A DNA stretch of 64,000 nucleotides from a virus (lineage: Duplodnaviria; Caudoviricetes). How positions within the stretch are numbered: position 1 is the first letter of the stretch; every line of letters starts with the position of its first letter. A model generated the notes under the pieces. It did no database searches and was not told the origin of the DNA. It worked only from the letters and a program-made list of their open reading frames with translations. The stretch lies in the IMG/VR virus record IMGVR_UViG_3300009183_000045. One strand, written 5' to 3'. The translations under genes were made by a program, and so were the position numbers. Positions 1 through 64,000 of the stretch are shown one piece after another.

Positions 1-87
1 AGCATTTAAAACACAGCTTTCCGTCAATCGGTTTACTGGTTTAAGTAATTTCTCTAGATAACTTTTAGGAAGAGGAATAAATGCCAT
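1..87 (-). CDS. Partial CDS running off the left edge (MAFIPLPKSYLEKLLKPVNRLTESCVLNA...), possibly a sliding clamp (gp45/PCNA-like)
   Basis: ATG at 87 overlaps the TAA of the 87..584 ORF (TAATG coupling) and the frame is open to base 1. Clamp identity is a weak guess from replication context. Confidence 0.5.
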   Translation of the reverse strand, partial: MAFIPLPKSYLEKLLKPVNRLTESCVLNA

Positions 88-584
88 TATTTGGAGTTGT
101 TAGTTTTTTCTTTATCCATAATAAAATTGAAGACTTTACCCATCATGCCTGCAATTTTACTGAATGTACCGTCTATTTTCAATAAAGTGGCTTTAATAGA
201 TTTAATATCTTCTAAAAGTTCTGCTGTATTGACATTTGCTACTGGAATAACCGGGTCACGGGTGGTGACAAAAGGAAGTGGAGTAAACGTGCCACTTCCG
301 CTGGGGGGACCCGTTATAACCGGAGAATTTTCAATTATATTAATGGACACATCAGGTGCCATTGACTGAACTAATGCCTCAGGAACATATCCTCTATTAG
401 CTGGATCAAAGGGATTAGCCACAGGTGCTGGTCCACCTTTCAAGGGAGCCAAGAAATTGTTGATATCAATTCGATTAGCTGCCTGAGATCTATCAGATGT
501 AATACTATCTACATGTTTAAGATGACCGCCGACCATGCCGGCTAGCATGGCGGCGTCTCTATCAAACTCTTTTTCAGATATCAT
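87..584 (-). CDS. Hypothetical protein, 165 aa, Pro-rich middle and coiled-coil C-terminus
   Basis: Tiles tightly between folE2 and the downstream gene; no family recognised. Confidence 0.7.
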   Translation of the reverse strand: MISEKEFDRDAAMLAGMVGGHLKHVDSITSDRSQAANRIDINNFLAPLKGGPAPVANPFDPANRGYVPEALVQSMAPDVSINIIENSPVITGPPSGSGTFTPLPFVTTRDPVIPVANVNTAELLEDIKSIKATLLKIDGTFSKIAGMMGKVFNFIMDKEKTNNSK

Positions 585-587
585 AAA

Positions 588-1436
588 TTACTTTAAATCC
601 CTGCCTGCGTTAATAACAGAAACCGCGATGCTAGAATGAATACTCTCATAATGATTGACAATTACGAGGTAATCCTTGATACGACCATCAAGATCTTTAT
701 CCAATTCAACTGCAACTTTACGAACCATGTCTTCAACAAACACCGGATTTTCATACATTAATTCAGTTTGATAGGCTTCATCAACTCTCTTAAGAGCATT
801 TACAATAGGAGCAGAAGAACTCTTTTCAACTGCAAGAATCAATTCTTCCAGCCAATAAATATTATCCTGATTAGCTGTGCCAACATTAGCCAATTCTACA
901 GTCACATCTGCATAAGACTGCTGATTATGTGCACCATAATCAGAAATTTCCTTAGAACAAGGACACAGGGAAGCGTAAAGAACATTTCCGTGGAGATAAA
1001 ATTTCTTTTCCCCATTAATCAGGCGACCTTCAAGTGATCCTTGATAATCCATATGAGAAACCACCTTGGAAACTGGTGCTTCTTTCTTCAAGAAATAATC
1101 AAATTTGATTTTAATGTAAGCATTTTCACTCTTCAGGCGAAGCTTACATTCATCCAGCAGGATATTCATCACTTCATCAATGCGATGAGTTTGATTGGCC
1201 AATACTTCTTCTACCAAAATACGGTAGCGACTCATATTTGTGCCTTTAACCTCTGGAGTGAGGTCTGTATACATGCTGATAATTGCTTTGGTGGGATTAA
1301 TGGTTCCATCTCGGCGAAGAATCTGCATAGGGACTACAATATTGCGAGATCCAACCTTTGGAATATATTTCTTAGGAAATCCGTCGACGGTGTTTTGGAT
1401 GTCTGGAATGTCGTTATTTGTTTTGATACGTGGCAT
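588..1436 (-). CDS. folE2: GTP cyclohydrolase I type B (FolE2/MptA family), about 282 aa
   Basis: Motifs IPDIQ, KGTNMSR, SLCPCSKEIS..GAHNQ, NPVFVEDMVR, HYESIH. Start moved to MPRIK (ATG 1436) because the longer ORF overlaps gp32. Confidence 0.92.
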   Translation of the reverse strand: MPRIKTNNDIPDIQNTVDGFPKKYIPKVGSRNIVVPMQILRRDGTINPTKAIISMYTDLTPEVKGTNMSRYRILVEEVLANQTHRIDEVMNILLDECKLRLKSENAYIKIKFDYFLKKEAPVSKVVSHMDYQGSLEGRLINGEKKFYLHGNVLYASLCPCSKEISDYGAHNQQSYADVTVELANVGTANQDNIYWLEELILAVEKSSSAPIVNALKRVDEAYQTELMYENPVFVEDMVRKVAVELDKDLDGRIKDYLVIVNHYESIHSSIAVSVINAGRDLK

Positions 1437-1494
1437 AATGTTGTTTTGTTTGTTGTTATTATTATAGTGGGTTGAGATTTTTTTTCTCCAAGAA

Positions 1495-2376
1495 TTAAAG
1501 GTCTTTGAGAATGTCTTTAATGCGGCTATCGACAGGAATTTCATCTTCATCTTCTGTAGAACGAGCGGGTTTTTCTGTAACTGATTGTGTCTTACTGGGT
1601 GTATAAGAAGGTGTATAAGAAGGTTCATCTTCCTCTGGTACTTCTGGAGTCTTTGTAGCAACTACTGCTTCTGTTTGTCCAAGAAAATGAATATTCAAAG
1701 CTTTTGAAACTTCTTCATAGCTCTTGTGTTCAAAAATGGTGTCCAAAGACTTAACAGAATTGTAAATTACATCTGTATCTGGATCTCCCTCAAGAGCTGA
1801 CGGACCAGTAAATTTAGAGGCAACATATGTAGGATAACCCCCTTCGTTGGTTTCTACCTTAATACGAAGATTGCATCCCTTTTCTGATAGATCAAAAATC
1901 TTTGCTCCCAAATCTTCTGCGTCATCTCCTGAAATTGCTGACGTAATAATCTTGTCCAGCTGTTTGCCGAATCGAAGAATCTTTACCTGACCCTGATTTT
2001 CGGGATTGGTTGGATCCTTGATGACGTATACATTGGCTAACCAGTTTTCATTGCGCTTGATGGGCTTAATGCGTTCAATTTCATTCTTGTCCTGGGTGCG
2101 ATAAATCTTGGAACGACATTCATCAATGGCACAGCGCTCTCCGTAAGTGGAAGGACATAGGCAAGATACCAATTCATTGGTAATAACACTATTCCACAAG
2201 TGGTGGTAATAGTGGAACATGGTGCGCTCGGGATTGGCTAGATTTGGAATAAGACGAACTAGATAAGTCTTACCAATTTCCAATTTCATAAAATCTTTAA
2301 AACTTCCTCCCTCTCCTGAGGATTTTTTAGTAAGGGCTTCTTTGATGGATTCGAATAGGTTGGCTGTGTATTTCAT
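1495..2376 (-). CDS. T4 gp32-like single-stranded DNA-binding protein
   Basis: VRLIP, H..W, C..T.GE.C..C zinc site, WLANVYVIKDP.NPEN.GQVKILRFGKQL, acidic tail. Confidence 0.92.
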   Translation of the reverse strand: MKYTANLFESIKEALTKKSSGEGGSFKDFMKLEIGKTYLVRLIPNLANPERTMFHYYHHLWNSVITNELVSCLCPSTYGERCAIDECRSKIYRTQDKNEIERIKPIKRNENWLANVYVIKDPTNPENQGQVKILRFGKQLDKIITSAISGDDAEDLGAKIFDLSEKGCNLRIKVETNEGGYPTYVASKFTGPSALEGDPDTDVIYNSVKSLDTIFEHKSYEEVSKALNIHFLGQTEAVVATKTPEVPEEDEPSYTPSYTPSKTQSVTEKPARSTEDEDEIPVDSRIKDILKDL

Positions 2377-2379
2377 AGG

Positions 2380-3069
2380 TTAGTTTGTGTTTGTATGGTT
2401 TGTATTAGTGATAATAATAGGTTGTTTGGAGGGGAGTTTCAACATTTCTTTTAAAAAAAGCTGAATTTTTTTAGTTCCTTCTTTGACCAAAGTTTTGGTC
2501 TTGAAAGAAAGGTGGTAGCGGTTACGAAACGCGAAAAAATGATCTACTAAATTAGAATCCCACACAACATTTTCAGTGTGTTCGTGTAGTCTTGAAAATT
2601 CTAAAAGTTCCATCAAGCAATAAGGATTTATTTGATGGGTTCTGTAATGTTCTAACCAAGCCGGTCCGTTTCCGTCTTTAAAAGAAATATAAGAATCTAA
2701 TTCAATTCGGTTTTTCAAACAAAAATGGGTTATAAATTCTAATCCTGCTTTAATTGCGTCAATCTGTTTTTCTGGTGATTGATTTATTCGTTGTTTTAAA
2801 ACTAAGGAATAATTTTTAATAGCTGCTCTGCCTATAAAAAATTTCAAAGGAGGAGTTTCTTCATCAGGATGTAATTCTTTCGCGGCTCCAAAAAAATCTT
2901 CTAATTTAATATAATTAAATTTTAGGAAAAATTGAGACAATTTTTGGAGATAAAGAACCGTAGAACTAGAAATATCTGAAAAATCTTTGCGAGGTTTCCA
3001 AGGACCACCGTTACGAAAATGTTTGAGGTGGCAATTATAGATTTGTTGTTCTAGAGAGGTAAGGTTCAA
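2380..3069 (-). CDS. Probable gp59-like helicase loader
   Basis: Directly upstream of gp32 as in T4; similar size (229 aa); weak KPRKDF...QKLS similarity. Confidence 0.5.
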   Translation of the reverse strand: MNLTSLEQQIYNCHLKHFRNGGPWKPRKDFSDISSSTVLYLQKLSQFFLKFNYIKLEDFFGAAKELHPDEETPPLKFFIGRAAIKNYSLVLKQRINQSPEKQIDAIKAGLEFITHFCLKNRIELDSYISFKDGNGPAWLEHYRTHQINPYCLMELLEFSRLHEHTENVVWDSNLVDHFFAFRNRYHLSFKTKTLVKEGTKKIQLFLKEMLKLPSKQPIIITNTNHTNTN

Positions 3070-3374
3070 GGTTCTGATTTAGTTTGTTGTTTTTGCTTAA
3101 ATCTAAAAATTTTCTTGTATATATTGGGTGTCAGACTTAGGTATGTTTTGATTATAGTCTGTAAATTGTGATCTCCAAGCAATTCAAAATATATTTTTTG
3201 AGTCTTTTTGTCCTCTATTAATATTTTTAGAAAATTTAAGAAATTTAATTTTTTGCCTCTTGCTATACAAACAAAGGACCCAAATTTTAAAGTTATGTTT
3301 TCAAATTCCGTCAAATCTGACATCTCAGACGGATTCATCAAATCTTCTATTTGTTGAGAGGATGTTATAATCAT
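3066..3374 (-). CDS. Hypothetical protein, 102 aa
   Basis: ATGA overlap with the next gene; no motif recognised. Confidence 0.65.
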   Translation of the reverse strand: MIITSSQQIEDLMNPSEMSDLTEFENITLKFGSFVCIARGKKLNFLNFLKILIEDKKTQKIYFELLGDHNLQTIIKTYLSLTPNIYKKIFRFKQKQQTKSEP

Positions 3375-3377
3375 TGA

Positions 3378-4274
3378 TTATCTATTTACAGGCTGTAGGT
3401 TTTTTGTAACCTCCATGAAGAGAGGAGTTATTATACCACCTCCAGCATGAAGATGGCCACCCCCTTCACATATTTTTTCAGCAAAGACTCCTACATTTAT
3501 AGGATCTTCTTTGGTGTATTGTCTAATGCTGACTTTTTCGGTTTTGCTATTGATAAAAAAGAACACATCTGGTCGATGTCTTTGCATAAGAATATCATTA
3601 GAGACACTAGAAAAGTTTTCGGCCATAATTGCTAAAGTTTTTTTCTTTTTGGTTCCAAAATTAATATATCCCTCAAATAAAGGCAATTTGTTAGCAATTT
3701 CTTCTCCTTCTTTTTTGATAAAATTAATGGCTCTTTTTTGTCCATTACTAAATCCTCGAAAACCATTGAAATAATCTTTGATAAATTTTGTAAAATTGTT
3801 TCTATATTCTGACCAAAATAATATATTTAAATCATAAGATTCGGGAATTTCAAGACGATAACAATCATAATCATCAGCTAATGCTATAAGCATCTTTTGA
3901 TCATTTGTTCTTGTTGGAAATTTATCTCCTTTAAATATCTGGGCCATAAGGAGAGCATTGGATGAAATATTTTTGTGTATAATTTTTGCCTTTAAAAATC
4001 TTGGTATAAAATCTATAGAAGTATCGTGATGATCTATAAATGTTATATAGCTCTTATCTAATTCAGGAAGAAATTCTTCACGAAGAGATAAATCCAACAC
4101 AAATGTTTGACAGGGTTTATTAACTTTTTCTAAAGATTTTTTAATATGATCTATCTGTAAATTATTTACACTGTCGTATGTAATGGTGTCTTCTGGTAAA
4201 GCCCACAGTAATGTCAGTAAACTTACAGCTCCGTCAAGATCATTGTGGGTATATGCGTGATAACAATTAGACAT
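3378..4274 (-). CDS. DHH/DHHA1 phosphoesterase (RecJ/NrnA superfamily)
   Basis: HNDLDG, DLS, DHH and C-terminal GGGH motifs. Confidence 0.9.
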   Translation of the reverse strand: MSNCYHAYTHNDLDGAVSLLTLLWALPEDTITYDSVNNLQIDHIKKSLEKVNKPCQTFVLDLSLREEFLPELDKSYITFIDHHDTSIDFIPRFLKAKIIHKNISSNALLMAQIFKGDKFPTRTNDQKMLIALADDYDCYRLEIPESYDLNILFWSEYRNNFTKFIKDYFNGFRGFSNGQKRAINFIKKEGEEIANKLPLFEGYINFGTKKKKTLAIMAENFSSVSNDILMQRHRPDVFFFINSKTEKVSIRQYTKEDPINVGVFAEKICEGGGHLHAGGGIITPLFMEVTKNLQPVNR

Positions 4275-4303
4275 AAAAATAATTAAGGAATACTATATTA
4301 TAA

Positions 4304-5686
4304 TCACTCTTCATCCAAAGATTCAATTATTCTTATAGTGTCTGATACACTATTAATGTTGCTAGAAGAACCAGGCAAATTCTTTTTAGGAACTGTAAAG
4401 GATTTAGACACATCATCCGGATCCTTTAACGATAAAGTTGGATAGTCTATTTCTAATATGGTGTGACACTCTCGAGGGCCAAATCGATTCTTGGTGATGC
4501 CTAAATGAATAATTCCTAATTCAAAATCTTCTTCTTCTGTCCAGATAGGAAACTGACAATCAGCGGTGTGGGATAGACCCATGGATTCACTAGTGGTCTC
4601 AAGACCTGGATTAGATTCATTATAAGCTGATCTATTTGTCTGGGTTGCTGTGATGAGGGGGCAGCTAAAATAATAAGTTAGAGCCCTAATTTGTTCTGTG
4701 ATCTGCTTAATAGATTCATAGGAATTCATCCCCTTTTCTGGCGGTGCTAATAGATTAAGATAGTCCAAAACTATGATATCCGGCTTAATTCCCTTCCTCA
4801 CCAACCGATCAATGTAGGATTTAATTTGAAGAGGAGTGACTGATTTAGGAGGAAATTCTTTAATAATTAATTTAGACATCTTGTGTTGAATTTTATACTT
4901 TTCAACACTTTGTTTGAGAGGACCTATCTGCATGGACAGATCATTCATTGCTATTTTAGATAACTGAGAACTAATGCGCTTGGCGTATACCTGCTCAGAC
5001 ATTTCCAAAGAAATTAATAAAACAGTTTTATCTTGATCTAAAATATTTGTGGCTATATTTCCGAGAAAAATTGATTTACCCACATTAGTAACTCCATAAA
5101 ATACATACAAGGCCCTTCCGGCCGACATGAAGCCCCCACCAATTCTTTCATCCAACCATTTCCATCCTGAGGGAATTACTTTAAACACCTTCTGGAGGTC
5201 CTTACAGTGCTCATCTATGTCTTCTAGATAATCAAAGCCGTAATTTTCTACAAGGTTTATGTTACACGCTTCATCAAAGTCTTGTAATATTTTGGTGGTG
5301 TTTATTTCTCCGGACTGAACATCTATAGAAGTTTTCAATACTGTACTATAAACTGCCTTTTCTCTGAAAAACCTCTCAGAATTCTTCAACAATACATCCT
5401 TATCATAGGATTTATCTATAACCTCAAATCCCAAAGCTACCTGCTTCAAAGAATTGCGTTTTTCATTATCCACCATGTGGACCTTTAATTCAGTAATGTT
5501 GGGTATTTTGTGATAATTTGAGTAATATTCTGCCAAGGATTCAAAAACTGATCTAATGTTTTTGTCCTCAAAATAACTAGGTTTGGCATGTTCAATAATA
5601 CTTTCCAGGTAAACTGGATCCATCAAAGCGTTGTATATAATGAGCTTCTCAAATAGAGCAAGATCAATCGGCAAAGAAGACTTCAT
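4304..5686 (-). CDS. gp41 replicative DnaB-like helicase
   Basis: IPSGWKWLD, Walker A-like GVTNVGKS, ISLEMSE, IVLDYLNL, TATQTNR, SESMGL, KNRFG. Confidence 0.95.
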   Translation of the reverse strand: MKSSLPIDLALFEKLIIYNALMDPVYLESIIEHAKPSYFEDKNIRSVFESLAEYYSNYHKIPNITELKVHMVDNEKRNSLKQVALGFEVIDKSYDKDVLLKNSERFFREKAVYSTVLKTSIDVQSGEINTTKILQDFDEACNINLVENYGFDYLEDIDEHCKDLQKVFKVIPSGWKWLDERIGGGFMSAGRALYVFYGVTNVGKSIFLGNIATNILDQDKTVLLISLEMSEQVYAKRISSQLSKIAMNDLSMQIGPLKQSVEKYKIQHKMSKLIIKEFPPKSVTPLQIKSYIDRLVRKGIKPDIIVLDYLNLLAPPEKGMNSYESIKQITEQIRALTYYFSCPLITATQTNRSAYNESNPGLETTSESMGLSHTADCQFPIWTEEEDFELGIIHLGITKNRFGPRECHTILEIDYPTLSLKDPDDVSKSFTVPKKNLPGSSSNINSVSDTIRIIESLDEE

Positions 5687-5692
5687 ATAAAA

Positions 5693-5721
5693 AGTATAAA
5701 GGCTATTGACGGGAAGATCAA
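5693..5721 (-). promoter_or_regulatory. Sigma70-type promoter TTGATC-N17-TATACT, 6 nt upstream of the gp41 ATG
   Basis: Read directly on the minus strand. Confidence 0.6.
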
Positions 5722-5730
5722 TAGCCTTTA
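5697..5730 (-). terminator. 13-bp perfect hairpin (TAAAGGCTATTGA / TCAATAGCCTTTA, 8-nt loop) followed by a T-rich tract on the minus strand; likely terminator after queD
   Basis: Inverted repeat at 5697-5709 / 5718-5730. Confidence 0.65.
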
Positions 5731-5751
5731 TTCTTAATCTAAGAGGGAATC

Positions 5752-6183
5752 TTATTGGAAGGTTGCGGAGTTATCTGCATGCTCCCAAACCTCAACTTTG
5801 AACACTCTACATCGAGTTCCATACTTTTGTTTAATGATATTATCTGCTGCGTTAAAACACCATTCTGCTGTCTTTTCAATTCCTACTCCATCCATAATTC
5901 GAAGATCACATCCTTTTAAAATATGCAATTCTTCAAAATATCTTAACAACGGATCATCAGCTGCTACACAAAGAGTGTGGTCAAATTGATCCTGTAAAAC
6001 CTTTTTAAGATCTTTGAGATCTCCAAAATCTACACACCAATTTTTATCATCTAATTCTTTGCATTCAAACCAAAATTTGGCTTTAAGTTGGTAGCCGTGA
6101 ACGTATTGACAATGGGAGTGTTGTGCTCTCCATTGACGAAAAGCACAGCTACCCAATTCAATAATTTTTGTAGATTCAAACAT
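5752..6183 (-). CDS. queD: 6-carboxy-5,6,7,8-tetrahydropterin synthase
   Basis: HSHCQYVHGY, VDFG.LK, FDHTL, E..A, VWEHADNSATF. Confidence 0.92.
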   Translation of the reverse strand: MFESTKIIELGSCAFRQWRAQHSHCQYVHGYQLKAKFWFECKELDDKNWCVDFGDLKDLKKVLQDQFDHTLCVAADDPLLRYFEELHILKGCDLRIMDGVGIEKTAEWCFNAADNIIKQKYGTRCRVFKVEVWEHADNSATFQ

Positions 6184-6188
6184 ATTGT

Positions 6189-7337
6189 TTACTCTTGCTC
6201 TTCTACATCATTATCTGGTTCTAAGACCGGAGAATCAACGGTTTCTTTGCGATATTTGAGTTGTTCTTGTAATTTACTTTCAATCTGTGGAAGAATCTTA
6301 TTCCATATTTCTTCATCAGCTCTCCAAGATTTATAATATCCTAATTTAGTCCCGTCAGCTAATGCAAAAGTGGCTCCGTTTTGAACAACTACACCATACC
6401 CAAGTGCCATTTCAAGAAGACCAGAATACTTGGCCAAACCCGACCTGAAATTGAGATATAATTCTGTTTCAAGAAAAGGAGGAACAATGCGATTCTTAAT
6501 TGTAAGAGCTCTTAAAGTCACACCGTTAACATCTTTTGCCATTGGTATAATTTCATCGGAAGCCTCTCTACTGCCATTGGAACCACCAGAAGCCTTTTCA
6601 TTTTTGACAGCCATCTGCACTAGCACAGAAGACATATACAAAGGACCGGAACCGCCAGACTGTTGCTTCACAACTCCTGGAAACATTTCCGAAGGATTTG
6701 TATAGATGTGATTACTGAATATAATAGGCACATCTGCTTTAGCTGCTTTATGTGTTAACACTCGAAGCATACTCTTGAGTCCCTTGGCTCTAGCTCCCAT
6801 ATCCATGGCTTCTTTGCCTGCAGACACATCATTCATCTCCTTAGTAGAAACTAAATTTCCTAGAGAGTCAATAGATATAATAAATTGACTCTTAAGTTTT
6901 TTTTCAATGACAGAATCAAGAAATTGACTAATCTGATTACGACACTGTTCAACTGTTTCAACCGGACAATATTTAACTCTAGAAGGATCTATACCCATGT
7001 TTGATGCAGATTGAGCATCTACTGCATTCTCTGTATCAAAGATAACAACATAGCGACCCGCTTTTTGAGCTTCTGCTAGAATTTTATTAATAACATAAGT
7101 CTTACCACAACTAGTAGGACCACTAAATCCAGTAATACGACCACTAGGAATTCCTTTATACAAAGAACCCCCTACAATGGCATTCAAAGCCATAGACCCT
7201 GTATCAATAAAACTACTAACATTAGACAATGTATTATTATCTAAAAAAGAAGCTTCTGGATTTAATCCATCTAAAACTTTAAAGGCAGATAACACATCTG
7301 CAGGATAATCTTTTTTTGCCATATTTTTATTCATCAA
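6189..7337 (-). CDS. uvsX: UvsX RecA-like recombinase
   Basis: IDTGSMALN, GRITGFSGPTSCGKT, FDTENA, IDSLGNL, QSGGSG. Confidence 0.93.
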   Translation of the reverse strand: MMNKNMAKKDYPADVLSAFKVLDGLNPEASFLDNNTLSNVSSFIDTGSMALNAIVGGSLYKGIPSGRITGFSGPTSCGKTYVINKILAEAQKAGRYVVIFDTENAVDAQSASNMGIDPSRVKYCPVETVEQCRNQISQFLDSVIEKKLKSQFIISIDSLGNLVSTKEMNDVSAGKEAMDMGARAKGLKSMLRVLTHKAAKADVPIIFSNHIYTNPSEMFPGVVKQQSGGSGPLYMSSVLVQMAVKNEKASGGSNGSREASDEIIPMAKDVNGVTLRALTIKNRIVPPFLETELYLNFRSGLAKYSGLLEMALGYGVVVQNGATFALADGTKLGYYKSWRADEEIWNKILPQIESKLQEQLKYRKETVDSPVLEPDNDVEEQE

Positions 7338-7719
7338 ACAAATTGACTACAGTATTATTTGTTTGCTGATTGGGTGCTGGCTGTTGGTTAACTGTACCTG
7401 GAGGCACAAATAAATTATTCTTATTAAATAATTGAGCATATTGGGCCAATAGACGAAAATCTATAGCAGAAATATTCGAAGTGGTGATCAATTTGTTTTG
7501 GAAAGTAAACTGAACATCATCTGCTTTATCTGCAAGAAATTCTCTAAAGAATAGAGGGTATAATTGTACAGTCATACCACCCTTTTCAGCGGGGACAACA
7601 TTTAAAATAACTGGATTGGTCACCACTGTGACATCTTCAGTTTGAGAGGTTAATTCTCCTAGAATGGTTCTTCCTACTGTATCTAGGAACACTGCGGTTT
7701 TTTTGGTTTCTTCACTCAT
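7327..7719 (-). CDS. Hypothetical protein, possibly Sm/LSm-like beta fold
   Basis: G.TILGEL...V.NP pattern resembles small Sm-like proteins of T4-like phages; weak. Confidence 0.55.
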   Translation of the reverse strand: MSEETKKTAVFLDTVGRTILGELTSQTEDVTVVTNPVILNVVPAEKGGMTVQLYPLFFREFLADKADDVQFTFQNKLITTSNISAIDFRLLAQYAQLFNKNNLFVPPGTVNQQPAPNQQTNNTVVNLFDE

Positions 7720-7731
7720 TGTGTTAATTTA

Positions 7732-8538
7732 TTATATTACTAATATTCCATTTTTCAATGCAAATTCTTCTCTTTTTGGTTCTGTTGTTTCTGGAGATAA
7801 TATATCTTCTAGAGATCCTTCTGGACTAGGATGGGATAGTAAGGTGTTTTTGCGTGGTGTTTCTTTATTTTCTTTTTTAGTGGTAACAACCTCTAGAGCT
7901 TCTGCAATGGCCGGAAATAATTGGTTAAAACTTTCCTTGATAGAATTAGCTATTGTCCTGTGTTCAAGTTGAGTATCTACTTTGCACCTCAAATCAAAAT
8001 AATGGATCCAGGAACGAATGTTTCCGGACATATAAAGAGTTGTTTGTGTGCAAAGAGGTAAAACTTTACGAGCACTTTCTCTTGCTCCTCCTTTGGATAT
8101 TATATATTCATACAGATCAATGCCATCTGTTACATGATCTATTACTCTTTTAATATCTTCCTTGCTTAGTGGTAAAATATCTGTACTAGATTGACGATTT
8201 TTTTCTGCCTGAGCTCTAATATCGAAGGATTCAATTCCGGTTACCATACTGTATCGCTGGCTAAATTCTTGAAAAGCAAAAGACTTGTGTCTAATAATTT
8301 GAGCTGATATGTCCCTGCTAGTTTGAATTTCAACCGTCATTGAAGCTTGCTCAAAGATGGACCAATGGCCGTGTTCTATACAATATTTAATTAATTTTGA
8401 AGCAGATTCTAAGTTTAATTGATTAGATGGATTTGAAACTCTGGCACAATATACAATAAATTCTTCTGCGGTTAAAAATCTTGTATTATCTTCAGATCTT
8501 ATAAAGGGTTGAGTAACTGCTACTACTTTGGTGTACAT
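7732..8538 (-). CDS. thyX: Flavin-dependent thymidylate synthase
   Basis: ARVSNP, HWSIFE, RHKSFAFQEFSQRY, ARE.AR.VLP, TQLEHR. Confidence 0.95.
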   Translation of the reverse strand: MYTKVVAVTQPFIRSEDNTRFLTAEEFIVYCARVSNPSNQLNLESASKLIKYCIEHGHWSIFEQASMTVEIQTSRDISAQIIRHKSFAFQEFSQRYSMVTGIESFDIRAQAEKNRQSSTDILPLSKEDIKRVIDHVTDGIDLYEYIISKGGARESARKVLPLCTQTTLYMSGNIRSWIHYFDLRCKVDTQLEHRTIANSIKESFNQLFPAIAEALEVVTTKKENKETPRKNTLLSHPSPEGSLEDILSPETTEPKREEFALKNGILVI

Positions 8539-9332
8539 ATACCTTTAAATTTTAAAATGTTATGCTTAATAAGTTCTAAATTTGAAGAAGAAATTTCTGT
8601 ATCAAATAACTCTACCATTTTTTGAGGAGATTTGTCTAAAAGAGTTTCAATGTCATCATATGATTTACCAGAAATACCTGCCATAACGGGGTGGGATGTA
8701 TCTATACTATCAATAAAATTATATCTCATTGCTACATAATGACTAAATTCTGTAGGGACACCACATCCTAATAAATGATGTGGTTTATTTTTATTAATAA
8801 TACCCATTCCCACTAAGTGATTTATTAATTTAATGCGACCTACATTAAATCTATAAGCATTTGAATTGACATAATGTTCTTGTGTAGATTCTAGAAAATA
8901 ATCATAACCAAAACTAATTGCTATCTTATCAGCCTTTTCATTCATGAACCGATAACACTTTACAAGTTCTTGTAAAGTTTTGCCTTGCAAGACACCAATC
9001 TTTTTACCTGATAATTGAGACAAATCAAAATTATTTGTAAAAGATTCAAATGAACTAATATTGTGATCACAATCTTGCCATACGTCAGGCACTATATATT
9101 CATCTGGTTGAATTTCTAAAAGCCATTTGTAATATTTTTTTGAATCAAATGCTACACCTAATTCAAAAAGACTGCAATCCATAATAATTTGACGACCACT
9201 AATTTTAGCTTTCTTAAAAAATTCTAAATATGCAGGGTATTGTTCCAGTAGATGAACTAAACAATAATCATAATCTGTCATTGTTTGTATCTCGTCCATA
9301 ATTGACATTGGAGCTTCGTGTGCTATTCTCAT
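8523..9332 (-). CDS. TGT/DpdA-like TIM-barrel base-exchange transglycosylase (candidate DNA 7-deazaguanine insertase)
   Basis: Motifs in TGT order: IIMDCS (DSGG-like), PDV, GVLQG, HLLGCG, SIDTS; co-occurs with folE2/queD/queE/queC. Confidence 0.68.
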   Translation of the reverse strand: MRIAHEAPMSIMDEIQTMTDYDYCLVHLLEQYPAYLEFFKKAKISGRQIIMDCSLFELGVAFDSKKYYKWLLEIQPDEYIVPDVWQDCDHNISSFESFTNNFDLSQLSGKKIGVLQGKTLQELVKCYRFMNEKADKIAISFGYDYFLESTQEHYVNSNAYRFNVGRIKLINHLVGMGIINKNKPHHLLGCGVPTEFSHYVAMRYNFIDSIDTSHPVMAGISGKSYDDIETLLDKSPQKMVELFDTEISSSNLELIKHNILKFKGICTPK

Positions 9333-9353
9333 ATTGTTTTAATAATAACCCGA

Positions 9354-11693
9354 CTATCCGAATAAATCAAACAAATCTGTCTGAACTTCTCTTCCTGTTT
9401 GTGGAAGTCTCCATCCAATACAATCATAAAACCTCTCTAGTGGAGGAGATACTATCTTGTCAAACATGGTTTGATAATCGGGTTTGACGTGTTCATAAAG
9501 TTCTGTAGGATATCTTTCCATGAAAGCCATACTTTTGTAATTGAAAGCGTTCTTGCTTGTGTAGAAATATTTCAATTTCATGGCACTTCCTATAGATTCA
9601 TACTGATGATCCAATTTATAATGCTTGAGGAGTTTATTAAAGTGAATAGCACTCTTGGCTTGGAGAGTTGTTCCCTTTCCTATTTGTCCAAAAGCGTCTA
9701 TTTTGGCTTCATATTTTTCATAATCAGAAATTTTGGTTCTAATTGAAATGTTTTCCACCGGCATACTACAAAAGTCTTCATGAGCTTTCTTAAATATGGT
9801 GTCTGCTTTCTTTTTATCTTGAGCCATCATTGCAGATTCAATCACACTTTTGATTAATTCTTTAACTTCCTTCGAGATTGTAGAGCGAGCTATCTCAACT
9901 CCTACATATTTGAAAGGTTTCTTCGGAATCTTGCCTTCTTTGTCTATAATGTGTAGTATATAGCGCTTCTTAGCATCAAATAAAGCTACATCACAAATTG
10001 TTTCTTGTTTAAAAACAAACCGTGGATCACTTACTTTCAGTTCTTTTCGAGCCCATATCTTGATTTGTTCATTGAGATATACGTCAATTTCCCCGATTAC
10101 CTTCCTGGCTCCTTCTGTAATCTTGCCGTTTTCCTGCAGATTGATGTTTAGGGTATTGAGGATGGGTTCGATGGAAAAGTAAGCAGAATCAGTATCTCCG
10201 TAGCGATACAGGTCGCCTTTCTTCCCGGTAAACCCTTGCTGCCGGGCATATTCTAAAACAATTTCTGGAGCTTGCTTGGCCACTGTTTGGCCTGTTAGAG
10301 TAATGCTAGCGGAATGATCAATGTCAAAAAGCGGAGAATATTTCTGTGCAAATACACCATAAATGGAGTTTAGAATCAACTTAAACACATTTTGTTGTGT
10401 GTCAAGGTTAAGAATCTCGGCTTCAAGCCGTAATTTTTCCTCTTTATCTGTTAATGTCTCTGCAATATCTGTTAATCTTGAGGCTTCTCTCTGAGTTTGC
10501 ACTCGTTCATCATACAATCTATCGATTAAAGCAGGCACAACACCACGAAATTTCTGTGTATACAATACATTATACTTAGAAATTGACAATTCTTCTTTCT
10601 GTACCAGGCGATTAAACTTTTCTTCAGAGAGAATTACTGTTTTTTCATTGGAAAGACGAATTGTATACTCATTATTTTCTATTTCGACTATTTTTCCTAT
10701 CTTTGTCTCCGGAGAAATGTTCAAAGTGATGATTGTATTTGGATATAGACTGTTTGCATCATAGCTTACCACAGATTTACACAGACCTCTCTCGGGTTCG
10801 TGTACATATCCACCTACATATTCATCTCTGATGCCGTCATTCTTGAATGTAGGGATGCGATATCCCTGTAAAAGAGCTTGATGAGCAACTGCTCCGGTGA
10901 TCATAGAGACCTTTCCGAGAGATTGTTCGAAGGGAATGAAACCTTTATAGGACAAAGCTCTAATCAATTTGAGAAATTTAAGCTTCTCTTCCATCTTTGC
11001 TAGCAGTCTTACATCTTGTATGTTGTAATCTACAAATAAATCCCAATCAGATTCTGAGAGAGCTGCTAGATTGGTGCCACCAACATCTGTTTTGCCTTCA
11101 TTCAATTCATATTCTGAAATATAATTCAAAGAATAAGACTCTCTGTCGCCGCGGGAGAAGGTTTTATACACCTCCATGTAGTCAATATTACTCACTCCAC
11201 GAATATACCACCTATCAATCATCTTACCCATCTTGTTCATTGCTACATTCTCTCGATAGTAGATAGCCCTTACCGGAGATAGACGAGAAGTCTCCTCTTG
11301 GCCCAAGAGTTTATTAATGCGATTCATTACATAAGGAACGTCAAATCCCTCAGAGTTCCAACCAACCATCATATCTGGAGGATCTTTCTCCCAGAAACTC
11401 AAAAAAGCATTTAATAATTCTGTTTCTTTTTTACAATATGTGTAAACAACATTATCTTCTTTAGGTTTATAGGGTTTCAATCCCCAAGAATAAAATTTTT
11501 GACTGATGGAATCAAAAATTGTAATTAAATTGATTGGGTCATTGGCTATTTTAGGCTCCGGAAATTCTCCTTGTTGACTATAACAAGAATTAAAGTATGA
11601 AGTCCAACACTGTTTATCTTCATCCCATACTTCATAATCTTCAAACATGTTGCTATTACGAAATTCTCCTAATTTTATTGTGGATTCAGCCAT
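9354..11693 (-). CDS. gp43 family B DNA polymerase, C-terminal part (rest of exonuclease plus polymerase domain), 779 aa
   Basis: ExoII GWNSEGFDVPY, ExoIII YNIQD, motif A SYDANSLYP, motif B KLILNSIYG, motif C YGDTDS, KKRY. Confidence 0.95.
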   Translation of the reverse strand: MAESTIKLGEFRNSNMFEDYEVWDEDKQCWTSYFNSCYSQQGEFPEPKIANDPINLITIFDSISQKFYSWGLKPYKPKEDNVVYTYCKKETELLNAFLSFWEKDPPDMMVGWNSEGFDVPYVMNRINKLLGQEETSRLSPVRAIYYRENVAMNKMGKMIDRWYIRGVSNIDYMEVYKTFSRGDRESYSLNYISEYELNEGKTDVGGTNLAALSESDWDLFVDYNIQDVRLLAKMEEKLKFLKLIRALSYKGFIPFEQSLGKVSMITGAVAHQALLQGYRIPTFKNDGIRDEYVGGYVHEPERGLCKSVVSYDANSLYPNTIITLNISPETKIGKIVEIENNEYTIRLSNEKTVILSEEKFNRLVQKEELSISKYNVLYTQKFRGVVPALIDRLYDERVQTQREASRLTDIAETLTDKEEKLRLEAEILNLDTQQNVFKLILNSIYGVFAQKYSPLFDIDHSASITLTGQTVAKQAPEIVLEYARQQGFTGKKGDLYRYGDTDSAYFSIEPILNTLNINLQENGKITEGARKVIGEIDVYLNEQIKIWARKELKVSDPRFVFKQETICDVALFDAKKRYILHIIDKEGKIPKKPFKYVGVEIARSTISKEVKELIKSVIESAMMAQDKKKADTIFKKAHEDFCSMPVENISIRTKISDYEKYEAKIDAFGQIGKGTTLQAKSAIHFNKLLKHYKLDHQYESIGSAMKLKYFYTSKNAFNYKSMAFMERYPTELYEHVKPDYQTMFDKIVSPPLERFYDCIGWRLPQTGREVQTDLFDLFG

Positions 11694-12487
11694 ATATTGC
11701 GCAGATTTGTTAAATTTTTATGTTTACAAGGAGATATATTCTCTATCAAATAAGATATAAATTCCTCTTCAGACATATTAGCGTATCTCTTACCCGAAAT
11801 CTCCCTTTGATTGGTTTTTTTACCCTTTTTGGCTTCTGATATCTTTCGTCCTCTTTCAATGTGGTTAACATTTTGGTTGTGCAAAGATTTTTTTAATCTA
11901 TTTTTTTTATCCTCAGCTGATAATTGAGATATATTTAATTTAGCCTTGCTGGATAGTTGCTGCCTCACCTCTAATGTATATCCTGCAGAGACTACCTTGG
12001 ACCTATCCCAGTGGCCGTAAATATATTTATTTTTTTTAATATTCACCCTATTGCCACATCCACATAAACAAATTGGTAAATTTTCTAATTTAATCTGATT
12101 TAAAATTAAATTTCTTTTTTGGTGGGATTCTGAGACCTTAAGGCGTGTCTCTGGATTTTTCATTGGATGATTGATTGAATATTCTTTCCTGGCAATTTCA
12201 AATTGTCTAGAAGTAGTTTTTCTATTTTTAGAATTATGAAAACACATTCGATTAAAAGCAGATGATAATTTAGTCTTTATCTGAATATTGTCTTTTTTAT
12301 ACATTTTACACAAAAGCCAATGAGCTATAAAATGTTCCCTGGCGGTGAGTAAACTAATATTGGAAGTTTCATTAGAACCCCCTAAACATTTAGGAATTAT
12401 ATGATGTCTTTCATAATATTGAAGAGTTAATTTAATTCTAGTTGTTCCTCTAGTACAGATTTTGAGATATATAGACTTATAATTCAC
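11675..12487 (-). mobile_element. HNH homing endonuclease gene (GTG start) inserted between the two gp43 pieces
   Basis: ERHHIIPKCLGGSN...N...LTAREHFIAH HNH motif, CLCGC and basic C-terminal DNA-binding region. Confidence 0.92.
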
Positions 12488-12490
12488 ATA

Positions 12491-12500
12491 TATAATTATA
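12491..12500 (-). promoter_or_regulatory. Palindromic TATAATTATA, candidate late promoter for the HNH gene
   Basis: Variant of T4 late TATAAATA; the TAATTA core ends 5 nt before the GTG. Confidence 0.45.
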
Positions 12501-12516
12501 AGTCTCTAAGTCCCGG

Positions 12517-12915
12517 TTAAGATTTTTTTCTTATTTTAATTTTATGATCGTCCTTGTATCTCATACCGTACGTTTCAATGTCCCAAAAGTAAATCTTTAA
12601 AGGATTTGCCAGTGCTTCTGGCTTATGGATATCATCTTTGAATGAAGACAACAAAAATTCTTGTTCACAACTGAGATTGTGAAATATTCTTTTAATGGCC
12701 GTCTCGTTTACAAATTTATTACGTTCAAATTGATTTTTGAACTTAACTTTTTTTAGAGGTGTATTAAAAATAGAGACCGCATCTGTGCCGTATGCAGATT
12801 CTACGAACAGATGCGGTTCATAACTGGATTCTAATTTGATTCGTTTACCATTTTCATTCCACGTCCACAGATGGACACACTGTTTTGCGGAATCATAAAA
12901 GACATTTCGATACAT
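12517..12915 (-). CDS. gp43 DNA polymerase, N-terminal part (N-domain plus ExoI motif), 132 aa
   Basis: MYRNV...W..NG.R....YEP.LF gp43-type N-terminus and ExoI YFWDIETY, then ends with KIRKKS-stop. Confidence 0.9.
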   Translation of the reverse strand: MYRNVFYDSAKQCVHLWTWNENGKRIKLESSYEPHLFVESAYGTDAVSIFNTPLKKVKFKNQFERNKFVNETAIKRIFHNLSCEQEFLLSSFKDDIHKPEALANPLKIYFWDIETYGMRYKDDHKIKIRKKS

Positions 12916-12951
12916 CTCAATATTTTCATATCAATGTGATGGAATGTCACT

Positions 12952-13602
12952 CTATTTTACTTTCCATTTAACATCAAACTCGCTCCAATCTTCTGGAACA
13001 TCTTCAAATTTATTTTCTGTTAAAACTCCCCATCCAGATGAGCATTTTTTATAATTATCATCCAAGAAGACTTCAAAATTACTTAATTTGTTTTGAAATG
13101 TTTTAGATTTATTTGTGTAGATATTAGGTCTTCCGTCTTTTTCTACTTCACATTGTATTGTTTCTATAGATTTGTTATCTATTAGCAATTTTAAAGTGGT
13201 TAAAACTAAAAAATCACACCCCTGTAAATCACTTATATAAGTTTTAACACTTTTAATATCATTTTCTTCTAAAAAATTTATTAAATTTACAGTAGGCACC
13301 ACAATTTTTTCTTGGGTTTTAATTAAATGATATAAATTACTTTCTTTATTAGGTTCTAACAATGAACTAGAATCACCGTTGTTGCTTGATATGTAGAAAT
13401 ACATACTTTCATTATGTCTATCACACACAGCAGCATTAATTATTTTTACATGGGGGTGGGAGTTAAATCTTTGAAATAAAATTCTACAAAAATTTGGATT
13501 GGCTTCAAATATAAAAACTTTTTCATAATCATCAATCAAACCAGAAACACCATTTCCGTGATGGCCTCCTACATAAATTAAAACATTTTCGAATTTTTTC
13601 AT
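12952..13602 (-). CDS. FkbM-family SAM methyltransferase
   Basis: YVGGHHG, FEANP, NAAV, SSSL, SDLQGCD (D.EG.E-like). Confidence 0.8.
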   Translation of the reverse strand: MKKFENVLIYVGGHHGNGVSGLIDDYEKVFIFEANPNFCRILFQRFNSHPHVKIINAAVCDRHNESMYFYISSNNGDSSSLLEPNKESNLYHLIKTQEKIVVPTVNLINFLEENDIKSVKTYISDLQGCDFLVLTTLKLLIDNKSIETIQCEVEKDGRPNIYTNKSKTFQNKLSNFEVFLDDNYKKCSSGWGVLTENKFEDVPEDWSEFDVKWKVK

Positions 13603-13605
13603 TTT

Positions 13606-14925
13606 TTATTTGGATAACTGATCTTGATTTAGTTTAATTAAATTAGGACTTTTTAAATTTCGCTCTTTAGATCCCCAATTAGTAAAATACATTGCCTCAA
13701 ATTCATCCAAATGATCTTCTAACCACAATTTGTCCGTAAAATCGTGAATATTTTTAGAAAGTTTCATATATCTGTCATAATCTGATGTAATGTGTTCTAA
13801 TTGGCTTATCAGATCAACACCTTTATCAAATTTTAACTCTGCATCTTTATATGTACAGAGATTTTGAAAGGTTCCTGGCATGCCAAATGCACCGGATTCA
13901 ACAATTTTAATGTTACTTTTAGATTTATTGAAAATATTATCTTGCAAGGGTGCAAAACTTACGTTACATGCTGCATCGTGTATGGCTTTGGGTAAATCAA
14001 ACAAAGAAGACCACGGTAAAAATTCCATTTCACCATTATCAATAAAGGGTTTAACCGAAAGTGGAAATGTTCCTTTCCAAACAAATTTAAATTTCTTGCG
14101 AGCCTTAATAATTTCATCAACAACGTGAGCAAAATCATCCTTTAGTCCAGTTTTATTGGCAACATCTATATGAGTGCCGGAACCAGCATACAATACTCGT
14201 GGTCTCCTCTTATGTTGATCATAAAGTTTTGCTATTCTATCTGGATAATAGTAATGTCCCAACCATTGTTTTGGAGCATAATTAGGAATGACTGTTACTT
14301 TCTTCGAACCAGTTTTTTCAATATAATAATCTTTCATATATTGACAGGTGACTGTCATCTCGTCCATCAATTCCATAATTTCTAAAATAGTGTTTTCCAC
14401 TTCTGAGGATGCAAAAGCTTCCTTGCATCTATTATAATCTGGAATATCATTTCGGAAGACCACATCATCAATTTCATACACCAATTTATAACCAATTTGA
14501 TCTTTATGTTTGTGAAGTTCTTGTATAAAACTTTTTTGTACCGGAGTTGCCTGTCTTTGCATTCTTATAGTTTTAATGTTTTGATAAAAACGCAAATCTA
14601 AAACCATACTAGTTAATCCAGATACACAAGCCTTATGATAAGCATTGAGAGAAATTTCGGGCCATATCATACGCCAGAAACCACAACCACCGTAATCTGC
14701 ATAATAGTTTAATGCTCGTGGTAAGTTGGCTTCTTGCATTACTACAGGTGCCTGCACTGGAATCCGAATAGGAACAGATGAGATGTATCGGTTCTTGGGT
14801 AAAAAAGATTGATAATGTCCAGATGGTAAATTTGGAATACCATGTTCCACAGAAGAATATTCGTAAACTATTTTATCATCTAAATTATGAGATGAATTGT
14901 CTGAAGATTTTAATTTTAAGGCCAT
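13606..14925 (-). CDS. GT-B fold glycosyltransferase, 439 aa
   Basis: DYGGCGFWR, YEIDD, APL..N.FNKSKSNIK.VE (GT4-like nucleotide-sugar motif). Confidence 0.75.
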   Translation of the reverse strand: MALKLKSSDNSSHNLDDKIVYEYSSVEHGIPNLPSGHYQSFLPKNRYISSVPIRIPVQAPVVMQEANLPRALNYYADYGGCGFWRMIWPEISLNAYHKACVSGLTSMVLDLRFYQNIKTIRMQRQATPVQKSFIQELHKHKDQIGYKLVYEIDDVVFRNDIPDYNRCKEAFASSEVENTILEIMELMDEMTVTCQYMKDYYIEKTGSKKVTVIPNYAPKQWLGHYYYPDRIAKLYDQHKRRPRVLYAGSGTHIDVANKTGLKDDFAHVVDEIIKARKKFKFVWKGTFPLSVKPFIDNGEMEFLPWSSLFDLPKAIHDAACNVSFAPLQDNIFNKSKSNIKIVESGAFGMPGTFQNLCTYKDAELKFDKGVDLISQLEHITSDYDRYMKLSKNIHDFTDKLWLEDHLDEFEAMYFTNWGSKERNLKSPNLIKLNQDQLSK

Positions 14926-14956
14926 TGAAATAAATAGAAAAATTTTTCAAATGTCA

Positions 14957-15709
14957 CTAGACTCTTAACGCTCTATCCCAAACCATTAAATGCAAACGAG
15001 GAGACATTTTAAATCCATACTGCTTACACAATTCTGCCACTGGTTCTGCATTATCTATATGTTCTGCTCTTGAACCGGCACATACCATAATCCATATAAG
15101 ATCCCGAGGAATCATAAGACCAGGGTGATTAATAAAATCTATAAACAACTCTTGCATATCAGTTTCATCCTTGATGACAAATTTAAAACAGGAATTGTGA
15201 TCTACATGAAATTTTAAAGCCTGTAAATTATAACGCTTTTGTTTAGAATCTCCGTTAGAGGATAATTTTGGAGACGTTGTAAAAGTTGCATTATATTCTT
15301 CTACCCATTTTGGATCCGGTAGAATGGTACCATTGGTCTCAAAATCTATACGAGGAAGAAATCCAAAGTGATTTTTAAAGGCTTCTACAAACTTTAATAG
15401 AGGTTCTTGCCGGAGCATGGGTTCTCCTCCAGTAATTTTCCATATATCACCTCGACGGAGGTTATCAGCTAATCCATTTTCTTTATAAAATTTGAACAAT
15501 TGTTCAAAACTATACTTATTTTTCTTAGACCAAGAGATATAAGAATCACAACCCCACGGAGAATCTGGTGATGCCCATCCGCGGCAGGTTAGGTTGCACC
15601 CAAACAGCCTCATGAATACACTCGGATAACCAATAAACTTTCCTTCACCTTCAATGGTATGAAAACCAGGTCCATCATCACTGATCAATAGATAATTTTC
15701 TTCAGACAT
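14957..15709 (-). CDS. queE: 7-carboxy-7-deazaguanine synthase (radical SAM)
   Basis: F.TIEGEG...G.PSVF.RL.GCNL.C...CDS, ITGGEP, ETNGT, SPKL, PRLH..W. Confidence 0.93.
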   Translation of the reverse strand: MSEENYLLISDDGPGFHTIEGEGKFIGYPSVFMRLFGCNLTCRGWASPDSPWGCDSYISWSKKNKYSFEQLFKFYKENGLADNLRRGDIWKITGGEPMLRQEPLLKFVEAFKNHFGFLPRIDFETNGTILPDPKWVEEYNATFTTSPKLSSNGDSKQKRYNLQALKFHVDHNSCFKFVIKDETDMQELFIDFINHPGLMIPRDLIWIMVCAGSRAEHIDNAEPVAELCKQYGFKMSPRLHLMVWDRALRV

Positions 15710-15718
15710 ATATTTATA

Positions 15719-17539
15719 TTACTGCAAAATTCTAGTAACGCCATCTTGTTTTTCTAAAAGAATGACTTGATCTATTCCGGCTCTGTCCGTGGCTTTGTTA
15801 TGTGATATGATATACACACTTTCCTGGTAGGTTTCTACCCGAGTCCGAAGAATATTAAGAATTTTGTCAACTCCCTTTTCATCTAGGGCGGAATCAAATA
15901 ATTCATCATACATACTCAAGGAGAAAGAGGTTCCAGCCTGCATGCGTAATACATCTTGGAACATAAAGAGGATGGCTAGATCTATTCTCTTCCGTTCTCC
16001 TCCGCTAAAATTAAAGTAAGAACATTCTATTCCTCTCTCGTTATAAATAGTCTCTTCAAACATTTCATTAAACTCACACTTACAAGGAGCTTCTAGAGCT
16101 TGTAGATAGAAATTAAGTTTTGAATTGAGGATATTTAACATCTTTTTAATGATGAAGGTTTTTACACCTTCTTCTGACACGATATACTTGGCAGATTCTA
16201 AAACATTTATCCTTTTTTGAATGTTAGATAGTTTTGTTTCCAGTTCTTCATTTTTTGAAGAAGCGGTGTCTATTAAAAGAGTAAATTGGTTGGGTTCGTT
16301 CTGTATTTCTAAAATTTCATTGTGAATTTCTTCATTACGGCCTTTAAATTGATTTATTTCCTGGGAGACCAAATTTAAAGAATTTAATTCTTTCCCATGT
16401 TTCTTAATATCTAAATTTAAATTATTAATAGCATCAGATATTATATTGCAATTTTCTTTCTGACTTTGTAATTCCTTAGAAGTAAACTTAATTAATTCTT
16501 GATCAATTTTTATATTAGAATCAAATTCTTGAATGAGCTGTTTAATATGTATTTCATCTACATTCTCAAAATCTCTTTTACACACCGGACAAGTTTTTGT
16601 GGTTTGCTGTAGTTTTAAAATTTCTTCTTTGTTTGTTTTTACGGAAAGATTTAATGCATTTATTTTTAAATTTATATCAAAAATCTTTTCGGAACATTCT
16701 AAAGACAGAGTTTGGAGTTGAGATATTTTAAATTCTTTCTTATCAATTAGTTCTTTTAAATTTTGTTGAGCATTTTCAACTCCTTTAATATCTGCATTTT
16801 TTTCTTCTAAATTTTTGATAGTTTCTAAATTTTCATTAACCTTTTTCTGCAAGGAAAATACTTTTAAATCTAGATTGTCTTTCCATTTTTTGGATTGATT
16901 TTTGTAAGTTTCTAGGTTTTTTTGATTGTCTAAAAAATTAAAACTGTCTTGTTCATTTTGTTTCTTACACTCATTAAGATCTGAGCGAACCTGCAATAAC
17001 ATTTCGCCGAAGATGCCTAGATGCAAAACGCCTTCAACAAATTTACGCTTGTCTACCTTCTTCTGAGCCATAAAAGGTAGTGTGTTATTAGCAGTCATAA
17101 TAACTGCATTCTGAAACACTTCTTCACTGGCTCCTATAATTTCTTTTATGAGTTCGTCTGTTTTGGGTAAGGAGGATCGTGTTATGTCAACTCCATTACA
17201 TAATAATTCTGTTTTGTTGGGTTCGGCCCTTCGTGTTAGTATATAACTGTCTATTTTCTTTGAAGTAATAACATCAAAATTTAAAACAACACAACACCCA
17301 CCTTTGGATTGATTGTGGATAATTTTATCTCTTTTAATGTCTCTTATGGTATTTCCGAATAATGTCCAGTAAACTGATTCAATTAGGGTACTTTTTCCTA
17401 CACCGTTGCGACCACCCTTGTCTCTATTTTCCCCAGTAATAAGACTTATGCCTGAATTAAACCATAACTCCAGAGACTCTTCACCAACTGAGAGAAAATT
17501 TTGTATAATTATTTTTTTAAATAAAATTTGCTTCACCAA
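15719..17539 (-). CDS. gp46 Rad50/SbcC-like recombination ATPase
   Basis: QNFLSVG, Walker A NGVGKST, coiled coil with CPVC zinc hook, FSGGE signature, YDELFD. Confidence 0.95.
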   Translation of the reverse strand: MVKQILFKKIIIQNFLSVGEESLELWFNSGISLITGENRDKGGRNGVGKSTLIESVYWTLFGNTIRDIKRDKIIHNQSKGGCCVVLNFDVITSKKIDSYILTRRAEPNKTELLCNGVDITRSSLPKTDELIKEIIGASEEVFQNAVIMTANNTLPFMAQKKVDKRKFVEGVLHLGIFGEMLLQVRSDLNECKKQNEQDSFNFLDNQKNLETYKNQSKKWKDNLDLKVFSLQKKVNENLETIKNLEEKNADIKGVENAQQNLKELIDKKEFKISQLQTLSLECSEKIFDINLKINALNLSVKTNKEEILKLQQTTKTCPVCKRDFENVDEIHIKQLIQEFDSNIKIDQELIKFTSKELQSQKENCNIISDAINNLNLDIKKHGKELNSLNLVSQEINQFKGRNEEIHNEILEIQNEPNQFTLLIDTASSKNEELETKLSNIQKRINVLESAKYIVSEEGVKTFIIKKMLNILNSKLNFYLQALEAPCKCEFNEMFEETIYNERGIECSYFNFSGGERKRIDLAILFMFQDVLRMQAGTSFSLSMYDELFDSALDEKGVDKILNILRTRVETYQESVYIISHNKATDRAGIDQVILLEKQDGVTRILQ

Positions 17540-17565
17540 TTTAGTTTAACTCAAACTAATGAAAA

Positions 17566-18207
17566 TTACACCAAAAATGAGGTGTTTTTAAAAACAGCTG
17601 ATAATATATTTGTTTGATTGTCAGACGGAACTCTAATACAATCCTCTACATTTGAAGAATTTATTAAATGATAACCAATTTCATTCATAAAATTGGTTAA
17701 AGAAGACAAATTAAAATGCCACAAATGTTCATCTGGTCTTCTATGTTTCCAATTTAAAAACCATTCATCTGAATTATAATGACATTCTGGGACAGATATA
17801 TAAATGTATTTTGTTTTTAATTTCTTAATTTCATATATGTCTTCAAAATGTTCCAACACATCAAAAAAACAAACAACATCATACGAGTCTTTGTAGATAT
17901 CATCTACACAAATGCAGCCACTTGGTGTTATATATTCATTGACCTCAAAACCAAAACAGTTTTGAATCTTGGATTTAGCTGCATTTAAAAAATCACCATT
18001 TCCGAAACCAACATCTAATATACTCGTTGGAACTTTGTCCAACGAGCCTATCAAATAACCCAATCGCAAGTATGACATATTAATAGATAATTCCTTATAT
18101 ACATCATATCTTTGTTTAATATAATCTATATTATATTCTTTTTTGTGTTTAAAAAAATTTTTCTGTTTTATTAAACCGTTTTTGAATTTTTCATAGTTGT
18201 CTACCAT
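17566..18207 (-). CDS. Class I SAM-dependent methyltransferase
   Basis: ILDVGFGNG, YDVVCFFDVLEH. Confidence 0.85.
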   Translation of the reverse strand: MVDNYEKFKNGLIKQKNFFKHKKEYNIDYIKQRYDVYKELSINMSYLRLGYLIGSLDKVPTSILDVGFGNGDFLNAAKSKIQNCFGFEVNEYITPSGCICVDDIYKDSYDVVCFFDVLEHFEDIYEIKKLKTKYIYISVPECHYNSDEWFLNWKHRRPDEHLWHFNLSSLTNFMNEIGYHLINSSNVEDCIRVPSDNQTNILSAVFKNTSFLV

Positions 18208-18208
18208 A

Positions 18209-18916
18209 TTATATTTTTATCCAATTATTTTTAGTTCTGTGTGGTTCTTCGGGATTTCTACAATATTTTAAATCATGATGAAATAATTTACTGTTTGTAG
18301 ATATACTATCAGCTAGTAAATGAAAACAAGAATCAACTGCATGTATTTCTTTTGCATTTTCTATGAGTTTACAATAATCAAAAATTATAGGAGTTATGGG
18401 TTCAACAAAAATTCTTTTTATATCTGTTCTCAAACTTTCATACACTATACGATCACCACCAGAACTTCCGTTTTTGTGTATTAAAATATATTCTTGATTG
18501 TCGGGGTTTAAAATATTATATAGATTATTTTCTCTTTCTTTATCTCTATTAAATTTAAATCCTTCCCATCTAATGTTAAAATCTATCTCATATTGTTTGT
18601 AAAAAATTTCATCCCAGGTTAAAACATTGTTAGGATCTTTTTGCAAGGAACGCAAATGGTCAAATCCTATTTTTAATAAAGAGGGATGTGTCAAATTATT
18701 TTTTGAAATAAAATTATCAATTTGATGATATTGTCCGCTCAAATATTTTACACCATTTATGTCTCTATACATAAATTTAACAGATTCTAAATTTTGAGGA
18801 GTTACTGCAATGTGGGGTTCATCTATTTGATAAAGTTTAATAAGTTTTCTTACTAACCCGTTACAAATTATATGATCTCCTAATCCCAAGTGATGATAAA
18901 TATAGGTTGTTTTCAT
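18209..18916 (-). CDS. Putative GT-B (GT9-like) glycosyltransferase
   Basis: HHLGLGD.I...GL N-terminus and AKEIHAVDS C-terminus. Confidence 0.55.
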   Translation of the reverse strand: MKTTYIYHHLGLGDHIICNGLVRKLIKLYQIDEPHIAVTPQNLESVKFMYRDINGVKYLSGQYHQIDNFISKNNLTHPSLLKIGFDHLRSLQKDPNNVLTWDEIFYKQYEIDFNIRWEGFKFNRDKERENNLYNILNPDNQEYILIHKNGSSGGDRIVYESLRTDIKRIFVEPITPIIFDYCKLIENAKEIHAVDSCFHLLADSISTNSKLFHHDLKYCRNPEEPHRTKNNWIKI

Positions 18917-19602
18917 TTTAATTTTAAATTAAAATTATTTTTACTTCTCTTGTTATAATTTATTTGATCTATAGAATAATACGCTTCATTGCGGACATAT
19001 AATTCATCGTATGTAGATTTTTGCCATGCTGGATGTTGGTGTTCTATGATAACTTTAGATGATTTATAAACTCTTTTTAACTGAATAGAAACTTCCGTAA
19101 ATTCATTATCACACCACAAACTAATATAATCTGGATGGTATATATAATTAAATCTTTCATAATATTTTTTGCCTAATATACTAAGAGTGTTTAACCTGTC
19201 TTGAGCACCATCGTGGTACCATAATACACCATCTGTGTCTTCAAAATTATTCTTCATGTCTTGACGAATAATTTCATCATACCCCATAATTATAGGAATC
19301 ATGTCATCAGACGCCAATAGTAATATATCCCAACCAGATACTTTTTCTAAATCTGCATTTACGGCTTGTATTTTGGTTTTACTATCTCCATAAAAATAAA
19401 TTAATTTTACTCTTTCTTGATATTTCTTCAATTTACAAATAATTTCTTCATTATTCATAAGAGGATCATCTGAATCCATTGAAATCAAAAATGCTATTTT
19501 GGATATATTAAATGCCTTTTCAATATATAAATCCAAAACTTCAAAGAATTTTTCAGATCTTCCACGAGTTGGAAATTTAATTAAAATTTTATAAGAGTTC
19601 AT
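18913..19602 (-). CDS. GT-A glycosyltransferase
   Basis: KFPTRGR, K..AVN, LLASDDM, WCDNE. Confidence 0.7.
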   Translation of the reverse strand: MNSYKILIKFPTRGRSEKFFEVLDLYIEKAFNISKIAFLISMDSDDPLMNNEEIICKLKKYQERVKLIYFYGDSKTKIQAVNADLEKVSGWDILLLASDDMIPIIMGYDEIIRQDMKNNFEDTDGVLWYHDGAQDRLNTLSILGKKYYERFNYIYHPDYISLWCDNEFTEVSIQLKRVYKSSKVIIEHQHPAWQKSTYDELYVRNEAYYSIDQINYNKRSKNNFNLKLK

Positions 19603-19606
19603 ATAA

Positions 19607-20152
19607 TTAACCTGTTGTAGATGGATAATAAAAATAAATAGGATCTGTTATGTAAACTTCTGTAACTAATTCTTCTTTTAAACGGAGAGAATAATCTTTA
19701 TCTTCCTGATATGATAAATCAGGAAATCCTACCTTTAAAGCAATTTCTCTCTTTACTGGATTGAGATGATTTGGACATCTATAATATATGTTATTTTCTT
19801 CATACCATTCTTTATATTTTATAGAATGAATAAATTTGCGGGATCCTAGATGTTTTTGGGTAATAATTCCTTCTATTCCAACACAATCTGGTTGATCTTT
19901 TATGGCTTCTAATATACTAGATATAAAATAAGGAGACACCATATCATCATCATCTACAAATACGATGTAATCTCCTTGAGCAGCATTCAAGAGTTCATTT
20001 CTCTTGGCTCCTATGGTTTTTTCCCCGTCATCTATATTTGCCAACATTTCAACACTATTATTAGATTGAGCATTGAGAATCCGTGCTAGATTATGAAAAA
20101 CTAAAGACCTCTTGGTGAGCGTGGCGGTTAAAATGGAAAGTTTTTTTGACAT
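19607..20152 (-). CDS. GT2 glycosyltransferase
   Basis: LSIL, IGAKRN, GDYIVFVDDDD, QED. Confidence 0.85.
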   Translation of the reverse strand: MSKKLSILTATLTKRSLVFHNLARILNAQSNNSVEMLANIDDGEKTIGAKRNELLNAAQGDYIVFVDDDDMVSPYFISSILEAIKDQPDCVGIEGIITQKHLGSRKFIHSIKYKEWYEENNIYYRCPNHLNPVKREIALKVGFPDLSYQEDKDYSLRLKEELVTEVYITDPIYFYYPSTTG

Positions 20153-20153
20153 A

Positions 20154-21629
20154 TTAAAAAGAAACCAAGTAATGTATATAGTTATCTACAGAAGTTGATA
20201 AAACAACTTGTTTTATATTATCTAAACAATTTGTTATGCCATCTATTTTATGAGATTCTAAATTACTATTTTTGTATGCATTAAATTTTTTCCCATTAAT
20301 TTCATGACATATATTTTCTTGAGGATCATTTAACCGGTGTATATGAGACACACTAAAAAATTTACCAAAGGGGTGTTTGTAAGGAACTAATCCCTCTCTT
20401 ACACATCTTTCATATAAATCATCATCTTCTTTGCCCCATCCTTCATACTGATTACTGTACCCATTGACCTTGATTAGATGATCTTTATTAAAGAGAACAA
20501 CCCCTCCCATGATTTTGTCCGGGATATTAACATAATTAAACTGACTACAATGACTACTAATGTGGGATGGAACGGAAGGATAACTGTAGTCTGCATATTC
20601 GGGTAATAGATCCACATCATGAAAACATATATAATCACCAGAAGACTTGGTGTACCCTATATTGTTCAACAAGCCCTTATTAAAGGGCTTGTTGTTATCT
20701 TGTTCCACAACAATAATTTCATAATTTTCTACTTGTCTGGAAACATAGGAATGAAGAGATGGAATAATTTTTTCTAAAGCATTCTTGCGATCTCTGTATG
20801 GAATTATTATAGAAAGTTTTTTGTCTTTATTAATTTCTTTTTTTCTGCTATAATTATTTTGTAAAAACATTAAAGAATAACATAAATTTTTAATACCCTC
20901 ATCTTCTATACTGTTTGTAAATTTGCCCCATTTATTAGTAAAATGTTTAGCAGAAACGTCCCAATTTTCTTTGTATTTGTCTTTATTGGTTATAGAAGAT
21001 TCTTCATTACTTCCTAGTATATCTGTTATATAATCTTGACTGTTTAATAAATCTGGAAAATACCAAAAAGGAGGTGCTACATTATTGGTAACTAAATTGT
21101 ATGCAAAATCTACATGCTCAAATGCATTTATATAAGTTTCATCAAAATATCCTAATTTAGTTACCAGATTAGAATGTATGTACATAAATGCTCCTTGAGG
21201 GTTGTGGTAAAACCCAAGTTTAGTGCCGTCTGGTTGTTCAAGAACAAATTTTAAGGTCTTTTCATTATTTGCCACCTTTTCAAAACACAGATGATGTATT
21301 CCTGTAGAATTTGCGGCTTTAATGTAAGCATTAAACACACCCGGATCTTTAATTAGAATATCATCTTCTATGAGAAATAAGTGTTTATATCCCTTATCAA
21401 TGAGATATTTTAGGAGTATGTTCTTGCTTTTGGCTACTCCTTTTTGTTTTTTGTTTAGGATTATATGATCTACATCCCACTGAGGAGTAGCATAACTATT
21501 TTCTCCATCATTAACAACAACAAGTGTTCCTATTTTATTTCTAGGAACACTTGCAAGAACTTGCTGATAATAATCAGGTCTATTGTAGGTTAATATACCT
21601 ACTCCTATTTCTGATGGTGAGATTTCCAT
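20154..21629 (-). CDS. Two-domain glycosyltransferase: GT2-like N-domain fused to GT7 (beta-1,4-galactosyltransferase-like) C-domain
   Basis: N: TYNRP, LIEDD. C: IIPYRDR, FNKGLLNN, FHDVD, MGGV, NGYSN.YEGWGKEDDD. Confidence 0.88.
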   Translation of the reverse strand: MEISPSEIGVGILTYNRPDYYQQVLASVPRNKIGTLVVVNDGENSYATPQWDVDHIILNKKQKGVAKSKNILLKYLIDKGYKHLFLIEDDILIKDPGVFNAYIKAANSTGIHHLCFEKVANNEKTLKFVLEQPDGTKLGFYHNPQGAFMYIHSNLVTKLGYFDETYINAFEHVDFAYNLVTNNVAPPFWYFPDLLNSQDYITDILGSNEESSITNKDKYKENWDVSAKHFTNKWGKFTNSIEDEGIKNLCYSLMFLQNNYSRKKEINKDKKLSIIIPYRDRKNALEKIIPSLHSYVSRQVENYEIIVVEQDNNKPFNKGLLNNIGYTKSSGDYICFHDVDLLPEYADYSYPSVPSHISSHCSQFNYVNIPDKIMGGVVLFNKDHLIKVNGYSNQYEGWGKEDDDLYERCVREGLVPYKHPFGKFFSVSHIHRLNDPQENICHEINGKKFNAYKNSNLESHKIDGITNCLDNIKQVVLSTSVDNYIHYLVSF

Positions 21630-22435
21630 ATCTGCTTTAAAGATTCTAACATATCTTTTTCAGAAGTAAACCTTTCCGGAGGACCATAATTGGTTACTAT
21701 TGAAAATTTATTTTTAGATATAAAAATATCTAAATTCTTTTTAAAATTTTCCATAAAATCTTGCTCAGATCTTATTTTACTTTGACCATGGTTTGCTACT
21801 ATATCCTTTACATACAATGAAGAATTTTTAACATCTGCAAACCATCTAAAAGGAGGATGATATCCCTTTAATGATATATGCAAGGTATGGTCTACGTGTT
21901 CGAGTGCATTATAAAAAGATTCATCCATTAATCCTACATCTTTTAAAACGTCTATATGAAAATAACTCAATGCCCCTAAAATATTAGGATAAAGATCTAT
22001 TATGGTTCCGTCTGGGTAATTAACACTCTTTCTTATAATTGGTTGTCCTTGTGGATCCAAATTATGATTTCCGTGTAGCCCAAAATTAAAATGTTTTATA
22101 CCGGTTGTTTTGCTGGCTTCTATGTAAAAATTAAAAACATTGTCATCAATAATTTCTATATCATCTTCTAAAATAAATATATGTTCACATCCCTTGTCTA
22201 TAAGAGATTTTAAAGCCAAATTTTTGGCTTTACCTACACCAATCTTGCCTTCAGTTTTAATATACCAATTAAGAAAAGGTGAGACAACCACACTCTCCAG
22301 TCCATCATCTACCACAACTGTGTAAATGTTTTTGTAAGCCTGCTTTATTTTAACTAGGGACGCTTCACATTGTTTAAAAAACTCAGGCCTATCACATGTG
22401 ATAATTGCTACGCCAATATTAAAGGGTTCTTGCAT
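21605..22435 (-). CDS. GT2-like glycosyltransferase
   Basis: IITCDRP, GVGKAKN, ILEDD, EHVD; paralogous to the N-domain of 20154..21629. Confidence 0.8.
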   Translation of the reverse strand: MQEPFNIGVAIITCDRPEFFKQCEASLVKIKQAYKNIYTVVVDDGLESVVVSPFLNWYIKTEGKIGVGKAKNLALKSLIDKGCEHIFILEDDIEIIDDNVFNFYIEASKTTGIKHFNFGLHGNHNLDPQGQPIIRKSVNYPDGTIIDLYPNILGALSYFHIDVLKDVGLMDESFYNALEHVDHTLHISLKGYHPPFRWFADVKNSSLYVKDIVANHGQSKIRSEQDFMENFKKNLDIFISKNKFSIVTNYGPPERFTSEKDMLESLKQIWKSHHQK

Positions 22436-23168
22436 AATTTTTCTGTATTAATTCCATGGATTTAAACATCTGATCAGCAGAAACACCTGTAGGATCATTT
22501 TGACCAGGAATAAATTGATGTTTGTTATAGAAAAGACCAAAACTAATTTCTGCAGACTTTTGTTCTGTAGTGTTAATTTTATTCATTTTAACCACAGACT
22601 TATATAATCCAGGACTAACACATGGATTGAAATGATTTGGGGGATATGTACCATCTGCTCGAAGTCTTAATATATAATCTAAAGTATCTAATTGATTATT
22701 ACTGTAAAGTTGTTCATTAAAGTAACCGTATCTTTTTATTAAATTAGAATATAAGAATATAACATCTGCATTTAATTCGGGAGAAATGTTTAATGAAATT
22801 TTCTTTTCTTCATCATCAATCACTAATGTATCAGATCCGGGACCCGTCATCATCCATGTTCCAAAATTAGAAGCAGTTATTATGGTTTTATTAAAAAATT
22901 CTGGATCTGTTAATGCATAATTAGAATTAATTAAAAATAAAAATTGTTTTTTTTGTAATCTAAAATGAGTCAATATTCTATTCTTAATGGAAGCAAAAGA
23001 AATTTCCTTTTCATGACGGACACTGTAAGAAGGGAGTGTATTTTTAGTATTTGATACGACAAATATATTATTAGTCAATTCTTTTGGAATAGATTCTAAA
23101 CAGTTGTTTAACTCTGTTTGACTGTATACATCTATTATACCTATTCCTATTTTTTCTGTTAAATTCAT
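22419..23168 (-). CDS. Degenerate GT2-like protein
   Basis: KIGIGII start, S.ASIKN, YGYFNE and YPP..F match the neighbouring GT2 paralogues, but no clear DxD motif. Confidence 0.5.
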   Translation of the reverse strand: MNLTEKIGIGIIDVYSQTELNNCLESIPKELTNNIFVVSNTKNTLPSYSVRHEKEISFASIKNRILTHFRLQKKQFLFLINSNYALTDPEFFNKTIITASNFGTWMMTGPGSDTLVIDDEEKKISLNISPELNADVIFLYSNLIKRYGYFNEQLYSNNQLDTLDYILRLRADGTYPPNHFNPCVSPGLYKSVVKMNKINTTEQKSAEISFGLFYNKHQFIPGQNDPTGVSADQMFKSMELIQKNYARTL

Positions 23169-24082
23169 AAGTCTTTTAAAAAGTTATTAAAATATCCAAT
23201 AGGCGAAAAGTAATCTTCCCACAATTTTCTATTTTTGTCTAAATTAAATGTCCTTTCTTCAATAATAGATGGTAATTTATTAATATCCCCTTCTTTAATA
23301 AAGATTATATAATCTTCCCAATTTATAATTGATTCAAACGGCAAATTAACATCAGAATCAATTAATATTGGAACCCTTCCAAAGGATAAAGTTTCATAAA
23401 ATCTGTAAGAAAAATTACCATGACCCCTGTAACAAAAATGATACATATTTTCTGTTAAATTTTTATTAAATTCTCTTCGTGATTGTATTAATTTATCATT
23501 GTTATCTGCCCAGTGATGCCAATAGGCCTCTCTTATTATAAAATCTGTTTTACATCCAATTTCTTTTATTGAATCTAATATTTTATGTCTTCCGTGTTGA
23601 ACCCTTCCACAAAATCCCACAGCCTTTTCTGGAATTAAATTACTATATTTTTGATCAGGTGATATGAAGGGTAAAATTCTTTCATTTTTGTGTCTAACTG
23701 ATTTATACAAAGAAGATCTATACAAAATAACATTATCCGGCAAATTAAACATGCCAGAATTATCATCAAAATAAAAATTAATTATTTTTATGTTCAATTT
23801 ATTAGATAATTCTAAAAAAGGTTCAATGTCTGTTAAATTAAATTTAAACGGATTTATAATCACATCTGCTAGAGATGGGTCTTCCACTAAAATATGATCA
23901 CAATTTTTACCATTTAAAAAAAGAGAATGGATTATGTTTTCATAAATTAAATCTGATAATTGTACTTTTTTTATTTCTTGATAAGTTTCAATTTTAATAA
24001 AAGGAATAACACAAAAAGAACTATGCCAATCTGATAACTTTTCCGGCGTTAACTTATCTTGATTTAAAATGTAAATTTTCAT
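23165..24082 (-). CDS. Exostosin-like (GT47) glycosyltransferase
   Basis: GFCG, FCYRGHGNFSYRFYETLSFGRVPILI...LPFE..I.W. Confidence 0.85.
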   Translation of the reverse strand: MKIYILNQDKLTPEKLSDWHSSFCVIPFIKIETYQEIKKVQLSDLIYENIIHSLFLNGKNCDHILVEDPSLADVIINPFKFNLTDIEPFLELSNKLNIKIINFYFDDNSGMFNLPDNVILYRSSLYKSVRHKNERILPFISPDQKYSNLIPEKAVGFCGRVQHGRHKILDSIKEIGCKTDFIIREAYWHHWADNNDKLIQSRREFNKNLTENMYHFCYRGHGNFSYRFYETLSFGRVPILIDSDVNLPFESIINWEDYIIFIKEGDINKLPSIIEERTFNLDKNRKLWEDYFSPIGYFNNFLKDL

Positions 24083-24088
24083 ATATTT

Positions 24089-25147
24089 TTAAGATGCAAG
24101 TTTGAGATAAAGTTCATTCAAGTATTCATAAGTCTCATCTTTATGAGATATATCTAATGCTTGAATAAAATCTAAAATATTTTTAGTAATGTCTACAGAA
24201 TCAAAAGAATTATCTGAGTCATTTAAAGTTAAATCTTTATCTGCAATTTTATAATCTAATCTAAAAAATTGAGGTTTAAGTTTTTGCAATTTAGAAGATA
24301 TTAGACTAATTTCTTCTGGGGTTATATCTACATCAATTAAAAGACATACAATATTTCCAGTTACATTAGTTTTTATATAATCAGATGGTAATTCTTTAGA
24401 TAGAATTTTTGCCAAAGATAATTTGATGTGTTTAGGAGATACTGTATTTTCTATAAATTCAAATTTATTGGTAATAAGATCTAAAATATAAATGCCCCTT
24501 TCTTCATCAACATCTCCAAAATTTTGTTGGTAAGGACTACCCAAATATAGAATCTCTCCATTTTCATATTCACGATGAGTTCTTTTATGAAAATGACCAG
24601 TTATTACAAATTTTGATTTATTTAAAAGATCTGCAGATGACATACCGTGATCACATGTAGAGTGATTGTTCATCTTAAAACTTTTAATTTCAAAATGGCC
24701 TACAATATAATCCATATCTCCTGGTATGGATTTGATGTCGGTGCCCCAAGGAACCATACACAGTTGTTTTGTGGAATTAACTACTTGAAAAATGTGAGGA
24801 ATTTTATCAATGACTGTAATATTGTTCCAACCATCAAATAAAGATATAGAATTAACGTCGCTACGTTCTTTGTAATAGCAGTCATGATTACCCGTAGAGA
24901 TAAAAATTTTAAAATCACTTAATATGTCAAAAAATTGTTTTGCAGTACTTAAAGTGTTAACAGATATTTCATTTCTATTATGAAAAATATCTCCCGGGAT
25001 TAAAATTTCATTAATTCCATTTTTACTATAAACTTCTGAAGCCCAGGTTGCAAAATTTAATATGTTAGAGTGCCACGCAAGGCTGTCTTGACCCAAACCT
25101 ATGTGTATGTCGGAAAATATTCCTATACGTGACCCCTTAATTTTCAT
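24089..25147 (-). CDS. gp47 Mre11/SbcD-like nuclease
   Basis: SDIHIG, GDIFHNR, GNHD, GHF, GHFH, YLGSP. Confidence 0.95.
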   Translation of the reverse strand: MKIKGSRIGIFSDIHIGLGQDSLAWHSNILNFATWASEVYSKNGINEILIPGDIFHNRNEISVNTLSTAKQFFDILSDFKIFISTGNHDCYYKERSDVNSISLFDGWNNITVIDKIPHIFQVVNSTKQLCMVPWGTDIKSIPGDMDYIVGHFEIKSFKMNNHSTCDHGMSSADLLNKSKFVITGHFHKRTHREYENGEILYLGSPYQQNFGDVDEERGIYILDLITNKFEFIENTVSPKHIKLSLAKILSKELPSDYIKTNVTGNIVCLLIDVDITPEEISLISSKLQKLKPQFFRLDYKIADKDLTLNDSDNSFDSVDITKNILDFIQALDISHKDETYEYLNELYLKLAS

Positions 25148-25149
25148 AT

Positions 25150-25788
25150 TTAATAATTGTTGCTTTGAGATATTCTTAATTGATTGTTCTTAACAACTGT
25201 TTTATAGTTTTCAGAAAATAACATTAATTCATTTTGATACTTTTCATGGGTATCTCTCAAGTGTTTTTCTTTTTTAATTCTATTACGGAAAGCATTAAAA
25301 GCAATGCGTGTAAAGTAAGAAAATGGATTTGAGCCCTTGGCGTGATCATATTTTTTAGAAGTTAATGCTTTAAACATGCGTATTATGCCGTCTCCCACCA
25401 TTTCTTCTCTGTATGTATAGTTGATAAAATTTGGTGCATAACTTAATTTGTTGGCAATTTTACTAACCATCAATGCCAAATTATCTGACATATGACCAGA
25501 CTTATAATAATCAATGATCTCGGTGTCAAATTCAACGGGATTTACGTAGAATTTTTCCTTATCAGTTGGTTTTTTCTTTTTAATGACCTCTTTAACTATT
25601 ATTTTTTCTTCTTCCTCTTCATCTTCTTCTATATCCTCATCATTATCATCTTCATCATCTTCTTCATCGTGTGAAGAAGGATGATCATATCCTAAAAATT
25701 CAGCCTCTTCTTGGGTATAAACAATTTCTGTGACGTCTTCATTTTCTAGAGAGGCCTTCTTACGAGATTTCCGTTTCGGTGTATTCAT
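25150..25788 (-). CDS. gp55 late-transcription sigma factor with acidic N-terminal extension
   Basis: IANKLSYAPNF.NYTYREEMVGDG, NPFSYFTRIAFNAF..RIKKEK. Confidence 0.93.
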   Translation of the reverse strand: MNTPKRKSRKKASLENEDVTEIVYTQEEAEFLGYDHPSSHDEEDDEDDNDEDIEEDEEEEEKIIVKEVIKKKKPTDKEKFYVNPVEFDTEIIDYYKSGHMSDNLALMVSKIANKLSYAPNFINYTYREEMVGDGIIRMFKALTSKKYDHAKGSNPFSYFTRIAFNAFRNRIKKEKHLRDTHEKYQNELMLFSENYKTVVKNNQLRISQSNNY

Positions 25789-27199
25789 ATTTTTCTAATT
25801 TGTATATTTTCTTTCTTTCTTCAACGTGTTTTTTGCCGTATTTGGTATTATCTGCAATATCAAATATTACAGCTTCTGATTTGGTGTGGTGAAGGCGCAA
25901 TACCCTACCAATGGATTGCATAATTTTTATCTTAGCTTTCCCGGCCGATGCAAAAATAATGTTGTGTAAATTAGGTATATTAATACCCGTACTAAAAATC
26001 TTAGAAATTGCAATAACTATAACATCACGGCGATCATCCATGAGTGTTCTTATTTTTTCCCTGTCCTCCATCTCTGTGGAACCTTGAATAAAATACACTG
26101 GTCTCAATGGAGTGGATGTAGGTGTCGTGAGTTCTAGTAGTTTATTGTAAAGGTTAATGCCGTGTTCAATACGGTCAACCATTATTAAAGTGTTTTCCTT
26201 TAACTTGAGAGATAAATTTGTAATAATTTCATTACGTCTTGCGTTAGCTTGTAAAAATTCTAATTCTTGCTGAAAAGCAAGAGCCGGTTGTGTTAAATCT
26301 AATTCTATATTAGGTAATACAGAATGAATAACTTTTAATATAATAATCTTAAAATTAGAAATATAAGATTGTTCCTTTAAGGTGTGGGTTTTTTGTTCAT
26401 AGGTAATAGGACCTATCTTGCCCACTATATTCCATTGATCGATTTTAGAGGATGGCATTGTTCCTGTAAATCCAAATTTAAATGGTGTATTAATAAATTT
26501 TAAAACATCATTTATTTTATTGCCTCTTTTTAAAGAATGAACTTCATCTACTAATAAAACATTAAAATCACTTAAAACTGATAAATCTGTTTTTTCTGAC
26601 ATTAAAATCTGTGTGCCCGCAACTACTATATCTGAAAAAGAATTATATTCATTATCACCTGACCACTTAGAAACATTTTTTAATCCATATTCTAAAAAGT
26701 CATTAGTGGTCTGCTCTACAAGTTGTATAGAAGGCACCAAAACTAATGTTTTAACTACCTCTTTTATTAAAGGTGTTATACTTTTAATAACACCCGCCAT
26801 TATTAAAGTTTTTCCTCCCGCTGTTGGGATGACTGTTACTCCCCTGCCCTGTTTTAATGATGTATAAATGCTCTTTTCTTGATAATCTCTGTATTGTTTA
26901 TTATCAAAAGATAAAATCATAGGAAATTCAAATCCTGGGTTGTATATATATTTTATTTCCTGGCTAACCTTATACTGATAATGATTTAGATCTAAAAATG
27001 ATAAAAGTTCTCCTAAAAGACCAGTATCAAATTTTCCCTGTGGAGTAATTGAATATAAACGAGTTGGTGTAAAGTGTGAACATCCCCTCCTGTATGAGGG
27101 GTTAGAAATAGAAAAATTCTCTCTAATTAAAGAGAGAATATCCTTTTCACAAATTATTTGAATTTGTTTATCTTTATTAACAAGAGAGAATTCAATCAT
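25760..27199 (-). CDS. uvsW: UvsW SF2 helicase
   Basis: RDYQ, PTAGGKT, DEVH, GFTGT, STGINIPNLHNIIFA, QSIGRVLR. Confidence 0.95.
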   Translation of the reverse strand: MIEFSLVNKDKQIQIICEKDILSLIRENFSISNPSYRRGCSHFTPTRLYSITPQGKFDTGLLGELLSFLDLNHYQYKVSQEIKYIYNPGFEFPMILSFDNKQYRDYQEKSIYTSLKQGRGVTVIPTAGGKTLIMAGVIKSITPLIKEVVKTLVLVPSIQLVEQTTNDFLEYGLKNVSKWSGDNEYNSFSDIVVAGTQILMSEKTDLSVLSDFNVLLVDEVHSLKRGNKINDVLKFINTPFKFGFTGTMPSSKIDQWNIVGKIGPITYEQKTHTLKEQSYISNFKIIILKVIHSVLPNIELDLTQPALAFQQELEFLQANARRNEIITNLSLKLKENTLIMVDRIEHGINLYNKLLELTTPTSTPLRPVYFIQGSTEMEDREKIRTLMDDRRDVIVIAISKIFSTGINIPNLHNIIFASAGKAKIKIMQSIGRVLRLHHTKSEAVIFDIADNTKYGKKHVEERKKIYKLEKYEYTETEIS

Positions 27200-27597
27200 T
27201 AGGTTGTCTCCAATTTATTAATTTCTATGATATTTTTTATATCATAGGTCATAGATCTGAGTATAGTCTCCACTTTTTCAAGATATTCAATCAAGAGTTC
27301 TGTTTCTTCTATGTCCTGATTGATTTTTTGTATAGTATCTGAATTTTCTATCTTCTTTTCTAAAGAGGCTTTAGGAATTCCGTTGGGAATGCCTTGTTCT
27401 TCTAAAGAAGAAAATACAGCTAGTTTAGACATTCTTTTTTTTCTTTCTAAACCATTAAGGTATCGCTTTTGTTCAATCAAGCGAAAAACCCATTTATGCT
27501 TAATTGAAGGAAGAGTCAATTGCTTCTGAGAAAGATTTAATTCATCAATTCTGGTGTCTTCTTTAAGTTCTTGACTAAGTTTATCAAAATCTAACAT
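27199..27597 (-). CDS. uvsY: UvsY recombination mediator
   Basis: Adjacent to uvsW; helical; ends ..YDIKNIIE..KL as in UvsY. Confidence 0.8.
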   Translation of the reverse strand: MLDFDKLSQELKEDTRIDELNLSQKQLTLPSIKHKWVFRLIEQKRYLNGLERKKRMSKLAVFSSLEEQGIPNGIPKASLEKKIENSDTIQKINQDIEETELLIEYLEKVETILRSMTYDIKNIIEINKLETT

Positions 27598-27627
27598 AAA
27601 TATTAATATCTTTTATTATAATCCCTT

Positions 27628-27843
27628 ATGTCCACAAAATTTCAACAATTATTTTTACAACTCATGGAGGACAACTCAGCGGCTCCAGGAGGTGCTTTTG
27701 GACCCAATGACGCATGGTCTCCCGAAAATATCCCCAATAATGACACAAGAGCCACTATGTCTGTGGTAAACTGGGGAAAAGGAAAAAAAGAAAAAAAGAA
27801 AAAATTTCCGTTGATAAAAAGAAATTTGAATAGATCTTTATAA
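27628..27843 (+). CDS. Small hypothetical protein, candidate internal head protein
   Basis: MSTKFQQLFLQLME leader, basic tail, TAATG coupling to the next gene. Confidence 0.6.
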   Translation: MSTKFQQLFLQLMEDNSAAPGGAFGPNDAWSPENIPNNDTRATMSVVNWGKGKKEKKKKFPLIKRNLNRSL

Positions 27844-28268
27844 TGGCAACGGAAGAAACCACAGGACATTGGATATTATCCGATGGAATAATAATAAATG
27901 AATTAACCTTTGGCTTTATATATGAAATTACTAATAATATAGAAAATAAAATATATATTGGTAAAAAACAATGTAATTCTAGAATTAAAAGAAAACCATT
28001 AAAAGGAAAAACTAGAAATAGAATAGATTATAAAGAATCAGATTGGAAGACCTATACAAGTTCTTCGGAAAATTTAAATAATGATATTTTACGCCTAGGA
28101 AAAGAAAATTTTACATTCAAAATAATTAGAACAGGCACCTGTAAGTGGGAATTAGCGTATTATGAGGCTAAAGAACAATTTGATCGCAATGTTCTCTTTC
28201 AAAAAAATTATTACAATGGTATTATAAACTTAAGAATTGGTTCACCTCCTAAAAATTTAACAACTTAA
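27843..28268 (+). CDS. Stand-alone GIY-YIG nuclease
   Basis: GFIY.ITN....IYIGKKQ, ESDWKTY.SS, F.FKII, E..EQF, YYN. Confidence 0.85.
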   Translation: MATEETTGHWILSDGIIINELTFGFIYEITNNIENKIYIGKKQCNSRIKRKPLKGKTRNRIDYKESDWKTYTSSSENLNNDILRLGKENFTFKIIRTGTCKWELAYYEAKEQFDRNVLFQKNYYNGIINLRIGSPPKNLTT

Positions 28269-28269
28269 T

Positions 28270-28809
28270 ATGTCACAATCACACTGTATATACTGCAATT
28301 CAGATTCTTTTGGAGTTCCTTGTTTGTTTTCTCCTACTAATACTCATGTACATATGGGAGAAGCTTCTAAATGTATATACTGTGGTTCAACCTCTGTTGG
28401 AAGTGGTTGTTTGTATAATCCTTATAATAAAATACACACCAGAGGGCCGGAATTTTTAAATAGATCTAATATACAGGCAGAAAGGGCTTTAATATTAAAT
28501 TATATAACAGACCAAATAACACAGGAGAATTCTTTAGATTATTTATCTCCTCTAGACAGATTTTATAAAAGAATTTCGTACATAATATCACACACTTCTG
28601 AACCTTTAATGGAAGCTCTTTCTTTACAAGAAACTCCAGTTTATTCTTCAGTAGAAAAATCTCATTTAATAAAGGCTTATAAATTAAAGATGGAAATTGT
28701 GCAAATTCTTGAAAATTTAAGAGAAGTGATTAAAGATGCCAGTTTAAGCATCACTCCAGAACTTGTAGAAGAAACTATATTAGATGCTATTATATCCGCT
28801 CAGGAATAA
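28270..28809 (+). CDS. Hypothetical protein with a duplicated CxxC-x8-C-x7/8-H motif
   Basis: CIYCNSDSFGVPCLFSPTNTH and CIYCGSTSVGSGCLYNPYNKIH. Confidence 0.7.
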   Translation: MSQSHCIYCNSDSFGVPCLFSPTNTHVHMGEASKCIYCGSTSVGSGCLYNPYNKIHTRGPEFLNRSNIQAERALILNYITDQITQENSLDYLSPLDRFYKRISYIISHTSEPLMEALSLQETPVYSSVEKSHLIKAYKLKMEIVQILENLREVIKDASLSITPELVEETILDAIISAQE

Positions 28810-28812
28810 ATA
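28807..28812 (+). promoter_or_regulatory. Late promoter core TAAATA, 6 nt before the fibre ATG
   Basis: Matches the T4 gp55 -10 core; gp55 is encoded in the window. Confidence 0.5.
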
Positions 28813-28818
28813 TAGTAT

Positions 28819-32724
<3,906 letters not shown>

Positions 32725-32728
32725 AGAG

Positions 32729-32757
32729 TTGATTTTTTAACAAAAACCTAATAATAT
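32729..32757 (+). promoter_or_regulatory. Sigma70-type promoter TTGATT-N17-TAATAT, 5 nt before ATG 32763
   Basis: Read directly. Confidence 0.6.
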
Positions 32758-32762
32758 TAGGC

Positions 32763-33236
32763 ATGAAGATTAAAGATTCTCTGGTGGTTTACCTCCCCCA
32801 GAGAATCATCATGTTTCCCCTACATCTATACATTAATTCACTAATAACAAGGGTGTTAAATAGATTGTATGAATGGGATATACACACTAGCAAAAAAATT
32901 TCTGGCAAAGAAAAATATTTTAATCATTTTTTAGAAAAAGAAATATTAGACATTCTTTCTGAAATTAAAATAGTTTACAAAGATTTAAACCTTAAAATAT
33001 TTACCTTTTATATTAAATGTAATATTTCTGAAACAAATCAAGAATTTTTATCTTTAGACAATTGTGTAATTAAAAAAGTTTTAAAAACCTTCAACAAAGT
33101 GTGTGGAAAATATTTTATTAAAAATATACCCAAAAATATTTATTTTAAACCATCTGAAAAAAGTTTTAAAAATATAAAATGCGGAGTTTTAACTGGTGAA
33201 GAGTTGGAATTCCTAGTTAAACTAACAAATGATTAA
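32763..33236 (+). CDS. Hypothetical protein, 157 aa
   Basis: Promoter upstream; overlaps the next gene. Confidence 0.6.
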   Translation: MKIKDSLVVYLPQRIIMFPLHLYINSLITRVLNRLYEWDIHTSKKISGKEKYFNHFLEKEILDILSEIKIVYKDLNLKIFTFYIKCNISETNQEFLSLDNCVIKKVLKTFNKVCGKYFIKNIPKNIYFKPSEKSFKNIKCGVLTGEELEFLVKLTND

Positions 33237-34125
33237 CATGTCTGAAAAATATATTATATTTCACATAGATGGTGGTGTAGGCAAAAGTGTGTTAGCCACC
33301 GCAGTTTGCACTTCTATAAAAGCAGCTCATCCAAACAGAAAATTAATTGTTATTTCTGCGTGGCCAGAAGTATTTTTACACAATCCCTTAATTTATAGAG
33401 TTTATAAAGCTGGTAATTTTGCATATTTTTATGAAGATTTTATTAAAAATAAAGACTCTTTAATTTTTCGACTAGAGCCCTATCATGCTCATGATTTTGT
33501 ACATCAATCTAAATCTTTAATTGAAATCTGGTGTGATTTACTGCACATTCCTTGCTCGACTCTACAACCCACTATAGTGTTGTCTCAAAGAGAAATTGTA
33601 AATGCTCAAAGTGTACTTGACAAAAAGAAATCTATATTAATGATTCATCCATTTGGTGGGGGAGATAATGAACCAAATTCCTATTCATGGGCCAGAGATC
33701 TACCACCAGCATTTGCTCAATCCCTGGTTAACAAGTTGTACAAACAATTCGATAAAGTTCTTCAAGTAAGGAGAGATAAGCAGATTTTATTAGAAAATAC
33801 TGTAAGTGTAACAGACAATTTGAGAAATTTATTTTGTTATGTTCATCTTTCAGATAAGATCATAGCCATGGACTCTATGATTCAGCATATAGCAGCAGCT
33901 TTAAACAAACCAGCGGTGGTTGGATGGATAGGCAATTCTCCAAATGTATTTGGGCATAAAATTCACACAAATGTACCACCACAACAAAGACCTGCCTTTA
34001 GACATTCCATTGATTCTTACATGGAAGAGTTGGATTGGACTGGAAAAAGATATCACGAATGTCCTTATGAAGACATTAATCACATTTTTGATGAAAAAGA
34101 ATTTTTAGAATATTGTAAATTATGA
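33229..34125 (+). CDS. GT9 (heptosyltransferase-like) GT-B glycosyltransferase
   Basis: DGGVGK.V..TAV, IHPFGG, IAMDSMIQH.AAALNKPAVV.W. Confidence 0.7.
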   Translation: MINMSEKYIIFHIDGGVGKSVLATAVCTSIKAAHPNRKLIVISAWPEVFLHNPLIYRVYKAGNFAYFYEDFIKNKDSLIFRLEPYHAHDFVHQSKSLIEIWCDLLHIPCSTLQPTIVLSQREIVNAQSVLDKKKSILMIHPFGGGDNEPNSYSWARDLPPAFAQSLVNKLYKQFDKVLQVRRDKQILLENTVSVTDNLRNLFCYVHLSDKIIAMDSMIQHIAAALNKPAVVGWIGNSPNVFGHKIHTNVPPQQRPAFRHSIDSYMEELDWTGKRYHECPYEDINHIFDEKEFLEYCKL

Positions 34126-34403
34126 GCCAAGATATAAATCCTGAAACAGTTGAAACCATCGTTAGCATAGGTAGAATTTTTTCCGAAAAGGAAAACATGT
34201 GGATGCCTTGTTTGAAAGATGAAGCCACACATGATATAGATCCTATGTGGGTTGCAGCAGTAATGTATTTGGTTCTAGACAGATATACTGGATGTGTTCC
34301 AGATGATAAACAAATAGAATTTTATGAAATGACTATGAAGTTTTTTGAAACCATGAAAGAAGATGGGGCTCAATATATTCTAAAAGTTCCTAGCGCGGAC
34401 TAA
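34122..34403 (+). CDS. Hypothetical protein, 93 aa
   Basis: ATGA overlap with the upstream gene. Confidence 0.6.
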   Translation: MSQDINPETVETIVSIGRIFSEKENMWMPCLKDEATHDIDPMWVAAVMYLVLDRYTGCVPDDKQIEFYEMTMKFFETMKEDGAQYILKVPSAD

Positions 34404-34406
34404 ATA
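34401..34406 (+). promoter_or_regulatory. Late promoter core TAAATA, 5 nt before the first DUF1501 ATG
   Basis: Read directly. Confidence 0.5.
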
Positions 34407-34411
34407 CCTAT

Positions 34412-35683
34412 ATGAACAGACGTGATTTTTTATACACTGGGTTGTTTGGGGGTTTGGGTTTAGCTACGGGTGACATGCTCAAACTGCAAGCGCAGTCTGG
34501 GTTGGTTCCGAAGGCACAGTCAGTAATACATATCTATTTGCCCGGCGGAGCTGCCGCTCAAGAAATGTGGGATCCAAAACCATTAGCACCTGCAGAGTAT
34601 AGAGGACCCTTAGGTTCCGTACAAACTGTAATTCCTGGTGTACATTTTTCTGAACACTTGGCCAAGACAGCAAAGATTGCAGATAAGATTACAGTAGTTC
34701 GATCTATGACCCATGGTGATGCCGCTCACGAGAGAGGAACCAGTACCATGTTTACCGGATATAGGCCTTCTCCAGCAGTTAACTACCCATCTTTTGGTGC
34801 AGTTACGTCTCATCAATTTGGTAGCAAAAATAATTTGCCAGCATACGTTTGTATTCCACAAAAATTAGACAACAATGGTAGCGATGTGGCAGGGACCGGA
34901 TATCTTTCTAATGCATTTGGTCCTTTTAGCTTAGGCAGTGACCCTGCAGCTCCTGGATTTAAAGTAAGAGATCTTCAAACCACAGTTAGTGATGAGCGCT
35001 TTAGCAAAAGACTAGGAATTCTTGACACAGTTGATAGTCACTTTAAATATCTAGAAAAGAGTGACAATCTTACTGCCATGGATACGTTCTACCAACAGGC
35101 GTATGATCTTATTGCTTCGCCGAAAGCAAGAGGAGCTTTTGATCTGACCCAGGAAAAAGATATGCTCCGAGACGCTTACGGCCGCAATCAAGCCGGCCAG
35201 CGTTTGTTAATGGCTCGCCGCCTAGTTGAATCAGGAGTTCGATTTGTATCTGTAACATATGGAGGATGGGATATGCATACTGGTATTGGTTCAGGGATCA
35301 GCAAGACATTGCCTCCCTTTGATCAGGCTTATTCTACTTTAATTAACGACTTAGATCAAAGAGGAATGCTTAATGACACCATTGTAATGGTATCTTCTGA
35401 GTTTGGTCGTACTCCAAAAATTAATAAAGACGGCGGAAGAGATCATTGGCCTCGAGTATTTTCAGTAGTATTTGCGGGTGGAGGCTTTAAACGTGGATAT
35501 ATTCACGGTGCTTCTGATGCAACTGGAGGAGATGTGGATAATTCACCTCTAACTATTGAAAACCTAGCGGCAACTCTGTATACTCAGCTTGGAATTGATC
35601 CAGATTCTAAGCTTATGACACAAGATGGCCGGCCCGTTGCGGTTGTTTATAACGGAACAGCAGTAAAAGAACTTATAGCATAA
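34412..35683 (+). CDS. DUF1501 family protein with Tat signal (copy 1)
   Basis: MNRRDFL, KAQSVIHIYLPGG, WDPKP, ARRLVESGVRFV, WDMH, SEFGRTP, RDHW, GGGFKRG. Confidence 0.93.
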   Translation: MNRRDFLYTGLFGGLGLATGDMLKLQAQSGLVPKAQSVIHIYLPGGAAAQEMWDPKPLAPAEYRGPLGSVQTVIPGVHFSEHLAKTAKIADKITVVRSMTHGDAAHERGTSTMFTGYRPSPAVNYPSFGAVTSHQFGSKNNLPAYVCIPQKLDNNGSDVAGTGYLSNAFGPFSLGSDPAAPGFKVRDLQTTVSDERFSKRLGILDTVDSHFKYLEKSDNLTAMDTFYQQAYDLIASPKARGAFDLTQEKDMLRDAYGRNQAGQRLLMARRLVESGVRFVSVTYGGWDMHTGIGSGISKTLPPFDQAYSTLINDLDQRGMLNDTIVMVSSEFGRTPKINKDGGRDHWPRVFSVVFAGGGFKRGYIHGASDATGGDVDNSPLTIENLAATLYTQLGIDPDSKLMTQDGRPVAVVYNGTAVKELIA

Positions 35684-35684
35684 T

Positions 35685-37052
35685 ATGAAAGACTGTGGTA
35701 ATCATATCGAGTCCGTTCCTACTACTAGGAGAGAATTATTAACTAATTTTGGGTGGGGTATGGGAGGATTGTCTTTAGCTTCTTTGTTGGGAGTATGTCC
35801 TAATACAGCCGAAGCCGTATCTCCTCTTGCAGCAAAAAATCCACACTTTCCTGTAAAGGCAAGAGCAGTCATTCAACTAGTAGCAAGTGGTGCTCCAAGC
35901 CATGTTGATACGTTTGATTACAAACCCGAACTGCAAAAAAGAGATGGCCAAAAAGGAGACAATGGCAATCTTCTTGCTTCACCTTTCGAGTTTCCTCGAT
36001 TTGGTAAATCTGGATTGCACATTTCTGAAGTATGGTCCAAGTTAGGAGCTCATGCTGATGATATGGCGATCATCAATTCCATGTTTACCGAAATTCCTGA
36101 TCACAACATTGCCCAAAAAATGTTTAATACCGGATCAGCACAATTGCCCAAGCCTAGTTTAGGAAGTTGGTTGGCATATGGACTAGGAACCACTAATCAA
36201 AATATGCCGGCATTCATTTCTTTAAATGGGAGTCCAGAATGGAGACAGTGTGCTTTTTTACCCGGAATGTTTCAGGGTTGCAATGTTCAATATAAAAATA
36301 ACATGAAGTCAGATCAGATCCTTTCTAATCTAACCAGTCAGTTTTCTACATTAGACCGCCAGCGCCGGCAGTTAGATTTAGCCAAGATGATGAATTATGA
36401 TCACATGAGTCGCCTACAGAAGGACATTCAGCTGGAATCTAGAATCGAAACATTTGAAACTGCATTTAAGATGCAAACAGAAGCAACAGACGCTTTTGAT
36501 ATATCTAAAGAATCAGAAGCTACCCATGAGTTATATGGCAAAAACGAAGAAGGAAATAAAATGATGGTTGCTCGGCGCCTGGTAGAGAGAGGAGTTCGGT
36601 ATGTTCAAGTCCAAGTTGGTGGTTATGATCATCATATGGATATAAAAACAGCTATGACCCGGACCGCTGGTAGATATGACCAAGCCTTCTCTGCTCTTCT
36701 TACTGACCTTAAACAGCGAGGACAGCTAGATTCCACTCTTGTAATCTGGGGTGGAGAGTTTGGTCGTACTGTCACGGCAGGCGGCGGCGCGGGTGCCCCT
36801 GGAAGAGATCATAATGGTAAGGCATTTTCTGTGTGGATGGCTGGTGGAGGTGTTAAAGGCGGCCAGCGATATGGCGAAACAGATGAAACCGGCTCCAAAT
36901 CAATTAAAGATGTAGTACATATTCATGATTTACATGCTACAATTTTAGCCCTTATGGGATTTGATCATAAAAAATTGACTTACAATTATAACGGAAGAGA
37001 GTTTCGATTAACTGATAACTTTGGAAACGTGGTTAAAGAAATTATTTCTTAA
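35685..37052 (+). CDS. DUF1501 family protein with Tat-like signal (copy 2)
   Basis: TRRELL..G.G.G.LSLA.LL, KARAVIQL...GAPSHVDTFDYKP, ARRLVERGVR, YDHH, WGGEFGRT, GRDHN. Confidence 0.93.
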   Translation: MKDCGNHIESVPTTRRELLTNFGWGMGGLSLASLLGVCPNTAEAVSPLAAKNPHFPVKARAVIQLVASGAPSHVDTFDYKPELQKRDGQKGDNGNLLASPFEFPRFGKSGLHISEVWSKLGAHADDMAIINSMFTEIPDHNIAQKMFNTGSAQLPKPSLGSWLAYGLGTTNQNMPAFISLNGSPEWRQCAFLPGMFQGCNVQYKNNMKSDQILSNLTSQFSTLDRQRRQLDLAKMMNYDHMSRLQKDIQLESRIETFETAFKMQTEATDAFDISKESEATHELYGKNEEGNKMMVARRLVERGVRYVQVQVGGYDHHMDIKTAMTRTAGRYDQAFSALLTDLKQRGQLDSTLVIWGGEFGRTVTAGGGAGAPGRDHNGKAFSVWMAGGGVKGGQRYGETDETGSKSIKDVVHIHDLHATILALMGFDHKKLTYNYNGREFRLTDNFGNVVKEIIS

Positions 37053-37054
37053 TT

Positions 37055-37867
37055 TTACTCTTCATAAAAGAAATTAATTTTTAACTTGGACAGACTATCG
37101 CATACCCACGCAACACTATCATCTCTAGTCCACTCCTGAGTTTTAGTGCGAATTCCTTTAATAAACACATCGGAGAAATTTTCACCAAAATTAATTTCCG
37201 GTGTTCCATACCTACCATGAATAACACCCAACGCAGCTGCATTAGGTAAACTTTCAATAACTCTCATCCAGCATTGTCTAAACGCGTCCGGACAAACTAA
37301 CCAAAAAGATAATAAATTCATATCCAGGGTCTGTTCGGCGGTTTTGAGAATTACAGAACCCCGAAATGTATGATTATTTTTTGATATTGAACAATATTGA
37401 GTTATAGAAACCGCCCGCCCCGACTGTTCTATCAAATAAGCCAACACCGCAACAATAGCACCCCTTTCAATCATGGCATTTTTAGAGAAACCAGAAGGAG
37501 CGGTGGAGTTTATTCCTATTTTAATGATTTTTCTTTCATCATCCGGGTCTTTAGATATAAAAGATCCCTTATTAAAAGATTGCTGAGGATCAAGCCAGCA
37601 CTCTGGCGCACCAGAACAAACTAAACCTATATCAAAAAATAAGCCAGCTGTAGCAGGAAAAAATTCCTTCCAGAATTTTTCTGGTTCTATTTGTAGCGGC
37701 AGATTTTGAAGTAAATCAACTATATAGGACATCCCATCAGACCACCCACCCCGAGCATTACTCAGAACAGATGAGTCACTACCATAATCTATAAAATCTA
37801 TAAGATCTTGTGTAGATTCAAAGTTGAGAATAGTTTCCATGCAATTAAGCCTGACGTATTTTGTCAA
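37055..37867 (-). CDS. vWA-like partner of a MoxR/CobS AAA ATPase
   Basis: FDIG....GAPECW, IGINSTA.SG, RGAIV..L...IE..G; adjacent to the AAA gene. Confidence 0.6.
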   Translation of the reverse strand: MTKYVRLNCMETILNFESTQDLIDFIDYGSDSSVLSNARGGWSDGMSYIVDLLQNLPLQIEPEKFWKEFFPATAGLFFDIGLVCSGAPECWLDPQQSFNKGSFISKDPDDERKIIKIGINSTAPSGFSKNAMIERGAIVAVLAYLIEQSGRAVSITQYCSISKNNHTFRGSVILKTAEQTLDMNLLSFWLVCPDAFRQCWMRVIESLPNAAALGVIHGRYGTPEINFGENFSDVFIKGIRTKTQEWTRDDSVAWVCDSLSKLKINFFYEE

Positions 37868-38897
37868 TTGTATTTGGTGACATGGCTTTATACAAAAGAC
37901 CCTTTTCTAAAAATTGAATAGGAACTCCCTGCTTAATTAAAGCAATTCCTATATAAGTGGCTCTCGGCGAAATAATAGCCTTAATACCCAATTCTACTAT
38001 TGTATCTCGTGTTTTCTTAACAGTTTCAAGCCAGGATTCTACTGTTGGAACTTTTTGACCAGCATTATCCCATTGAGGTGAAGAAATTCCTGGGTAACCA
38101 GCAACATGAGATTCTAATCCATCATCATACGGCATTTCAATAAAAAAGAAACGATCCAGCGTTGCGGCATCTATCTGAACTCTGCCTACATATCCACTGG
38201 TTGCTCCTAAACCAAAAGTGTTAGCACATGCAATAACCACAAAATCTGCATGGCGTTTAACTGCTCTGTCAGGAAACTCATTTGAATCATTGGCCAACGC
38301 ACTATTAAGTACCGCCAAAACATTAGCATTGCCGTTGTCTATTTCATCGAGACAAAATATACCACCATTTTCATAGGCCTGCCTAAAACTAGTAGACCTA
38401 TAAACACCCTGGGCGTCCATATATCCCAAGAGATCTGTTTTAGTAGTTTGACTACACACACTTAAGGCAGCATATGGTAGATTCAATTTAGCAGCAGTAG
38501 CGGCAGCTAAGGTAGATTTTCCGCTTCCAGCCGGCCCCACAAGCCACACATGACAACGAGCATTTAATACTTTTGTAACAAGGGGAAATAAATAGTGATG
38601 ACGAACTTTGTCTGGTTTAATCTCCAAAGTAGCCGCCAAAGGTGAAGACACTTCTTTAATAATTTCTTTAATAAGAGGATCTTCTTCCTTTGCCTTCTTA
38701 ATAAGTTCTTGTATTCTCAATTCTTCTCTTTGTTTATGTAAATCTTCTACATCTCTAGATCGAACTATGTGAATATTTGCTCTAAGTATTTGTTGTTCCG
38801 GTGTCAAAGTGGCGGTAAACTGATCACTTATTTCATGCATCAATTTACTTTTTTCTTTAATCAATTCATCAAGTTGTTTTATTGTATAATTTTCCAT
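37845..38897 (-). CDS. MoxR/CbbQ/CobS-type AAA+ ATPase
   Basis: GPAGSGKST, LDEID.GN, ACANT.G.G, DAATLDRF. Confidence 0.9.
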   Translation of the reverse strand: MENYTIKQLDELIKEKSKLMHEISDQFTATLTPEQQILRANIHIVRSRDVEDLHKQREELRIQELIKKAKEEDPLIKEIIKEVSSPLAATLEIKPDKVRHHYLFPLVTKVLNARCHVWLVGPAGSGKSTLAAATAAKLNLPYAALSVCSQTTKTDLLGYMDAQGVYRSTSFRQAYENGGIFCLDEIDNGNANVLAVLNSALANDSNEFPDRAVKRHADFVVIACANTFGLGATSGYVGRVQIDAATLDRFFFIEMPYDDGLESHVAGYPGISSPQWDNAGQKVPTVESWLETVKKTRDTIVELGIKAIISPRATYIGIALIKQGVPIQFLEKGLLYKAMSPNTIDKIRQA

Positions 38898-38953
38898 ATA
38901 GTTATATTTATTAATTTAGTTCATTCTCTTGCACTTTAGAATCATCATTGGAT

Positions 38954-39931
38954 TCATATTAATTCAAAATAATTAGGTTTTATGTTAAAACTCAGTCCCT
39001 CATTATAACTAGTTATGTTAATGTTGTTAATCATGAGCTTGGTTCTGCCTATTAAGTGCAAATACAGATGTTCGGTTTTAATGCCCCGCTCGTCCTGAAT
39101 TCTAAATAATTTTCCTTTTTGATAAGAAAAATACTGGTTGGTGTAATTTTTAATATTATTTTCTTCAAAATGTCTTGGTATGAAAACATCTTTATAAGAA
39201 GCATTTTCTGCGGGGTTAAACAAATCACACATTTCACCGTTTTCCGTCAACTTATAAAATTTATAAGTTGGAATCAACGTAGAATACACCTTTACAGTGC
39301 CCTGTGACCACCCTTCACAAGTTAAAAGATGTTTATGATTTTTGTTAATAAGTTCATCTTTATGTTTATTTAAACTAAGGTTTAAATAATTTTTATGCCC
39401 ATTTTCAGGCCAAACACCAATATTTGTGAGAATTTGTTTAATAAACCCATCATTTTTATATAGACAAAAATGCCCTCTAGAACCTATAAAATTATAGTTT
39501 TTATCCATTAAAGGTTGTATTATATTTTCAATATCACCCATTATGGTATCATTATCAAAATAACCACAATATTCATACCCCTCTAAGTCTTTTTTAAAAA
39601 TGTCATCAAAATAACACCTATAATCGGCAAATTTATACATTGGAGTTTTTGCTTTAAATACAGTTTCTTTTTCTCTAACGTTTAAAAGCAAAGGATCCGG
39701 GATATCTAAATCAAACCAATCTTTTAAAGTAGCAGTTAACATGGGATTTAAATCTTCAGCAGTTAAAAATTTATCTATTACATTAGAAGGTAGTTCCGGT
39801 TTATTTTTTATGTCATTGATAAACAAAAAGTCTATATTCTTATTTTGTGCCAAGCTGTACAAAAATAAATTAAAAAACGGATGCAGTTGTCCGTGCATGT
39901 GAAATATTAGACATATTTTATTTTTTTTCAT
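38954..39931 (-). CDS. DUF6625-like putative glycosyltransferase
   Basis: G.L..FFNLFL.S...N..IDFL, YKFADYR, GY..CGYFDND..MGDI; start moved to MKKNK (ATG 39931) to remove the overlap. Confidence 0.65.
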   Translation of the reverse strand: MKKNKICLIFHMHGQLHPFFNLFLYSLAQNKNIDFLFINDIKNKPELPSNVIDKFLTAEDLNPMLTATLKDWFDLDIPDPLLLNVREKETVFKAKTPMYKFADYRCYFDDIFKKDLEGYEYCGYFDNDTIMGDIENIIQPLMDKNYNFIGSRGHFCLYKNDGFIKQILTNIGVWPENGHKNYLNLSLNKHKDELINKNHKHLLTCEGWSQGTVKVYSTLIPTYKFYKLTENGEMCDLFNPAENASYKDVFIPRHFEENNIKNYTNQYFSYQKGKLFRIQDERGIKTEHLYLHLIGRTKLMINNINITSYNEGLSFNIKPNYFELI

Positions 39932-39938
39932 ATTGGAT

Positions 39939-40940
39939 TTATAACAAACTTTGTATTTTTTTGAGTACATCCTCTTTTCTGAGTTTAAAATTTGCACAAG
40001 TAGGATCCGAGGCTCTGGCTTTATTAGTGGGAGTAAAATTTTCATAACCTTCAAGGCCACTATAGGCCATATTCATCCCCTTTGCTGTGCGTTGACTGCA
40101 CTGTAAAGCTCCGTTCTTAGGAGATACAAATAGTATTTTAGCTTTGTTTGGGTTGCAGTATATTTGGTTTGTACTTCCTGTACCGCCGATAACCATTACA
40201 AATTTTGCGTTTCTGAATAGTTGTACTTGTTCTATATAAGGCATTCCGGTTAATGTAATTTTTCTAATTGGTATATCGTTTTCATTTAAAAACTGTAGTA
40301 TTTCTTCTTGATTTAGCAAAAGCCTGCAATCGGAGTCATCCCTGCCTACATATATAAAATCTGTTGGGTTCTCTTCAGGAATTAAGTATTTTTCTAATTT
40401 TTCTGAAAAATAGGATAAAGGTAGGCACCCAGCCGTGGATGTTTTGGTTGAAATTACAAGATTTTCTTTTGTAGTATATAGAACATCACGTTCCGCAAAA
40501 ATTAGCTCATAACTATCTATATTAAAATTAAAAATGTGTCGCAGGACTTCTTTTAAAACGTTACCTGCTCTGCACCACGTCATAAGTATGGCAGTGTTCT
40601 CTGGTGTATATTTTTCAAGAACACCCAAATCTTTATAAAGCAAAAATTGCCCGATAGTCTCATGATGAAGATGCCAGTAATGGCTACCAGTATTTAACTG
40701 AAGCAAATTTTTATCACTCTTTATAGTATGTTTTGGAATTTTTTCCGGTATAGCTTCTTTTTTACTATCTTTAATCCTATTACCAGAACACGAACGTATT
40801 ATTTCTCCAAAAGAGTCTTTAGCTACATCTATATCCCCATCCATGGACATAAAAGATCCTTTAGGAAGCTCATATAAAAAATATGGATCTGGTTGAAAGT
40901 GCAAACTAGAGGATTTATCAAAGTATTTTGTTTTTTTCAT
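39939..40940 (-). CDS. GT61 (DUF563) glycosyltransferase
   Basis: YWHLHHE, IYVGR....RLLLNQ.E, EQVQLF.NAK.V...G. Confidence 0.8.
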   Translation of the reverse strand: MKKTKYFDKSSSLHFQPDPYFLYELPKGSFMSMDGDIDVAKDSFGEIIRSCSGNRIKDSKKEAIPEKIPKHTIKSDKNLLQLNTGSHYWHLHHETIGQFLLYKDLGVLEKYTPENTAILMTWCRAGNVLKEVLRHIFNFNIDSYELIFAERDVLYTTKENLVISTKTSTAGCLPLSYFSEKLEKYLIPEENPTDFIYVGRDDSDCRLLLNQEEILQFLNENDIPIRKITLTGMPYIEQVQLFRNAKFVMVIGGTGSTNQIYCNPNKAKILFVSPKNGALQCSQRTAKGMNMAYSGLEGYENFTPTNKARASDPTCANFKLRKEDVLKKIQSLL

Positions 40941-40945
40941 AATGT

Positions 40946-41740
40946 TTAATAGGTCTGTCTTAAAAAGCCGTTGTATAGATTAACGCAGTATTTGTATTCT
41001 AGCTCATGCTTTTCATTAAGAAAACTACCGTAGTTTTTAATGTGAGGGTTTGTTAATTTTCTACTTTCATTAAGGTATATTTTAAAATGATAGGGTTTAG
41101 GTCCGTGGAAATGAATTAAATAGGCACTTTCATTTATGCCCCAATAAGGTTTCCAATTTATTTCATCTGATATTTTTTGATGTTTATAAAATTCATTTAA
41201 TGCTCCTTGATCTGTCGCTACAAATTTAAATTGTTTGGAAATTACAAAATCATAAAATTCCTGATATGTATCAAGCATATTTTTGGTATTACACCACATT
41301 ACACCGGAGTTGAACATCTTTACATCATTTTGATTAAATTCTCCAGTGGCTGCTATGGTTTCTGGAGTAAGTTTCAATAAAAAATCTGTAGGATCTCTGG
41401 TAAAAATAACGTCACAGTCTGTATACAAATAATACTCTATATCCAAGTTTAGCTGTTTAATTATTAAAGGTATATCTATGCGCAAAAAGGCCCCATAAAA
41501 AGTTTTGTGAGCAACCTCTTCAACCATTTCTGTTATTTTATTTTTAAAAGAAGATTCGTGTAATATTACAGTCACTCCATTTTCTTTTAGAAAATTAATG
41601 AATTCTTTATTATCACCATCATATAAGCAGTAAGCATTAAAATTGTAACTCAATGAACTTAGAACTGCAACTTTAGCCATGTCCATAAAGGCCCCGGACC
41701 TATTTTCATTCAAACAAAAAAACCAATTTATTTTTTTCAT
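40946..41740 (-). CDS. GT8 glycosyltransferase
   Basis: FLRIDIP, LYTDCDV, FNSGVM, DQGALN, NWKPYWG, IHFHGPKP. Confidence 0.88.
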   Translation of the reverse strand: MKKINWFFCLNENRSGAFMDMAKVAVLSSLSYNFNAYCLYDGDNKEFINFLKENGVTVILHESSFKNKITEMVEEVAHKTFYGAFLRIDIPLIIKQLNLDIEYYLYTDCDVIFTRDPTDFLLKLTPETIAATGEFNQNDVKMFNSGVMWCNTKNMLDTYQEFYDFVISKQFKFVATDQGALNEFYKHQKISDEINWKPYWGINESAYLIHFHGPKPYHFKIYLNESRKLTNPHIKNYGSFLNEKHELEYKYCVNLYNGFLRQTY

Positions 41741-42522
41741 AACAATTTTTTAACTTTTTCTACATATTTAAGAGCTAGGTCATCATAGACATCATTTTTA
41801 TCATATGTATCAAACATTTCTATAGGCCTTTTTTCATTAACAGTGGCTCTTCCTCTTCGTCTTTTTTCTATCCAGTCTTCATAAGATCTGTTAAAATAAT
41901 GATTAACTCTTATTTTATTTGCTATTGATTTTTCTATTCTACCTTCTTGAGTTTCATCTATTAAATCGCCGTTTTCATTTACTATTCCTTTGGTGGTAGA
42001 AAACATATGAGGTGTCATATAACCTTTTATTTCATTGGGTTTAACTATTACTTTTACATGAGTATTAGGATGCCAGTCATCACGAGCTCTGTATAAAAAA
42101 TTTTCTAAACAAGTACCAGGTTTTCTTAATATATTTCCGGAAGAACCGTATATACGCCAGCTGACACCCAGCCCGGAATAATTTTTATAATCTTCTAGAA
42201 AAGTCCTTAAATCTGTTGGTTCTTCTGGCATGAAATATTCATCTGCATCACAATATATCATCCATTCAGTGTTGTTTCTTCCGTAATTTTTATAAGAAAC
42301 TTGATAAGCATAACCCTGTCTATCTGGGCTTGGTGAATCAAAATCTATTAAAAGTATATCATCTCGGAAAGATAGATCATTTATTTTATCTTCTGTGTCA
42401 TCAGTACTCTTATCATTAAAAACATAAAATTTTTCAACGCCAAGGGTCTTGTAATAGGTCAACCATTCCTGGATGTAATGAGATTCGTTTTTAACACAGG
42501 TTGTAAGAGAAAGATATTCCAT
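41737..42522 (-). CDS. GT92/GT2-like glycosyltransferase
   Basis: KNE..YIQEWL.YY..LGVEKFYVF.D, WMIYCDADEY, HVKVIV, INHY-like VNHYFNRS. Confidence 0.85.
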   Translation of the reverse strand: MEYLSLTTCVKNESHYIQEWLTYYKTLGVEKFYVFNDKSTDDTEDKINDLSFRDDILLIDFDSPSPDRQGYAYQVSYKNYGRNNTEWMIYCDADEYFMPEEPTDLRTFLEDYKNYSGLGVSWRIYGSSGNILRKPGTCLENFLYRARDDWHPNTHVKVIVKPNEIKGYMTPHMFSTTKGIVNENGDLIDETQEGRIEKSIANKIRVNHYFNRSYEDWIEKRRRGRATVNEKRPIEMFDTYDKNDVYDDLALKYVEKVKKLL

Positions 42523-42527
42523 AAAAA

Positions 42528-42875
42528 TTATACACTAACGTATGTAATTCCCTGAATTTTTACATTTTCAACAGTTCTGGTAGAAACTTTTCTATTAGGT
42601 TCATCTGTTAACAAATAAGACCTTTGTTCTCTTTTACCGTGTAATGTGTAATGTTTTTTAAGTTCTAAATCTGTTAATTTTTCCAAATCATTATTCATTA
42701 TTTTGTAATTATTAGAGTCAAATTTTTCAGGTAAAATGTGTTTATGTTTACGATTTTCGTGCACACCAAATCTGGTGTAGTGTATAATCAATTGTTCTTC
42801 ATTCATATGAGAGAGGTCTTCGTTATACAATTTGTATAATTCCCAATCTATATCTTCTAATGATTCTTCTGACAT
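42528..42875 (-). CDS. Small protein with two Y...N.DL...HY...G..E.R repeats
   Basis: DWELYKLYNEDL..HYTRFGVHENR and NNYKIMNNDL..HYTLHGKREQR. Confidence 0.7.
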   Translation of the reverse strand: MSEESLEDIDWELYKLYNEDLSHMNEEQLIIHYTRFGVHENRKHKHILPEKFDSNNYKIMNNDLEKLTDLELKKHYTLHGKREQRSYLLTDEPNRKVSTRTVENVKIQGITYVSV

Positions 42876-42876
42876 A

Positions 42877-43950
42877 TTAAAAATGATGTGCGCAATACAT
42901 TGACCCGTCTACATACTGTTCCCAGCCATCTTCAGCCCACTCTTCACCTATAGTTCCATCCCACCCAGTCATATAATAATTTCCGTGAGGCAATTTATAG
43001 GTTAATTTATAAGGAAGAACCTCTTGAAGTGCCTTGCAATTATATAAAGCAAAGCCACCGCCTTGCATCTCTACTCGTATCAATCGAGGTTGCATTTCAT
43101 CAACTCTAGGAATTTTACCCCACAATTCGGGCTGCATTGATATGCAAGTAGTTAATGGATTTAATTTTTGTGGATAATATCCAGCCACACATGCCACTTT
43201 CTTTTTTTGTTTTTTCAAATTTTTCATGTGTTTATATAATTTTTGAAAACCATCATTAGGTGGCTCCATGTCATCTTCTATTTTCAATATATAATCATAA
43301 TGTAAAGAAGGTTCTCTAAGCAATTCTGAATAATTAACTGCTACATGAACGTGTTTATCTATAGCCAGATAGTGTTCTCCTTCTTTTATTTGATAAGATT
43401 TTCCTAAATCACAAATATAATAGTTGTTATATTTGCGACCACATTGAGACATTACATCATATAATAAATCTCTAATTTTATTATCATCACTATTATCTCC
43501 TAGAATTACATCTACTATGATATTTTCTGGTAGACAAGTTTCTCTTAAAAAGGTTTTCCAATATTCTACAAATGCTTTATTGGAAAACATTGTAACAATA
43601 GCAATACGAACCAGAGAATCTTCTGGTTTATCTTCAAAATTAAATTTTCTTTGAGACATTACTCTTCCAAAACGCAAAGAGTTTACAACATATCCACAAT
43701 TTACCAATTTTTGTATCAAGCCAAATAAATTGTCAAAATAATTGATAAAATGTGACAATAAATGGGTGTTTATAACATAAACACCATCTTGTGGCTCTAA
43801 CCAGGCTAAATTTTTATCACTTAATAATTCTTCTGCTATATTGATATTAGAATCCTTGCACACCGTAGAGTCTATTATCACATAATGTAAAGTTCTACAG
43901 TCTTCAACTCCTTTTTTAATTTCTTTTAAAAGTTCTTCTTCTGTAATCAT
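42877..43950 (-). CDS. Putative GT-A glycosyltransferase with N-terminal extension
   Basis: YILKIEDDM, GGGFALY, GWD. Confidence 0.6.
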   Translation of the reverse strand: MITEEELLKEIKKGVEDCRTLHYVIIDSTVCKDSNINIAEELLSDKNLAWLEPQDGVYVINTHLLSHFINYFDNLFGLIQKLVNCGYVVNSLRFGRVMSQRKFNFEDKPEDSLVRIAIVTMFSNKAFVEYWKTFLRETCLPENIIVDVILGDNSDDNKIRDLLYDVMSQCGRKYNNYYICDLGKSYQIKEGEHYLAIDKHVHVAVNYSELLREPSLHYDYILKIEDDMEPPNDGFQKLYKHMKNLKKQKKKVACVAGYYPQKLNPLTTCISMQPELWGKIPRVDEMQPRLIRVEMQGGGFALYNCKALQEVLPYKLTYKLPHGNYYMTGWDGTIGEEWAEDGWEQYVDGSMYCAHHF

Positions 43951-44075
43951 TTTTTAACAATGGTTATTCCAGACTTTCTAATATTTTTTACAATTTGAGG
44001 TGTGTTTTGACTATTGGCTCCATAATAATGAGGATTTATAGTTTTTACCAATTGCTTGGTTCTTATCATACTCAT
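43947..44075 (-). CDS. Unlisted small ORF, 42 aa (MSMIRTKQLVKTINPHYYGANSQNTPQIVKNIRKSGITIVKK)
   Basis: Fills the intergenic gap; its TGA overlaps the ATG of 42877..43950. Confidence 0.55.
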   Translation of the reverse strand: MSMIRTKQLVKTINPHYYGANSQNTPQIVKNIRKSGITIVKK

Positions 44076-44088
44076 TCTTCCGACTGTA

Positions 44089-44706
44089 TTAAACAAAATT
44101 TTGTCCTCCTACAAATCCGTACCAAGAGCCACCGCCCGTAAAAGTTGTAAATGAGTATATGTCTTCTGTGTAAGCATCCTGAGACATTTGAGGTATATCA
44201 TTATTTGACCACTTAACAACATTGTTGTCAAAATTCCAACTAACACTTCGTAGACCTCGTTGTTTTATTATTAAGCTAAAGGTATAAGTTTCCTGTGGTG
44301 TATGAATTAATACAAAGCTTGTAATATTATTATTTAAATCAATGTGAAATGTATTACCCTTAGAAAGATCTAAAGTAACTGTATTGTTTAATATAGGAAG
44401 GTAGGTAGTTGTTTCTGAATAATTTACAGTTCTAACACTGGTGTTTTCTAGTGTTGCTTCCCTTGCAAATATATTATCTGTCATTATAGCATGATGTAAT
44501 GTATAAATTAAATAATTTAAAACCATCCTTATGCCGGTGGCCGCAGGCACCTCTGCATTTATATAATCATATTCAGTTCCGTTTATGTATTTAGCAGTTA
44601 GGGTATTTCCTACAAATAAATCATTATCGACTATAATATCATCAAAAGCCGAGAAATCTTCTGGCCCGGTCGTAGCATCTATGTTGTTTAGAAATCTAAT
44701 GCTCAT
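44089..44706 (-). CDS. Virion/fibre-associated protein with a common phage fibre C-terminal beta domain
   Basis: TLDLSKGNTF..L..N, F.LIIKQ.G...V.W...VKW....P, DI.SF....GG..WYG. Confidence 0.6.
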   Translation of the reverse strand: MSIRFLNNIDATTGPEDFSAFDDIIVDNDLFVGNTLTAKYINGTEYDYINAEVPAATGIRMVLNYLIYTLHHAIMTDNIFAREATLENTSVRTVNYSETTTYLPILNNTVTLDLSKGNTFHIDLNNNITSFVLIHTPQETYTFSLIIKQRGLRSVSWNFDNNVVKWSNNDIPQMSQDAYTEDIYSFTTFTGGGSWYGFVGGQNFV

Positions 44707-44750
44707 ATAATAGGGTTAATAATTTATTTACGTTAAACATTCAGTTTTCC

Positions 44751-44758
44751 TATAAATA
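44751..44758 (+). promoter_or_regulatory. T4-type late promoter TATAAATA
   Basis: Exact consensus, 5 nt before ATG 44764. Confidence 0.7.
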
Positions 44759-44763
44759 AAAAT

Positions 44764-45474
44764 ATGTCTCAGGCCTCTTTTGTACAAAAACTTATTCAAG
44801 AACAAATCAGCATAGCCAAAAATAGAATTAATTCTAAATTTGATACGTTGTTGGAACACATTTTAAGAGAAGATGAGATAGCCACTGGTACGGTATCTTC
44901 TCCCCCTGACACTTCAGCCGGTGGACCCCCAACGGTACCCAATAATAACCCAATAATGCCCCAAGCAGATGATCAAACAGAATTGCCGCCGGAAAATGCA
45001 GATATTCAAATCAAATTAGCCAAACTAGCAGCATTAGCTTTATTAACAAATATGGACAAGGTGGTGGAGGACCACGAAGAAATGAGGCAAGATGAAATAT
45101 TTTTATCTAGACTAAAAAATAGTGGAGTCACAGGAGGAGAAGATAGTATAAAAGTCTTGCAAAAAATCTTAAAAATTGTAAAATTAGGAGGCAATACTGT
45201 AAATTTTGACATAAATCAAAATTTTATAGACAAATTTGATCCAGCGGCCAATGATGCAATAACAAATTTAATAGTTAAAGTTTTGTTCATCTCTAAAGAT
45301 AAAATTCTCCAAAATAATGATTCATTGAGAGGGGTAATAGATAGCATAGGAACTTTATTATCACAAATAAAACCCATAGAACAGTCAGATCCGGCAGCGG
45401 CCGTTAAAATTGCCGGTGAAATTATCCAAAAAATAAATAACGATATTCTTCCATCTGCAGACTTGACTATATAA
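44764..45474 (+). CDS. Hypothetical late protein, candidate head/internal protein
   Basis: Late promoter; F..LL..ILRE motif followed by a Pro-rich linker. Confidence 0.65.
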   Translation: MSQASFVQKLIQEQISIAKNRINSKFDTLLEHILREDEIATGTVSSPPDTSAGGPPTVPNNNPIMPQADDQTELPPENADIQIKLAKLAALALLTNMDKVVEDHEEMRQDEIFLSRLKNSGVTGGEDSIKVLQKILKIVKLGGNTVNFDINQNFIDKFDPAANDAITNLIVKVLFISKDKILQNNDSLRGVIDSIGTLLSQIKPIEQSDPAAAVKIAGEIIQKINNDILPSADLTI

Positions 45475-45490
45475 TATAAATGACTAAAAT
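45463..45490 (+). promoter_or_regulatory. Sigma70-type promoter TTGACT-N16-TAAAAT, 5 nt before ATG 45496
   Basis: Read directly. Confidence 0.55.
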
Positions 45491-45495
45491 AAGTC

Positions 45496-45747
45496 ATGCC
45501 AGATGTATGCCTTTCTAAAAAAGAGATTCAATTAACACTTGAATCTCTATTGTACTGTGCTTCATCAGACTTCGATCACTCTCAGTATTGTGAAGATCTT
45601 ATTGAAATATCTCAATTAGCAATCAGGTTGAGACTATTACACCAGGAAATTCCTGTATCAAATATTACATTTGTTAAGGAAAATCCTTTCACTTCACAAT
45701 TCACTCATGAATTATTAAAATTCTTTCCAGAAATACAAATTATATAA
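45496..45747 (+). CDS. Hypothetical protein, 83 aa
   Basis: Promoter upstream; operon with the kinase-like gene. Confidence 0.6.
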   Translation: MPDVCLSKKEIQLTLESLLYCASSDFDHSQYCEDLIEISQLAIRLRLLHQEIPVSNITFVKENPFTSQFTHELLKFFPEIQII

Positions 45748-45751
45748 ACAT

Positions 45752-46384
45752 ATGAAATTAGCAGTAGTAGGCACTCAGTGCATAGGCAAAAGCACTTACA
45801 TTAAAGATTTTTTAAATAAGTGGAAAATGTATACAACTCCTGAAAAAACATACAGAGATGTAGTCAAAGAAAAAAACATACCGATTAACAGATTAGGAGA
45901 TGAAGAATCACAACAAATTATATTAGACTTTCTGATTGATCAGGCCATGTCTTGTTCTAAAACTGAAAATGTAATATTCGATCGTTGTATATTAGACAAT
46001 CTAGCATACTCTTCCTGGCTTCATCTTAATGATAAAGTATCAGAAAAATTTTTAGACAAGTCCCGACTATTGGTAAGAGAAACTTTAAAGATGTTTGACA
46101 TCATTTTCTTTTTGCCTATTACAAAGATGTCACCAGTTGCTTTAGTTGAAGACGGTGTGAGAGACACAGATCCCGTATATAGGGAAGAAATAGACAACAT
46201 ATTTAAAGCTTTCTTAAAGTCCTATCATCAAGAAGACGGGAGAGTGTTTCCTAAAGGTGACAGTCCCCCGATTATAGAAATTTACGGAAGTCCAGAACAG
46301 CGCTTGTCTTTGACCGCTTTATACCTTAATGAAGAAGGTAAAGCCTTTGGTGAAGAACAAAGTCTTATATCTGAACTATATTAA
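45752..46384 (+). CDS. P-loop nucleotide kinase (NadR/Ttd14 AAA_28-like, possible dNMP kinase)
   Basis: AVVGTQCIGKST, IFDRCILD, YDI-like FDIIFFLP, R.EID. Confidence 0.75.
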   Translation: MKLAVVGTQCIGKSTYIKDFLNKWKMYTTPEKTYRDVVKEKNIPINRLGDEESQQIILDFLIDQAMSCSKTENVIFDRCILDNLAYSSWLHLNDKVSEKFLDKSRLLVRETLKMFDIIFFLPITKMSPVALVEDGVRDTDPVYREEIDNIFKAFLKSYHQEDGRVFPKGDSPPIIEIYGSPEQRLSLTALYLNEEGKAFGEEQSLISELY

Positions 46385-46387
46385 TGG

Positions 46388-46393
46388 TAAATA
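46388..46393 (+). promoter_or_regulatory. Late promoter core TAAATA, 6 nt before ATG 46400
   Basis: Read directly. Confidence 0.5.
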
Positions 46394-46399
46394 AAAGAT

Positions 46400-47377
46400 A
46401 TGAATTTATTTAATTCTCTTTATACTGAGCAATTGGAAGAAATGGCAAGATCCTCAGATGTTGCAGATTTTGGAAGTGTGCCAGAAGACTTCCCCAGCAA
46501 AGCAGTCCCGAGCAGAGGAACAGCTAATCGTTTTGGCAGGCATCAAAATTCAGATGTCCAACCATTCTTTCAAGCAGTTGTGCAGGACTTCCTATCTAGA
46601 GATAATAAGAAAATTACATATGCAGAAGTTTCAACAGCTATTAAAAACATTTTACTAAAAGGCAAAGAACGCGGAGGAATGGGCATGGGACCAACTTTTG
46701 CTGATAAATGGACTCAGCATTTATCAGATGTCTTGTTTAAATTATTAAAAGGAGTTAATGCAGCTTCAAAGGCACCAGACAGTAATCCTGCAATTACAAA
46801 TGATTCATCAGATAAATCTCCTATTAATGTGGCACCGGAAGCATCCACAGAACCATCGGGAGAAGAACCTTCAGGAGAAGAGGCAGAAACAGAAGGTACT
46901 CCAGAATCAGAAGAGTCTGATGAAGAACACGTTGAAGGAGAACAAGAATCTCCTTCCGCAGATAAAGACTTGGAGGCCACTGCTGAATTAAACTTGAACC
47001 CTGATGAAGAAACTTTGTTGGATGTAATTAAAAATTTAGGAGGTAATGAAGTTTCTAATAAACAAATTTTGGCGGATTCTTCGACCCCTTTCAAATTAAG
47101 AGATGATCCTTCTAAATTGAGAGAAGTTTTAGGAAAAATGGCCCGAGAAGGCCTTATTAGCAGAGGCGACACCGGCTGGTCCATCAAAGAAAAAGAATCT
47201 GCTGATTCTGAAGCCGTTTTTGATAGAGAAGAAGGAGGAGAAGATTATGGTGCCAAAGACACCATATCTAAATATGCATCTCATTACGGAGATAAGCAAG
47301 AATTCGGGTCACAATTTGAGAATTATGACATTATGAAATCTTTTGTAGATGTCTTTAAGGCAAAAAGTCGTGAGTAA
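46400..47377 (+). CDS. Hypothetical late protein with acidic linker and probable C-terminal winged helix
   Basis: MNLFNSLYTEQLEE leader; TLLDVIKNLG...KLREVLGKMAREGLISR wHTH-like segment. Confidence 0.65.
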   Translation: MNLFNSLYTEQLEEMARSSDVADFGSVPEDFPSKAVPSRGTANRFGRHQNSDVQPFFQAVVQDFLSRDNKKITYAEVSTAIKNILLKGKERGGMGMGPTFADKWTQHLSDVLFKLLKGVNAASKAPDSNPAITNDSSDKSPINVAPEASTEPSGEEPSGEEAETEGTPESEESDEEHVEGEQESPSADKDLEATAELNLNPDEETLLDVIKNLGGNEVSNKQILADSSTPFKLRDDPSKLREVLGKMAREGLISRGDTGWSIKEKESADSEAVFDREEGGEDYGAKDTISKYASHYGDKQEFGSQFENYDIMKSFVDVFKAKSRE

Positions 47378-47404
47378 TACTTAAAAATCCGTTATACTGG
47401 TTAC

Positions 47405-48364
47405 ATGAGGGCTCTACCGGGAACTTATGTTTTAAGCAAATTCTATACCTTAGCAGGAGAACCTTCTTTTCGTAAATTTGACGGCAATTATAATGCCTCT
47501 TGTCCAATATGTCGTGAAGGTAAGAGCTGGTTGAAAAAGAAAAGACTTTTCTTCTATCCTTCAACCAGCTCTTTTTATTGCTTCAATTGCAATAAATCAT
47601 GGAATGCCTGGAGATGGATCACTGAATCCTCTGGTCTTACTAGAGAAGAGATTGAAATAGAAGCATTCAATGGCAACACCTCAACAGATGTCACTGATCA
47701 TATAGGATTAGTTAAACAAATTCGCAAAGAAAAACCAAATCTTCCTCATGATTCAGTTAATTTGAGTGATTTACAACAACAAAAATTTTATAGATCTTCT
47801 AATCACTTTAATAATGCTCTTGAATACTTAAAAAGTAGAAAATTAGATGTAGCAATCAACCGAAGTGTTAATTTTTATATAAGTTTAACAGACCACTTTC
47901 ATAAAAATAGGTTATGTATTCCCTATTTTGATCGCAATCGTAAAATAGTATTCTATCAAACAAGATCTTTAGACGGTTCAGAACCTCGTTATTTAAATAA
48001 AATAGGATATGACAAAACTGTTTTTGGTATAGACAGAGTTGATAGTGAGTTGGATAAAATTTTTCTATTTGAAGGACCTATTGATGCCATGTTTGTAAAG
48101 AATGGAGTATCTTTAGCCGGCCTTTCCCTCACCAATACCCAAGAGAAACAATTATCAGAATTTCCTTTTCATGACAAAATATGGGTATTAGACAATCCAA
48201 GAATAGACAAGGCCTCCAAAGAGAAGCTTTTTAGCTTGTTAAGCACAAAACAAAAGGTATTCCGGTGGCCTCTCGACAAGCCCTATAAAGATTTCAATGA
48301 ATGGGCGGTTAAAGAAGGAATCAACGAAATACCTATTGATTTTATTTTAAATTCTTTATACTAA
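47405..48364 (+). CDS. gp61 DNA primase
   Basis: CPIC zinc finger, YCFNC, IPY, YQTR, RYLN, TOPRIM FEGPIDAMF, LDN, YKDFNE. Confidence 0.95.
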   Translation: MRALPGTYVLSKFYTLAGEPSFRKFDGNYNASCPICREGKSWLKKKRLFFYPSTSSFYCFNCNKSWNAWRWITESSGLTREEIEIEAFNGNTSTDVTDHIGLVKQIRKEKPNLPHDSVNLSDLQQQKFYRSSNHFNNALEYLKSRKLDVAINRSVNFYISLTDHFHKNRLCIPYFDRNRKIVFYQTRSLDGSEPRYLNKIGYDKTVFGIDRVDSELDKIFLFEGPIDAMFVKNGVSLAGLSLTNTQEKQLSEFPFHDKIWVLDNPRIDKASKEKLFSLLSTKQKVFRWPLDKPYKDFNEWAVKEGINEIPIDFILNSLY

Positions 48365-48936
48365 CCACCAACCTGAGTTTGTTCAAAATCTCTTTGTTTT
48401 TTGGGTGCCATAATAATGAAAGAGTTAAGAACTTCTTTCAACTTTTCAATTTCACCAGCAATGCGAGTAATACTGTCGGAGGCCTTACGAGTGACTCCGC
48501 GTAATAAAGAACCCGGCCGGTCTTCTGCTGCAAGTATTTTGTGCAAGGACTGGCTGTCAGGGTTGTTCATGAAGTCTGCAAAATCATCTAATTTCTTGGA
48601 CCATTCTCTTATTGCCGTGATAGCATTGGCGGTTACATTAGGATCAGTGCCTTCTGTGTCAAAATTATCCCCTGGAGTTTCTTTTTCTAAAGAATCACCA
48701 AAATCTTTTTGATTTTGGTCTGGTGTAAAATCTTCTGGAGTCTTTGGATCCACCGCTTGGGCGGCGGCGGCCACATCCCCTTCGGCTTCTCTTACTAAGT
48801 GAGATATAAAACTTTTCAAAAACGGAACATATGATTCATCATACTCGCAGCTTGCCTGATTAGCTTTTAGAATTCTTGCAACCTCTTTGGCATGCACATT
48901 TGAATTATTTTTCGTGTTTTTGATTGAATTCTTCAT
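48361..48936 (-). CDS. Hypothetical protein, 191 aa, candidate late/internal protein
   Basis: Opposite strand; TAAATA upstream (48949-48954); F..HLVRE motif. Confidence 0.65.
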   Translation of the reverse strand: MKNSIKNTKNNSNVHAKEVARILKANQASCEYDESYVPFLKSFISHLVREAEGDVAAAAQAVDPKTPEDFTPDQNQKDFGDSLEKETPGDNFDTEGTDPNVTANAITAIREWSKKLDDFADFMNNPDSQSLHKILAAEDRPGSLLRGVTRKASDSITRIAGEIEKLKEVLNSFIIMAPKKQRDFEQTQVGG

Positions 48937-48952
48937 TGATTTATAGTATATT
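48924..48952 (+). promoter_or_regulatory. Sigma70-type promoter TTGAAT-N17-TATATT, 6 nt before the queC ATG
   Basis: Read directly. Confidence 0.55.
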
Positions 48953-48958
48953 TACCTC

Positions 48959-49702
48959 ATGGACAGTACAAATACATTGAAGTCTTGTGTAGTTTTATTT
49001 AGCGGAGGCATGGACAGTACCGTTGTACTGCATCATGCATTAGCCAATTATGATAAAGTGTATGCTTTAGCTATTGATTATGGGCAACGTAATATTAGAG
49101 AATTAACAAATGCAGAAGATTATCTTACCAGTTACATTTTAAAATCTTCATATGCAGAAAAAATCAAATATTCACGCTTGCCCCTTCCAGTTAAGCTATT
49201 GAATTTTAATTCAGCATTAACAAATGATGAGATAGAGGTGCCTAAAATGAAAGAGGTTATTGGAGATCCTCAAAATAATGCTTATGTACCCAATCGAAAT
49301 ATGATATTTTTATCATTGGCCGTTGGAATGGCAGAGAGTGTGGGTGCAACTCACGTACTATACGGAGCAGCAAAAGCAGATGATACATCAGGGTTCTGGG
49401 ATTGTACAGCTGACTTTAGAAATTATCTAAATACCATTTTATCCTTAAATCGTAGGAATTTAATAGAGATTAAAACACCTCTAATAGATAAAACAAAAAA
49501 AGAAATTATAGAATACGGTATTGAATTAGGAGTTGAGTTTGCACTGACGAGGACATGTTACACAGAACACGAAAAATCCTGTGGAGAGTGTCCTAGTTGT
49601 TCAGCAAGAATTGCAGGGTTTATTCACTCCAAAAAAATTGATCCTCTAAAATATTCTAGAGATATACCGTGGCAAAATTGGAATTGTGAACCATTATATT
49701 AA
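48959..49702 (+). CDS. queC: 7-cyano-7-deazaguanine (preQ0) synthase
   Basis: FSGGMDST, DYGQR, YVPNRNMIFLS, DC, TPL, T.TCY, CGECPSC..R. Confidence 0.95.
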   Translation: MDSTNTLKSCVVLFSGGMDSTVVLHHALANYDKVYALAIDYGQRNIRELTNAEDYLTSYILKSSYAEKIKYSRLPLPVKLLNFNSALTNDEIEVPKMKEVIGDPQNNAYVPNRNMIFLSLAVGMAESVGATHVLYGAAKADDTSGFWDCTADFRNYLNTILSLNRRNLIEIKTPLIDKTKKEIIEYGIELGVEFALTRTCYTEHEKSCGECPSCSARIAGFIHSKKIDPLKYSRDIPWQNWNCEPLY

Positions 49703-49705
49703 GAT

Positions 49706-50347
49706 ATGTGTGCAATTAGTGGATCTAACAATTTAGAAAAGGCGTTTGCTCTTTATAAACTTAATTTACAAAGAGGTGCCCAGTCCTCGGGTATGCTAGC
49801 AGTTGGCTCCAGAGGATCCAATGTAAGCAGAATAGCAAATACATATGATGAGGATTATATATCTCATTTTAAAAAACAATTTGCTCAAAGCCCTTTCAAC
49901 TATCATTATTTTTTATTCCATTCCAGGGCTCCTACAAATAGTACAGTAACAACCTGGAGCCAAGAAACTACACACCCGTTTGCGTCTTCCAGTGGCCCAG
50001 ATTATCTCGTAGCACATAATGGAATTATAACAAATTTTTCTTCTTTTGAAGAAAGTAAACATCTAACAATAGATTCTCAAATAATTCCAGAACATCTATC
50101 GAAAACTCAAAACATTGTTGAAACATTTTCAAAATACGAAGGATTGTTTACCTGTTGGATAGTAAACAGGGATAGAATACAATTAGTTAAAGCGGGCAGT
50201 TCTCTATGGATGGATGAAAATTCCTTTTCTTCTTCCAAGTTTGAAGGTGCAGAATGTGTGGAAGATGATGGTGTTATATTTGATTATAAAGACGGAAAAT
50301 TTGAAAAGAGTGGAACCTTTCCGTACACCAACACTTATTTTATATGA
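49706..50347 (+). CDS. Class II (Ntn) glutamine amidotransferase
   Basis: N-terminal Cys (MCAISG), RG..SSG, HSRAPT, HPF, AHNGII. Confidence 0.88.
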   Translation: MCAISGSNNLEKAFALYKLNLQRGAQSSGMLAVGSRGSNVSRIANTYDEDYISHFKKQFAQSPFNYHYFLFHSRAPTNSTVTTWSQETTHPFASSSGPDYLVAHNGIITNFSSFEESKHLTIDSQIIPEHLSKTQNIVETFSKYEGLFTCWIVNRDRIQLVKAGSSLWMDENSFSSSKFEGAECVEDDGVIFDYKDGKFEKSGTFPYTNTYFI

Positions 50348-51042
50348 AAAAAGTAACTGCAATTATTGCAACAGAAGCCAAGTCAATGCAAGAATTTGAA
50401 AAACGTCCAATTTTTAAATCTCTACAGAGACATTATGACTCTAAAGATCTTTTTACTTTGAATAAATTTGATTTTGTTGTCGTAAAAAACAACAAAGAAG
50501 GTTTGTCTAAGGTTTATAACAAATTTTTAGAAGACCCAAAGTATTCAAAGGATATACTTTTGTTTGTACATGATGATGTTGAACTAGAAGATGTGTTTTT
50601 AATTGAAAAATTGAGAGAATCTCCTTATGAGGTAACTGGTCTGGCAGGAACAAAAAAGGCAGACTTGAGTAAACCTTCTGGTTGGCATTTAATGAGTGGC
50701 AAAGAAGATTGGGTTGGGGAAGTGGCTCATGCAGAAATTAAAGAGGGCAAAAAAAATGTTTGGACAACTAGTTTTGGATCCACAGATTCCAGAGCCCTTT
50801 TGATAGACGGACTTTTTATTGCAGTAGACGTCAAAGCTTTAAGGGATAAATCTGTTAAATTTAATGAAAAGTTTGAATTTCATCATTATGATTTAGCCTT
50901 CTGTCTTGAGTGTAATAAAGCAAAAGTAAAAATTGGTGTGTTGCCTATAAGAGCAATCCACCACGGTCTAGGTGATAGTATGCTTTCTGAAGATTGGAAG
51001 ATCAGTGCTGAAATATTCAAGCAAACCTACGGTACAAATTAA
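50344..51042 (+). CDS. GT-A glycosyltransferase (Glyco_tranf_2_5-like)
   Basis: LSKVYN, FVHDDV, GLAG, IDGLFIAV, FHHYDL..C; ATGA overlap with the GAT gene. Confidence 0.82.
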   Translation: MKKVTAIIATEAKSMQEFEKRPIFKSLQRHYDSKDLFTLNKFDFVVVKNNKEGLSKVYNKFLEDPKYSKDILLFVHDDVELEDVFLIEKLRESPYEVTGLAGTKKADLSKPSGWHLMSGKEDWVGEVAHAEIKEGKKNVWTTSFGSTDSRALLIDGLFIAVDVKALRDKSVKFNEKFEFHHYDLAFCLECNKAKVKIGVLPIRAIHHGLGDSMLSEDWKISAEIFKQTYGTN

Positions 51043-51064
51043 AAACAAACTATATAATAAAAAT

Positions 51065-51658
51065 ATGAGCAGATCTAGAATTTATAATGATGAAGACTAT
51101 GACGGATCTTTGATCCACGAACGATTTGGTTACAGAATCTTTCGTAAAGAATACAATCCACTTGGTGTCCTTTATATTACCAGAGGCAATATGGACGTTA
51201 AAGATAATCTGATTGATTTAGAGGATAAACTATCTGATGATTTTATTTATTCTGATGATGCATTGAGCATTTGCTGGGAGATTCCTAACATGAATGCTAT
51301 CGGAGCTGTATTCTTTCAGCGTCTATTTGTGCAAGAAATTGCTAACCTTTTCAGAACAGACAAGTTTGGTCTTTATGATGTTGAAGTAAATGGAGATGAT
51401 TTAATGCTTCGCAAAAAGGGCATGGGGGAGAATAATAGAGAAGAATGGGGCAAAGCTAGTGTAAGCATTACCAAAGTAACAGACACAGTTGCCTTGGGTC
51501 ATTTTGGAATCAATATTAGTGCGGGTGAAAGAGCACCTAGTTTTGCATTTTCTCTTTTCTTAACAGATGAGTTGGTTGAAAAGTTGGCTAGCAAAATTGA
51601 TGACATTTTTTATGAAATTGTTCGGGATTGTTTTACAGCAACCACCAAAGTAATTTAA
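51065..51658 (+). CDS. DUF366-like protein (BPL/LplA-like fold)
   Basis: YDGS.IH..F.YR, RG.MDV...LIDLED, FI.SDD, GDDL, K.SVSI, HFGINI; start taken at MSRSR (ATG 51065), preceded by TATAAT-N6. Confidence 0.75.
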   Translation: MSRSRIYNDEDYDGSLIHERFGYRIFRKEYNPLGVLYITRGNMDVKDNLIDLEDKLSDDFIYSDDALSICWEIPNMNAIGAVFFQRLFVQEIANLFRTDKFGLYDVEVNGDDLMLRKKGMGENNREEWGKASVSITKVTDTVALGHFGINISAGERAPSFAFSLFLTDELVEKLASKIDDIFYEIVRDCFTATTKVI

Positions 51659-51754
51659 TATTATGATAGTAACCCTATATACCCTACTAGCAGAACTCTC
51701 TATAACAGTGGCACAACTATTTTGTGAATTTTTTAATATTTGAAATAAAATTTA

Positions 51755-52144
51755 ATGGTTAAGAAAAAGTATAATGATGATCTATTTGTGTACCTTAACT
51801 GGATCCTTAAAAAACCAGTTAAGGAATTACAAGTTCAAAACACTCCATCTACCTACATAACTAATAGGTGGCTGTCTATGGTAGATGCCAGTACAGCCAA
51901 TATTATTAATGTAACATTTAATAGGTGGTTGATAAACAAAGCATTTAGTTCAGATAATTTAATGGCAGGAAAATTCTATAGAACATTAATGCCTTTTAAT
52001 AATAAAAGAATTTCTTATATTAAGAAACCCACAGCAGACAGTTCCAAAGATTGTGAAGACATTTCCAATCTAGCCAAAAATTTAGAAATGTCACAAAAAG
52101 AGATAGAGATGTATAATCAAACCCTTGATTTATTGAAGTTTTAA
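51755..52144 (+). CDS. gp62-like clamp-loader small subunit
   Basis: YITNRWLSM...FY..L......SYIKK...LAKNLEMS. Confidence 0.65.
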   Translation: MVKKKYNDDLFVYLNWILKKPVKELQVQNTPSTYITNRWLSMVDASTANIINVTFNRWLINKAFSSDNLMAGKFYRTLMPFNNKRISYIKKPTADSSKDCEDISNLAKNLEMSQKEIEMYNQTLDLLKF

Positions 52145-52157
52145 TTTAAATAATTTT

Positions 52158-52544
52158 ATGATAGATAGACCCAGTAATTTAGAAGATCGTATCGGAGGAA
52201 AGGTTCAAATTGAACACTATGTTGGCGGCGAATTTGAAATGGAAGATTGGTTTTTAGATAAGGTATTGGATAATATTCTTATGGTTCAGTATGTGGATGT
52301 TAATGATGCAGGCACTGAAGTCAAAAGAGGCAGTATTTGGGTACCACTTGGTGCAGTTCAGCACACCTGGAGAGTTGCTCGAGTGATCAAAGCGGGTCCT
52401 GATTGTAAGCTAGTTGAGGAAGGCAATTACGTAGTATTTCCTAATGACAGAGGATTACAGGTAGCCAATCTCAATGGTCTTAAGAATGTAGCATTTGTTA
52501 ACGAAGATCGCATCTTCGGCATCTGCAGCCCCAAACCCGAATAA
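52158..52544 (+). CDS. GroES/Cpn10-like co-chaperonin
   Basis: LDNILMV, GSIWVP, A.VIKAGPDCK.VEEG..VVF, FVNED.IFG. Confidence 0.75.
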   Translation: MIDRPSNLEDRIGGKVQIEHYVGGEFEMEDWFLDKVLDNILMVQYVDVNDAGTEVKRGSIWVPLGAVQHTWRVARVIKAGPDCKLVEEGNYVVFPNDRGLQVANLNGLKNVAFVNEDRIFGICSPKPE

Positions 52545-52545
52545 A

Positions 52546-52929
52546 GTGAATTTATCTTCTTCTGGTCTTGCTTCTCTTCTACAAGCAAATGTTGTAGAAT
52601 TAAAATTTGTAAGGAAACATCCTATTAAAAATAGACCAACAACCAGAAGAATGATAGCATCTTTAAATTCTTCTATATTAGATTCTGATTTAGGCAGAAC
52701 AATTTTAAACTTCAAGCCACCAATTGGTACACCTCCTTATACCGCCAGTAATTACAATTTATTAGTAGTCTTTGACTTGTTTATGCAAGATTGGAGAGCT
52801 ATACCAATAGATAAAACTGAAGTAATAAGAGTATTACCTTCAGACCCAGTTTCAGATTTCTGGGAGTATTTTTCAGTCTCTCTTGCTAAAATGTCCTCTT
52901 CACAAAAAGCAGCTTTCATGGATCAATAA
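52546..52929 (+). CDS. SH3-like WYL_2-type small protein
   Basis: VVELKF.RK....R.M.ASL...VFDL..QDWR; GTG start assumed. Confidence 0.55.
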   Translation: MNLSSSGLASLLQANVVELKFVRKHPIKNRPTTRRMIASLNSSILDSDLGRTILNFKPPIGTPPYTASNYNLLVVFDLFMQDWRAIPIDKTEVIRVLPSDPVSDFWEYFSVSLAKMSSSQKAAFMDQ

Positions 52930-53285
52930 TGAATATTAACAACACCAACTTAGAAGAAGCCTGTAAATTTCTTTTACAAAAAAATATATCACTAGAAATT
53001 AACAATAAAATTTTTAAGTCTGGAAAAATGTTATTGTTTTACCAGAAAAATTTCTTTTTAACTTTTGTATTAAATTCAAATAAAAAGGAAAGAGATAAGG
53101 TAGAAATACCTATACCCTATGACACAGAAATGCACATAGAAGATGATCTAATTTATTTTGATTACAGAATTAAAACTTTAAGTAAATTGGCCCCTGACAT
53201 GGAAAATTATTTAAAAATATATCCAACCAAAGTAATCGGAAACAAATACTGGGATACCATATTAACAATTAATGCAAACAATTAA
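52929..53285 (+). CDS. Hypothetical protein, 118 aa
   Basis: TAATG coupling to the upstream gene. Confidence 0.65.
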   Translation: MNINNTNLEEACKFLLQKNISLEINNKIFKSGKMLLFYQKNFFLTFVLNSNKKERDKVEIPIPYDTEMHIEDDLIYFDYRIKTLSKLAPDMENYLKIYPTKVIGNKYWDTILTINANN

Positions 53286-53532
53286 TTCTATTTTAATTTA
53301 TAGTGTTTTTTCTGGTTCTTTTTATGATCTGCCAGAATCTGATGCAAGCTTACTAGAAGTTGGCCATCTTCCGTTAACCGGAAAGCCTAAAAAATGTAAT
53401 AAGTGTTACAACAGGGGATACAGCGGAAGAGATTCTGTCAATCTCACCTATTCCCCGTGTTTGTGCGTGCATAAAGTGTTAAATTTTGATATTCTTAAGA
53501 AGATTGAAAACAAACACACCAAACTTTCTTGA
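53272..53532 (+). CDS. Small zinc-ribbon protein
   Basis: CNKC..RG...PCLC. Confidence 0.6.
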   Translation: MQTINSILIYSVFSGSFYDLPESDASLLEVGHLPLTGKPKKCNKCYNRGYSGRDSVNLTYSPCLCVHKVLNFDILKKIENKHTKLS

Positions 53533-55180
53533 TTACTTTCCTTCAGCCAAAGGTGAGACGCCTCGCGGACAACAAATTGAAGGACTGAATGCAATTAGAA
53601 AGGCATTTGATGCCGGTAAAAAATATGTCATAGCCCGTCTTCCTACGGGGTCTGGTAAATCTCATATGGCAACAGCCATTGCTCGTTCCTCCAGACCAGT
53701 AAACCCCCAATGTAGAGGTTTACTGGAAAGTTATGAAGCGTTTCGCAAAGATAAAAACGGAACATGGCTCCACGAAAACACCTTTGAGGAAGCTCCTGCA
53801 TTTGGAGCTTATATTCTGACAATAACTAGATCATTGCAGGATCAATATTTGGACCTGTTTCCGGATCAATTAGCGGTTAAGGGACAAAACAATTACCAAT
53901 GTGCCGTTGATAAAAATTTAACCATTGATTTTGCGCCTTGCTTATTTACTCCAGAACTAAAACAAGAGTGTCTCAAATTAGACAGATGTCCGTATCACAA
54001 GGCCCGCAAAAACGCCATCGCCTCTCAAGATTCTGTGTTAAATTATAGGGTATTTTTTAATCTTCCCAAATTTCTTCAGAGAAGAGAATATATTATTTGT
54101 GATGAGGCCAAGGAGATAGAAAAAGAACTGGTGGGTCAATATTCAATTACACTTAATTATGCTCAATTACTAGCAGAAGAGATTTCTTTTAAAAAAATCA
54201 TATCAGACGACAGCGAGGAAGCTTTTTTGTGGCTACAGGATATTTTTCTACAGCTTAAAAATCAATGCGCAGACCTCAAGCATAAATTGTCGTTAATGAA
54301 TAATAAAGGAAGTGCATTAGAAGGCATTGTATATAAAACCGTACAGAGACTTGGAAAATTAAATAATTTATACAACTCGGTTTGGGATGTAGTGGACAAT
54401 TGGCATGAGTGTGAATATCTAGTAGAAAGCAAAGATGCCAAATCTGTCATTTTTGTTCCTTTTAATATCAAACCAATTGCTCAACGCATTTTTAGCAGAG
54501 CAGAAAAAATTATCCTCACGTCTGCAACAATCAGTGATCCAGAAGAATATGCTAAAAGCTTGGGTATTAAGAAGAGTGAATATGCAGTTGTAGACATATC
54601 TTCTATATTTGATCCTTTAAAATCACCCATCTACTGTTCTTCCAAGTATAGTCTGTCATTTAAAACCCTAGAAGCCAATCTTCCTAAGGTTATAGATATG
54701 GTATCAAAGATATGTGAGTTGCACAAGGGTCAGAAAGGACTAATTCACACACACACCAATCAGATTACAGAAGTAGTTCGGAGAAAATTAGGTAAAAACA
54801 AAAGATTTTTGTTCCGAGAGGTTGGTGTGTCTAATCAAGACATTATATCTGAACACCGAATCCGAGTAGACGAAGACACTGTTCTTGTAAGTCCTTCTCT
54901 CGACACAGGAGTGAGCTTAGATGATGACCTGGGTAGATTTCAAATCATTATTAAAGCCCCTTATCTGCCTTTGGGTTCTAAGAGAATCAAAAAAATGTTT
55001 GATAAAAGTCCTCGACATTACAGTATGTCTATGCTAGACACATTAATACAAATGTCTGGCAGGTGTACTCGTTCAAAAGACGACCATTCAGTCACTTATA
55101 TTCTTGATGGATCAGCGGTCAAGGCAATAACAACAAATAAAGATCATTTACCTAAATACTTTTTAGATAGATTTATGTAA
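53486..55180 (+). CDS. DinG/XPD-family SF2 helicase with Fe-S cysteines (start uncertain)
   Basis: PTGSGKS, four Cys (C..APC..EC..RCPY), DEAK, TSAT, F.P.KS, G.IHT, QMSGR..R. Confidence 0.88.
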   Translation: MIFLRRLKTNTPNFLDYFPSAKGETPRGQQIEGLNAIRKAFDAGKKYVIARLPTGSGKSHMATAIARSSRPVNPQCRGLLESYEAFRKDKNGTWLHENTFEEAPAFGAYILTITRSLQDQYLDLFPDQLAVKGQNNYQCAVDKNLTIDFAPCLFTPELKQECLKLDRCPYHKARKNAIASQDSVLNYRVFFNLPKFLQRREYIICDEAKEIEKELVGQYSITLNYAQLLAEEISFKKIISDDSEEAFLWLQDIFLQLKNQCADLKHKLSLMNNKGSALEGIVYKTVQRLGKLNNLYNSVWDVVDNWHECEYLVESKDAKSVIFVPFNIKPIAQRIFSRAEKIILTSATISDPEEYAKSLGIKKSEYAVVDISSIFDPLKSPIYCSSKYSLSFKTLEANLPKVIDMVSKICELHKGQKGLIHTHTNQITEVVRRKLGKNKRFLFREVGVSNQDIISEHRIRVDEDTVLVSPSLDTGVSLDDDLGRFQIIIKAPYLPLGSKRIKKMFDKSPRHYSMSMLDTLIQMSGRCTRSKDDHSVTYILDGSAVKAITTNKDHLPKYFLDRFM

Positions 55181-55192
55181 GTAATATAATAA

Positions 55193-56452
55193 ATGAAGCA
55201 ATATACATATCATGCGGAGATAATGACCATGATAGAGCAGTTTACCGCTGCTTTTAATGATATTATTATTAAGGGATATGATAAAAATGGAAGTGTTATA
55301 GCAGATAGTAACAAAAAAGTTCGATTTGTATATGCTCCTAAACAAAGAGTATATGAAACTCTCAACACCCCAGGACCCGGTGGTATTTCTGTTCCAGTTG
55401 TTTCTATAAGTATGGCAGCATTGACCAGAGACAAAACTCGGGTCTTTAATAAAAACCAAGGATTTACGGTTCCTTTTCACACTTTAGAGAATCCAGATCA
55501 ATTAATTAAGAATATTCCTCAGCCGGTTCCAGTTAACCTAACTGTAAACATGTCTATAATGACAAAATACCAGGAACACATGGATCAAATTATTAGTAAT
55601 TTTGTTCCTTATTGTGATCCTTATATTATAATCTCTTGGAAGTGCCCAGGTTTAAAAGATTCTAGTGTACCTTATGAAATTCGTTCTGAGGTTTTATGGG
55701 ATGGTAATATACGAACCACTTACCCCACAGAATTAAATGCCAATCAGCCATACAGGATGACTGCAGATACATCCTTTACCATAAAAGGATGGCTCTTTAA
55801 GAGCATGGAGGAAATATATAAAAAGATTTATTATATAGACAGTGACTTTACTCCAATAGATCAAAATTTTTTACTAGAAGATTTACAAACAGAAACTTTC
55901 CATTTATCCGCCACTCCTTTAATAAAGAGTGTCAGTCCTTATAATATGTCTTTTTGGACAGGTATTGGCAATCTTTCAGGTACCAATTACTTTGACATTG
56001 ACATATACGGCAAATATTTCTTTGATATAAAGAATATATACTTAAGCGCTTCAAAGATAGACATGCTAGACAACACAGAGAGGTGGGATCTGTTTAGCGA
56101 TAGACCACGACTCTCTGCAGACAACCCTCCATTTTACGGTGTAAAACTTTCAAATTTTAATTTAGATTCTGATCACTATATATCATTTAAAATGCCCCAA
56201 ATACCTAATAAAAGTGGCACAATTGATGTAATAGCAGAAAATGAAGCTGGATACGGCAAATTAACATTAGGCAGTCTGAGACCTCCTTTGAGTTCCTGGT
56301 GTGGATGGACATTAGAACAGCCTCCTTATGTACAGGGAATTGTGGTTTCTGTATATGAAGTTACCGAAATAGATCCAATTGCGGGTCAAATATATTCAGA
56401 AGATCATACAACCATTATAGATGAATACGGAAATGATGTAATTTGGATCTAA
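55193..56452 (+). CDS. gp15-like tail terminator/sheath stabiliser with C-terminal Ig-like extension
   Basis: F..AFNDI, V.F.YAPKQR, PVPVNL..NMSI.TKYQ..MDQI, F.IKGWLF. Confidence 0.85.
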   Translation: MKQYTYHAEIMTMIEQFTAAFNDIIIKGYDKNGSVIADSNKKVRFVYAPKQRVYETLNTPGPGGISVPVVSISMAALTRDKTRVFNKNQGFTVPFHTLENPDQLIKNIPQPVPVNLTVNMSIMTKYQEHMDQIISNFVPYCDPYIIISWKCPGLKDSSVPYEIRSEVLWDGNIRTTYPTELNANQPYRMTADTSFTIKGWLFKSMEEIYKKIYYIDSDFTPIDQNFLLEDLQTETFHLSATPLIKSVSPYNMSFWTGIGNLSGTNYFDIDIYGKYFFDIKNIYLSASKIDMLDNTERWDLFSDRPRLSADNPPFYGVKLSNFNLDSDHYISFKMPQIPNKSGTIDVIAENEAGYGKLTLGSLRPPLSSWCGWTLEQPPYVQGIVVSVYEVTEIDPIAGQIYSEDHTTIIDEYGNDVIWI

Positions 56453-56466
56453 ATATATCATAGCAT

Positions 56467-58737
56467 ATGCAAAAACAGATATCTGAATTTCCTACGGTTA
56501 ATGTTCCGTTACCAACAGACCTACTTTTAATAAGCCATAGTGGGATGACAGCTAATATGAGCCTTAACACGGTTGCATTGTATACAAATTCTTTAATATC
56601 AGGCAGCATCAACTCAATAAATTCCAACATTTCTAGATTAAGTGCGCTAGAACATCTAGACACAGTCACTATAGGTTCCAATGTTTTAACTTTAAGTGCT
56701 GATATTAATTCTTTAAAGGATGAAAGCACATTAATAAATGCTAATATATTGAGATTAAGTTCTCTAGAACATTTAGATATTGTTTCATTAAATTCTAATG
56801 TTTTAAACGTAAGCTCAAATATTGATCTATTAAATACAGATTATATTTTATTTAAGAATAACTCTTCTGGCAATATAATAACTCTTCAAGATCAAGTAAC
56901 TGCTGTAAAAGAGACCCTCCTTGCGACCATCCTTTACAATAATACATATTTAGACGCCTTAAGTGCTGATAGTGAAACATTGCACCTCAGCAGCAAGGAA
57001 TTTGCATCTGATATTAATTCTCTTAGTGGATTTTATCACACCTTAAGTGCTTCTGTAGATTTGTTAATCACTTCTACAACTGAATTAAGTGCAAATGTTT
57101 CATCCTTAAGTGCTAGTTATTTGTTAAATTCTAGTGACATTCTAACTTTAAGTGCAGACAATGCTTCTTTAAGTGCTGGTTATTTGTTGAATTCTATTGA
57201 CATTTTATCCCTAAGTGCTGACAATTTATCTTTAAGTGCTAGTTACTGGATAAACTCAGGTGACATTCTAACTTTAAGTGCAAATGTTTCATCTTTAACT
57301 GCTAGTTACTTGTTAAACACTGGTGACATTCTAACTTTAAGTGCAAACAACACCTCTCTAAGTGCTGGTTACTTGTTAAACACAGGTGATATTTTGTTTT
57401 TAAGCTCTGGCTATTTAAGGTTAGAATCTGGAACATCTTTTTTAAGTGCCTGGGTAGATTCTTTAGACTTTACATCACCCACAAATCCCACCATTCAGTT
57501 GTTACAAACTCAAATAGATGCTGTTAGTTCAACTCATGATTCTGTAATATTAAATTTATCCTCATGGAATGATGCTTTAAGTTCAATGGGATATTCCCAG
57601 AGTTTAGATATTTCATCTTTAAGTGCTAGTTACTTGTTAAACACGAGTGACATTTTGACTTTAAGTGCAGACTATGCATCTTTAAGTGCTAGTTACTTGT
57701 TGAACTCCGGCGACATTCTAACCCTGAGTTCCAGTTATTTAAAACTGGAATCTGGAACATCTTTTTTAAGTGCCTGGGTAGATTCTTTAGACTTTACATC
57801 ACCCACAAACCCCACCATTCAGTGGTTACAAACTCAAATAGATGCAGTTAGTTCAACTTCATCTTCCATGTATTCTGATATTACCTCACTAAGTGCTGGT
57901 TACTTGTTAAACACTGGTGATATTTTATCTTTAAGTGCAAATGTTTCATCTTTAACTGCTAGTTACTTGTTAAACACTGGTGACATTCTAACTTTAAGTG
58001 CAAACAATACATCTTTAAGTGCTGGTTACTTGTTAAACACTGGTGACATTCTAACTTTAAGTGCAAACAACACCTCTCTAAGTGCTGGTTACTTGTTAAA
58101 CTCCAGTGATATTTTATCTTTAAGTGCAAATATTATTTCTCTGAGCGGAAATGTTTTGGGTTTAAATTCTTTATCAGTCACTGTAGACCTCATTTCTGCT
58201 ACTGGTATATTGGACAGTCACATTAACTTTTTAACGGATGAAATACTCGGGAGAGGATCTTTAACTATATCACCCTCTAGTAATTTGTTAATTCAAACTA
58301 GTGATTCAATCAACACAAAAACATGGTCTTTTGATTGTAGTGGGCAATTAACTCTGCCCGGCACTTTAATATTTTCAAGTGCCGCAGCAAACGGGGGTCC
58401 TTATGTAAGCCCTATAGAATTAGACTTATCTTTATCTGTACAAAAATTAAATTCAGGAATATATAGACTGTCTAACGGCTCCGAAGGCCAAATTATGTAT
58501 TTTGTACCCAAGACTAATTCTGTAGGAGACACTTCCACTCAGGTTTATATCCCAAATGCTCGATATTGGATTATAGACGGACTGGGACACAAATTTGCGG
58601 TCTCTTCATCCATTTATTGGGTTCCCTGGATACTTCGTGATCATCGCCTAGATCCGGTCTATGACATACTTCCAACAATAACCACAGCTATCTTTACAGA
58701 CGGAGCCTGGAACGTTTCTACTGGTGGCAGAGACTAA
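56467..58737 (+). CDS. Coiled-coil virion fibre protein with 21-aa repeats
   Basis: KQISEFP N-terminal virion motif; repeats such as LSANVSSLTASYLLNTGDILT. Confidence 0.75.
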   Translation: MQKQISEFPTVNVPLPTDLLLISHSGMTANMSLNTVALYTNSLISGSINSINSNISRLSALEHLDTVTIGSNVLTLSADINSLKDESTLINANILRLSSLEHLDIVSLNSNVLNVSSNIDLLNTDYILFKNNSSGNIITLQDQVTAVKETLLATILYNNTYLDALSADSETLHLSSKEFASDINSLSGFYHTLSASVDLLITSTTELSANVSSLSASYLLNSSDILTLSADNASLSAGYLLNSIDILSLSADNLSLSASYWINSGDILTLSANVSSLTASYLLNTGDILTLSANNTSLSAGYLLNTGDILFLSSGYLRLESGTSFLSAWVDSLDFTSPTNPTIQLLQTQIDAVSSTHDSVILNLSSWNDALSSMGYSQSLDISSLSASYLLNTSDILTLSADYASLSASYLLNSGDILTLSSSYLKLESGTSFLSAWVDSLDFTSPTNPTIQWLQTQIDAVSSTSSSMYSDITSLSAGYLLNTGDILSLSANVSSLTASYLLNTGDILTLSANNTSLSAGYLLNTGDILTLSANNTSLSAGYLLNSSDILSLSANIISLSGNVLGLNSLSVTVDLISATGILDSHINFLTDEILGRGSLTISPSSNLLIQTSDSINTKTWSFDCSGQLTLPGTLIFSSAAANGGPYVSPIELDLSLSVQKLNSGIYRLSNGSEGQIMYFVPKTNSVGDTSTQVYIPNARYWIIDGLGHKFAVSSSIYWVPWILRDHRLDPVYDILPTITTAIFTDGAWNVSTGGRD
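57080..58140 (+). repeat. Coding 63-bp tandem repeats, plus a near-identical ~111-bp block duplicated at 57424-57534 and 57748-57858
   Basis: Recurring ttaagtgct..tacttgttaaac..gacattcta; block gaatctggaac...gttagttcaact occurs twice. Confidence 0.85.
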
Positions 58738-58782
58738 TAACAGTTGTATATTGACTTAAATATGTAATTATACATAGTATAT

Positions 58783-60660
58783 ATGGCCGACCTTCTTGCT
58801 TCATCCAATAGAAATGCTAGTTCTAATCGTAATTTTATATCCAGTATATTACAGAGATTACCTTACGTTTCTACAGAAATAGAGACAGATACAAATAATC
58901 CAAAATATGAATTATTTGATAGACTTTCTAAAAGAACTGAATATCGTTTACTAAAACAATCAGTCATAACCGGCGGGGCCATGCAGAGTGAATATGGATC
59001 TGGTCCGGGTGGACATGGATCTATTACTTCTCACAGCCCATATCACAAGTATTTGTATGCAAATATAGATACAGACAAAATCAGAAGAATATCTGAATAC
59101 AGAAGAATGGCTTCTTTTGCAGAAGTTGCAGATTGTTTAGATGAAATATGTGATGAATTTATCGTCAAGGATGAAAACAATCATATATTACACTTTGATT
59201 TTTCTAATTTCTGCGACTTGGCTTCTGAAGAAAAGATTGAATTGCAAAAAGAATTTGAAAAATTTGTTACCATATATGATTTAGAACACAAGGGATGGGG
59301 ATATTGTAGACAACTGCTTGTAGAGGGTGAGTTATTCTTTGAAAATATCACTTATAAAGACAAGCATGAATATGGCATTATAGGTGTATTGACCATTCCA
59401 GGAGAATTGATCAATCCGGCATATGATAACATTCAAAACAATGTTATAGAAAATTTTACATTTCAAAAACCCATTAATTTACAGCAAACCGCGGCGACTC
59501 CTTTGTCTCAGATGCAAGCAAACAAGAGTCCAGTAAATGCTCTTCAGCAACAAATAGTTACTCTTCAATCAAACCAGGTAACTTATATGCATTCTGGTTT
59601 ATGGAACGAAGATCATAGCATCCGTATTCCGTTTATTGAAAATTGTAGAAGAGCATATAAGATGCTTTCTCTTTGTGAAGATGCCATCATTATATATCGT
59701 CTAGTAAGAGCACCCGAAAGGTTAAAATTCACTATAGACGTAGGCAACATGCCACCCGCCAAAGCAGAATCCTATATGAAGGGATTAATGCAGCAGTATT
59801 ACTCCAAACAAGTGTATGACGGTGGAGCAAACTCTACTGGTCCGGTTAGTAATTCTTATAATCCACAGTCTATGTTAGATAGCTACTGGTTTGCAAGGAA
59901 ACCAGGTGAAACCGGATCTGATGTATCAGTGCTACAAGGTGGCGACAACTTGGGTAAGTTAGATGATTTGATGTACTTTGTGGGCAAATTATATAAGAGC
60001 CTTAAAGTTCCTATTTCAAGACTCAACCCCAATGAAGCATTCAAAGACGGTGGTGAAATTCTTAAAGAAGAATTAAGATTTGCAAAATTTATTGTCAGGT
60101 TGCAGAATCAAGTAGCCGCAGGCATTAAAAATGCTTTCATTAGTCACTTAAAAATTAAAGGATGGTGGAATGAATATAAATTACACGAGTCCTATTTAAA
60201 TTTTGAATTTAATCCGCCATCAAACTATTTTGCTATTAGACAGCAGCAAATGGTAGAACTTAAACAGAAGAATTTCTCTGACATGTCTCTAAATGAAGGG
60301 ATATCTAATATATTTGCTCAAAGACACTATCTCCAATTCAGTGATGCTAAAATTAGTGAAAATATGGAATGGCAGCGCAAAGAAGCGGCCTTTAAATGGG
60401 AGCTTGCTCAAATTCAAAATGCAGGACCTAATTGGAGGGAGCAGATAGAAGCGGCTCAACAGGCAGCTTCTGCGGGTGGCGTCGCTGCCGACACAGGCGG
60501 AGGCGGAGGAGGCGGCGGAGGTGGATCATCAGCTATACCAGAATTTGGTTCAGCAGGTGGCACACCGGCCGCCACTCCAGAAGCCGGAGAAACTCCAGAA
60601 GCTGGTGCCGCTCCCGGAGGAACTCCAGTAGCTGCTGCTCCTCCTAGTCCTGCTACTTAA
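58783..60660 (+). CDS. gp20 portal protein
   Basis: I..YR.MA...EV, YRLVRAPER..F.IDVGNMP..KAE.Y, YWFAR, GG.NLG, EILKEELRF.KF. Confidence 0.95.
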   Translation: MADLLASSNRNASSNRNFISSILQRLPYVSTEIETDTNNPKYELFDRLSKRTEYRLLKQSVITGGAMQSEYGSGPGGHGSITSHSPYHKYLYANIDTDKIRRISEYRRMASFAEVADCLDEICDEFIVKDENNHILHFDFSNFCDLASEEKIELQKEFEKFVTIYDLEHKGWGYCRQLLVEGELFFENITYKDKHEYGIIGVLTIPGELINPAYDNIQNNVIENFTFQKPINLQQTAATPLSQMQANKSPVNALQQQIVTLQSNQVTYMHSGLWNEDHSIRIPFIENCRRAYKMLSLCEDAIIIYRLVRAPERLKFTIDVGNMPPAKAESYMKGLMQQYYSKQVYDGGANSTGPVSNSYNPQSMLDSYWFARKPGETGSDVSVLQGGDNLGKLDDLMYFVGKLYKSLKVPISRLNPNEAFKDGGEILKEELRFAKFIVRLQNQVAAGIKNAFISHLKIKGWWNEYKLHESYLNFEFNPPSNYFAIRQQQMVELKQKNFSDMSLNEGISNIFAQRHYLQFSDAKISENMEWQRKEAAFKWELAQIQNAGPNWREQIEAAQQAASAGGVAADTGGGGGGGGGGSSAIPEFGSAGGTPAATPEAGETPEAGAAPGGTPVAAAPPSPAT

Positions 60661-60679
60661 AGGATAAGTAGTAGTTTAT

Positions 60680-62062
60680 ATGTCTGTTCTACCCGTCAAC
60701 TTCGGAAGCACCACTTTTAATAATAGAATCTCTAGTTACGACTTATTATCTTCTCGTATAAAACACATGCTAGGAGAACCACTGATACAAGTGGAAATAA
60801 GTGACGCTCAGATGTATGAATGCATAGACACTGCCTGTGAATTTTTTACTAAATTTGCAGGCACTACTGAAGAATTTTTAATATTCCGCTCAGATTTGTA
60901 TATACCCGGAAACGGTCTTCCTATTGGCCGTTTACTTAATATTACTCCCGAATTAACAAATGCCGAAAATCCGGATCAACAACAATTTCCTCAGATATAT
61001 CAACAAATAGGTGCCAACCACGGATCACAATACACAGCTATAATAGGTGACGGAATTCGAGAATCTTATGAAGTGTTACATAATCTAAACACAGAAAATA
61101 TTATTGTTCAAGTATATGATAATGTTACCAATGAAGTGGTGTTTACGGAAGTTGTAATTGTTTCACCTACAATTTGTCGGATAATATTTAACGAAGCCAT
61201 TAATGTCAATTCTTTTAGGGTTGTTATTTTTTCTGGTATATCTGCGTCAACCTATATGTCTCTATTAGGTAATGGAGTAGACAATGTGTTCGTAATATCA
61301 CATAATTTAAATTCTCAAAACATAATAATACAGGTATATGACCAAGTAACAAATGAATTGGTGTATCCTTCTATATCAAACATTTCTCCTAATCAGAGCT
61401 TGGTGTCCTTTAAACACCCCATTGCATTGAATGCTTACAGAGTTGTTATGTTGGTCAGTGCTGCCTCACCAGGAGTTAATCCTATTTTTGCAAAGACCCA
61501 CAGTGCTGGATGGGATCTTGATTTAAATTGTTACCGCAAAGTAGTTGATGTATATTCCTTTGCTGAAGGAAATAATTCAGGTATTAACACTTTATTCTCA
61601 ATAGAACACACAGTGGCTCAACAAGCATATTTTGGACATTTGTTGGGTAATGTGGGTTATGATTTAATTACATGGCAATCTTTAAAAGGATGGTTAGATA
61701 TGAGAGATAAAGTGTTGGCCCTCACTCCTCTATTGAGGTTTAATCCAGATACTCAAATGTTGAGAATTATTCCCGAGCCTAGCCAAAACTCTGCTGCATA
61801 TTACGGTTTAGTTGGATGTCATTTACAAAAACCCATTAAAGACATAGTCAATCAATTATGGGTTTATAGATATGCAATGGCATTGGTTAAAATGACCACA
61901 GCTCATGTAAGATCTAAGTTTGGCGGCACCAATTTATTTGGTGGCCAGGTGGTGTCTTATCAAGATCTTATGTCTCAGGGCATATCCGAAAGAGATAAGC
62001 TAGAAGATGAATTAATGAACAAACACGTTGACTCCATGCCTACAAGATTTTTCGTAGGTTAA
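60680..62062 (+). CDS. gp13-like neck protein with an internal two-repeat insertion
   Basis: IK..LG.P.I.VE....Q....ID.A; C-terminal W...Y.MALVK...G.NLFGG...Y; two HNL repeats inside. Confidence 0.85.
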   Translation: MSVLPVNFGSTTFNNRISSYDLLSSRIKHMLGEPLIQVEISDAQMYECIDTACEFFTKFAGTTEEFLIFRSDLYIPGNGLPIGRLLNITPELTNAENPDQQQFPQIYQQIGANHGSQYTAIIGDGIRESYEVLHNLNTENIIVQVYDNVTNEVVFTEVVIVSPTICRIIFNEAINVNSFRVVIFSGISASTYMSLLGNGVDNVFVISHNLNSQNIIIQVYDQVTNELVYPSISNISPNQSLVSFKHPIALNAYRVVMLVSAASPGVNPIFAKTHSAGWDLDLNCYRKVVDVYSFAEGNNSGINTLFSIEHTVAQQAYFGHLLGNVGYDLITWQSLKGWLDMRDKVLALTPLLRFNPDTQMLRIIPEPSQNSAAYYGLVGCHLQKPIKDIVNQLWVYRYAMALVKMTTAHVRSKFGGTNLFGGQVVSYQDLMSQGISERDKLEDELMNKHVDSMPTRFFVG

Positions 62063-62063
62063 T

Positions 62064-62531
62064 ATGCGTAAACACCTTCATAAAGATTCTAGATACAATC
62101 AAGGCAAATTCCATCCTCAAAATATTGGCAAATACAAAGGATCTTTGCCAATTATATACAGATCTAGTTTAGAACTTAAATCATTTAGGTGGATGGACAG
62201 AAATCCTAACATTATTAGTTGGGGTTCTGAGTCTGTAATAATACCATATTATTCACCTATCGAATTAGAAAAAAAAATCCACAGATATTTTGTGGATTTG
62301 GTGGCTCACTTAAAAAGTAAAGATGGTACTATTAAAAAATTATTAATAGAAGTTAAACCACATAAACAAGTATCTGCTCCCACTTACAGTCCTCGTAAAG
62401 GAAAAAAAACTGTGCTGTATGAACAGACACAGTTTTTAATTAATACTGCTAAGTGGGAAGCTGCTAGGGCTTGGTGTGACAAGAATGATTATACATTCAT
62501 AATACTCACAGAAAAACACCTAAAAGACTAA
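62064..62531 (+). CDS. gp4-like head-completion nuclease (TnsA-like)
   Basis: Y.QGKF.P.N..KYKG, YRSS.E, WGSE...IPY, HRYFVD, IEVKP, N.AKW.AA. Confidence 0.9.
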   Translation: MRKHLHKDSRYNQGKFHPQNIGKYKGSLPIIYRSSLELKSFRWMDRNPNIISWGSESVIIPYYSPIELEKKIHRYFVDLVAHLKSKDGTIKKLLIEVKPHKQVSAPTYSPRKGKKTVLYEQTQFLINTAKWEAARAWCDKNDYTFIILTEKHLKD

Positions 62532-62743
62532 GCATACCCTATAAGAGAATTAGGAGAAGTTTTGCTTAAAATACCATGAGCATTATAAAGGGTTACTGCA
62601 GGCATATTATGAGCATTTTCTTGTATAGTGCCCATTGTATCCACTGGTAAATCATTCTTGGGCAAATGATCTGTCTGACTTTTCATGGCAGCCATTAAAG
62701 GCTGGAGTGTTTCATATTGATTAACGGAAGATATAGATTGCAT
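62528..62743 (-). CDS. Small hypothetical protein (start 62743 or 62761)
   Basis: Opposite strand; TAATTA motif 7 nt upstream of ATG 62743. Confidence 0.5.
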   Translation of the reverse strand: MQSISSVNQYETLQPLMAAMKSQTDHLPKNDLPVDTMGTIQENAHNMPAVTLYNAHGILSKTSPNSLIGYA

Positions 62744-62829
62744 CTGAATATAATTATACATTTAATGCATCTAAAATCTCTTTTATTTTGAGATTAAAAA
62801 ATGATTTTCTTAATATGACATCTTTCAGG

Positions 62830-62837
62830 TATAAATA
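62830..62837 (+). promoter_or_regulatory. T4-type late promoter TATAAATA upstream of gp21
   Basis: Exact consensus. Confidence 0.7.
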
Positions 62838-62854
62838 TCTTTTATAATTCATAT

Positions 62855-63529
62855 ATGAGTAACAACATGTACCGTTTATTGGTTGAAGAACCCACTTACG
62901 AGGTAAAGTATCTAATAGAAGAGAAAAATCGTAATACCCCTTCTAACATGTTTATTCACGGCCCCTTTCTCATGGCCAATGAGGCTAATAAAAACAAGAG
63001 AGTTTATCCCCTAGAAGAAATGGTGAAGGAAGTTAACCGATATACTTCAGAGATGATTGATAATCATCGAGCCACTGGTGAATTAAATCATCCTCAAACT
63101 CCAGACATTAATCTTGAAAGGGTGTGTCACATGGTTACTGAGATGAAACAAAACGGTAACATATTTGAAGGCAAATCTAAAATTCTCTCAAACCCGATGG
63201 GTCAATTGGTTCGCTCTTTAATATTAGATGGAGTCAAGCTTGGAGTTTCAAGCAGAGCGTTGGGAAAATTAGAACCCGGCAGCAATGGCACCAACAGAGT
63301 TTCAGATTTTAAATTGGTAGCAGTAGATGTTGTTGCCGATCCTTCAGTGCCCACCGCCTTTGTAAATGGGATCTTGGAATCAAAGCAATGGGTATTGGCA
63401 GAAGACGGAAGTTTTGAACCTTCTTATGAAAAATTTGAAAAGAGCATTGCTTCTTTGCCTCTTAAAAACACAAACGCCTTTTTAAAAGAACAAATAATTG
63501 CATTTATTAATGCACTTAAATCCGCTTAA
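62855..63529 (+). CDS. gp21 prohead protease
   Basis: GPF..A...N.N.RVYP, GELNHP, VCH, GVSSRALG, D.VADPSVP.AFVNGILE. Confidence 0.95.
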   Translation: MSNNMYRLLVEEPTYEVKYLIEEKNRNTPSNMFIHGPFLMANEANKNKRVYPLEEMVKEVNRYTSEMIDNHRATGELNHPQTPDINLERVCHMVTEMKQNGNIFEGKSKILSNPMGQLVRSLILDGVKLGVSSRALGKLEPGSNGTNRVSDFKLVAVDVVADPSVPTAFVNGILESKQWVLAEDGSFEPSYEKFEKSIASLPLKNTNAFLKEQIIAFINALKSA

Positions 63530-63561
63530 GGACAACTACTAGATAAATATCATTATATTTT

Positions 63562-63816
63562 ATGCATTCCACTAACCAATTAATTTCAAAATTTATAGCA
63601 CAGCTTTGTGAAAAGCAATTTGCATTTGCTAATTCCACTCTTGGAACTATCGTTGAAGCGAAGTTAAAAGAAAAGATCAAAAAGGAAGCAAAGAAACTTT
63701 CAGGTAAAAAAACGCCAGCCAAGGCTCAGTCTAAGGCAGATAAAAAGAAAGAATTTCTTGCCAGAATGGCAAAAAGTAAAAAAAACTCTAAAGGGGCATC
63801 TGGAAAGAATAAATAA
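63562..63816 (+). CDS. Small basic hypothetical head-region protein
   Basis: Lies between gp21 and gp22; Lys-rich. Confidence 0.6.
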   Translation: MHSTNQLISKFIAQLCEKQFAFANSTLGTIVEAKLKEKIKKEAKKLSGKKTPAKAQSKADKKKEFLARMAKSKKNSKGASGKNK

Positions 63817-63830
63817 ATTATAACAATTGT

Positions 63831-64000
63831 ATGAACATAGCCGCTATTCTTAAGAATATTGACAAAGAAGTTTTAAACGAAGAATCTGCAACAGCAATTG
63901 CTGAAGCTTTTGAATCTGCCGTTAATGAAAAGGTTTCAACTCGTATTGGTCTTGAAATTGAAAAGGCTTTAAATGAGCAAGACGTAGACCATTCTGTAAA
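63831..64000 (+). CDS. gp22-like prohead scaffold, 5' partial (MNIAAILKNIDKEVLNEESATAIAEAFESAVNEKV...)
   Basis: Open to the window end; L.EE....I.EAFE.AV motif; follows gp21. Confidence 0.8.
   Translation, partial: MNIAAILKNIDKEVLNEESATAIAEAFESAVNEKVSTRIGLEIEKALNEQDVDHSV

What the first reader, a model, noticed from the sequence alone, without database searches (positions are those of the whole stretch)
588..51658. Complete deazaguanine pathway dispersed one gene at a time through the replication core
folE2 follows gp32, queD sits between uvsX and gp41, the TGT-like gene lies between gp43 and thyX, queE follows gp46, and queC/GAT follow primase. Described phage dpd clusters are usually contiguous. 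Interleaving with core replication genes suggests an old, vertically inherited DNA modification rather than a recently acquired queuosine AMG cassette. No queF is in the window, which favours preQ0/G+ over preQ1.
Basis: partly seen in the sequence, partly recalled or inferred. Interest (0 to 1): 0.75.

Follow-up and report, generated by a model that had tools for sequence, protein, structure and literature searches.

The report
Deazaguanine DNA-modification genes woven into replication core
An uncultured T4-like phage carries every gene needed to make a 7-deazaguanine base and swap it into its DNA, placed singly between its replication genes, and relatives keep this layout, so the modification is an old fixed trait of the lineage and a new branch of an already known kind of system.

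Summary
Observation confirmed. The window encodes FolE2 (588-1436), QueD (5752-6183), a TGT-fold DpdA3 transglycosylase (8523-9332), QueE (14957-15709), QueC (48959-49702) and a stand-alone class-II glutamine amidotransferase (49706-50347). Each is packed against a T4-type replication gene: gp32, uvsX/gp41, gp43/thyX, gp46, primase.

- Every metagenomic relative that covers these sites (gp43 72-91% identical) has the same genes at the same junctions. One is a complete 227-kb genome.
- The neighbouring glycosyltransferase islands and homing endonuclease turn over, but these genes do not.
- Synonymous sites are as saturated as in the core genes. FolE2 is 98% identical in protein, which indicates strong purifying selection.
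- That complete relative has no QueF, ArcS or canonical TGT. This favours a preQ0-level or G+ base, probably replacing most or all G, as in characterised DpdA3 phages.

Caveats.
- Dispersal itself is not new: CP220 and the Flavobacterium phage immuto are also scattered.
- More distant relatives place queD, queE and dpdA3 differently.
- The DpdA3 tree conflicts with gp43 at depth.

New details are FolE2 in place of FolE, an unfused QueC and GAT, and a dNK/TMPK-like kinase linked to dpdA3 across lineages. That reading is not upheld.

The parts
588..1436 (-). folE2, GTP cyclohydrolase IB (GTP to dihydroneopterin triphosphate)
   Evidence: Pfam PF02649, E 1.6e-63. NCBIfam FolE2 scores 205.5, just under its cut-off of 215. 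Start refined to ATG 1436. Protein is 91-98% identical across the clade.
1495..2376 (-). gp32 single-strand DNA-binding protein (core neighbour)
   Evidence: Pfam gp32; phrog_224.
4304..5686 (-). gp41-type replicative helicase (core neighbour)
   Evidence: Pfam DnaB_C.
5752..6183 (-). queD-like 6-carboxytetrahydropterin synthase, variant motif CxxxHGY
   Evidence: Pfam PTPS, E 4e-18. It is below the TIGR03367 cut-off. The motif is shared with the QueD of phage immuto. It is the only PTPS gene in the complete relative.
6189..7337 (-). uvsX recombinase (core neighbour)
   Evidence: Pfam RecA.
7732..8538 (-). thyX thymidylate synthase
   Evidence: Pfam Thy1, E 2.5e-45.
8523..9332 (-). dpdA3, TGT-fold DNA guanine transglycosylase
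   Evidence: Homology to immuto DpdA and CP220 gp056; phrog_19058. Model pLDDT 93. Top Foldseek hits are TGT, E about 1e-9. D52, D83 and D211 are invariant, and D211 aligns to TGT D280.
9354..12915 (-). gp43 DNA polymerase in two pieces (12517-12915 and 9354-11693), with a homing endonuclease gene at 11675-12487
   Evidence: Pfam DNA_pol_B; PHROGs. Most relatives have gp43 in one frame.
13606..14925 (-). Conserved glycosyltransferase between queE and gp43 (relation to the pathway unknown)
   Evidence: phrog_7162. Present at this site in all relatives, including the outer clade.
14957..15709 (-). queE, radical-SAM 7-carboxy-7-deazaguanine synthase
   Evidence: phrog_2076 QueE-like, E 4.7e-46. 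NCBIfam QueE models match at E 1e-13 to 1e-6, all below their cut-offs.
15719..17539 (-). gp46 (Rad50-like) recombination nuclease subunit (core neighbour)
   Evidence: Pfam SMC_N, AAA_23 and the zinc hook.
45752..46384 (+). P-loop (deoxy)nucleoside/nucleotide kinase, linked to dpdA3 in other lineages
   Evidence: Pfam AAA_28; phrog_2107. Its fold matches deoxynucleoside kinases and thymidylate kinase. It lies within 2.2 kb downstream of dpdA3 in about 10 of 12 distinct outside lineages.
47405..48364 (+). gp61-type primase (core neighbour)
   Evidence: phrog_47 DNA primase, E 3.8e-40.
48959..49702 (+). queC, 7-cyano-7-deazaguanine (preQ0) synthase
   Evidence: Pfam QueC, E 6.6e-55. TIGR00364 scores 166.9, above its cut-off of 150.3. 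The SGGMDS PP-loop and the Cx8CxxCxxC motif are visible.
49706..50347 (+). Stand-alone class-II (Ntn) glutamine amidotransferase, coupled to queC
   Evidence: Matches the N-terminal part of GlmS. Cys2, R23, HNG and D123 are invariant. It is adjacent to queC in close and distant relatives.
50344..51042 (+). GT-A glycosyltransferase, conserved after the GAT (role unknown)
   Evidence: Pfam Glyco_tranf_2_5. Conserved in L034, L035 and L036. Absent near dpdA3 or queC in distant lineages.
51065..51658 (+). DUF366/COG2029 protein (role unknown)
   Evidence: Pfam DUF366, E 2.6e-17. Likely start is M32. 91% identical in G001.

Best explanation
This is a phage-encoded 7-deazaguanine DNA-modification system of the DpdA3 type that has become part of the conserved replication module of a lineage of uncultured T4-like phages.

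The inferred pathway runs as follows.
- FolE2, QueD, QueE and QueC convert host GTP through CPH4 and CDG into preQ0.
- The amidotransferase coupled to queC supplies glutamine-derived nitrogen. It serves either QueC's own amidation steps or the conversion of preQ0 to the amidine G+.
- DpdA3, a small TGT-fold enzyme, exchanges guanine in phage DNA for that base.

By analogy with the three characterised DpdA3 phages, most or all G is probably replaced, which would shield the DNA from restriction and other DNA-targeting defences.

Each gene is packed, on the same strand, against a replication or recombination gene. They are therefore presumably expressed with the replisome.

Shown here: gene identities, the DpdA3 fold, the conserved layout, and purifying selection. 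Inferred: the chemistry, the final base, the extent of replacement, the timing and the protective role.
For: - Gene identities rest on family searches.
- DpdA3 is 44.5% identical to immuto DpdA and 39% identical to CP220 gp056. Both phages have fully G-replaced DNA (PMC10516641).
- The DpdA3 model has pLDDT 93 and TGT structures are its top hits. The catalytic Asp residues are conserved.
- Gaps to the flanking core genes run from a 16-nt overlap to 65 nt.
- The same junctions occur in L024-L032, L034-L036 and the complete genome G001. The variable islands have no counterpart there.
- Between the window and G001, FolE2 is 98% identical in protein with 46% identity at four-fold sites. Core genes show 35-49% at four-fold sites.
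- The gp32-folE2 junction is kept where FolE2 is 53-84% identical and core proteins are about 31-47% identical.
- G001 has no QueF, ArcS or Pfam-TGT and has a single PTPS gene.
- The DpdA3 sequences of the window clade form one group with 100% support.
Against: - There are no chemical data: nothing here shows that the DNA is modified, or with what.
- QueD carries CxxxHGY instead of the CxxxHGH signature. QueD and QueE score below the NCBIfam equivalog cut-offs.
- The GAT is only weakly similar to the Gat domain of phage 9g Gat-QueC (E 0.007). Its closest cultured-phage homologues sit in an amidoligase cluster that holds no recognisable 7-deazaguanine gene.
- DpdA3 and the GAT evolve much faster (50-60% identity) than their neighbours.
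- In the outer clade, queE and queD are not at these sites. In L057, dpdA3 lies between uvsX and gp41.
- An AU test rejects grouping the window clade's DpdA3 with that of its gp43 sister clade (p 0.003). This could reflect in-place replacement or a long-branch artefact.
- The rest of this genome could not be searched.
Confidence: 0.75

Rival explanations
1. The route is pre-replicative, through the nucleotide pool. The dNK/TMPK-like kinase that travels with dpdA3 phosphorylates a 7-deazaguanine deoxynucleoside or deoxynucleotide. The phage polymerase then incorporates it. DpdA3 would act on nucleosides or nucleotides, or would only repair residual G.
For: - The kinase lies within 2.2 kb downstream of dpdA3, on the same strand, in about 10 of 12 distinct lineages outside the window clade. 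These include CP220 and immuto.
- In G004 it is embedded between dpdA3 and QueF-QueC-GAT.
- Its fold matches deoxynucleoside kinases, thymidylate kinase and the kinase domain of NadR.
- Among GenBank phages, tblastn with the window's kinase finds it only in Campylobacter phages, 14 of which were also dpdA3 hits, and in one group of Streptomyces phages.
- CP220 has an HD-domain protein directly upstream of dpdA3.
- Free ADG nucleoside was reported in CP220-infected cells (PMC10516641).
Against: - All known TGT-family enzymes act on polynucleotides.
- Cui et al. argue for post-replicative insertion.
- In the window clade the kinase is about 37 kb from dpdA3.
- The kinase may simply be the phage's thymidylate kinase in a nucleotide-metabolism module. 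In the window, thyX occupies the slot next to dpdA3.
- No DpdA3-kinase fusion occurs among 150 family representatives.
Confidence: 0.15
2. The genes are independently acquired, recently inserted auxiliary genes (a scattered AMG set taken from hosts or other phages). They would not be an old part of the genome.
For: - The window is rich in obviously mobile or variable genes between core genes: a homing endonuclease, a segE-like gene and glycosyltransferase islands.
- DpdA3 is as close to a non-T4 Flavobacterium phage (44.5%) as to outer T4-like clades.
- The deep DpdA3 tree conflicts with gp43.
Against: - Junctions are identical in every relative that covers them, while the variable islands differ.
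- Synonymous sites are saturated.
- No close bacterial FolE2 was found.
- More than 120 metagenomic FolE2 clusters grade from 98% down to 49% identity. The four contexts inspected are phage-like.
Confidence: 0.05
3. It is a queuosine-precursor AMG set that boosts or alters host tRNA modification, not phage DNA.
For: PreQ0 genes without a recognised DpdA were once read this way (PMC6884629). The DpdA3 here has no Pfam TGT hit.
Against: - DpdA3 is present, and cultured phages carrying this family have fully modified DNA.
- There is no QueF, so the bacterial tRNA substrate preQ1 is not made.
- The genes sit inside replication operons.
Confidence: 0.04

Closest known systems
[quoted passage not shown] 2023, PMC10516641
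   Same: - The same transglycosylase subfamily (39-44.5% identity).
- De novo synthesis genes are co-encoded.
- The genes are scattered rather than one tight operon in CP220 and immuto.
- The linked P-loop kinase is present.
   Different: - FolE2 is used instead of FolE. tblastn with the window's FolE2 finds only 3 of 50,697 GenBank phage records, none of them an annotated phage genome.
- QueC is paired with a separate amidotransferase.
- There is no QueF, DpdL or DpdN.
- Each gene is fixed at a junction between T4-type replication genes.
- The host and the chemistry are unknown.
Enterobacteria phage 9g dG+ cluster (DpdA1, FolE, QueD, Gat-QueC, QueE); Hutinet et al. 2019, PMC6884629
   Same: It is a preQ0 pathway plus a glutamine amidotransferase associated with QueC. 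dpdA lies next to the polymerase and clamp genes.
   Different: - In 9g the genes form one contiguous block.
- In 9g the Gat domain is fused N-terminally to QueC. Here the GAT is a separate gene downstream of queC and is barely similar (E 0.007).
- 9g uses DpdA1, not DpdA3, and only about 25% of its G is modified.
T-even hydroxymethylcytosine system (gp42, gp1, gp56, glucosyltransferases)
   Same: A DNA hypermodification pathway whose genes are scattered through, and inherited with, the T4-type replication and nucleotide-metabolism core. This comparison rests on established knowledge and was not tested here.
   Different: T4 modifies C before replication through the dNTP pool. Here the signature enzyme is a base-exchanging TGT homologue acting on G.

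Membership tests
DpdA3 subfamily of DNA guanine transglycosylases | Sequence homology to CP220 gp056 and to immuto/phiST DpdA3 | tested here: met
   tblastn gives 44.5% identity over 100% of the query to immuto DpdA (E 2e-64) and 39.3% to CP220 (E 4e-45). phrog_19058 matches at E 1e-49.
DpdA3 subfamily of DNA guanine transglycosylases | TGT-like fold with the catalytic aspartates | tested here: met
   The model has pLDDT 93. All of the top 50 Foldseek hits are tRNA-guanine transglycosylases, with E from 1e-9 to 2e-8 and TM 0.61-0.69. D211 aligns with the TGT nucleophile D280. D52, D83 and D211 are invariant in 18 homologues. Neither Pfam TGT nor a profile search against PDB sequences detects the protein.
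DpdA3 subfamily of DNA guanine transglycosylases | Inserts a 7-deazaguanine into DNA, with complete replacement of G | not testable with these tools
   This needs nucleoside LC-MS/MS of virion DNA.
preQ0 biosynthesis pathway (FolE/FolE2, QueD, QueE, QueC) | All four enzymatic steps are encoded | tested here: met
   Pfam GCHY-1, PTPS and QueC match, and the PHROG QueE-like family matches. QueC passes the TIGR00364 cut-off.
preQ0 biosynthesis pathway (FolE/FolE2, QueD, QueE, QueC) | QueD signature CxxxHGH with three zinc-binding histidines | tested here: inconclusive
   The motif here is CxxxHGY, and FRQW replaces the first histidine region. The catalytic Cys is kept. The same variant occurs in immuto, whose DNA is fully modified. 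TIGR03367 scores 40 against a cut-off of 89.
Gat-QueC (G+ synthase of phage 9g and Crenarchaeota) | Class-II amidotransferase domain fused N-terminally to a QueC domain | tested here: not met
   There are two separate genes in the order queC then GAT, 3 nt apart. The same split occurs in L014, L016 and L034-L036.
Gat-QueC (G+ synthase of phage 9g and Crenarchaeota) | Active glutaminase site, and specific kinship of the Gat domain | tested here: inconclusive
   Cys2, R23, H104-N105-G106 and D123 are invariant. BLASTP against 9g Gat-QueC gives only E 0.007 over 51 residues.
Bacterial queuosine tRNA pathway (auxiliary metabolic gene reading) | QueF (preQ0 to preQ1) and a tRNA-type TGT | tested here: not met
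   No QueF was found in the ORFs of the window scanned against Pfam. The complete relative G001 has neither QueF nor Pfam TGT.
T4-like phages (replication core) | gp43, gp41, gp61, gp32, uvsX, uvsY, uvsW, gp46/47, gp55, gp20 and the prohead protease | tested here: met
   Pfam and PHROG hits. gp43 is only about 30% identical to cultured T4-like phages.

The most novel reading that the evidence does not exclude
DpdA3-type systems, including this one, work with a dedicated dNK/TMPK-like kinase. Complete replacement of G would then be achieved wholly or partly through the nucleotide pool: a 7-deazaguanine deoxynucleoside or deoxynucleotide is phosphorylated and polymerised by gp43. This would differ from the currently proposed purely post-replicative base exchange.
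Probability: 0.15. Interest if true: 0.8.

Novelty: new variant of a known kind. Interest (0 to 1): 0.45.

Why it matters
- It extends the DpdA3 type of modification, which replaces all G in the three phages studied, to a large group of uncultured T4-like phages. The family has 474 clusters at E below 1e-30 in the representatives library. Earlier notes of this scan call this phage a freshwater phage. That was not checked here.
- It shows a purine hypermodification pathway behaving like a core genome trait, much as hmC does in T-even phages. One enzyme, FolE2, is more conserved than the polymerase.
- If the DNA is fully modified, these phages should resist many restriction systems. They may also be under-represented or mis-called in some sequencing chemistries.
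- The conserved kinase linkage reopens the question of whether complete replacement is made before or after replication. It points to a concrete enzyme to assay.

Tried and rejected
- A profile of 18 DpdA3 homologues against PDB sequences found no significant TGT match. The fold search was needed.
- Complex prediction on QueC plus GAT gave no verdict. It is not used either way.
- A test for DpdA3-kinase fusions found none among 150 representatives. The longer forms include two DpdA3-formyltransferase fusions, one protein with a NUMOD3 tail and one with a DUF3310 tail. The rest have no Pfam match.
- GC and GC3 of the que genes fall within the range of the core genes. Only dpdA3 is lower. This was not informative.
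- Palindrome avoidance in the window and in G001 is weak for both G-containing and AT-only sites (median observed/expected 0.91-0.96 and 0.93-1.08). This is compatible with protected DNA but is not evidence for it.
- A full-text search for DUF366 returned only DUF3669 papers.
- The window's own genome is not held and has no near match in GenBank phages. The complete relative G001 was therefore used as a proxy.
- I considered that the very high FolE2 identity meant recent exchange. I rejected this because four-fold sites are saturated.
- I considered the GAT a true split Gat-QueC. This is left open.


Full report
**What is in the window**

The 64-kb window is a stretch of a divergent T4-like phage. 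It holds a two-piece gp43, gp41, a gp61-type primase, gp32, uvsX, uvsY, uvsW, gp46/47, gp55, gp20 and the prohead protease. Its gp43 is only about 30% identical to any cultured phage. There is no near DNA match in GenBank phages, and no whole genome is held.

Six deazaguanine genes sit among the core genes:
- folE2 at 588-1436. The start was corrected from the spurious TTG at 1661.
- queD at 5752-6183.
- A 269-aa TGT-like gene at 8523-9332.
- queE at 14957-15709.
- queC at 48959-49702.
- A class-II glutamine amidotransferase (GAT) at 49706-50347.

Each is co-oriented with a core gene and lies between a 16-nt overlap and 65 nt from it. Two details differ: a conserved 191-aa ORF on the opposite strand lies between the primase and queC, and the finding's end coordinate belongs to a DUF366 gene.

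**The TGT-like gene is a DpdA3**

- It has no Pfam hit.
- It is 44.5% identical to the annotated DNA guanine transglycosylase of Flavobacterium phage immuto_2-6A and 39% identical to CP220 gp056.
- Cui et al. 2023 named this family DpdA3 and linked it to complete replacement of G in CP220, phiST and immuto (PMC10516641).
- An AlphaFold model built on 18 homologues has pLDDT 93. Its 50 best PDB matches are all tRNA-guanine transglycosylases, with E from 1e-9 to 2e-8.
- D211 aligns with the TGT nucleophile D280. D52, D83 and D211 are invariant.
- The family is large: 474 clusters at 50% identity reach E below 1e-30.

**Is the interleaving inherited?**

Searching IMG/VR with gp43 and with QueC gave contigs whose gp43 is 72-91% identical, or whose QueC is 79-85% identical. 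Every one that covers a junction has the same gene there:
- gp46-queE-GT-gp43-dpdA3-thyX-x-uvsX-queD-gp41-DHH-..-gp32-folE2 (L024-L032).
- primase-(reverse ORF)-queC-GAT-GT-DUF366 (L034-L036).

I laid out one relative completely: G001, 227,352 bp, CheckV 100%. All the genes sit at the same places. The homing endonuclease, the FkbM and second methyltransferases and the two glycosyltransferase islands have no counterpart there. The que genes therefore behave like core genes, not like the hyperplastic filler.

Between the window and G001, core proteins are 61-80% identical. The pathway proteins compare as follows:

| Protein | Identity, window vs G001 |
|---|---|
| FolE2 | 98% |
| QueC | 79% |
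| QueD | 74% |
| QueE | 67% |
| DpdA3 | 57% |
| GAT | 51% |

Four-fold degenerate sites are equally saturated in all of these genes: 32-46% identity, against 35-49% in core genes. The near-identity of FolE2 therefore reflects strong purifying selection over the same time span, not recent transfer.

Further out:
- The gp32-folE2 junction persists in contigs whose core proteins are only about 31-47% identical (L056, L057, L058).
- Among 185,579 species genomes, the only close FolE2 relative lies on an 8-kb contig of a 'Melainabacteria' MAG. That contig reads uvsX-gp41-DHH-..-gp32-folE2, so it is a misbinned phage contig.

**Limits of the vertical picture**

- In the next clade out (gp43 about 50% identical; L002, L003, L006, L018), dpdA3 still follows gp43. 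However, queE is not after gp46 and queD is not between uvsX and gp41. QueC lies about 28 kb away.
- In L057, dpdA3 and the kinase lie between uvsX and gp41.
- The complete genome G004 has a compact cluster that also contains QueF.
- In the DpdA3 tree the window clade is monophyletic (100% support). An AU test rejects joining it to its gp43 sister clade (p 0.003). This test has caveats: the clade sits on a long stem branch, and I named the group after seeing the tree.
- DpdA3 is shared with unrelated phages. Immuto, for example, uses a family A polymerase.
- Dispersal is not unprecedented. In CP220, dpdA3 and queD are 9 kb apart among tail genes. In immuto the genes spread over 18 kb. In G005, QueC is 76 kb from dpdA3. 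The contiguous arrangement is that of phage 9g.

**Which base?**

- QueC passes the equivalog cut-off and has the PP-loop and the zinc-binding cysteines.
- No ORF of the window scanned against Pfam is a QueF.
- The complete relative G001 has no QueF, no ArcS domain, no Pfam TGT and only one PTPS gene, hence no DpdL.
- The GAT keeps the Ntn nucleophile Cys2 and the R23, HNG and D123 glutaminase residues. It is adjacent to queC in close relatives and in the distant contigs G004 and L016.
- It is not fused to QueC, lies downstream of it, and resembles the 9g Gat domain only marginally.
- Its pairing with QueC in G004, directly after a QueF-family gene, fits an ammonia-donor role for QueC at least as well as G+ synthesis.

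My estimate for the final base is G+ about 0.4, preQ0 about 0.35, and ADG or something else about 0.25.

**Other details**

- FolE2 (type IB) replaces the FolE found in the cultured phage pathways inspected here (9g and immuto). tblastn with the window's FolE2 hits only 3 of 50,697 GenBank phage records, and none of those is an annotated phage genome.
- QueD carries CxxxHGY instead of CxxxHGH. It shares this variant with immuto and other DpdA3 contigs.
- A P-loop kinase (45752-46384) lies within 2.2 kb downstream of dpdA3 in about 10 of 12 distinct outside lineages, including CP220 and immuto. Its fold matches deoxynucleoside and thymidylate kinases. Among GenBank phages, tblastn with it hits only Campylobacter phages and one group of Streptomyces phages. 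Cui et al. do not mention it. This keeps a nucleotide-pool route open as a minority reading.

**Verdict**

The inference of vertical inheritance is supported for this lineage. The system is a new variant of the known DpdA3 kind, not a new kind. queC is present, so that reading is not upheld.

Noticed in passing
window 9354-12915: gp43 is encoded as a 132-aa N-terminal piece and a 779-aa piece, with an HNH/homing endonuclease gene (11675-12487) between them. Most relatives have gp43 in one frame without the endonuclease. L024 also appears split, without it.
   Followed up: partly
window 13606-14925, 19607-24082, 38954-42522, 50344-51042; 28819-32724: There are at least nine glycosyltransferase-like genes. 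There is also a 1301-aa collagen-repeat protein in a 47% GC stretch, followed by two DUF1501 genes (34412-37052). The glycosyltransferase islands at 18209-20152 and 37055-44706 have no counterpart in the complete relative G001.
   Followed up: partly
window 45752-46384; L001, L003, L004, L006, L012-L017, L019-L023, L057: A dNK/TMPK-fold P-loop kinase sits just downstream of dpdA3 in most lineages outside the window clade. The DpdA3 paper does not discuss it.
   Followed up: partly
P0193, P0229 (representatives library): Two 447-aa proteins fuse DpdA3 to a Formyl_trans_N domain. This is a natural DpdA3-DpdN-like fusion, and it supports the proposed formyl-preQ1 pairing.
   Followed up: no
window 5752-6183; L004-L016, L022: The QueD of DpdA3-bearing phages forms a variant with CxxxHGY, and with FRQW where the first zinc histidine is expected. 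Phage 9g and CP220 keep CxxxH(G/S)H.
   Followed up: partly
L058 (CALBDR010000186.1): An 8-kb contig binned into a 'Candidatus Melainabacteria' MAG reads uvsX-gp41-DHH-..-gp32-folE2. It is a phage contig, either misbinned or a hint about the host.
   Followed up: partly
window 51065-51658: The DUF366/COG2029 protein is 91% identical in G001, which makes it the second most conserved protein of those compared. Its Atlas cluster has 2,368 members, 75% of them viral. Its function is unknown.
   Followed up: partly
window 27843-28268: A segE-like GIY-YIG endonuclease gene lies next to uvsY (27199-27597). It is a second mobile nuclease in the replication region.
   Followed up: no

Follow-up and report, generated by a model that had tools for sequence, protein, structure and literature searches.

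The 64,000-nucleotide stretch of DNA analysed here (hereafter the window; IMG/VR record IMGVR_UViG_3300009183_000045) raises the question of which enzyme is encoded by a short open reading frame lodged between the genes for DNA polymerase and thymidylate synthase, and on which acceptor that enzyme would act. The source of the gene is an uncultured freshwater T4-like phage, and a T4-like portal, gp15, UvsX, UvsY and gp32 are also encoded in the window. No match was obtained when positions 7000-12000 were compared by megablast with 50,697 phage records, indicating that the phage has no close cultured relative among them. The sequence-only reading had described a zinc-less protein of 269 residues carrying five motifs in the order expected of tRNA-guanine transglycosylases (TGTs), overlapping thyX by 16 nt and lying downstream of the polymerase gene. 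Each of these features was borne out, with the gene on the minus strand (Table 1).

Table 1. Features of the window that bear on the DpdA3 gene, with positions and strand.
Feature	Position	Strand	Remarks
GTP cyclohydrolase FolE2, first step of 7-deazaguanine synthesis	588..1661	-	
QueD (6-carboxytetrahydropterin synthase)	5752..6183	-	
ThyX (flavin-dependent thymidylate synthase)	7732..8538	-	Pfam Thy1, E 2.5e-45
DpdA3-type 7-deazaguanine transglycosylase (activity predicted)	8523..9332	-	269 aa; phrog_19058, 1e-49
Family B (T4 gp43-like) DNA polymerase, large C-terminal part	9354..11693	-	directly upstream of DpdA3
HNH homing endonuclease, interrupts polymerase gene	11675..12487	-	
Split DNA polymerase, N-terminal fragment	12517..12915	-	phrog_262, positions 8-128
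QueE (7-carboxy-7-deazaguanine synthase), divergent radical-SAM	14957..15709	-	QueE equivalogs E 2e-13 to 2e-6, all below curated cut-offs
AAA_28 P-loop protein, deoxynucleoside-kinase / thymidylate-kinase-like fold	45752..46384	+	family HMM E 8e-54
QueC (7-cyano-7-deazaguanine synthase)	48959..49702	+	TIGR00364, 166.9 bits, above cut-off
Class-II glutamine amidotransferase-like (GATase-like) protein	49706..50347	+	directly after QueC; GlmS N-terminal domain E 9e-6, weak

The stop of the DpdA3 gene shares its 16 nt with the start of thyX, and the ATG at 9332 follows the end of the polymerase ORF at 9354 by 21 nt, a gap in which a terminator-like site was sought on the minus strand and found to be absent. 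This context agrees with co-expression with the replication genes, which had been considered probable, and in the explanation proposed here the polymerase, DpdA3 and thyX genes would form a single transcript. In relatives of the phage the polymerase is unsplit, with a length of 857-862 residues. The DpdA3 ORF is a genuine gene and did not arise by chance, since 1408 homologues were retrieved at E≤1e-3 (90% clusters), the family comprises 1472 representatives at 50% identity, and the invariant residues map to the C-terminal ends of strands in the barrel. The possibility of a decayed TGT was dismissed, the ORF being full-length and strongly conserved with invariant active-site residues.

The protein was modeled as an eight-stranded barrel with high confidence (AF2/AlphaFold; pLDDT 94.1, pTM 0.91), a bare (beta/alpha)8 TIM barrel of the TGT type. 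All of the top 50 Foldseek matches were TGTs with E values of about 1e-8, so that the structural check proposed in the sequence-only reading returned the TGT fold. A wide search independent of Foldseek placed bacterial DpdA (7ui4) first with Z 17.0, rmsd 3.3 and 231 residues aligned, followed by arcTGT (Z 16.4), bTGT (16.4) and QTRT2 (15.6), with the TIM barrels PdxJ (14.6) and Cap10 (9ntn_B, 14.5) at lower scores. Sequence profiles did not reach this far. The protein matched no Pfam family, PF01702 (TGT) included at E≤0.01, and only one of 43 relatives matched PF01702 (E 0.008); a search of PDB sequences with the family-profile HMM gave nothing significant, 7ui4 appearing only at E 1.4. In the model only ∼36 residues separate strand 8 from the last helix, and the large zinc-pinned insertion with which DpdA and TGTs contact nucleic acid is absent.

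The motifs MDCS, PDV, LQG, HLLG and DTS start at residues 51, 82, 115, 186 and 211 respectively. Invariant positions are D52 of MDCS with F56 four residues beyond it, D83 of PDV, Q116 of LQG, H186 and L188 of HLLG, and D211 of DTS; the three aspartates are unchanged across 43 sequences. Four basic residues, R47, R166, K183 and K234, are invariant as well. The CxCxxC motif was absent from the window protein and from all 269 members gathered for the family. Comparison of the family and TGT profiles by hhalign in local mode (E 3.5e-5, probability 72%) paired IGVLQG with FGIIQG, KPHHLLG with KPRYLMG and IDSIDTS with GIDMFDC, thereby aligning D211 with the nucleophilic aspartate of TGT. Only LQG, HLLG and DTS were aligned to TGT motifs in this way, the N-terminal half of the alignment being unreliable. 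Residues D52 and D83 lie at the ends of strands 3 and 4, and F56 occupies the Asp+4 position like F99 of the Salmonella Montevideo DpdA, for which D95, D130 and D256 are given as invariant active-site aspartates in the paper describing the DpdA structure. The placement of D52 and D83 on the strands and the aromatic residue at Asp+4 suggest that MDCS and PDV may supply the other two TGT/DpdA aspartates.

The window protein is almost certainly a member of the DpdA3 subfamily within the TGT/DpdA transglycosylase superfamily. The DpdA3 subfamily was described by Cui, Hutinet et al. in 2023 (PMC10516641); thus, of the earlier suggestion of a possibly distant DpdA subfamily, membership in DpdA stands and novelty does not. 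The tblastn searches showed 44.5% identity (E 2e-64) to a gene of Flavobacterium phage immuto annotated as DpdA, and 39% identity (E 1e-45) to gp056 of Campylobacter phage CP220 and its relatives. The family HMM matched CP220 gp056 at 1e-82 and CGPG_00065 of Cellulophaga phage phiST at 5e-20, the latter with an hhalign probability of 99%. The immuto, CP220 and phiST proteins are DpdA3 members from phages in which G of the DNA is fully replaced (PMC10516641). They resemble the window protein in length (∼260-270 aa), in the missing zinc motif, in viral origin and in the FolE, QueD and QueE genes found alongside. The window gene falls within a separate clade of 12 members (SH-like support 0.993), across which the order PolB-DpdA3-ThyX is kept inside the T4-like replication module. 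This clade differs from the three characterized loci in having QueC and a GATase-like gene and in having no QueF, DpdN or DpdL. The DpdA4 or DUF6610 (PF20314) proteins of archaeal viruses are likewise short, divergent viral relatives of TGT, yet DUF6610 gave no match to the window protein and only weak matches to four of 43 DpdA3 relatives, the best of which (E 1.8e-5, 24.9 bits) was under the 27-bit cut-off. A tblastn search of phages with E. coli TGT recovered no DpdA1 or DpdA2, only bacterial-type TGT genes. The short, zinc-less TGT/DpdA-like transglycosylase recognized in the sequence-only reading is supported by homology and context as well as by fold and motifs, the activity itself being a prediction.

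Comparison with the characterized enzymes shows how much has been dispensed with. The bacterial DpdA of S. Montevideo (7UI4) has the same barrel and probably the same arrangement, as predicted, of nucleophilic and acid/base aspartates, whereas sequence identity is 12% and the 128-residue Ins8 and the CXCX2CX22H zinc site are both missing from the window protein; all insertions and the zinc site are reported to be conserved across the DpdA family in the DpdA structure paper. The TGTs (bacterial, arcTGT and QTRT1/2) share the fold and have Q-G, (Y/H)L(M/L)G and Asp-nucleophile motifs that align, although the window protein is ∼100 residues shorter and lacks the zinc subdomain, the N-terminal lid and the tRNA-binding insertions.

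The genes in the window also permit a prediction of the base that is used. The order of QueC followed by the GATase-like gene recurs in many DpdA3 loci, and the pair may be read as a split Gat-QueC. QueC is present in related IMG/VR records, and QueF is absent from the closest complete relative, the search having covered window ORFs of at least 100 aa and related IMG/VR records. The presence of FolE2, QueD, QueE, QueC and the GATase-like protein, together with the lack of QueF in the complete relative, points to preQ0, or a compound derived closely from it such as ADG or G+, as the most likely base. The differences in pathway genes from the characterized loci indicate a predicted base that also differs from the dADG of CP220, the dDG of phiST and the fdPreQ1 of immuto.

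By analogy with TGT and bacterial DpdA, the reaction is very probably an exchange of guanine for a 7-deazaguanine by double displacement. The phage FolE2, QueD, QueE and QueC with the GATase-like partner would make the 7-deazaguanine base from GTP. With residue roles borrowed from the DpdA structure paper, D211 would attack C1' of the 2'-deoxyguanosine unit to expel guanine, with D52 as general acid/base, while the base would be sandwiched between F56 and L188 and its Watson-Crick edge read by D83 and Q116; the covalent intermediate would then be resolved by the 7-deazaguanine. In the published view the acceptor is newly made phage DNA, which is then shielded from restriction. We assign a probability of about 0.5 to newly made phage DNA being the acceptor of the window enzyme and thereby being protected. 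Insertion into DNA by DpdA3 is a proposal of the literature, the authors' tests in E. coli having failed to modify DNA with DpdA3 alone (PMC10516641). Several observations count against a DNA acceptor. The lack of the zinc site and of Ins8, which is inserted between beta8 and alpha8, argues against it, and the acidic character of the family (median pI ∼5.3, median (K+R)-(D+E) of -12) does so weakly. The 34.4% GC of the window and a genome of ∼215 kb would imply that ∼74,000 G must be swapped per copy. The encoded partners, in turn, favour free nucleotides no less than DNA.

A recurrent partner is the AAA_28 protein. Its gene lies within 3 kb of DpdA3 and on the same strand in 57 of the 75 related IMG/VR loci that have at least 3 kb downstream, often immediately adjacent, and a natural AAA_28-DpdA3 fusion was found with QueC adjoining. 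The best Foldseek matches of the AAA_28 model (E about 2e-6) were Mycoplasma mycoides deoxyadenosine kinase, human dGK, dCK, the riboside-kinase domain of NadR and thymidylate kinases, with VIA Z values of 13-16, and the alignment showed a P-loop and a TMPK-like DRCxLDGxVYT motif. The gene order is gp055 (HD and P-loop), gp056 (DpdA3) and gp057 (AAA_28, E 6.5e-53) in CP220; MazG-like, DpdA3, DpdN and AAA_28 in immuto; and MazG, DpdL, a P-loop protein and DpdA3 in phiST, where CGPG_00066 gave no match to the AAA_28 HMM (E 0.015) and is a P-loop protein only. Of 52 loci, 16 have MazG upstream of DpdA3 and 21 have a phosphoribosyltransferase. Bacterial DpdA is partnered by the ATPase DpdB; no ParB-like DpdB was seen here, and the recurrent P-loop partner instead has a nucleoside/nucleotide-kinase fold. 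The conserved partners of DpdA3 look like enzymes of free nucleosides and nucleotides, not of DNA.

These neighbourhoods give substance to a second reading, with the same family and the same chemistry, in which the exchange would precede replication and take place on free 2'-deoxyguanosine or its nucleotides. An enzyme that cleaves dGTP would yield dGMP or dG, DpdA3 would swap the guanine for 7-deazaguanine, the AAA_28 kinase would re-phosphorylate the product, and the phage polymerase would incorporate the modified dNTP. We regard this route as tentative but a serious contender. A published nucleotide-level mechanism was not found in the literature searched. In all three phages whose 100% replacement is proven, the neighbours of DpdA3 include a gene for a kinase-like protein and one for an enzyme that cleaves dNTPs, the minimal barrel is free of the insertions that contact nucleic acid, and the ADG nucleoside was reported in the cytoplasm of CP220-infected cells (PMC10516641). 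The dNTP-cleaving enzyme, base-modifying enzyme and kinase of the other DpdA3 phages follow the same logic as the T4 dCTPase gp56, dCMP hydroxymethylase gp42 and dNMP kinase gp1 that provide hydroxymethyl-dCTP, a functional analogy that involves no homology. Against the route, no free-nucleotide substrate is known for any enzyme of the TGT superfamily. In the window, unlike the immuto, CP220 and phiST loci, the kinase partner is not linked to DpdA3; the AAA_28 gene is separated from it by 36 kb and sits 2.6 kb upstream of QueC. MazG, HD or Nudix proteins were found neither among window ORFs of at least 100 aa nor in three records of relatives, of which one is complete. Moreover, the kinase and phosphoribosyltransferase could serve exchange at the level of DNA by returning the released guanine to the GTP from which the modified base is made. 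The location of the gene is neutral on this point. The slot between gp43 and uvsX that is occupied by DpdA3 and ThyX in the window holds gene 42 and the beta-glucosyltransferase gene in T4, one a nucleotide-level and the other a DNA-level modifier; thus, position alone does not decide the acceptor of DpdA3.

A TIM-barrel enzyme of another activity, such as a nucleotide or nucleoside hydrolase that removes guanine, or a transglycosylase with a non-nucleic-acid acceptor, is very improbable. The TGT-like CBASS protein Cap10 seems to use an acceptor of the latter kind, the Z scores of Cap10 and PdxJ are little under that of DpdA, and sequence profiles alone fall short of TGT; the uniform Foldseek result, the fit of the aligned motifs to the TGT base pocket and nucleophile, and the tight, almost exclusive linkage of the gene to 7-deazaguanine synthesis genes all speak against it. 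Least probable of all is a tRNA-modifying transglycosylase that places the phage-made base in host or phage tRNA and not in DNA, for even with bacterial, archaeal and eukaryotic TGTs among the closest solved folds, the protein has none of the Ins3, Ins8, zinc site and PUA-type domain with which TGTs hold tRNA, its gene sits in a replication operon, and in the phages of its characterized relatives it is the DNA that is fully modified, not tRNA (PMC10516641).

DpdA3 is the enzyme family with which complete substitution of G in phage DNA is associated. DNA of this kind withstands many restriction enzymes and can hamper cloning and sequencing. Metagenomes are rich in DpdA3 proteins, with ∼1,470 clusters at 50% identity, and most members are still annotated as hypothetical since Pfam and NCBIfam contain no DpdA3 entry. 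The present analysis adds a freshwater T4-like clade in which DpdA3 is tied to the polymerase and ThyX, and in which the pathway ends at QueC with the GATase-like protein, a combination of base and enzyme not previously studied. The bare barrel and its recurring kinase partner make the question of the acceptor tractable with two small soluble proteins. Should free deoxyguanosine or one of its nucleotides be the acceptor, the DpdA3 proteins would be the first enzymes of the TGT fold to carry out base exchange at that level; aided by a dedicated kinase of the deoxynucleoside/dNMP type and, in phages that have one, by an enzyme that cleaves dGTP, they would feed 7-deaza-dGTP analogues to the polymerase. 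The fraction of G modified ranges from <0.1% to 30% with bDpdA, DpdA1 and DpdA2 and is 100% in DpdA3 phages (PMC10516641); a pre-replicative pathway would explain the complete replacement that is seen only with DpdA3.

The deduced 269-residue protein carries the five TGT-type motifs described in the sequence-only reading, in the same order (MDCS 51, PDV 82, LQG 115, HLLG 186 and DTS 211). The zinc site is lacking, as also described there, with CxCxxC absent both from the protein, in which six cysteines are present, and from 269 of 269 relatives collected. The overlap of the final 16 nt of the gene with the start of thyX and the position directly downstream of gp43 were borne out: the family B polymerase ORF ends 21 nt ahead of the DpdA3 start, and no terminator-like site was found on the minus strand in the polymerase/DpdA3/thyX junctions. 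The gene is genuine, since a search of the 90% clusters recovered 1408 homologues (E≤1e-3), the family comprises 1472 representatives at 50% identity, and 38 columns are invariant in the alignment (n = 43 sequences). The T4-type polymerase is interrupted by an HNH homing endonuclease gene, leaving a 132-aa N-terminal and a 779-aa C-terminal piece; in relatives it is a single ORF of 857-862 aa.

Coordinates of features in the window
Feature	Position	Strand	Remark
FolE2	588-1661		
DHH/DHHA1 phosphoesterase	3378-4274	-	beside DnaB
QueD	5752-6183		
ThyX	7732-8538		
DpdA3	8523-9332	-	269 codons
Family B polymerase ORF	9354-11693	-	
Split polymerase region	9354-12915	-	
HNH homing endonuclease	11675-12487		
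QueE	14957-15709		
Glycosyltransferase genes	19607-24082	-	
Glycosyltransferase genes	39939-42522	-	
Glycosyltransferase genes	50344-51042	+	
Glycosyltransferase/collagen-repeat set	28819-32724	+	
Mobile endonuclease gene	27843-28268	+	
Mobile endonuclease gene	62064-62531	+	
Two DUF1501 genes	34412-37052	+	E 1e-110, 9e-129
AAA_28 P-loop protein	45752-46384	+	partner-family HMM 8e-54
QueC	48959-49702		
Class-II GATase	49706-50347		weak match
GATase to DUF366 region	49706-51658	+	after QueC

Searches of Pfam and NCBIfam with the protein gave no match, and PHROGs returned only the unnamed family phrog_19058 (1e-49). In tblastn against phage genomes the protein was 44.5% identical (E 2e-64) to the product of an immuto gene (Flavobacterium phage) that is annotated "DNA guanine transglycosylase, DpdA" and 39% identical (E 1e-45) to its counterparts in the Campylobacter CP220/CPt10/CP21 group; Bacillus phages gave weaker matches. 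The founding DpdA3, CGPG_00065 of phage phiST, was recovered by our family HMM (5e-20) and by hhalign (probability 99%). Membership in DpdA3 is thus hardly in doubt. The suggestion of a possibly distant DpdA subfamily holds by homology, but the subfamily had already been established by Cui, Hutinet et al. (NAR 2023, PMC10516641), who reported that G is wholly replaced by dADG in CP220, dDG in phiST and fdPreQ1 in immuto. In a tree of 90 DpdA3 sequences the gene fell within a ThyX-linked, 12-member clade (SH-like support 0.993) apart from the QueF and formyltransferase clades holding immuto and CP220. The gene is ordinary for a 7-deazaguanine phage, and this protein has also been recorded on JGI metagenome contigs; it stands for a distinct DpdA3 clade, in which the pairing of base and enzyme is probably new.

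The AlphaFold2 model built from the 43-sequence alignment (pLDDT 94.1, pTM 0.91) is a plain eight-stranded (beta/alpha)8 barrel, in agreement with the TGT/DpdA-like fold proposed from sequence. All of the top 50 Foldseek matches in the PDB were tRNA-guanine transglycosylases (E about 1e-8), and an independent structure search ranked the bacterial DNA preQ0 insertase DpdA first (7ui4_A, Z 17.0), followed by archaeal TGT (1iq8_A, 16.4), bacterial TGT (3unt_A, 16.4) and QTRT2 (6fv5_A, 15.6), with PdxJ the best unrelated TIM barrel (6rg0_A, 14.6). Compared at profile level with a small set of aligned TGTs (E 3.5e-5, probability 72%), the family paired IGVLQG with FGIIQG, KPHHLLG with KPRYLMG and IDSIDTS with GIDMFDC, the last placing D211 on the TGT nucleophile. 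Residue roles given in the DpdA structure paper are D95 (acid/base), F99, D130, H181, L236 and D256 (nucleophile). Invariant D52 (with F56 at +4), D83, Q116, L188 and D211 occupy the C-terminal ends of barrel strands 3, 4, 5, 7 and 8, in the order found in DpdA; judged by position, D52 and D83 would be equivalent to the DpdA aspartates. Exchange of guanine for a 7-deazaguanine is the predicted and very likely activity.

TGT and bacterial DpdA carry, between strand 8 and helix 8, a large insertion (Ins8; 128 residues in 7UI4) that a CXCX2CX22H zinc site holds in place, and the structure paper describes the zinc site and every insertion as conserved throughout the DpdA family; in DpdA3 about 36 residues stand here, and zinc ligands are missing. 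By fold and catalytic motifs, then, DpdA3 belongs to the TGT/DpdA superfamily, yet it fails one defining structural feature, and the protein is classed as DpdA3, not as canonical DpdA or TGT. The family is acidic (median pI about 5.3), as an argument a weak one.

The window is a portion of an uncultured T4-like phage (gp32, DnaB/gp41, UvsX, UvsY, Rad50-like gp46, gp15, portal and prohead protease) with 7-deazaguanine genes dispersed across the replication module. QueF was not found among window ORFs of at least 100 aa and was absent from related IMG/VR records that have QueC, one of them rated 100% complete. Since QueC is present and QueF was not found, DpdA3 is probably supplied here with preQ0 or one of its close derivatives (ADG, G+). 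In PMC10516641 preQ0 was judged an improbable substrate of DpdA3, on the ground that the full preQ0 pathway is missing from phiST and the Campylobacter phages. Next after QueC comes the weak class-II GATase, with which it may form a split Gat-QueC, and then genes for a family-2-like glycosyltransferase and for a DUF366 protein. In many DpdA3 loci that contain QueF, QueC likewise has a GATase-like gene behind it, whose product may thus simply provide QueC with ammonia instead of making G+. The DHH/DHHA1 phosphoesterase gene, kept beside DnaB throughout the clade, is alone of its type close to the pathway, in a clade where MazG, HD and Nudix genes were not found. The unusually large glycosyltransferase set (GT2, GT7, GT47, GT61, GT92-like and a nucleotide-diphospho-sugar transferase), which might act on DNA, on the collagen-like protein or on the host surface, is accompanied by a 1301-aa collagen-repeat protein. 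The two neighbouring DUF1501 genes are unusual for a phage. The mobile endonucleases are SegE-like GIY-YIG and TnsA-like, the latter encoded amid structural genes between portal (upstream) and prohead protease (downstream).

Neighbours were marked with purpose-built HMMs in 80 related IMG/VR loci, the best matches and hence a biased sample, and in several metagenome loci. Downstream on the same strand within 3 kb (75 loci extending that far or further), QueF was found in 66, AAA_28 in 57, a DpdN-like formyltransferase in 47 and ThyX in 8. Upstream (52 loci extending 5 kb or more), the counts were QueE 35, FolE 31, QueD 29, phosphoribosyltransferase 21 and MazG-like 16. Natural fusions joined DpdA3 to the formyltransferase (metagenome proteins P0151 and P0155) and to an N-terminal AAA_28 domain (P0269, with QueC adjoining); others involved a NUMOD3 motif region and DUF3310 (P0134, P0231). 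In two loci, L010 (9337-10008) and L051, a CxxCxxCC (YkgJ/DpdM-like) gene directly upstream and QueF directly downstream flank DpdA3, which suggests that DpdA3 occurs with the methyl-preQ1 pathway too.

A P-loop and the motifs DRCxLDGxVYT (thymidylate-kinase-like) and DDGVRS are apparent in the AAA_28 alignment. Nearest to the model of the window protein (pLDDT 85.5; Foldseek E about 2e-6, Z 13-16) were deoxyadenosine, deoxyguanosine, deoxycytidine and thymidylate kinases and the NadR riboside-kinase domain, enzymes acting on free nucleosides or nucleotides, whereas DpdB, required by bacterial DpdA (DpdA structure paper), is a ParB-like, DNA-stimulated ATPase. The window copy sits 2.6 kb upstream of QueC; three related phage records have a second copy 16-19 kb further on, the equivalent of which would fall just beyond the window edge. 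A kinase-like gene and a dNTP-cleaving enzyme adjoin DpdA3 in all three phages with proven full replacement: CP220 (L097 6868-9361) encodes gp055 (HD phosphohydrolase fused to a P-loop), gp056 (DpdA3) and gp057 (annotated thymidylate kinase, AAA_28 at E 6.5e-53); immuto encodes MazG-like, DpdA3, DpdN and AAA_28; and phiST encodes MazG, DpdL, a 159-aa P-loop protein and DpdA3. The phiST protein, CGPG_00066 (L099 16382-16861; Walker A GEICSGKD), looks like a small P-loop kinase, gave no match to our AAA_28 HMM and was reported to have no homologues in other 7-deazaguanine phages (PMC10516641).

The proposal of an enzyme inserting the modified base into DNA thus stands for the transglycosylase, by homology, fold and motifs, while action on DNA is a candidate reading; we give the DNA acceptor of the published post-replicative model a probability of about 0.5. 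The kinase-like partner and this gene context, together with the missing nucleic-acid-binding insertion, the ADG nucleoside detected inside infected cells and the failure of DpdA3 to work when expressed in E. coli (both PMC10516641), make pre-replicative exchange on a free deoxyguanosine nucleotide a serious rival and a tenable possibility. However, no TGT-fold enzyme is known to act on a free nucleotide, and the kinase and the phosphoribosyltransferase might just as well return released guanine to GTP. In the window clade, moreover, the AAA_28 gene is unlinked to DpdA3, despite the two copies in relatives, and MazG, HD and Nudix genes were not found among window ORFs of at least 100 aa or in three related records, one of them complete, although phosphoribosyltransferase is present. 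No published proposal of such a route was found in the literature searched. The window order gp43 - DpdA3 - ThyX - orf - UvsX - QueD - gp41 mirrors T4 (43 - imm - 42 - beta-gt - segA - uvsX - 40 - 41), so that DpdA3 and ThyX occupy the slot of the T4 DNA-modification genes; that slot holds one nucleotide-level and one DNA-level enzyme and is therefore uninformative on the acceptor. Action on tRNA or another acceptor, taken jointly, is improbable. DpdA3 and the kinase-like protein form a small protein pair that would make a good test case for the mechanism of the family.

Follow-up and report, generated by a model that had tools for sequence, protein, structure and literature searches.

The window analysed here is a stretch of 64,000 nucleotides from an uncultured, T4-like freshwater phage with AT-rich DNA (34% GC). 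On its minus strand three open reading frames, each in a different frame, follow one another in the order N-piece, HNH gene, C-piece. The first (12517..12915) is a gp43 N-piece cistron that encodes the PolB N-terminal domain and the first exonuclease strand with the ExoI motif DIETY (amino acids 112-116 of the 132; 12568..12582), followed by a basic tail of 16 amino acids (GMRYKDDHKIKIRKKS; 12520..12567) and a TAA stop codon (12519-12517). A 29-nt spacer (12516-12488) separates this stop from the GTG start of a homing endonuclease gene of the HNH type (11675..12487; 270 amino acids), and an RNA hairpin identified by covariation covers part of the spacer and codons 2-5 of that gene (12470..12508). 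The C-piece cistron (9354..11693; 779 amino acids) opens with an acidic head of 39 amino acids (11577..11693) and continues with the remaining exonuclease domain and the palm, fingers and thumb. The first 19 nt of this cistron, the ATG included, overlap the HNH gene at its 3' end, in the part that encodes the conserved NLRNIW terminus of the endonuclease. A preliminary description of the locus, made from the sequence alone, had given the lengths of the two pieces, the spacer, the HNH reading frame and the 19-nt overlap, and this layout proved exact to the base.

Between them the two flanking frames encode a family B DNA polymerase of the T4 gp43 type. The motifs used to recognise the family were ExoI (DxE), ExoII (NxxxFD), ExoIII (YxxxD), A (DxxSLYPS), B (KxxxNSxYG) and C (YGDTDS), and the set is complete but spread over two reading frames. 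The C-piece contains ExoII (11319-11363), ExoIII (11001-11027), motif A (10734-10760), motif B (10356-10382) and motif C (10185-10202), positions that agree with the earlier assignment of ExoI to the N-piece and of ExoII and ExoIII to the C-piece. The N-piece aligns to residues 1-116 of intact relatives of 857 amino acids and matches positions 8-128 of phrog_262, a PHROG DNA-polymerase profile (E 3.6e-11), while the C-piece matches the Pfam families DNA_pol_B_exo1 (PF03104; 1.5e-17) and DNA_pol_B (PF00136; 3.3e-23). The exonuclease domain of one relative folds like RB69 gp43 (Foldseek E 1e-16). The best named relatives of the polymerase are cyanophage and pelagiphage gp43, at approximately 30% identity; a search of the phage collection gave no near-DNA match for the locus, and no match when the N-piece alone was used as a tblastn query.

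Boundaries and distribution of the cassette

Intact relatives of 857 amino acids read DIETY-SP-GEFPEP at the insertion site. Comparison with such alleles, which have neither tail nor head, delimits an inserted cassette of about 991 bp (11577..12567, minus strand) consisting of the tail, the stop codon, the spacer with its hairpin, the HNH gene and the head. This cassette occupies the hairpin loop directly after the ExoI strand of a T4-type PolB. One allele without the cassette (L001) is 87% identical, and a near-isogenic pair, L007 (split) and L010 (intact), shares about 96% DNA identity and differs at the site by a single clean indel of 992 bp, in which tail, HNH gene and head were gained or lost together. 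The genes are thus polymorphic for presence or absence at one site while being otherwise homologous, and these comparisons identify the cassette as a unit that is present or absent in near-identical polymerase genes and patchily distributed.

The three-ORF layout recurs in at least seven independent contigs from lake metagenomes (L002/L003, L004, L005, L006, L007 and L009) and additionally in L011, L012, L013 and L018, and the polymerases of the carriers range from 87% identity to very divergent. Since the same architecture is found across 10 or more independent contigs, the split is real and old. A contig of 21,433 nt from a different study covers 11307-12916 without gaps at about 98% identity, including both junctions, and contigs of 100% identity also bridge both junctions. 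The possibility of a misassembly, which the preliminary description had raised against its own reading, is ruled out by these contigs.

In a tree of 120 polymerases the split alleles are interspersed with intact ones, several have near-identical intact sisters, and at least seven gains or losses are forced by the starred branches. Horizontal transfer was also sought as incongruence between the HNH and polymerase trees. The HNH data reject the grouping of the window sequence (WIN) with L002 and L004 (p-AU 5e-6). Because the HNH topology is compatible with the polymerase data (p 0.28), incongruence between element and host is not demonstrated, and differences in identity that might suggest transfer can be explained by differences in rate. 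On these trees repeated homing and repeated loss of an old, vertically inherited insertion could account equally well for the patchiness.

Probable translation of the pieces and proposed control of the endonuclease

The start of the C-piece has the context atatATG, which had been described as common to other genes of this phage. It is indeed typical of the window, whose genes generally lack a Shine-Dalgarno sequence (a similar motif precedes only 5 of the 55 long open reading frames). The start codon of the C-piece is conserved as ATG or GTG and in six of seven relatives there are in-frame stops just upstream of it, a pattern that makes the independent translation suggested earlier plausible and that marks the two polymerase pieces as separate cistrons. 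Both would then be translated independently from the polymerase mRNA. One metatranscriptome that was compared with the stretch contained no contigs matching it, a result that speaks neither for nor against expression. Frameshifting or slippage on the A-run at the end of the tail was considered and rejected, as both alternative frames reach stops before the start of the HNH gene.

The HNH protein matches phrog_655, a homing endonuclease family (E 2.2e-39), and is 31-35% identical to annotated homing endonucleases of T4-like phages; matches to Pfam HNH and HNH_5 are weak and fall under the gathering score. Over the catalytic N-terminus it is 38% identical to MobE of phage Aeh1 (E 6e-15), and residues H28, H29, N43, H52 and H56 are invariant or nearly so among 30 HNH homologues. 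The similarity searches thus identify the gene as a free-standing Mob-type homing endonuclease. During co-infection such an enzyme would cut cassette-free alleles near the conserved sequence coding for ExoI and FPxP, and repair of the cut would copy in the whole cassette by intronless homing.

The HNH gene starts with GTG in the window and with ATG in six relatives, and this codon lies at the loop edge of the spacer hairpin. The hairpin has 15 pairs, with 85.8% of cells paired compared with 27-53% when the pairing is slid along the alignment; five pairs show compensatory changes, and the covariation score was reached by none of 500 shuffles. A conserved stem-loop therefore covers the translation start of the endonuclease, as is expected for hairpin-controlled expression. 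Its 5' arm holds TATAA(A/T/G)T, a motif resembling a late promoter. Copies of TATAAATA in the window are below chance expectation, and the TATAAATA-like motif may owe its conservation solely to the need to pair with the N-Y codons in the HNH gene. On transcripts that read through the polymerase gene the hairpin would hide the HNH start codon, so that production of the nuclease would be restricted to a shorter transcript, probably a late one, starting within the hairpin.

Conservation and origin of the tail and head

The two peptides added to the polymerase are well conserved. The IKIRKK ending of the tail is kept in 14 clusters of split N-pieces, down to 48% identity, and the head carries the signature YEVWDE..K.W..Y..SCY, in which the YEVWD codons vary at third positions only. 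Estimates of pN/pS (NG86) are 0.26 for the body of the N-piece, 0.45 for the tail, 0.38 for the head, 0.30 for the body of the C-piece and 0.41 for the HNH gene; synonymous change is near saturation in tail and head (head pS 0.70). Such ratios point to purifying selection, as protein, on both polymerase pieces and on the tail and head themselves. Across relatives the pI of the tail is 8.4-10.2 and that of the head 4.1-5.0, and both peptides persist down to polymerases that are only about 27-30% identical.

This conservation bears on the reading that the HNH gene is carried by a group I or other self-splicing intron, which would leave an uninterrupted polymerase frame in the mature mRNA. Phage polymerase genes commonly contain group I introns with an HNH gene, and an insert of about 990 nt with an open reading frame of about 810 nt resembles the T4 td or sunY introns in size. 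The tail and head would, however, be spliced out with such an intron, yet it is as peptides that they are conserved. The stretches available for a ribozyme core, of 48 nt and 117 nt, have free third positions and the pN/pS values of tail and head given above, and so evolve as codons, while the noncoding part of the insert amounts to only 23-38 nt. No Rfam intron family matched positions 11300-13000 at E values up to 10, or nine related loci at E values up to 0.5, which bears out the original statement that an intron core is lacking, and the conserved C-piece start with its upstream stops fits a separate cistron. We therefore regard splicing at the RNA level as very improbable.

Splicing at the protein level would require tail and head to be the two parts of a split intein, either very small or degenerate, that ligates the two pieces in trans. 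The Hint fold needs roughly 125 amino acids or more, and at about 55 amino acids in total the two peptides are too short for it. The first position of the tail is a variable G, S, I or T rather than Cys or another conserved nucleophile, the TxxH block is absent, and the terminal Asn is not conserved, the residue before SCY being N, S, V, N, D, Q or D. Neither the head nor the contiguous module described below matched a Hint or intein profile of Pfam or NCBIfam at E values up to 10. The order of N-extein, endonuclease gene and C-extein is nevertheless that of fractured genes (PMC2677866), and the head is roughly as long as C-inteins typically are and is followed by a Ser/Cys pair (SCY). Taken together we find protein trans-splicing scarcely credible.

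A profile of the head matches 28 clusters of polymerases, and in 26 of these it is found at the N-terminus of the protein. In the other two it is internal: the rare unsplit polymerases P0280 and P0276 contain tail and head as a contiguous in-frame module without an HNH gene. A search of IMG/VR did not recover the DNA that encodes P0280. All 28 matches are PolB, so that the module was found in no other host gene, and a tblastn search with the head against cultured phages gave chance matches only. AlphaFold2 models the contiguous module as a short helix and one beta-hairpin, which is not a Hint horseshoe, with the tail at low confidence (pLDDT below 50).

Two further readings concern the module itself. 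In one, the 55-amino acid module would be an older in-frame addition to the exonuclease loop into which the HNH gene entered later, the tails being a split host domain. The existence of P0280 and P0276, the conserved fold elements that the module has of its own in the AlphaFold2 model and the restriction of head-profile matches to PolB all favour this. Set against it are the rarity of contiguous forms and the joint gain or loss of module and HNH gene in the near-isogenic pair. In addition P0281, the closest aligned relative of P0280 (46% identity), is a split polymerase, and the contiguous forms may thus have arisen by loss of the HNH gene. On balance such an older addition seems unlikely. In the other reading tail and head together may form an autonomous folding module of about 55 amino acids that does not splice, is mobile with the HNH gene, is kept in the mature enzyme, where it joins the halves, and survives contiguous and endonuclease-free in some polymerases; it could be what is left of a Hint domain. 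We put this forward tentatively, as a possibility that is still rather doubtful.

Predicted reassembly of the polymerase

A complex of the two pieces was modelled with an ESMFold-type model, and reassembly is predicted, with a score of 0.83 compared with 0.00 for the best control. Of 78 solved complexes 51 reach the mark set for this score, as do 2 of 108 mismatched pairs. At least 89% of contacts are shared between individual runs, and the pLDDT of the partners is at least 86. In the model the exonuclease sheet forms again, with residues 105-114 of the N-piece pairing with residues 56-63 and 106-110 of the C-piece; as PolB structures have been solved, this part may reflect memory of intact polymerases. 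Residues 117-131 of the tail touch residues 1-12, 16, 18-23 and 30 of the head. Since AlphaFold2 gives only a poor model of the tail in the contiguous module, the case for a clasp rests on one ESMFold-type complex model together with charge.

A split within the active site might also mean that the gene is dead. In this case gp43 would be disabled by the break between ExoI and ExoII and replication would depend on another polymerase, for which there would be room in a genome of roughly 215 kb of which the sequence covers a 64-kb window. The catalytic motifs are, however, all intact, purifying selection on all pieces is at the level of intact relatives, the same split persists through many lineages of very divergent polymerases, and the two pieces of the window are predicted to reassemble. 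A pseudogene is accordingly very unlikely.

We consider it highly likely that the locus is a fragmented DNA polymerase gene with neither intron nor intein. On this explanation its pieces would reassemble through a clasp, the cassette would spread by HNH homing and the nuclease would be under control of the hairpin. The basic tail and acidic head probably form the clasp, compensating for the break as experiments have shown for the mobE-split NrdA of phage Aeh1. The N-piece and C-piece would assemble noncovalently, and the proofreading site would then be composed of ExoI on one chain and ExoII and ExoIII on the other.

Comparison with known systems

The closest precedent is the nrdA gene of Aeromonas phage Aeh1, which is split by mobE into nrdA-a and nrdA-b (Friedrich et al. 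2007; Gibb and Edgell 2007, 2009; Crona et al. 2011, PMC3045599), and the analogy drawn to it at the outset is apt. In both phages a Mob-type HNH gene interrupts an essential gene related to replication, at a motif of the active site; the downstream piece starts before the HNH gene has ended (an overlap of 14 nt in Aeh1 and 19 nt here), and a hairpin in the spacer covers the endonuclease start (PMC2988022 for Aeh1; covariation here). Both also have a basic C-terminal and an acidic N-terminal tail, with pI values of 10.4 and 3.8 in Aeh1 NrdA (PMC3045599) and 10.1 and 4.1 here; as in the NrdA type, the oppositely charged tails are absent from intact alleles. Interaction tails derived from an element are an established concept (Crona et al. 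2011, PMC3045599). The host gene differs, being a ribonucleotide reductase in Aeh1 and a polymerase here, as does the evidence, since the tails of Aeh1 NrdA have been proven essential (PMC3045599) whereas ours are known from sequence and model. The present cassette is moreover widespread and polymorphic in a large group of uncultured phages, and a contiguous form of tail and head exists.

Homology between the two sets of tails was considered and rejected, since the NrdA-B reading frame ranked fifth of 3811 with the head HMM at an E value of 4.2 and a short BLASTP gave an E value of about 1. The head and the Aeh1 NrdA tail share a YEV(W/Y) look that is not significant.

Bicistronic gp43 genes (43A/43B) are described for the T4-related Aeromonas phages 44RR, 31, 25 and 65 and Acinetobacter phage 133 (Petrov et al. 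2006, 2010; as given in PMC2988022 and PMC3061061). They too encode this enzyme family as two cistrons, whose products make up a split polymerase. According to PMC3061061, which cites Petrov 2006 and 2010, their break lies in the fingertip of the fingers domain, in line with the earlier claim that known gp43 splits lie elsewhere, whereas the break here separates ExoI from ExoII, in the exonuclease domain. The gp43 cistrons of phage 25 have a free-standing homing endonuclease gene, seg43(25), between them; this enzyme is of the GIY-YIG type (seg-like) rather than HNH, and the accounts cited here report no conserved tail and head module for those splits.

Fractured genes (Dassa et al. 2009, PMC2677866), among which cases without an intein were also noted, resemble the present locus in being replication genes of phages from aquatic metagenomes, in their order of N-part, endonuclease gene and C-part, and in a hairpin upstream of the endonuclease. 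They differ in that here there is no Hint domain and there are no splicing residues, the added sequence is 55 amino acids and rejoining would be noncovalent. Group I introns with HNH or GIY-YIG genes in phage polymerase genes, of which PMC2993671 and PMC10580990 mention those of SPO1/SP82, the T7-like phage phiI and phage 25 (intron 25.g43B), likewise involve a homing endonuclease gene that breaks a polymerase gene at a conserved motif, but here a ribozyme core is missing and the flanks of the insert are translated and selected as protein. In T4, gene 60, mobA and gene 39 form a split topoisomerase large subunit (PMC2988022), and again a Mob-type HNH gene lies between the halves of an essential subunit that act as separate polypeptides, the difference being the host gene.

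Implications

Genes fragmented by endonucleases are already known; the site of the break and the conserved "clasp" are new. Where Crona et al. had one example, there is now a second, independent case in a different enzyme, and its dozens of natural variants, together with matched intact alleles and the rare alleles with a contiguous module, provide a comparative series for the function of the tails. A 132-amino acid "hypothetical protein" upstream of such endonuclease genes in lake metagenomes can be annotated as the first part of a DNA polymerase. The predicted complex suggests that a 3'-5' proofreading site can apparently form from two polypeptides, of which the one with ExoI is a chain of 15 kDa, and a two-chain proofreading site bears on engineered split polymerases. 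If tail and head do form a mobile folding module, it would be specialised for the ExoI loop of T4-type polymerases and would be a protein-level counterpart of the intein, undoing its own damage by clasping and not by splicing.

Organization of the split polymerase locus

In the window, the locus of the T4-type DNA polymerase gp43 consists of three consecutive minus-strand open reading frames (ORFs), each in a different frame. The first, the N-piece (12915–12517, minus), encodes 132 amino acids and ends 16 residues past the ExoI motif DIETY. A spacer of 29 nt separates it from an HNH gene (12487–11675, minus; 270 amino acids, GTG start), and the ATG of the C-piece (11693–9354, minus; 779 amino acids) falls within the HNH gene, with an overlap of 19 nt. 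These ORFs, the spacer and the overlap were re-derived and agree exactly with the coordinates and account of the split gp43 in the preliminary description. The N-piece matches the PHROG DNA polymerase profile over the 120 positions at its N-terminus, and the C-piece contains the PolB exonuclease and polymerase domains (Pfam) together with all of ExoII, ExoIII and motifs A, B and C. The original observation is confirmed and its reading as a fragmented gene supported; the locus is very probably a fragmented DNA polymerase gene. The site of the break within the enzyme is new, and we found no earlier account of a split that separates ExoI from ExoII.

Directly upstream of the N-piece is a gene for a 216-amino-acid FkbM-type methyltransferase (12952–13602, minus; PF05050, E 4e-7). 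As a 438-amino-acid upstream gene adjoins the polymerase in the related contigs L001 (intact polymerase) and L002 (split), the FkbM-type gene is an extra insertion in the phage of the window. The 269-amino-acid ORF directly downstream of the polymerase (8523–9332, minus) gave no Pfam match at E values up to 0.01.

Recurrence of the layout and boundaries of the insert

The proteins nearest to the C-piece in a collection of 5.8 billion proteins are mostly polymerases of 857 amino acids that align to C-piece residues 40–779, while a minority of 779–782 amino acids align along its full length. When the contigs behind these proteins were retrieved, the identical three-ORF layout was found in six independent lake-metagenome assemblies whose polymerases are 55–87% identical to that of the window, with N-pieces of 132–135 amino acids, HNH genes of 266–270 amino acids and C-piece overlaps of 16–19 nt. 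It also occurs in four IMG/VR contigs with far more divergent polymerases, and there are 14 clusters of N-pieces of 132–135 amino acids, with identities down to 48%. A 21-kb contig from a separate study is colinear through both junctions at approximately 98% identity; with the recurrence of the layout, this excludes the misassembly that had been considered at the outset.

Comparison with intact alleles defines the insert, or cassette, at 11577–12567 (minus). The intact allele of L001, which is 87% identical, reads DIETY-SP-GEFPEP. In split alleles DIET(Y/D) is followed by a tail of 15–18 amino acids that always ends in IKIRKK(x) and then by the stop codon, and the C-piece starts with a head of 38–39 amino acids with the signature YEVWDE..K.W..Y..SCY before (G/S)FPEP resumes. 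A near-isogenic pair, the split L007 and the intact L010, share approximately 96% DNA identity over 6 kb and differ at the cassette site by a single clean indel of 992 bp.

In one relative, the contig of P0135, the polymerase is broken a second time: a 134-amino-acid N-piece and a 268-amino-acid HNH gene precede a C-part of only 435 amino acids, after which come a 300-amino-acid gene in the opposite orientation and additional fragments. The C-terminal ~110 residues of P0275, a split C-piece of 703 amino acids, resemble a genuine intein N-terminus (CHPDTKIYLSDG... and ...TEDHKIL...), and judging from this sequence a true split intein may break this polymerase once more, farther downstream.

The endonuclease and its hairpin

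The HNH ORF matches homing endonucleases (phrog_655, E 2.2e-39) and shares 31–35% identity with HNH homing endonucleases annotated in T4-like phages. Its HNH residues are conserved among 30 full-length homologues and the gene is under purifying selection; we infer that the protein is an active endonuclease. Its start codon is GTG in the window and ATG in six relatives. The product of the window gene appears in the protein collection as P0140, with 209 amino acids called from a later ATG, so that public gene calls shorten it. In L004, another contig with a split polymerase, a 298-amino-acid NUMOD3-domain gene on the opposite strand (256–1152, minus) two genes upstream of the polymerase is probably another homing endonuclease.

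The spacer and HNH codons 2–5 fold into a hairpin that places the start codon at the edge of the loop. Over eight loci 85.8% of cells are paired, compared with 27–53% in slid controls; compensatory changes occur at five pairs, and none of 500 shuffles matches the covariation score. This placement at the start of the endonuclease is that of the hairpins of I-TevI, I-TevII, I-TevIII, segB and Aeromonas phage Aeh1 mobE, where a late promoter inside the hairpin yields a transcript that is unable to fold (PMC2988022). The 5′ arm of the hairpin described here contains a TATAA(A/T)T motif. Because pairing with the N-Y codons could by itself explain conservation of this motif, and because TATAAATA is not enriched in the window, we regard the promoter within the hairpin as putative.

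Intron and intein explanations

A self-splicing intron would require a ribozyme core, and the preliminary description had reported none. This was borne out, as a permissive Rfam search matched no intron family in 11300–13000 or in nine related loci. Only 23–38 nt of the insert are noncoding, and the would-be core sequences, tail and head, evolve as codons: by the Nei–Gojobori method the tail has a pN/pS of 0.45 and the part of the head that does not overlap the HNH gene one of 0.38 (pS 0.70), values to be set beside 0.26–0.30 in the polymerase body and 0.41 in the HNH gene. The C-piece start is kept as ATG or GTG and is embedded in the codon for the Trp of NLRNIW, the conserved C-terminus of the HNH protein, and in six of seven relatives there are in-frame stops just upstream of it. 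On these grounds the intron was rejected. The context of the C-piece start does resemble that of other genes here, as had been claimed: it looks weak, but this is the norm in a genome where only 5 of 55 long ORFs in the window have a Shine–Dalgarno-like motif within 22 nt of the start and A/T-rich start contexts are found instead. The window is 34% GC, and no tRNA genes were found in its 64 kb.

Tail and head could also be the halves of a split intein that joins the products of a fractured gene by trans-splicing, and the layout does resemble the fractured genes of Dassa et al. (PMC2677866). However, tail and head total only ~55 amino acids, the first tail residue is neither Cys nor Ser, the conserved SCY is preceded by various residues (N, S, V, D or Q), the TxxH block is absent, and no Hint or intein profile matches the head or the contiguous module of tail plus head. 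We therefore reject the split intein, and the tests likewise lend no support to the module being a relic of a Hint domain.

The tail/head module and predicted assembly of the two pieces

A profile built from seven heads and searched against 1.84 billion representative proteins retrieved 28 clusters, all of them PolB. The head is N-terminal, as in split C-pieces, in 26 of these and internal in two, P0280 (1003 amino acids) and P0276 (891 amino acids). In both it directly follows a tail-like ...IKI(K/R)K segment without an endonuclease, and therefore a contiguous form of the module exists. The module is borne by the element, conserved, and also found unsplit. In an AlphaFold2 model the exonuclease region of P0280 has an RB69-gp43-like exonuclease fold; the head part forms a short helix and a beta-hairpin with moderate confidence, and the tail part is not confidently placed. 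When this region was used as a query against IMG/VR, 24 viral contigs (L106–L129) were obtained. Most matches start at about the head region (query residues 90–118) and three at residue 176, which suggests, from the match starts, that IMG/VR contains many further split alleles.

Among the relatives, pI values are basic for the tail (8.4–10.2) and acidic for the head (4.1–5.0). Complex prediction for the N-piece with C-piece residues 1–430 gave a score of 0.83, the best of three controls scoring 0.00; of 78 solved complexes 51 attained the mark used for this score, as did 2 of 108 mismatched pairs. At least 89% of contacts agree between runs, with partner pLDDT of at least 86. In the model the ExoI strand (N-piece 105–114) pairs with C-piece residues 56–63 and 106–110 as in the intact exonuclease sheet, a pairing that the predictor may simply have learned from solved PolB structures. 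Tail residues 117–131 contact head residues 1–12, 16, 18–23 and 30, an interaction for which no solved structure provides a precedent. This prediction supports, but does not show, binding of the two pieces, in which tail and head would act as a clasp.

Among known systems the mobE-split nrdA of phage Aeh1 comes closest, and the analogy drawn earlier held when that locus was retrieved: its layout matches, with a spacer of 46 nt, a Mob-type HNH gene and an overlap of 14 nt with nrdA-B. In Aeh1 a unique basic C-terminal tail and acidic N-terminal tail arose with the insertion, were retained and are essential, and it was suggested that such tails may be a general mechanism (Crona et al., PMC3045599). 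As there is no detectable homology between the tails of the two systems, the present case would work like Aeh1 but is not a copy of it.

Proposed mobility of the cassette

At least seven gains or losses are needed to account for the nine split alleles on a 120-polymerase tree, and several of these alleles have almost identical intact sisters. Identity matrices suggested incongruence between host and element, but formal tests failed to confirm it: a grouping of L004 with the window clade is rejected on the HNH data, but on the polymerase data the HNH topology is not rejected. The distribution may reflect repeated homing between close relatives or repeated loss through recombination with intact alleles, either of which is normal in the life cycle of a homing endonuclease gene. 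The cassette is a widespread polymorphism among uncultured freshwater T4-like phages.

What the first reader, a model, noticed from the sequence alone, without database searches (positions are those of the whole stretch)
34401..37052. Two Tat-exported DUF1501 genes in a phage, apparently under a late promoter
DUF1501 (sulfatase/alkaline-phosphatase-like fold, function unknown) is massively expanded in Planctomycetota and Verrucomicrobiota, usually beside DUF1549/DUF1553 genes, which are absent here. The two copies are different subtypes, both keep twin-Arg signals, sit 1 nt apart, look GC-richer than the flanks (by eye) and follow TAAATA-N5-ATG. This is a candidate new auxiliary metabolic gene class acting in the host periplasm, and a strong host clue.
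Basis: partly seen in the sequence, partly recalled or inferred. Interest (0 to 1): 0.75.

Follow-up and report, generated by a model that had tools for sequence, protein, structure and literature searches.

The report
Phage-borne exported DUF1501 enzyme pair
An uncultured large lake phage carries two intact, exported enzyme genes copied long ago from Verrucomicrobia (family Chthoniobacteraceae), which points to its likely host and gives a small, tractable version of a bacterial gene module whose function is still unknown.

Summary
ORFs 34412-35683 and 35685-37052 are full-length DUF1501 proteins (E 1e-110 and 9e-129). They are about 30% identical, 1 nt apart, each has a twin-arginine leader, and TAAATA-N5-ATG precedes the first.

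They are true phage genes:
- Both flanks are T4-type phage genes.
- The same arrangement recurs in independent assemblies.
- Contigs from four studies bridge both junctions.
- dN/dS is about 0.07-0.14, and GC3 is almost phage-like.

Each gene sits in a phage-only clade nested inside Chthoniobacteraceae orthologues, which are 59-69% identical.

In those bacteria the two types belong to two different DUF1501 + haem-protein (PSCyt/DUF1549/DUF1553) modules. The window lacks the partner gene. Sister phages, one with a 94%-identical copy, carry it.

A controlled complex model (0.78 against 0.00) docks the enzyme's helical cap on the partner's PSD1 domain.

The fold belongs to the alkaline-phosphatase superfamily, nearest the NPP/PafA enzymes. 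It lacks the sulfatase signature.

The chemistry, the expression timing and the host are inferred, not shown.

More than 100 IMG/VR loci carry 1-4 such genes, with several independent captures. The paper library searched holds no paper describing DUF1501 genes in phages. This scan has noted similar phage DUF1501 modules on other DNA.

The parts
34402..34407 (+). TAAATA box lying 5 nt before the ATG of the first DUF1501 gene. It resembles the core of a T4 late promoter.
   Evidence: Read directly from the sequence. TAAATA-N5-ATG also precedes the orthologue in L001, L003, L004, L005, L006 and L017, and TAAGTA-N5-GTG does so in L014. It precedes stand-alone second-type genes in L083 and L085. 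In the window, 6 of 10 such motifs sit exactly on an ORF start. No expression data are available.
34412..35683 (+). DUF1501 gene, type A (P0001, 423 aa)
   Evidence: PF07394 match at E 1.1e-110, full length. It lies in a phage-only clade (support 100/100) that is sister to the Chthoniobacteraceae MAG locus L090 and sits inside a 27-row Verrucomicrobiota clade (support 100/99). dN/dS is 0.07-0.14. The AF2 model has pLDDT 91.5 and an alkaline-phosphatase-superfamily fold.
34412..34498 (+). Predicted twin-arginine export leader of type A (about residues 1-29)
   Evidence: The RRxFL motif is followed by a Gly/Leu-rich stretch. R3, R4 and F6 are invariant in 14 phage homologues. pLDDT is about 66 over residues 1-30. 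The cleavage point is a guess.
35685..37052 (+). DUF1501 gene, type B (P0002, 455 aa). It starts 1 nt after the stop of type A.
   Evidence: PF07394 match at E 9.2e-129. It lies in a phage-only clade (support 100/99) inside a 16-row group with Chthoniobacteraceae orthologues (support 100/100). The predicted partner-docking residues are 80% identical to those of the modelled sister-phage protein, against 75% for the rest of the protein.
35685..35816 (+). Predicted twin-arginine export leader of type B (about residues 1-44, ending AEA)
   Evidence: The TRRELL motif is followed by a hydrophobic stretch and then A-E-A. The same layout is seen in all 9 dereplicated phage type B proteins. The cleavage point is a guess.
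34122..34403 (+). Conserved small phage gene directly upstream (93 aa, no family match)
   Evidence: Homologues lie directly upstream of type A in L001, L005, L014 and L017/18. This fixes the left junction as phage DNA. It matches no Pfam or PHROG family.
37055..37867 (-). First gene of an 8.4-kb block (37055-45474) that follows type B here but is missing at this place in the relative G001
   Evidence: The gene matches DUF7192. None of the block's genes has a match in the related loci, and synteny with L001 resumes at window 45496. The same order is seen on an independent 37-kb JGI contig. X1 record 7 and X3 record 24 bridge the junction.

Best explanation
The two genes are old, host-derived auxiliary genes of an uncultured T4-type freshwater phage of about 215 kb.

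**Origin.** Each was copied from a different DUF1501 module of a Chthoniobacteraceae-like verrucomicrobium, which is the probable host lineage.
- Type A comes from the 'DUF1501 - PPC protein - Big_2/PSCyt2/PSD1' module.
- Type B comes from the 'DUF1501 - PSCyt1/PSCyt2/PSD1' pair.

**Proposed working.**
1. The pair is transcribed together from a TAAATA late-type box. This step is inferred.
2. Both proteins fold in the cytoplasm and are exported by the host Tat system into the periplasm. This is inferred from the conserved RR leaders.
3. Each docks through its helical cap on the C-terminal PSD1 domain of a di-haem PSCyt/DUF1549/DUF1553 protein. Docking is supported by a controlled model made for type B only. 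Here the partner would be host-encoded, because this phage has none. Sister phages bring their own.
4. The phage thereby keeps up or boosts one specific periplasmic reaction of the host while host gene expression fails.

**Chemistry.** It is unknown. The fold is an alkaline-phosphatase-superfamily metalloenzyme, nearest to NPP/PafA phosphoesterases. The most likely job is cleaving a phosphate or sulfate ester from an organic nutrient.
For: **Phage residence**
- T4-type genes lie on both sides.
- Flanks are syntenic in L001, L005, L014 and L017.
- An independent 37-kb contig has the identical gene order.
- Contigs from 4 runs of 4 studies bridge both junctions.
- The relative G001 is rated 100% complete at 227 kb and holds both genes.

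**Selection**
- dN/dS is 0.07-0.14 with saturated dS.
- The RR motif is kept in 72 of 74 dereplicated phage copies.
- H106, D287, H289, D304, D313, R333, R343, D344 and H345 are invariant in all 143 phage and cellular sequences aligned. E330 is kept in 142 of 143.

**Origin**
- The nearest cellular proteins are 63-67% identical, from freshwater Chthoniobacteraceae and other Verrucomicrobiota MAGs. For type B they are 59-64% identical.
- Careful trees place each phage clade inside these orthologues.
- The MAG genome G009 is the nearest for type A (69%), type B (64%) and the sister phages' partner (50%).

**Module context**
- I determined the cellular neighbours myself. They match the modules described in PMC3542564.
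- Partner genes occur in sister phages. Both CxxCH motifs are conserved in them.

**Docking**
- Complex prediction scored 0.78, with a best control of 0.00. That mark was reached by 58 of 80 solved complexes and 2 of 110 mismatched pairs. The three runs agree in at least 93% of their contacts, and the partner's pLDDT is at least 86.
- The interface residues are 80% conserved in the window's type B and 73% in the G009 orthologue, against 62% for the rest of that protein. In paralogues they are only 36-43% conserved.

**Fold**
- The AF2 model has pLDDT 91.5.
- The best structural matches are ENPP6, ENPP7, PafA and Xac NPP at Z 19.3-19.8 (rmsd 3.0-4.2 over 242-273 residues). Sulfatases score Z 16-18.
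Against: - No function is known for any DUF1501 or PSCyt/PSD protein.
- The phage is about 33% GC, while the nearest donor genomes are 53-66% GC. The host call therefore rests only on the ancestry of the genes.
- The canonical 'S-D-H-G' metal-ligand pair of the superfamily aligns with S-E-F-G in DUF1501 (the E-values are weak). The active site is therefore remodelled and may not be a hydrolase.
- This window and the complete relative G001 lack a partner gene. The proteins may therefore not need one.
- The docking model used a sister phage's pair with my own alignments and a partner cut into two pieces.
- The fold preference for NPP over sulfatase is a difference of only 1-2 Z units.
Confidence: 0.6

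Rival explanations
1. The proteins are stand-alone periplasmic phosphoesterases. They need no haem partner and simply free phosphate, or another nutrient, for phage DNA synthesis, in the way cyanophage phosphate-stress genes are thought to work.
For: - The window and the complete relative G001 have no partner gene.
- The best structural matches are NPP and PafA phosphoesterases.
- Export signals are conserved.
- All holders are lake or sea metagenomes.
Against: - Cellular orthologues sit next to PSCyt/PSD genes.
- Sister phages took the partner along.
- The predicted docking surface is at least as conserved as the rest of the protein in the partner-less window copy.
- Two different subtypes are kept together, which fits two specific modules better than one general phosphatase.
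Confidence: 0.2
2. The proteins interfere with the host instead of helping it. The phage copies displace the host enzymes on their haem partners, or alter an envelope component. That would change the cell surface, block other phages or prepare lysis.
For: - The genes sit beside tail-fibre and glycosyltransferase genes and behind a late-type box.
- The same superfamily holds envelope-modifying enzymes (LtaS, EptA/MCR-1, YejM) among the fold matches, at Z 15-16.
Against: - All residues invariant in the cellular family are kept.
- dN/dS is low, and no phage-specific changes are seen at the docking surface.
- There is no membrane anchor of the kind LtaS and EptA have.
- In G002 the two genes lie 48 kb apart, away from any single fixed neighbourhood.
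Confidence: 0.08
3. The proteins are virion or tail-associated enzymes that attack the host capsule. The idea comes from the position after the tail-fibre block.
For: The genes follow a 1301-aa collagen-like tail-fibre gene and three conserved small genes on the same strand.
Against: - A cleavable Tat leader is kept in 72 of 74 phage copies. That sends the protein out of the cytoplasm, where virions assemble.
- The position is not conserved. The genes are dispersed in G002 and lie in other contexts in L083 and L189.
Confidence: 0.04
4. The stretch is host DNA wrongly joined to a phage contig, as an assembly chimera or contamination.
For: The genes are richer in GC than their flanks, and the family is typical of bacteria.
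Against: - GC3 is phage-like at 0.30-0.31, while the nearest bacterial loci are 0.53-0.66 GC overall.
- Both junctions are bridged in contigs from four studies, two of them strain variants about 96% identical.
- The same junctions occur in other assemblies and in relatives.
- The best bacterial identity is only 59-69%.
Confidence: 0.01

Closest known systems
DUF1501 + PSCyt1/PSCyt2/PSD1 (DUF1549/DUF1553) gene modules of Planctomycetota, Verrucomicrobiota and Lentisphaerota (Kamneva et al. 2012, PMC3542564; He et al. 2017, PMC5615132)
   Same: - It is the same Pfam family over its full length and has the same twin-arginine leader.
- The window's two genes are orthologues (59-69% identical) of the DUF1501 members of two module types described there.
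   Different: - The genes are encoded by a lytic-type phage and recoded to about 30% GC3.
- Only the enzyme genes are present here. The haem partner is missing.
- There is one copy of each type, instead of the 20-40+ paralogues seen per bacterial genome.
Phage auxiliary genes for nutrient acquisition, such as the pstS and phoA-type genes of T4-like cyanophages (from my own knowledge)
   Same: They are host-derived, envelope-located proteins kept under purifying selection in aquatic T4-type phages. They presumably sustain a host function during infection.
   Different: - The substrate and reaction are unknown.
- Export is by Tat.
- The protein is probably one subunit of a two-protein module whose other half is left to the host.
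NPP-type phosphodiesterases and PafA alkaline phosphatase (PDB 5ege, 5udy, 7mw8, 5too)
   Same: They share the alkaline-phosphatase-superfamily core, at Z 19.3-19.8 (rmsd 3.0-4.2 over 242-273 residues).
   Different: - Sequence identity is only 12-16%.
- The canonical Asp-His ligand pair aligns with Glu-Phe.
- DUF1501 has a large helical cap (about residues 194-274 of type A), which is the predicted docking surface.
Sister-phage cassettes: L189 (DUF1501-A, a secreted HExxH protein, DUF1501-B, then a 990-aa PSCyt/DUF1549/DUF1553 protein) and L083/L084/L086 (DUF1501-B plus partner)
   Same: - They belong to the same phage lineage. The portal is 72% identical in G013, and type A is 94% identical in L189.
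- They carry the same two DUF1501 clades.
   Different: Those phages carry the partner, and in L189 a 506-aa protease-like gene as well. The window holds the minimal A+B form with a 1-nt spacer.

Membership tests
Pfam DUF1501 (PF07394) | Full-length match to the family profile above the gathering score | tested here: met
   370.9 and 430.4 bits against a cut-off of 27, over profile positions 1-390 of 390.
Pfam DUF1501 (PF07394) | N-terminal twin-arginine (Tat) leader, as reported for many members | tested here: met
   RRDFL and RRELL motifs are each followed by a hydrophobic stretch. 72 of 74 phage copies and 87 of 92 cellular copies carry the motif. This is motif-based only. Export itself was not tested.
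DUF1501 / PSCyt-DUF1549-DUF1553 two-gene module | An adjacent gene for a PSCyt/DUF1549/DUF1553 protein | tested here: not met
   No such gene lies in the 64-kb window. The complete relatives G001-G005 have none, apart from a 29-bit fragment hit. The feature is met in the sister phages L083, L084, L086 and L189 and in the cellular orthologues.
DUF1501 / PSCyt-DUF1549-DUF1553 two-gene module | Physical association of the two proteins | tested here: inconclusive
   The model supports binding for the sister phage's pair. The score is 0.78 with a best control of 0.00. That mark was reached by 58 of 80 solved complexes and 2 of 110 mismatched pairs. Contact agreement is at least 93% and the partner's pLDDT at least 86. 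This is a prediction, not a measurement, and it was not made with the window's own protein.
Alkaline-phosphatase superfamily | Shared alpha/beta core fold | tested here: met
   AF2 pLDDT is 91.5. VIA-align gives Z 19.8 to ENPP6 (rmsd 3.0 over 244 residues), with about 50 superfamily members at Z 14.8-19.8. In Foldseek the top 50 listed matches (E 8e-8 to 1e-5) are all members of this superfamily.
Alkaline-phosphatase superfamily | Canonical metal-ligand set, including the Asp-His pair after the strand '..T/S-D-H-G' | tested here: inconclusive
   Profile alignment puts DUF1501 'S-S-E-F-G-R' on the sulfatase 'T-S-D-H-G' (E 0.03-0.1). Other invariant Asp and His residues exist (D287, H289, D344, H345, H106). 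Model coordinates could not be inspected.
Type I (formylglycine) sulfatases | C/S-x-P-x-R signature for the formylglycine nucleophile | tested here: not met
   Neither protein holds a [CS]-x-[PA]-x-R motif. Do not file it as a sulfatase.
T4-type late promoter | A TATAAATA-like box upstream of the transcript start, with late transcription | tested here: inconclusive
   The TAAATA core lies 5 nt before the ATG and is conserved in relatives. No RNA run holds the stretch, so timing is untested.
Phage auxiliary metabolic gene | Host-derived, conserved in phages, and acting in host metabolism | tested here: inconclusive
   Host origin and conservation are shown. A metabolic role cannot be tested with these tools.

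The most novel reading that the evidence does not exclude
The phage encodes only the catalytic halves of two periplasmic two-protein machines and relies on the host's haem-protein halves, giving mixed phage-host complexes. DUF1501/PSCyt modules would then be a rate-limiting nutrient-processing system in PVC bacteria. Aquatic phages would have captured it many times, which would make these single-copy phage versions the first practical handle on a family that has lacked a function since its first description (first noted in Rhodopirellula baltica; PMC5615132).
Probability: 0.35. Interest if true: 0.8.

Novelty: new variant of a known kind. Interest (0 to 1): 0.68.

Why it matters
- **A tractable version of an unsolved family.** DUF1501 with its PSCyt/PSD partners is among the largest gene expansions in Planctomycetota and Verrucomicrobiota, with 20-40+ copies per genome here. 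The papers found describe no function for it. Redundancy makes genetics hard in the bacteria. Phages carry one selected copy of each type, so they point to which paralogues matter and supply small, expressible proteins.
- **A host link for a large uncultured phage group.** The gene trees tie these freshwater T4-type phages of about 215-245 kb to Chthoniobacteraceae. To my knowledge few or no phages have been isolated on this phylum.
- **A first structural hypothesis for the module.** The docking model proposes that the enzyme's cap binds the partner's PSD1 domain. This can be tested at the bench.
- **Evidence of strong selection.** Repeated capture by unrelated lake and ocean phages argues that the module limits phage yield.

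Tried and rejected
- **GenBank phages.** INPHARED gave no real match to either protein.
- **Other family and structure libraries.** NCBIfam gave no match. PDB by single sequence gave nothing meaningful.
- **First structure model.** The AF2 run on a 14-sequence alignment was too poor to use (pLDDT 54). It was redone with 143 sequences.
- **Hallmark searches in other lineages.** Portal_T4 and Gp23 Pfam searches in G003-G007 found nothing, and nothing in the controls either, so they are uninformative.
- **A possible linked gene.** The 460-aa ORF at 4304-5686 is shared with marine DUF1501 loci. It turned out to be a DnaB-like helicase, not a functional partner.
- **tRNA clue.** The window holds no tRNA genes, so there is no tRNA-based host clue.
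- **Expression.** No RNA holder was listed for the stretch. Expression is therefore untested.
- **Read data.** The runs laid were Logan contigs, so depth across the junctions cannot be read. Only bridging could be assessed.
- **Partner-side interface.** Conservation of the interface on the partner side did not discriminate.
- **Motif count.** The whole-window count of the TAAATA-N4-7-ATG motif is not above a shuffle (10 against 17.9). Only its placement on start codons is notable.
- **Literature.** Searches for DUF1501, DUF1549, DUF1553 and PSCyt found no functional study and no paper describing DUF1501 genes in phages.
Full report
**What is there.** The window is part of an uncultured T4-type myovirus.
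- It encodes a family-B DNA polymerase, a gp46-like nuclease, several helicases, a 1301-aa collagen-like tail fibre, a gp15-like protein, a T4-type portal, a head-closure protein and a prohead protease.
- The portal is only about 30% identical to that of any cultured phage.
- The protein of the first gene has been seen on a contig of 214,677 bp.

On the + strand lie two ORFs, 34412-35683 (423 aa, type A) and 35685-37052 (455 aa, type B).
- Both match Pfam DUF1501 over the whole profile (E 1.1e-110 and 9.2e-129).
- They are about 30% identical to each other.
- One base separates the stop of A from the start of B.
- TAAATA lies 5 nt before the ATG of A.
- Both begin with a twin-arginine motif followed by a hydrophobic stretch.

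**Are they truly phage genes?** Yes.
- The small gene upstream (34122-34403) and the genes before it have homologues in the same order in five related IMG/VR contigs. Synteny resumes downstream at window 45496.
- One of those relatives (G001, 227 kb) is rated 100% complete. Its portal is 76% identical, and it holds exactly these two DUF1501 genes side by side.
- An independent 37-kb JGI contig encodes the identical type A protein with the same neighbours on both sides.
- Contigs from four sequencing runs of four studies cover the stretch and bridge both junctions. Two match the window exactly (34134-34687 and 36913-37438). Two are strain variants about 96% identical (33279-34556, and 36545 onwards on a 7.1-kb contig).
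- The genes are GC-richer than the window's genes (0.43 and 0.41 against 0.333 +/- 0.048). Their GC3 is 0.30 and 0.31 against 0.255 +/- 0.048, and the nearest bacterial loci are 0.53-0.66 GC. The excess therefore reflects a Gly/Ala/Arg/Pro-rich conserved protein, not recent import.
- Against relatives, dN/dS is 0.07-0.14 with saturated synonymous change.

**Where they came from.** A scan of one genome per prokaryote species found the closest cellular type A proteins, at 63-67% identity, in freshwater Chthoniobacteraceae and other Verrucomicrobiota MAGs. The same genomes hold type B orthologues at 59-64% identity, well separated from their 20-40 other paralogues. Among 301 Verrucomicrobiota genomes sampled evenly, only five reached E 1e-150. 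The best again was the MAG genome G009.

Careful maximum-likelihood trees gave the following.
- The 12 dereplicated phage type A proteins form one clade (support 100/100). It is sister to the G009 protein (93/88), inside a clade of 27 rows made up only of Verrucomicrobiota and phages (100/99).
- The 9 phage type B proteins form one clade (100/99) inside a 16-row group with the Chthoniobacteraceae orthologues (100/100).
- G009 is the nearest genome for A (69%), for B (64%) and for the partner protein of sister phages (50%).

I read this as two old captures from a Chthoniobacteraceae-like lineage, and I take that lineage as the likely host. The caveat is the 20-point or larger GC gap between phage and donors. 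Gaps of that size are known from my own knowledge (phiKZ against Pseudomonas aeruginosa). Even so, the host is inferred, not shown.

**What the genes belong to.** In the bacteria, type A is followed by a PPC-domain protein of about 800 aa and then a Big_2/PSCyt2/PSD1 protein. Type B is followed by a PSCyt1/PSCyt2/PSD1 protein of 1010-1080 aa in three of five genomes. These are two of the module types that Kamneva et al. described in 2012 (PMC3542564). He et al. noted the PSCyt genes and their unnamed neighbour families in freshwater Verrucomicrobia (PMC5615132). The papers found assign no function.

The window has no partner gene, and neither do five near-complete relatives. The lineage does have it, however.
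- Contig G013 has a portal 72% identical to the window's. It carries type B followed by a 990-aa PSCyt/DUF1549/DUF1553 gene at phage-like GC.
- A contig whose type A is 94% identical to the window's carries, in a row, A, a 506-aa secreted HExxH protein, B and the 990-aa partner.
- The phage partners keep both CxxCH haem motifs.

**Wider distribution.** IMG/VR holds at least 105 loci with type-A-like genes.
- Many marine contigs carry two to four paralogues in a cluster beside rIIA, ribonucleotide reductase, DNA polymerase or DnaB genes. One is a 158.5-kb genome with terminal repeats.
- In a 166-row tree the phage label needs at least six changes on well-supported branches. Different phage clades sit beside Chthoniobacteraceae, Opitutae, Limisphaerales/Akkermansia-like and Planctomycetota proteins. 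Capture has therefore happened several times.
- 72 of 74 dereplicated phage copies keep the RR motif.
- One 'DUF1501 domain-containing protein [uncultured Caudovirales phage]' already sits in the viral structure library. The paper library holds no paper describing DUF1501 genes in phages.
- This scan has noted similar phage modules on other DNA.

**Structure and mechanism.** With a 143-sequence alignment the type A model reached pLDDT 91.5.
- Foldseek and a Foldseek-independent search both place it in the alkaline-phosphatase superfamily. NPP-type phosphodiesterases and PafA are on top (Z 19.3-19.8, rmsd 3.0-4.2 over 242-273 residues). Sulfatases, LtaS, EptA and YejM follow at Z 15-18.
- Neither protein has the formylglycine sulfatase signature.
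- A profile alignment puts the family's 'S-E-F-G-R' where sulfatases have 'S-D-H-G'. The metal site is therefore remodelled.
- Across all 143 phage and cellular sequences, H106, D287, H289, D304, D313, R333, R343, D344 and H345 never vary. E330 is kept in 142.

A complex prediction was run for the sister phage's type B with two pieces of its own partner. It passed at 0.78 with a best control of 0.00. That mark was reached by 58 of 80 solved complexes and 2 of 110 mismatched pairs. The runs agree in at least 93% of contacts, and the partner's pLDDT is at least 86. It places the enzyme's helical cap on the C-terminal PSD1 domain. Neither DUF1501 protein matched a solved structure by sequence, so a pass from memory of a solved complex seems unlikely. 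The partner family was not searched against solved structures.

The cap residues at this interface are 80% identical in the window's type B, against 75% elsewhere in the protein. In the G009 orthologue they are 73% identical, against 62% elsewhere. In paralogues they are only 36-43% identical. That pattern is what a specificity-determining surface still in use would show.

**Best reading.** I propose that the phage makes two exported enzyme subunits that join the host's haem partners in the periplasm. They would keep two specific reactions running during infection. Phosphate- or sulfate-ester cleavage is the most likely chemistry, at low confidence.

**Promoter.** TAAATA-N5-ATG precedes type A in six relatives (TAAGTA in a seventh) and precedes stand-alone type B genes in two. 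Six of the ten such motifs in the window sit exactly on start codons. Timing remains untested, because no RNA run holds the stretch.

**Verdict.** This is a real, conserved, host-derived pair of exported enzyme genes.
- It is a new variant of a known kind: a phage auxiliary gene drawn from a known but unexplained bacterial module.
- The partner's absence is local to this phage, not to the lineage.
- The GC excess does not mark recent transfer.
- The late expression and the metabolic role remain inferences.

Noticed in passing
window 28819-32724 (+): A 1301-aa tail-fibre ORF with collagen-like repeats. Its GC is 0.47-0.58 in a genome of about 33% GC, yet its GC3 is only 0.26. The GC peak is therefore driven by amino-acid composition.
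   Followed up: partly
window 37055-45474 (-): An 8.4-kb block directly after the DUF1501 pair holds DUF7192, a CobS-like AAA protein, DUF6625, GT61-like and other sugar transferases, and a tail-fibre-like ORF. It is absent at this position in relative G001 and present on an independent 37-kb contig. It looks like a variable glycosylation island.
   Followed up: partly
L189:6747-8267 (+): In the closest relative, a 506-aa secreted protein with an HExxH motif (weak Reprolysin_3 match) sits between the two DUF1501 genes. It may be a further module component that the window's phage lacks.
   Followed up: partly
G001:C1:49221-49358: A 216-aa ORF in the complete relative gives a 29-bit partial PSCyt2 (DUF1549) hit, and G002 gives a weaker one. 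This may be a remnant or a small haem-domain protein. It lies outside my window.
   Followed up: no
L065:4900-12659: A marine phage contig carries, in one row, a 714-aa DUF1549/DUF1553 protein, a DUF1501, a 549-aa ORF, a second DUF1501 and a 452-aa ORF. This is a larger captured cassette of another origin.
   Followed up: partly
L128, L131, L132, L157: MAG contigs labelled Klebsiella, Alcaligenaceae or Chitinophaga carry DUF1501 genes nearly identical to those of Limisphaerales or Gemmataceae. The labels are probably binning or naming errors in the public records.
   Followed up: no
window 27843-28268 (+): A 141-aa ORF between the helicase block and the tail-fibre block matches homing-endonuclease PHROGs and a family labelled NAD synthetase. 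It may be a mobile endonuclease at a module boundary.
   Followed up: no
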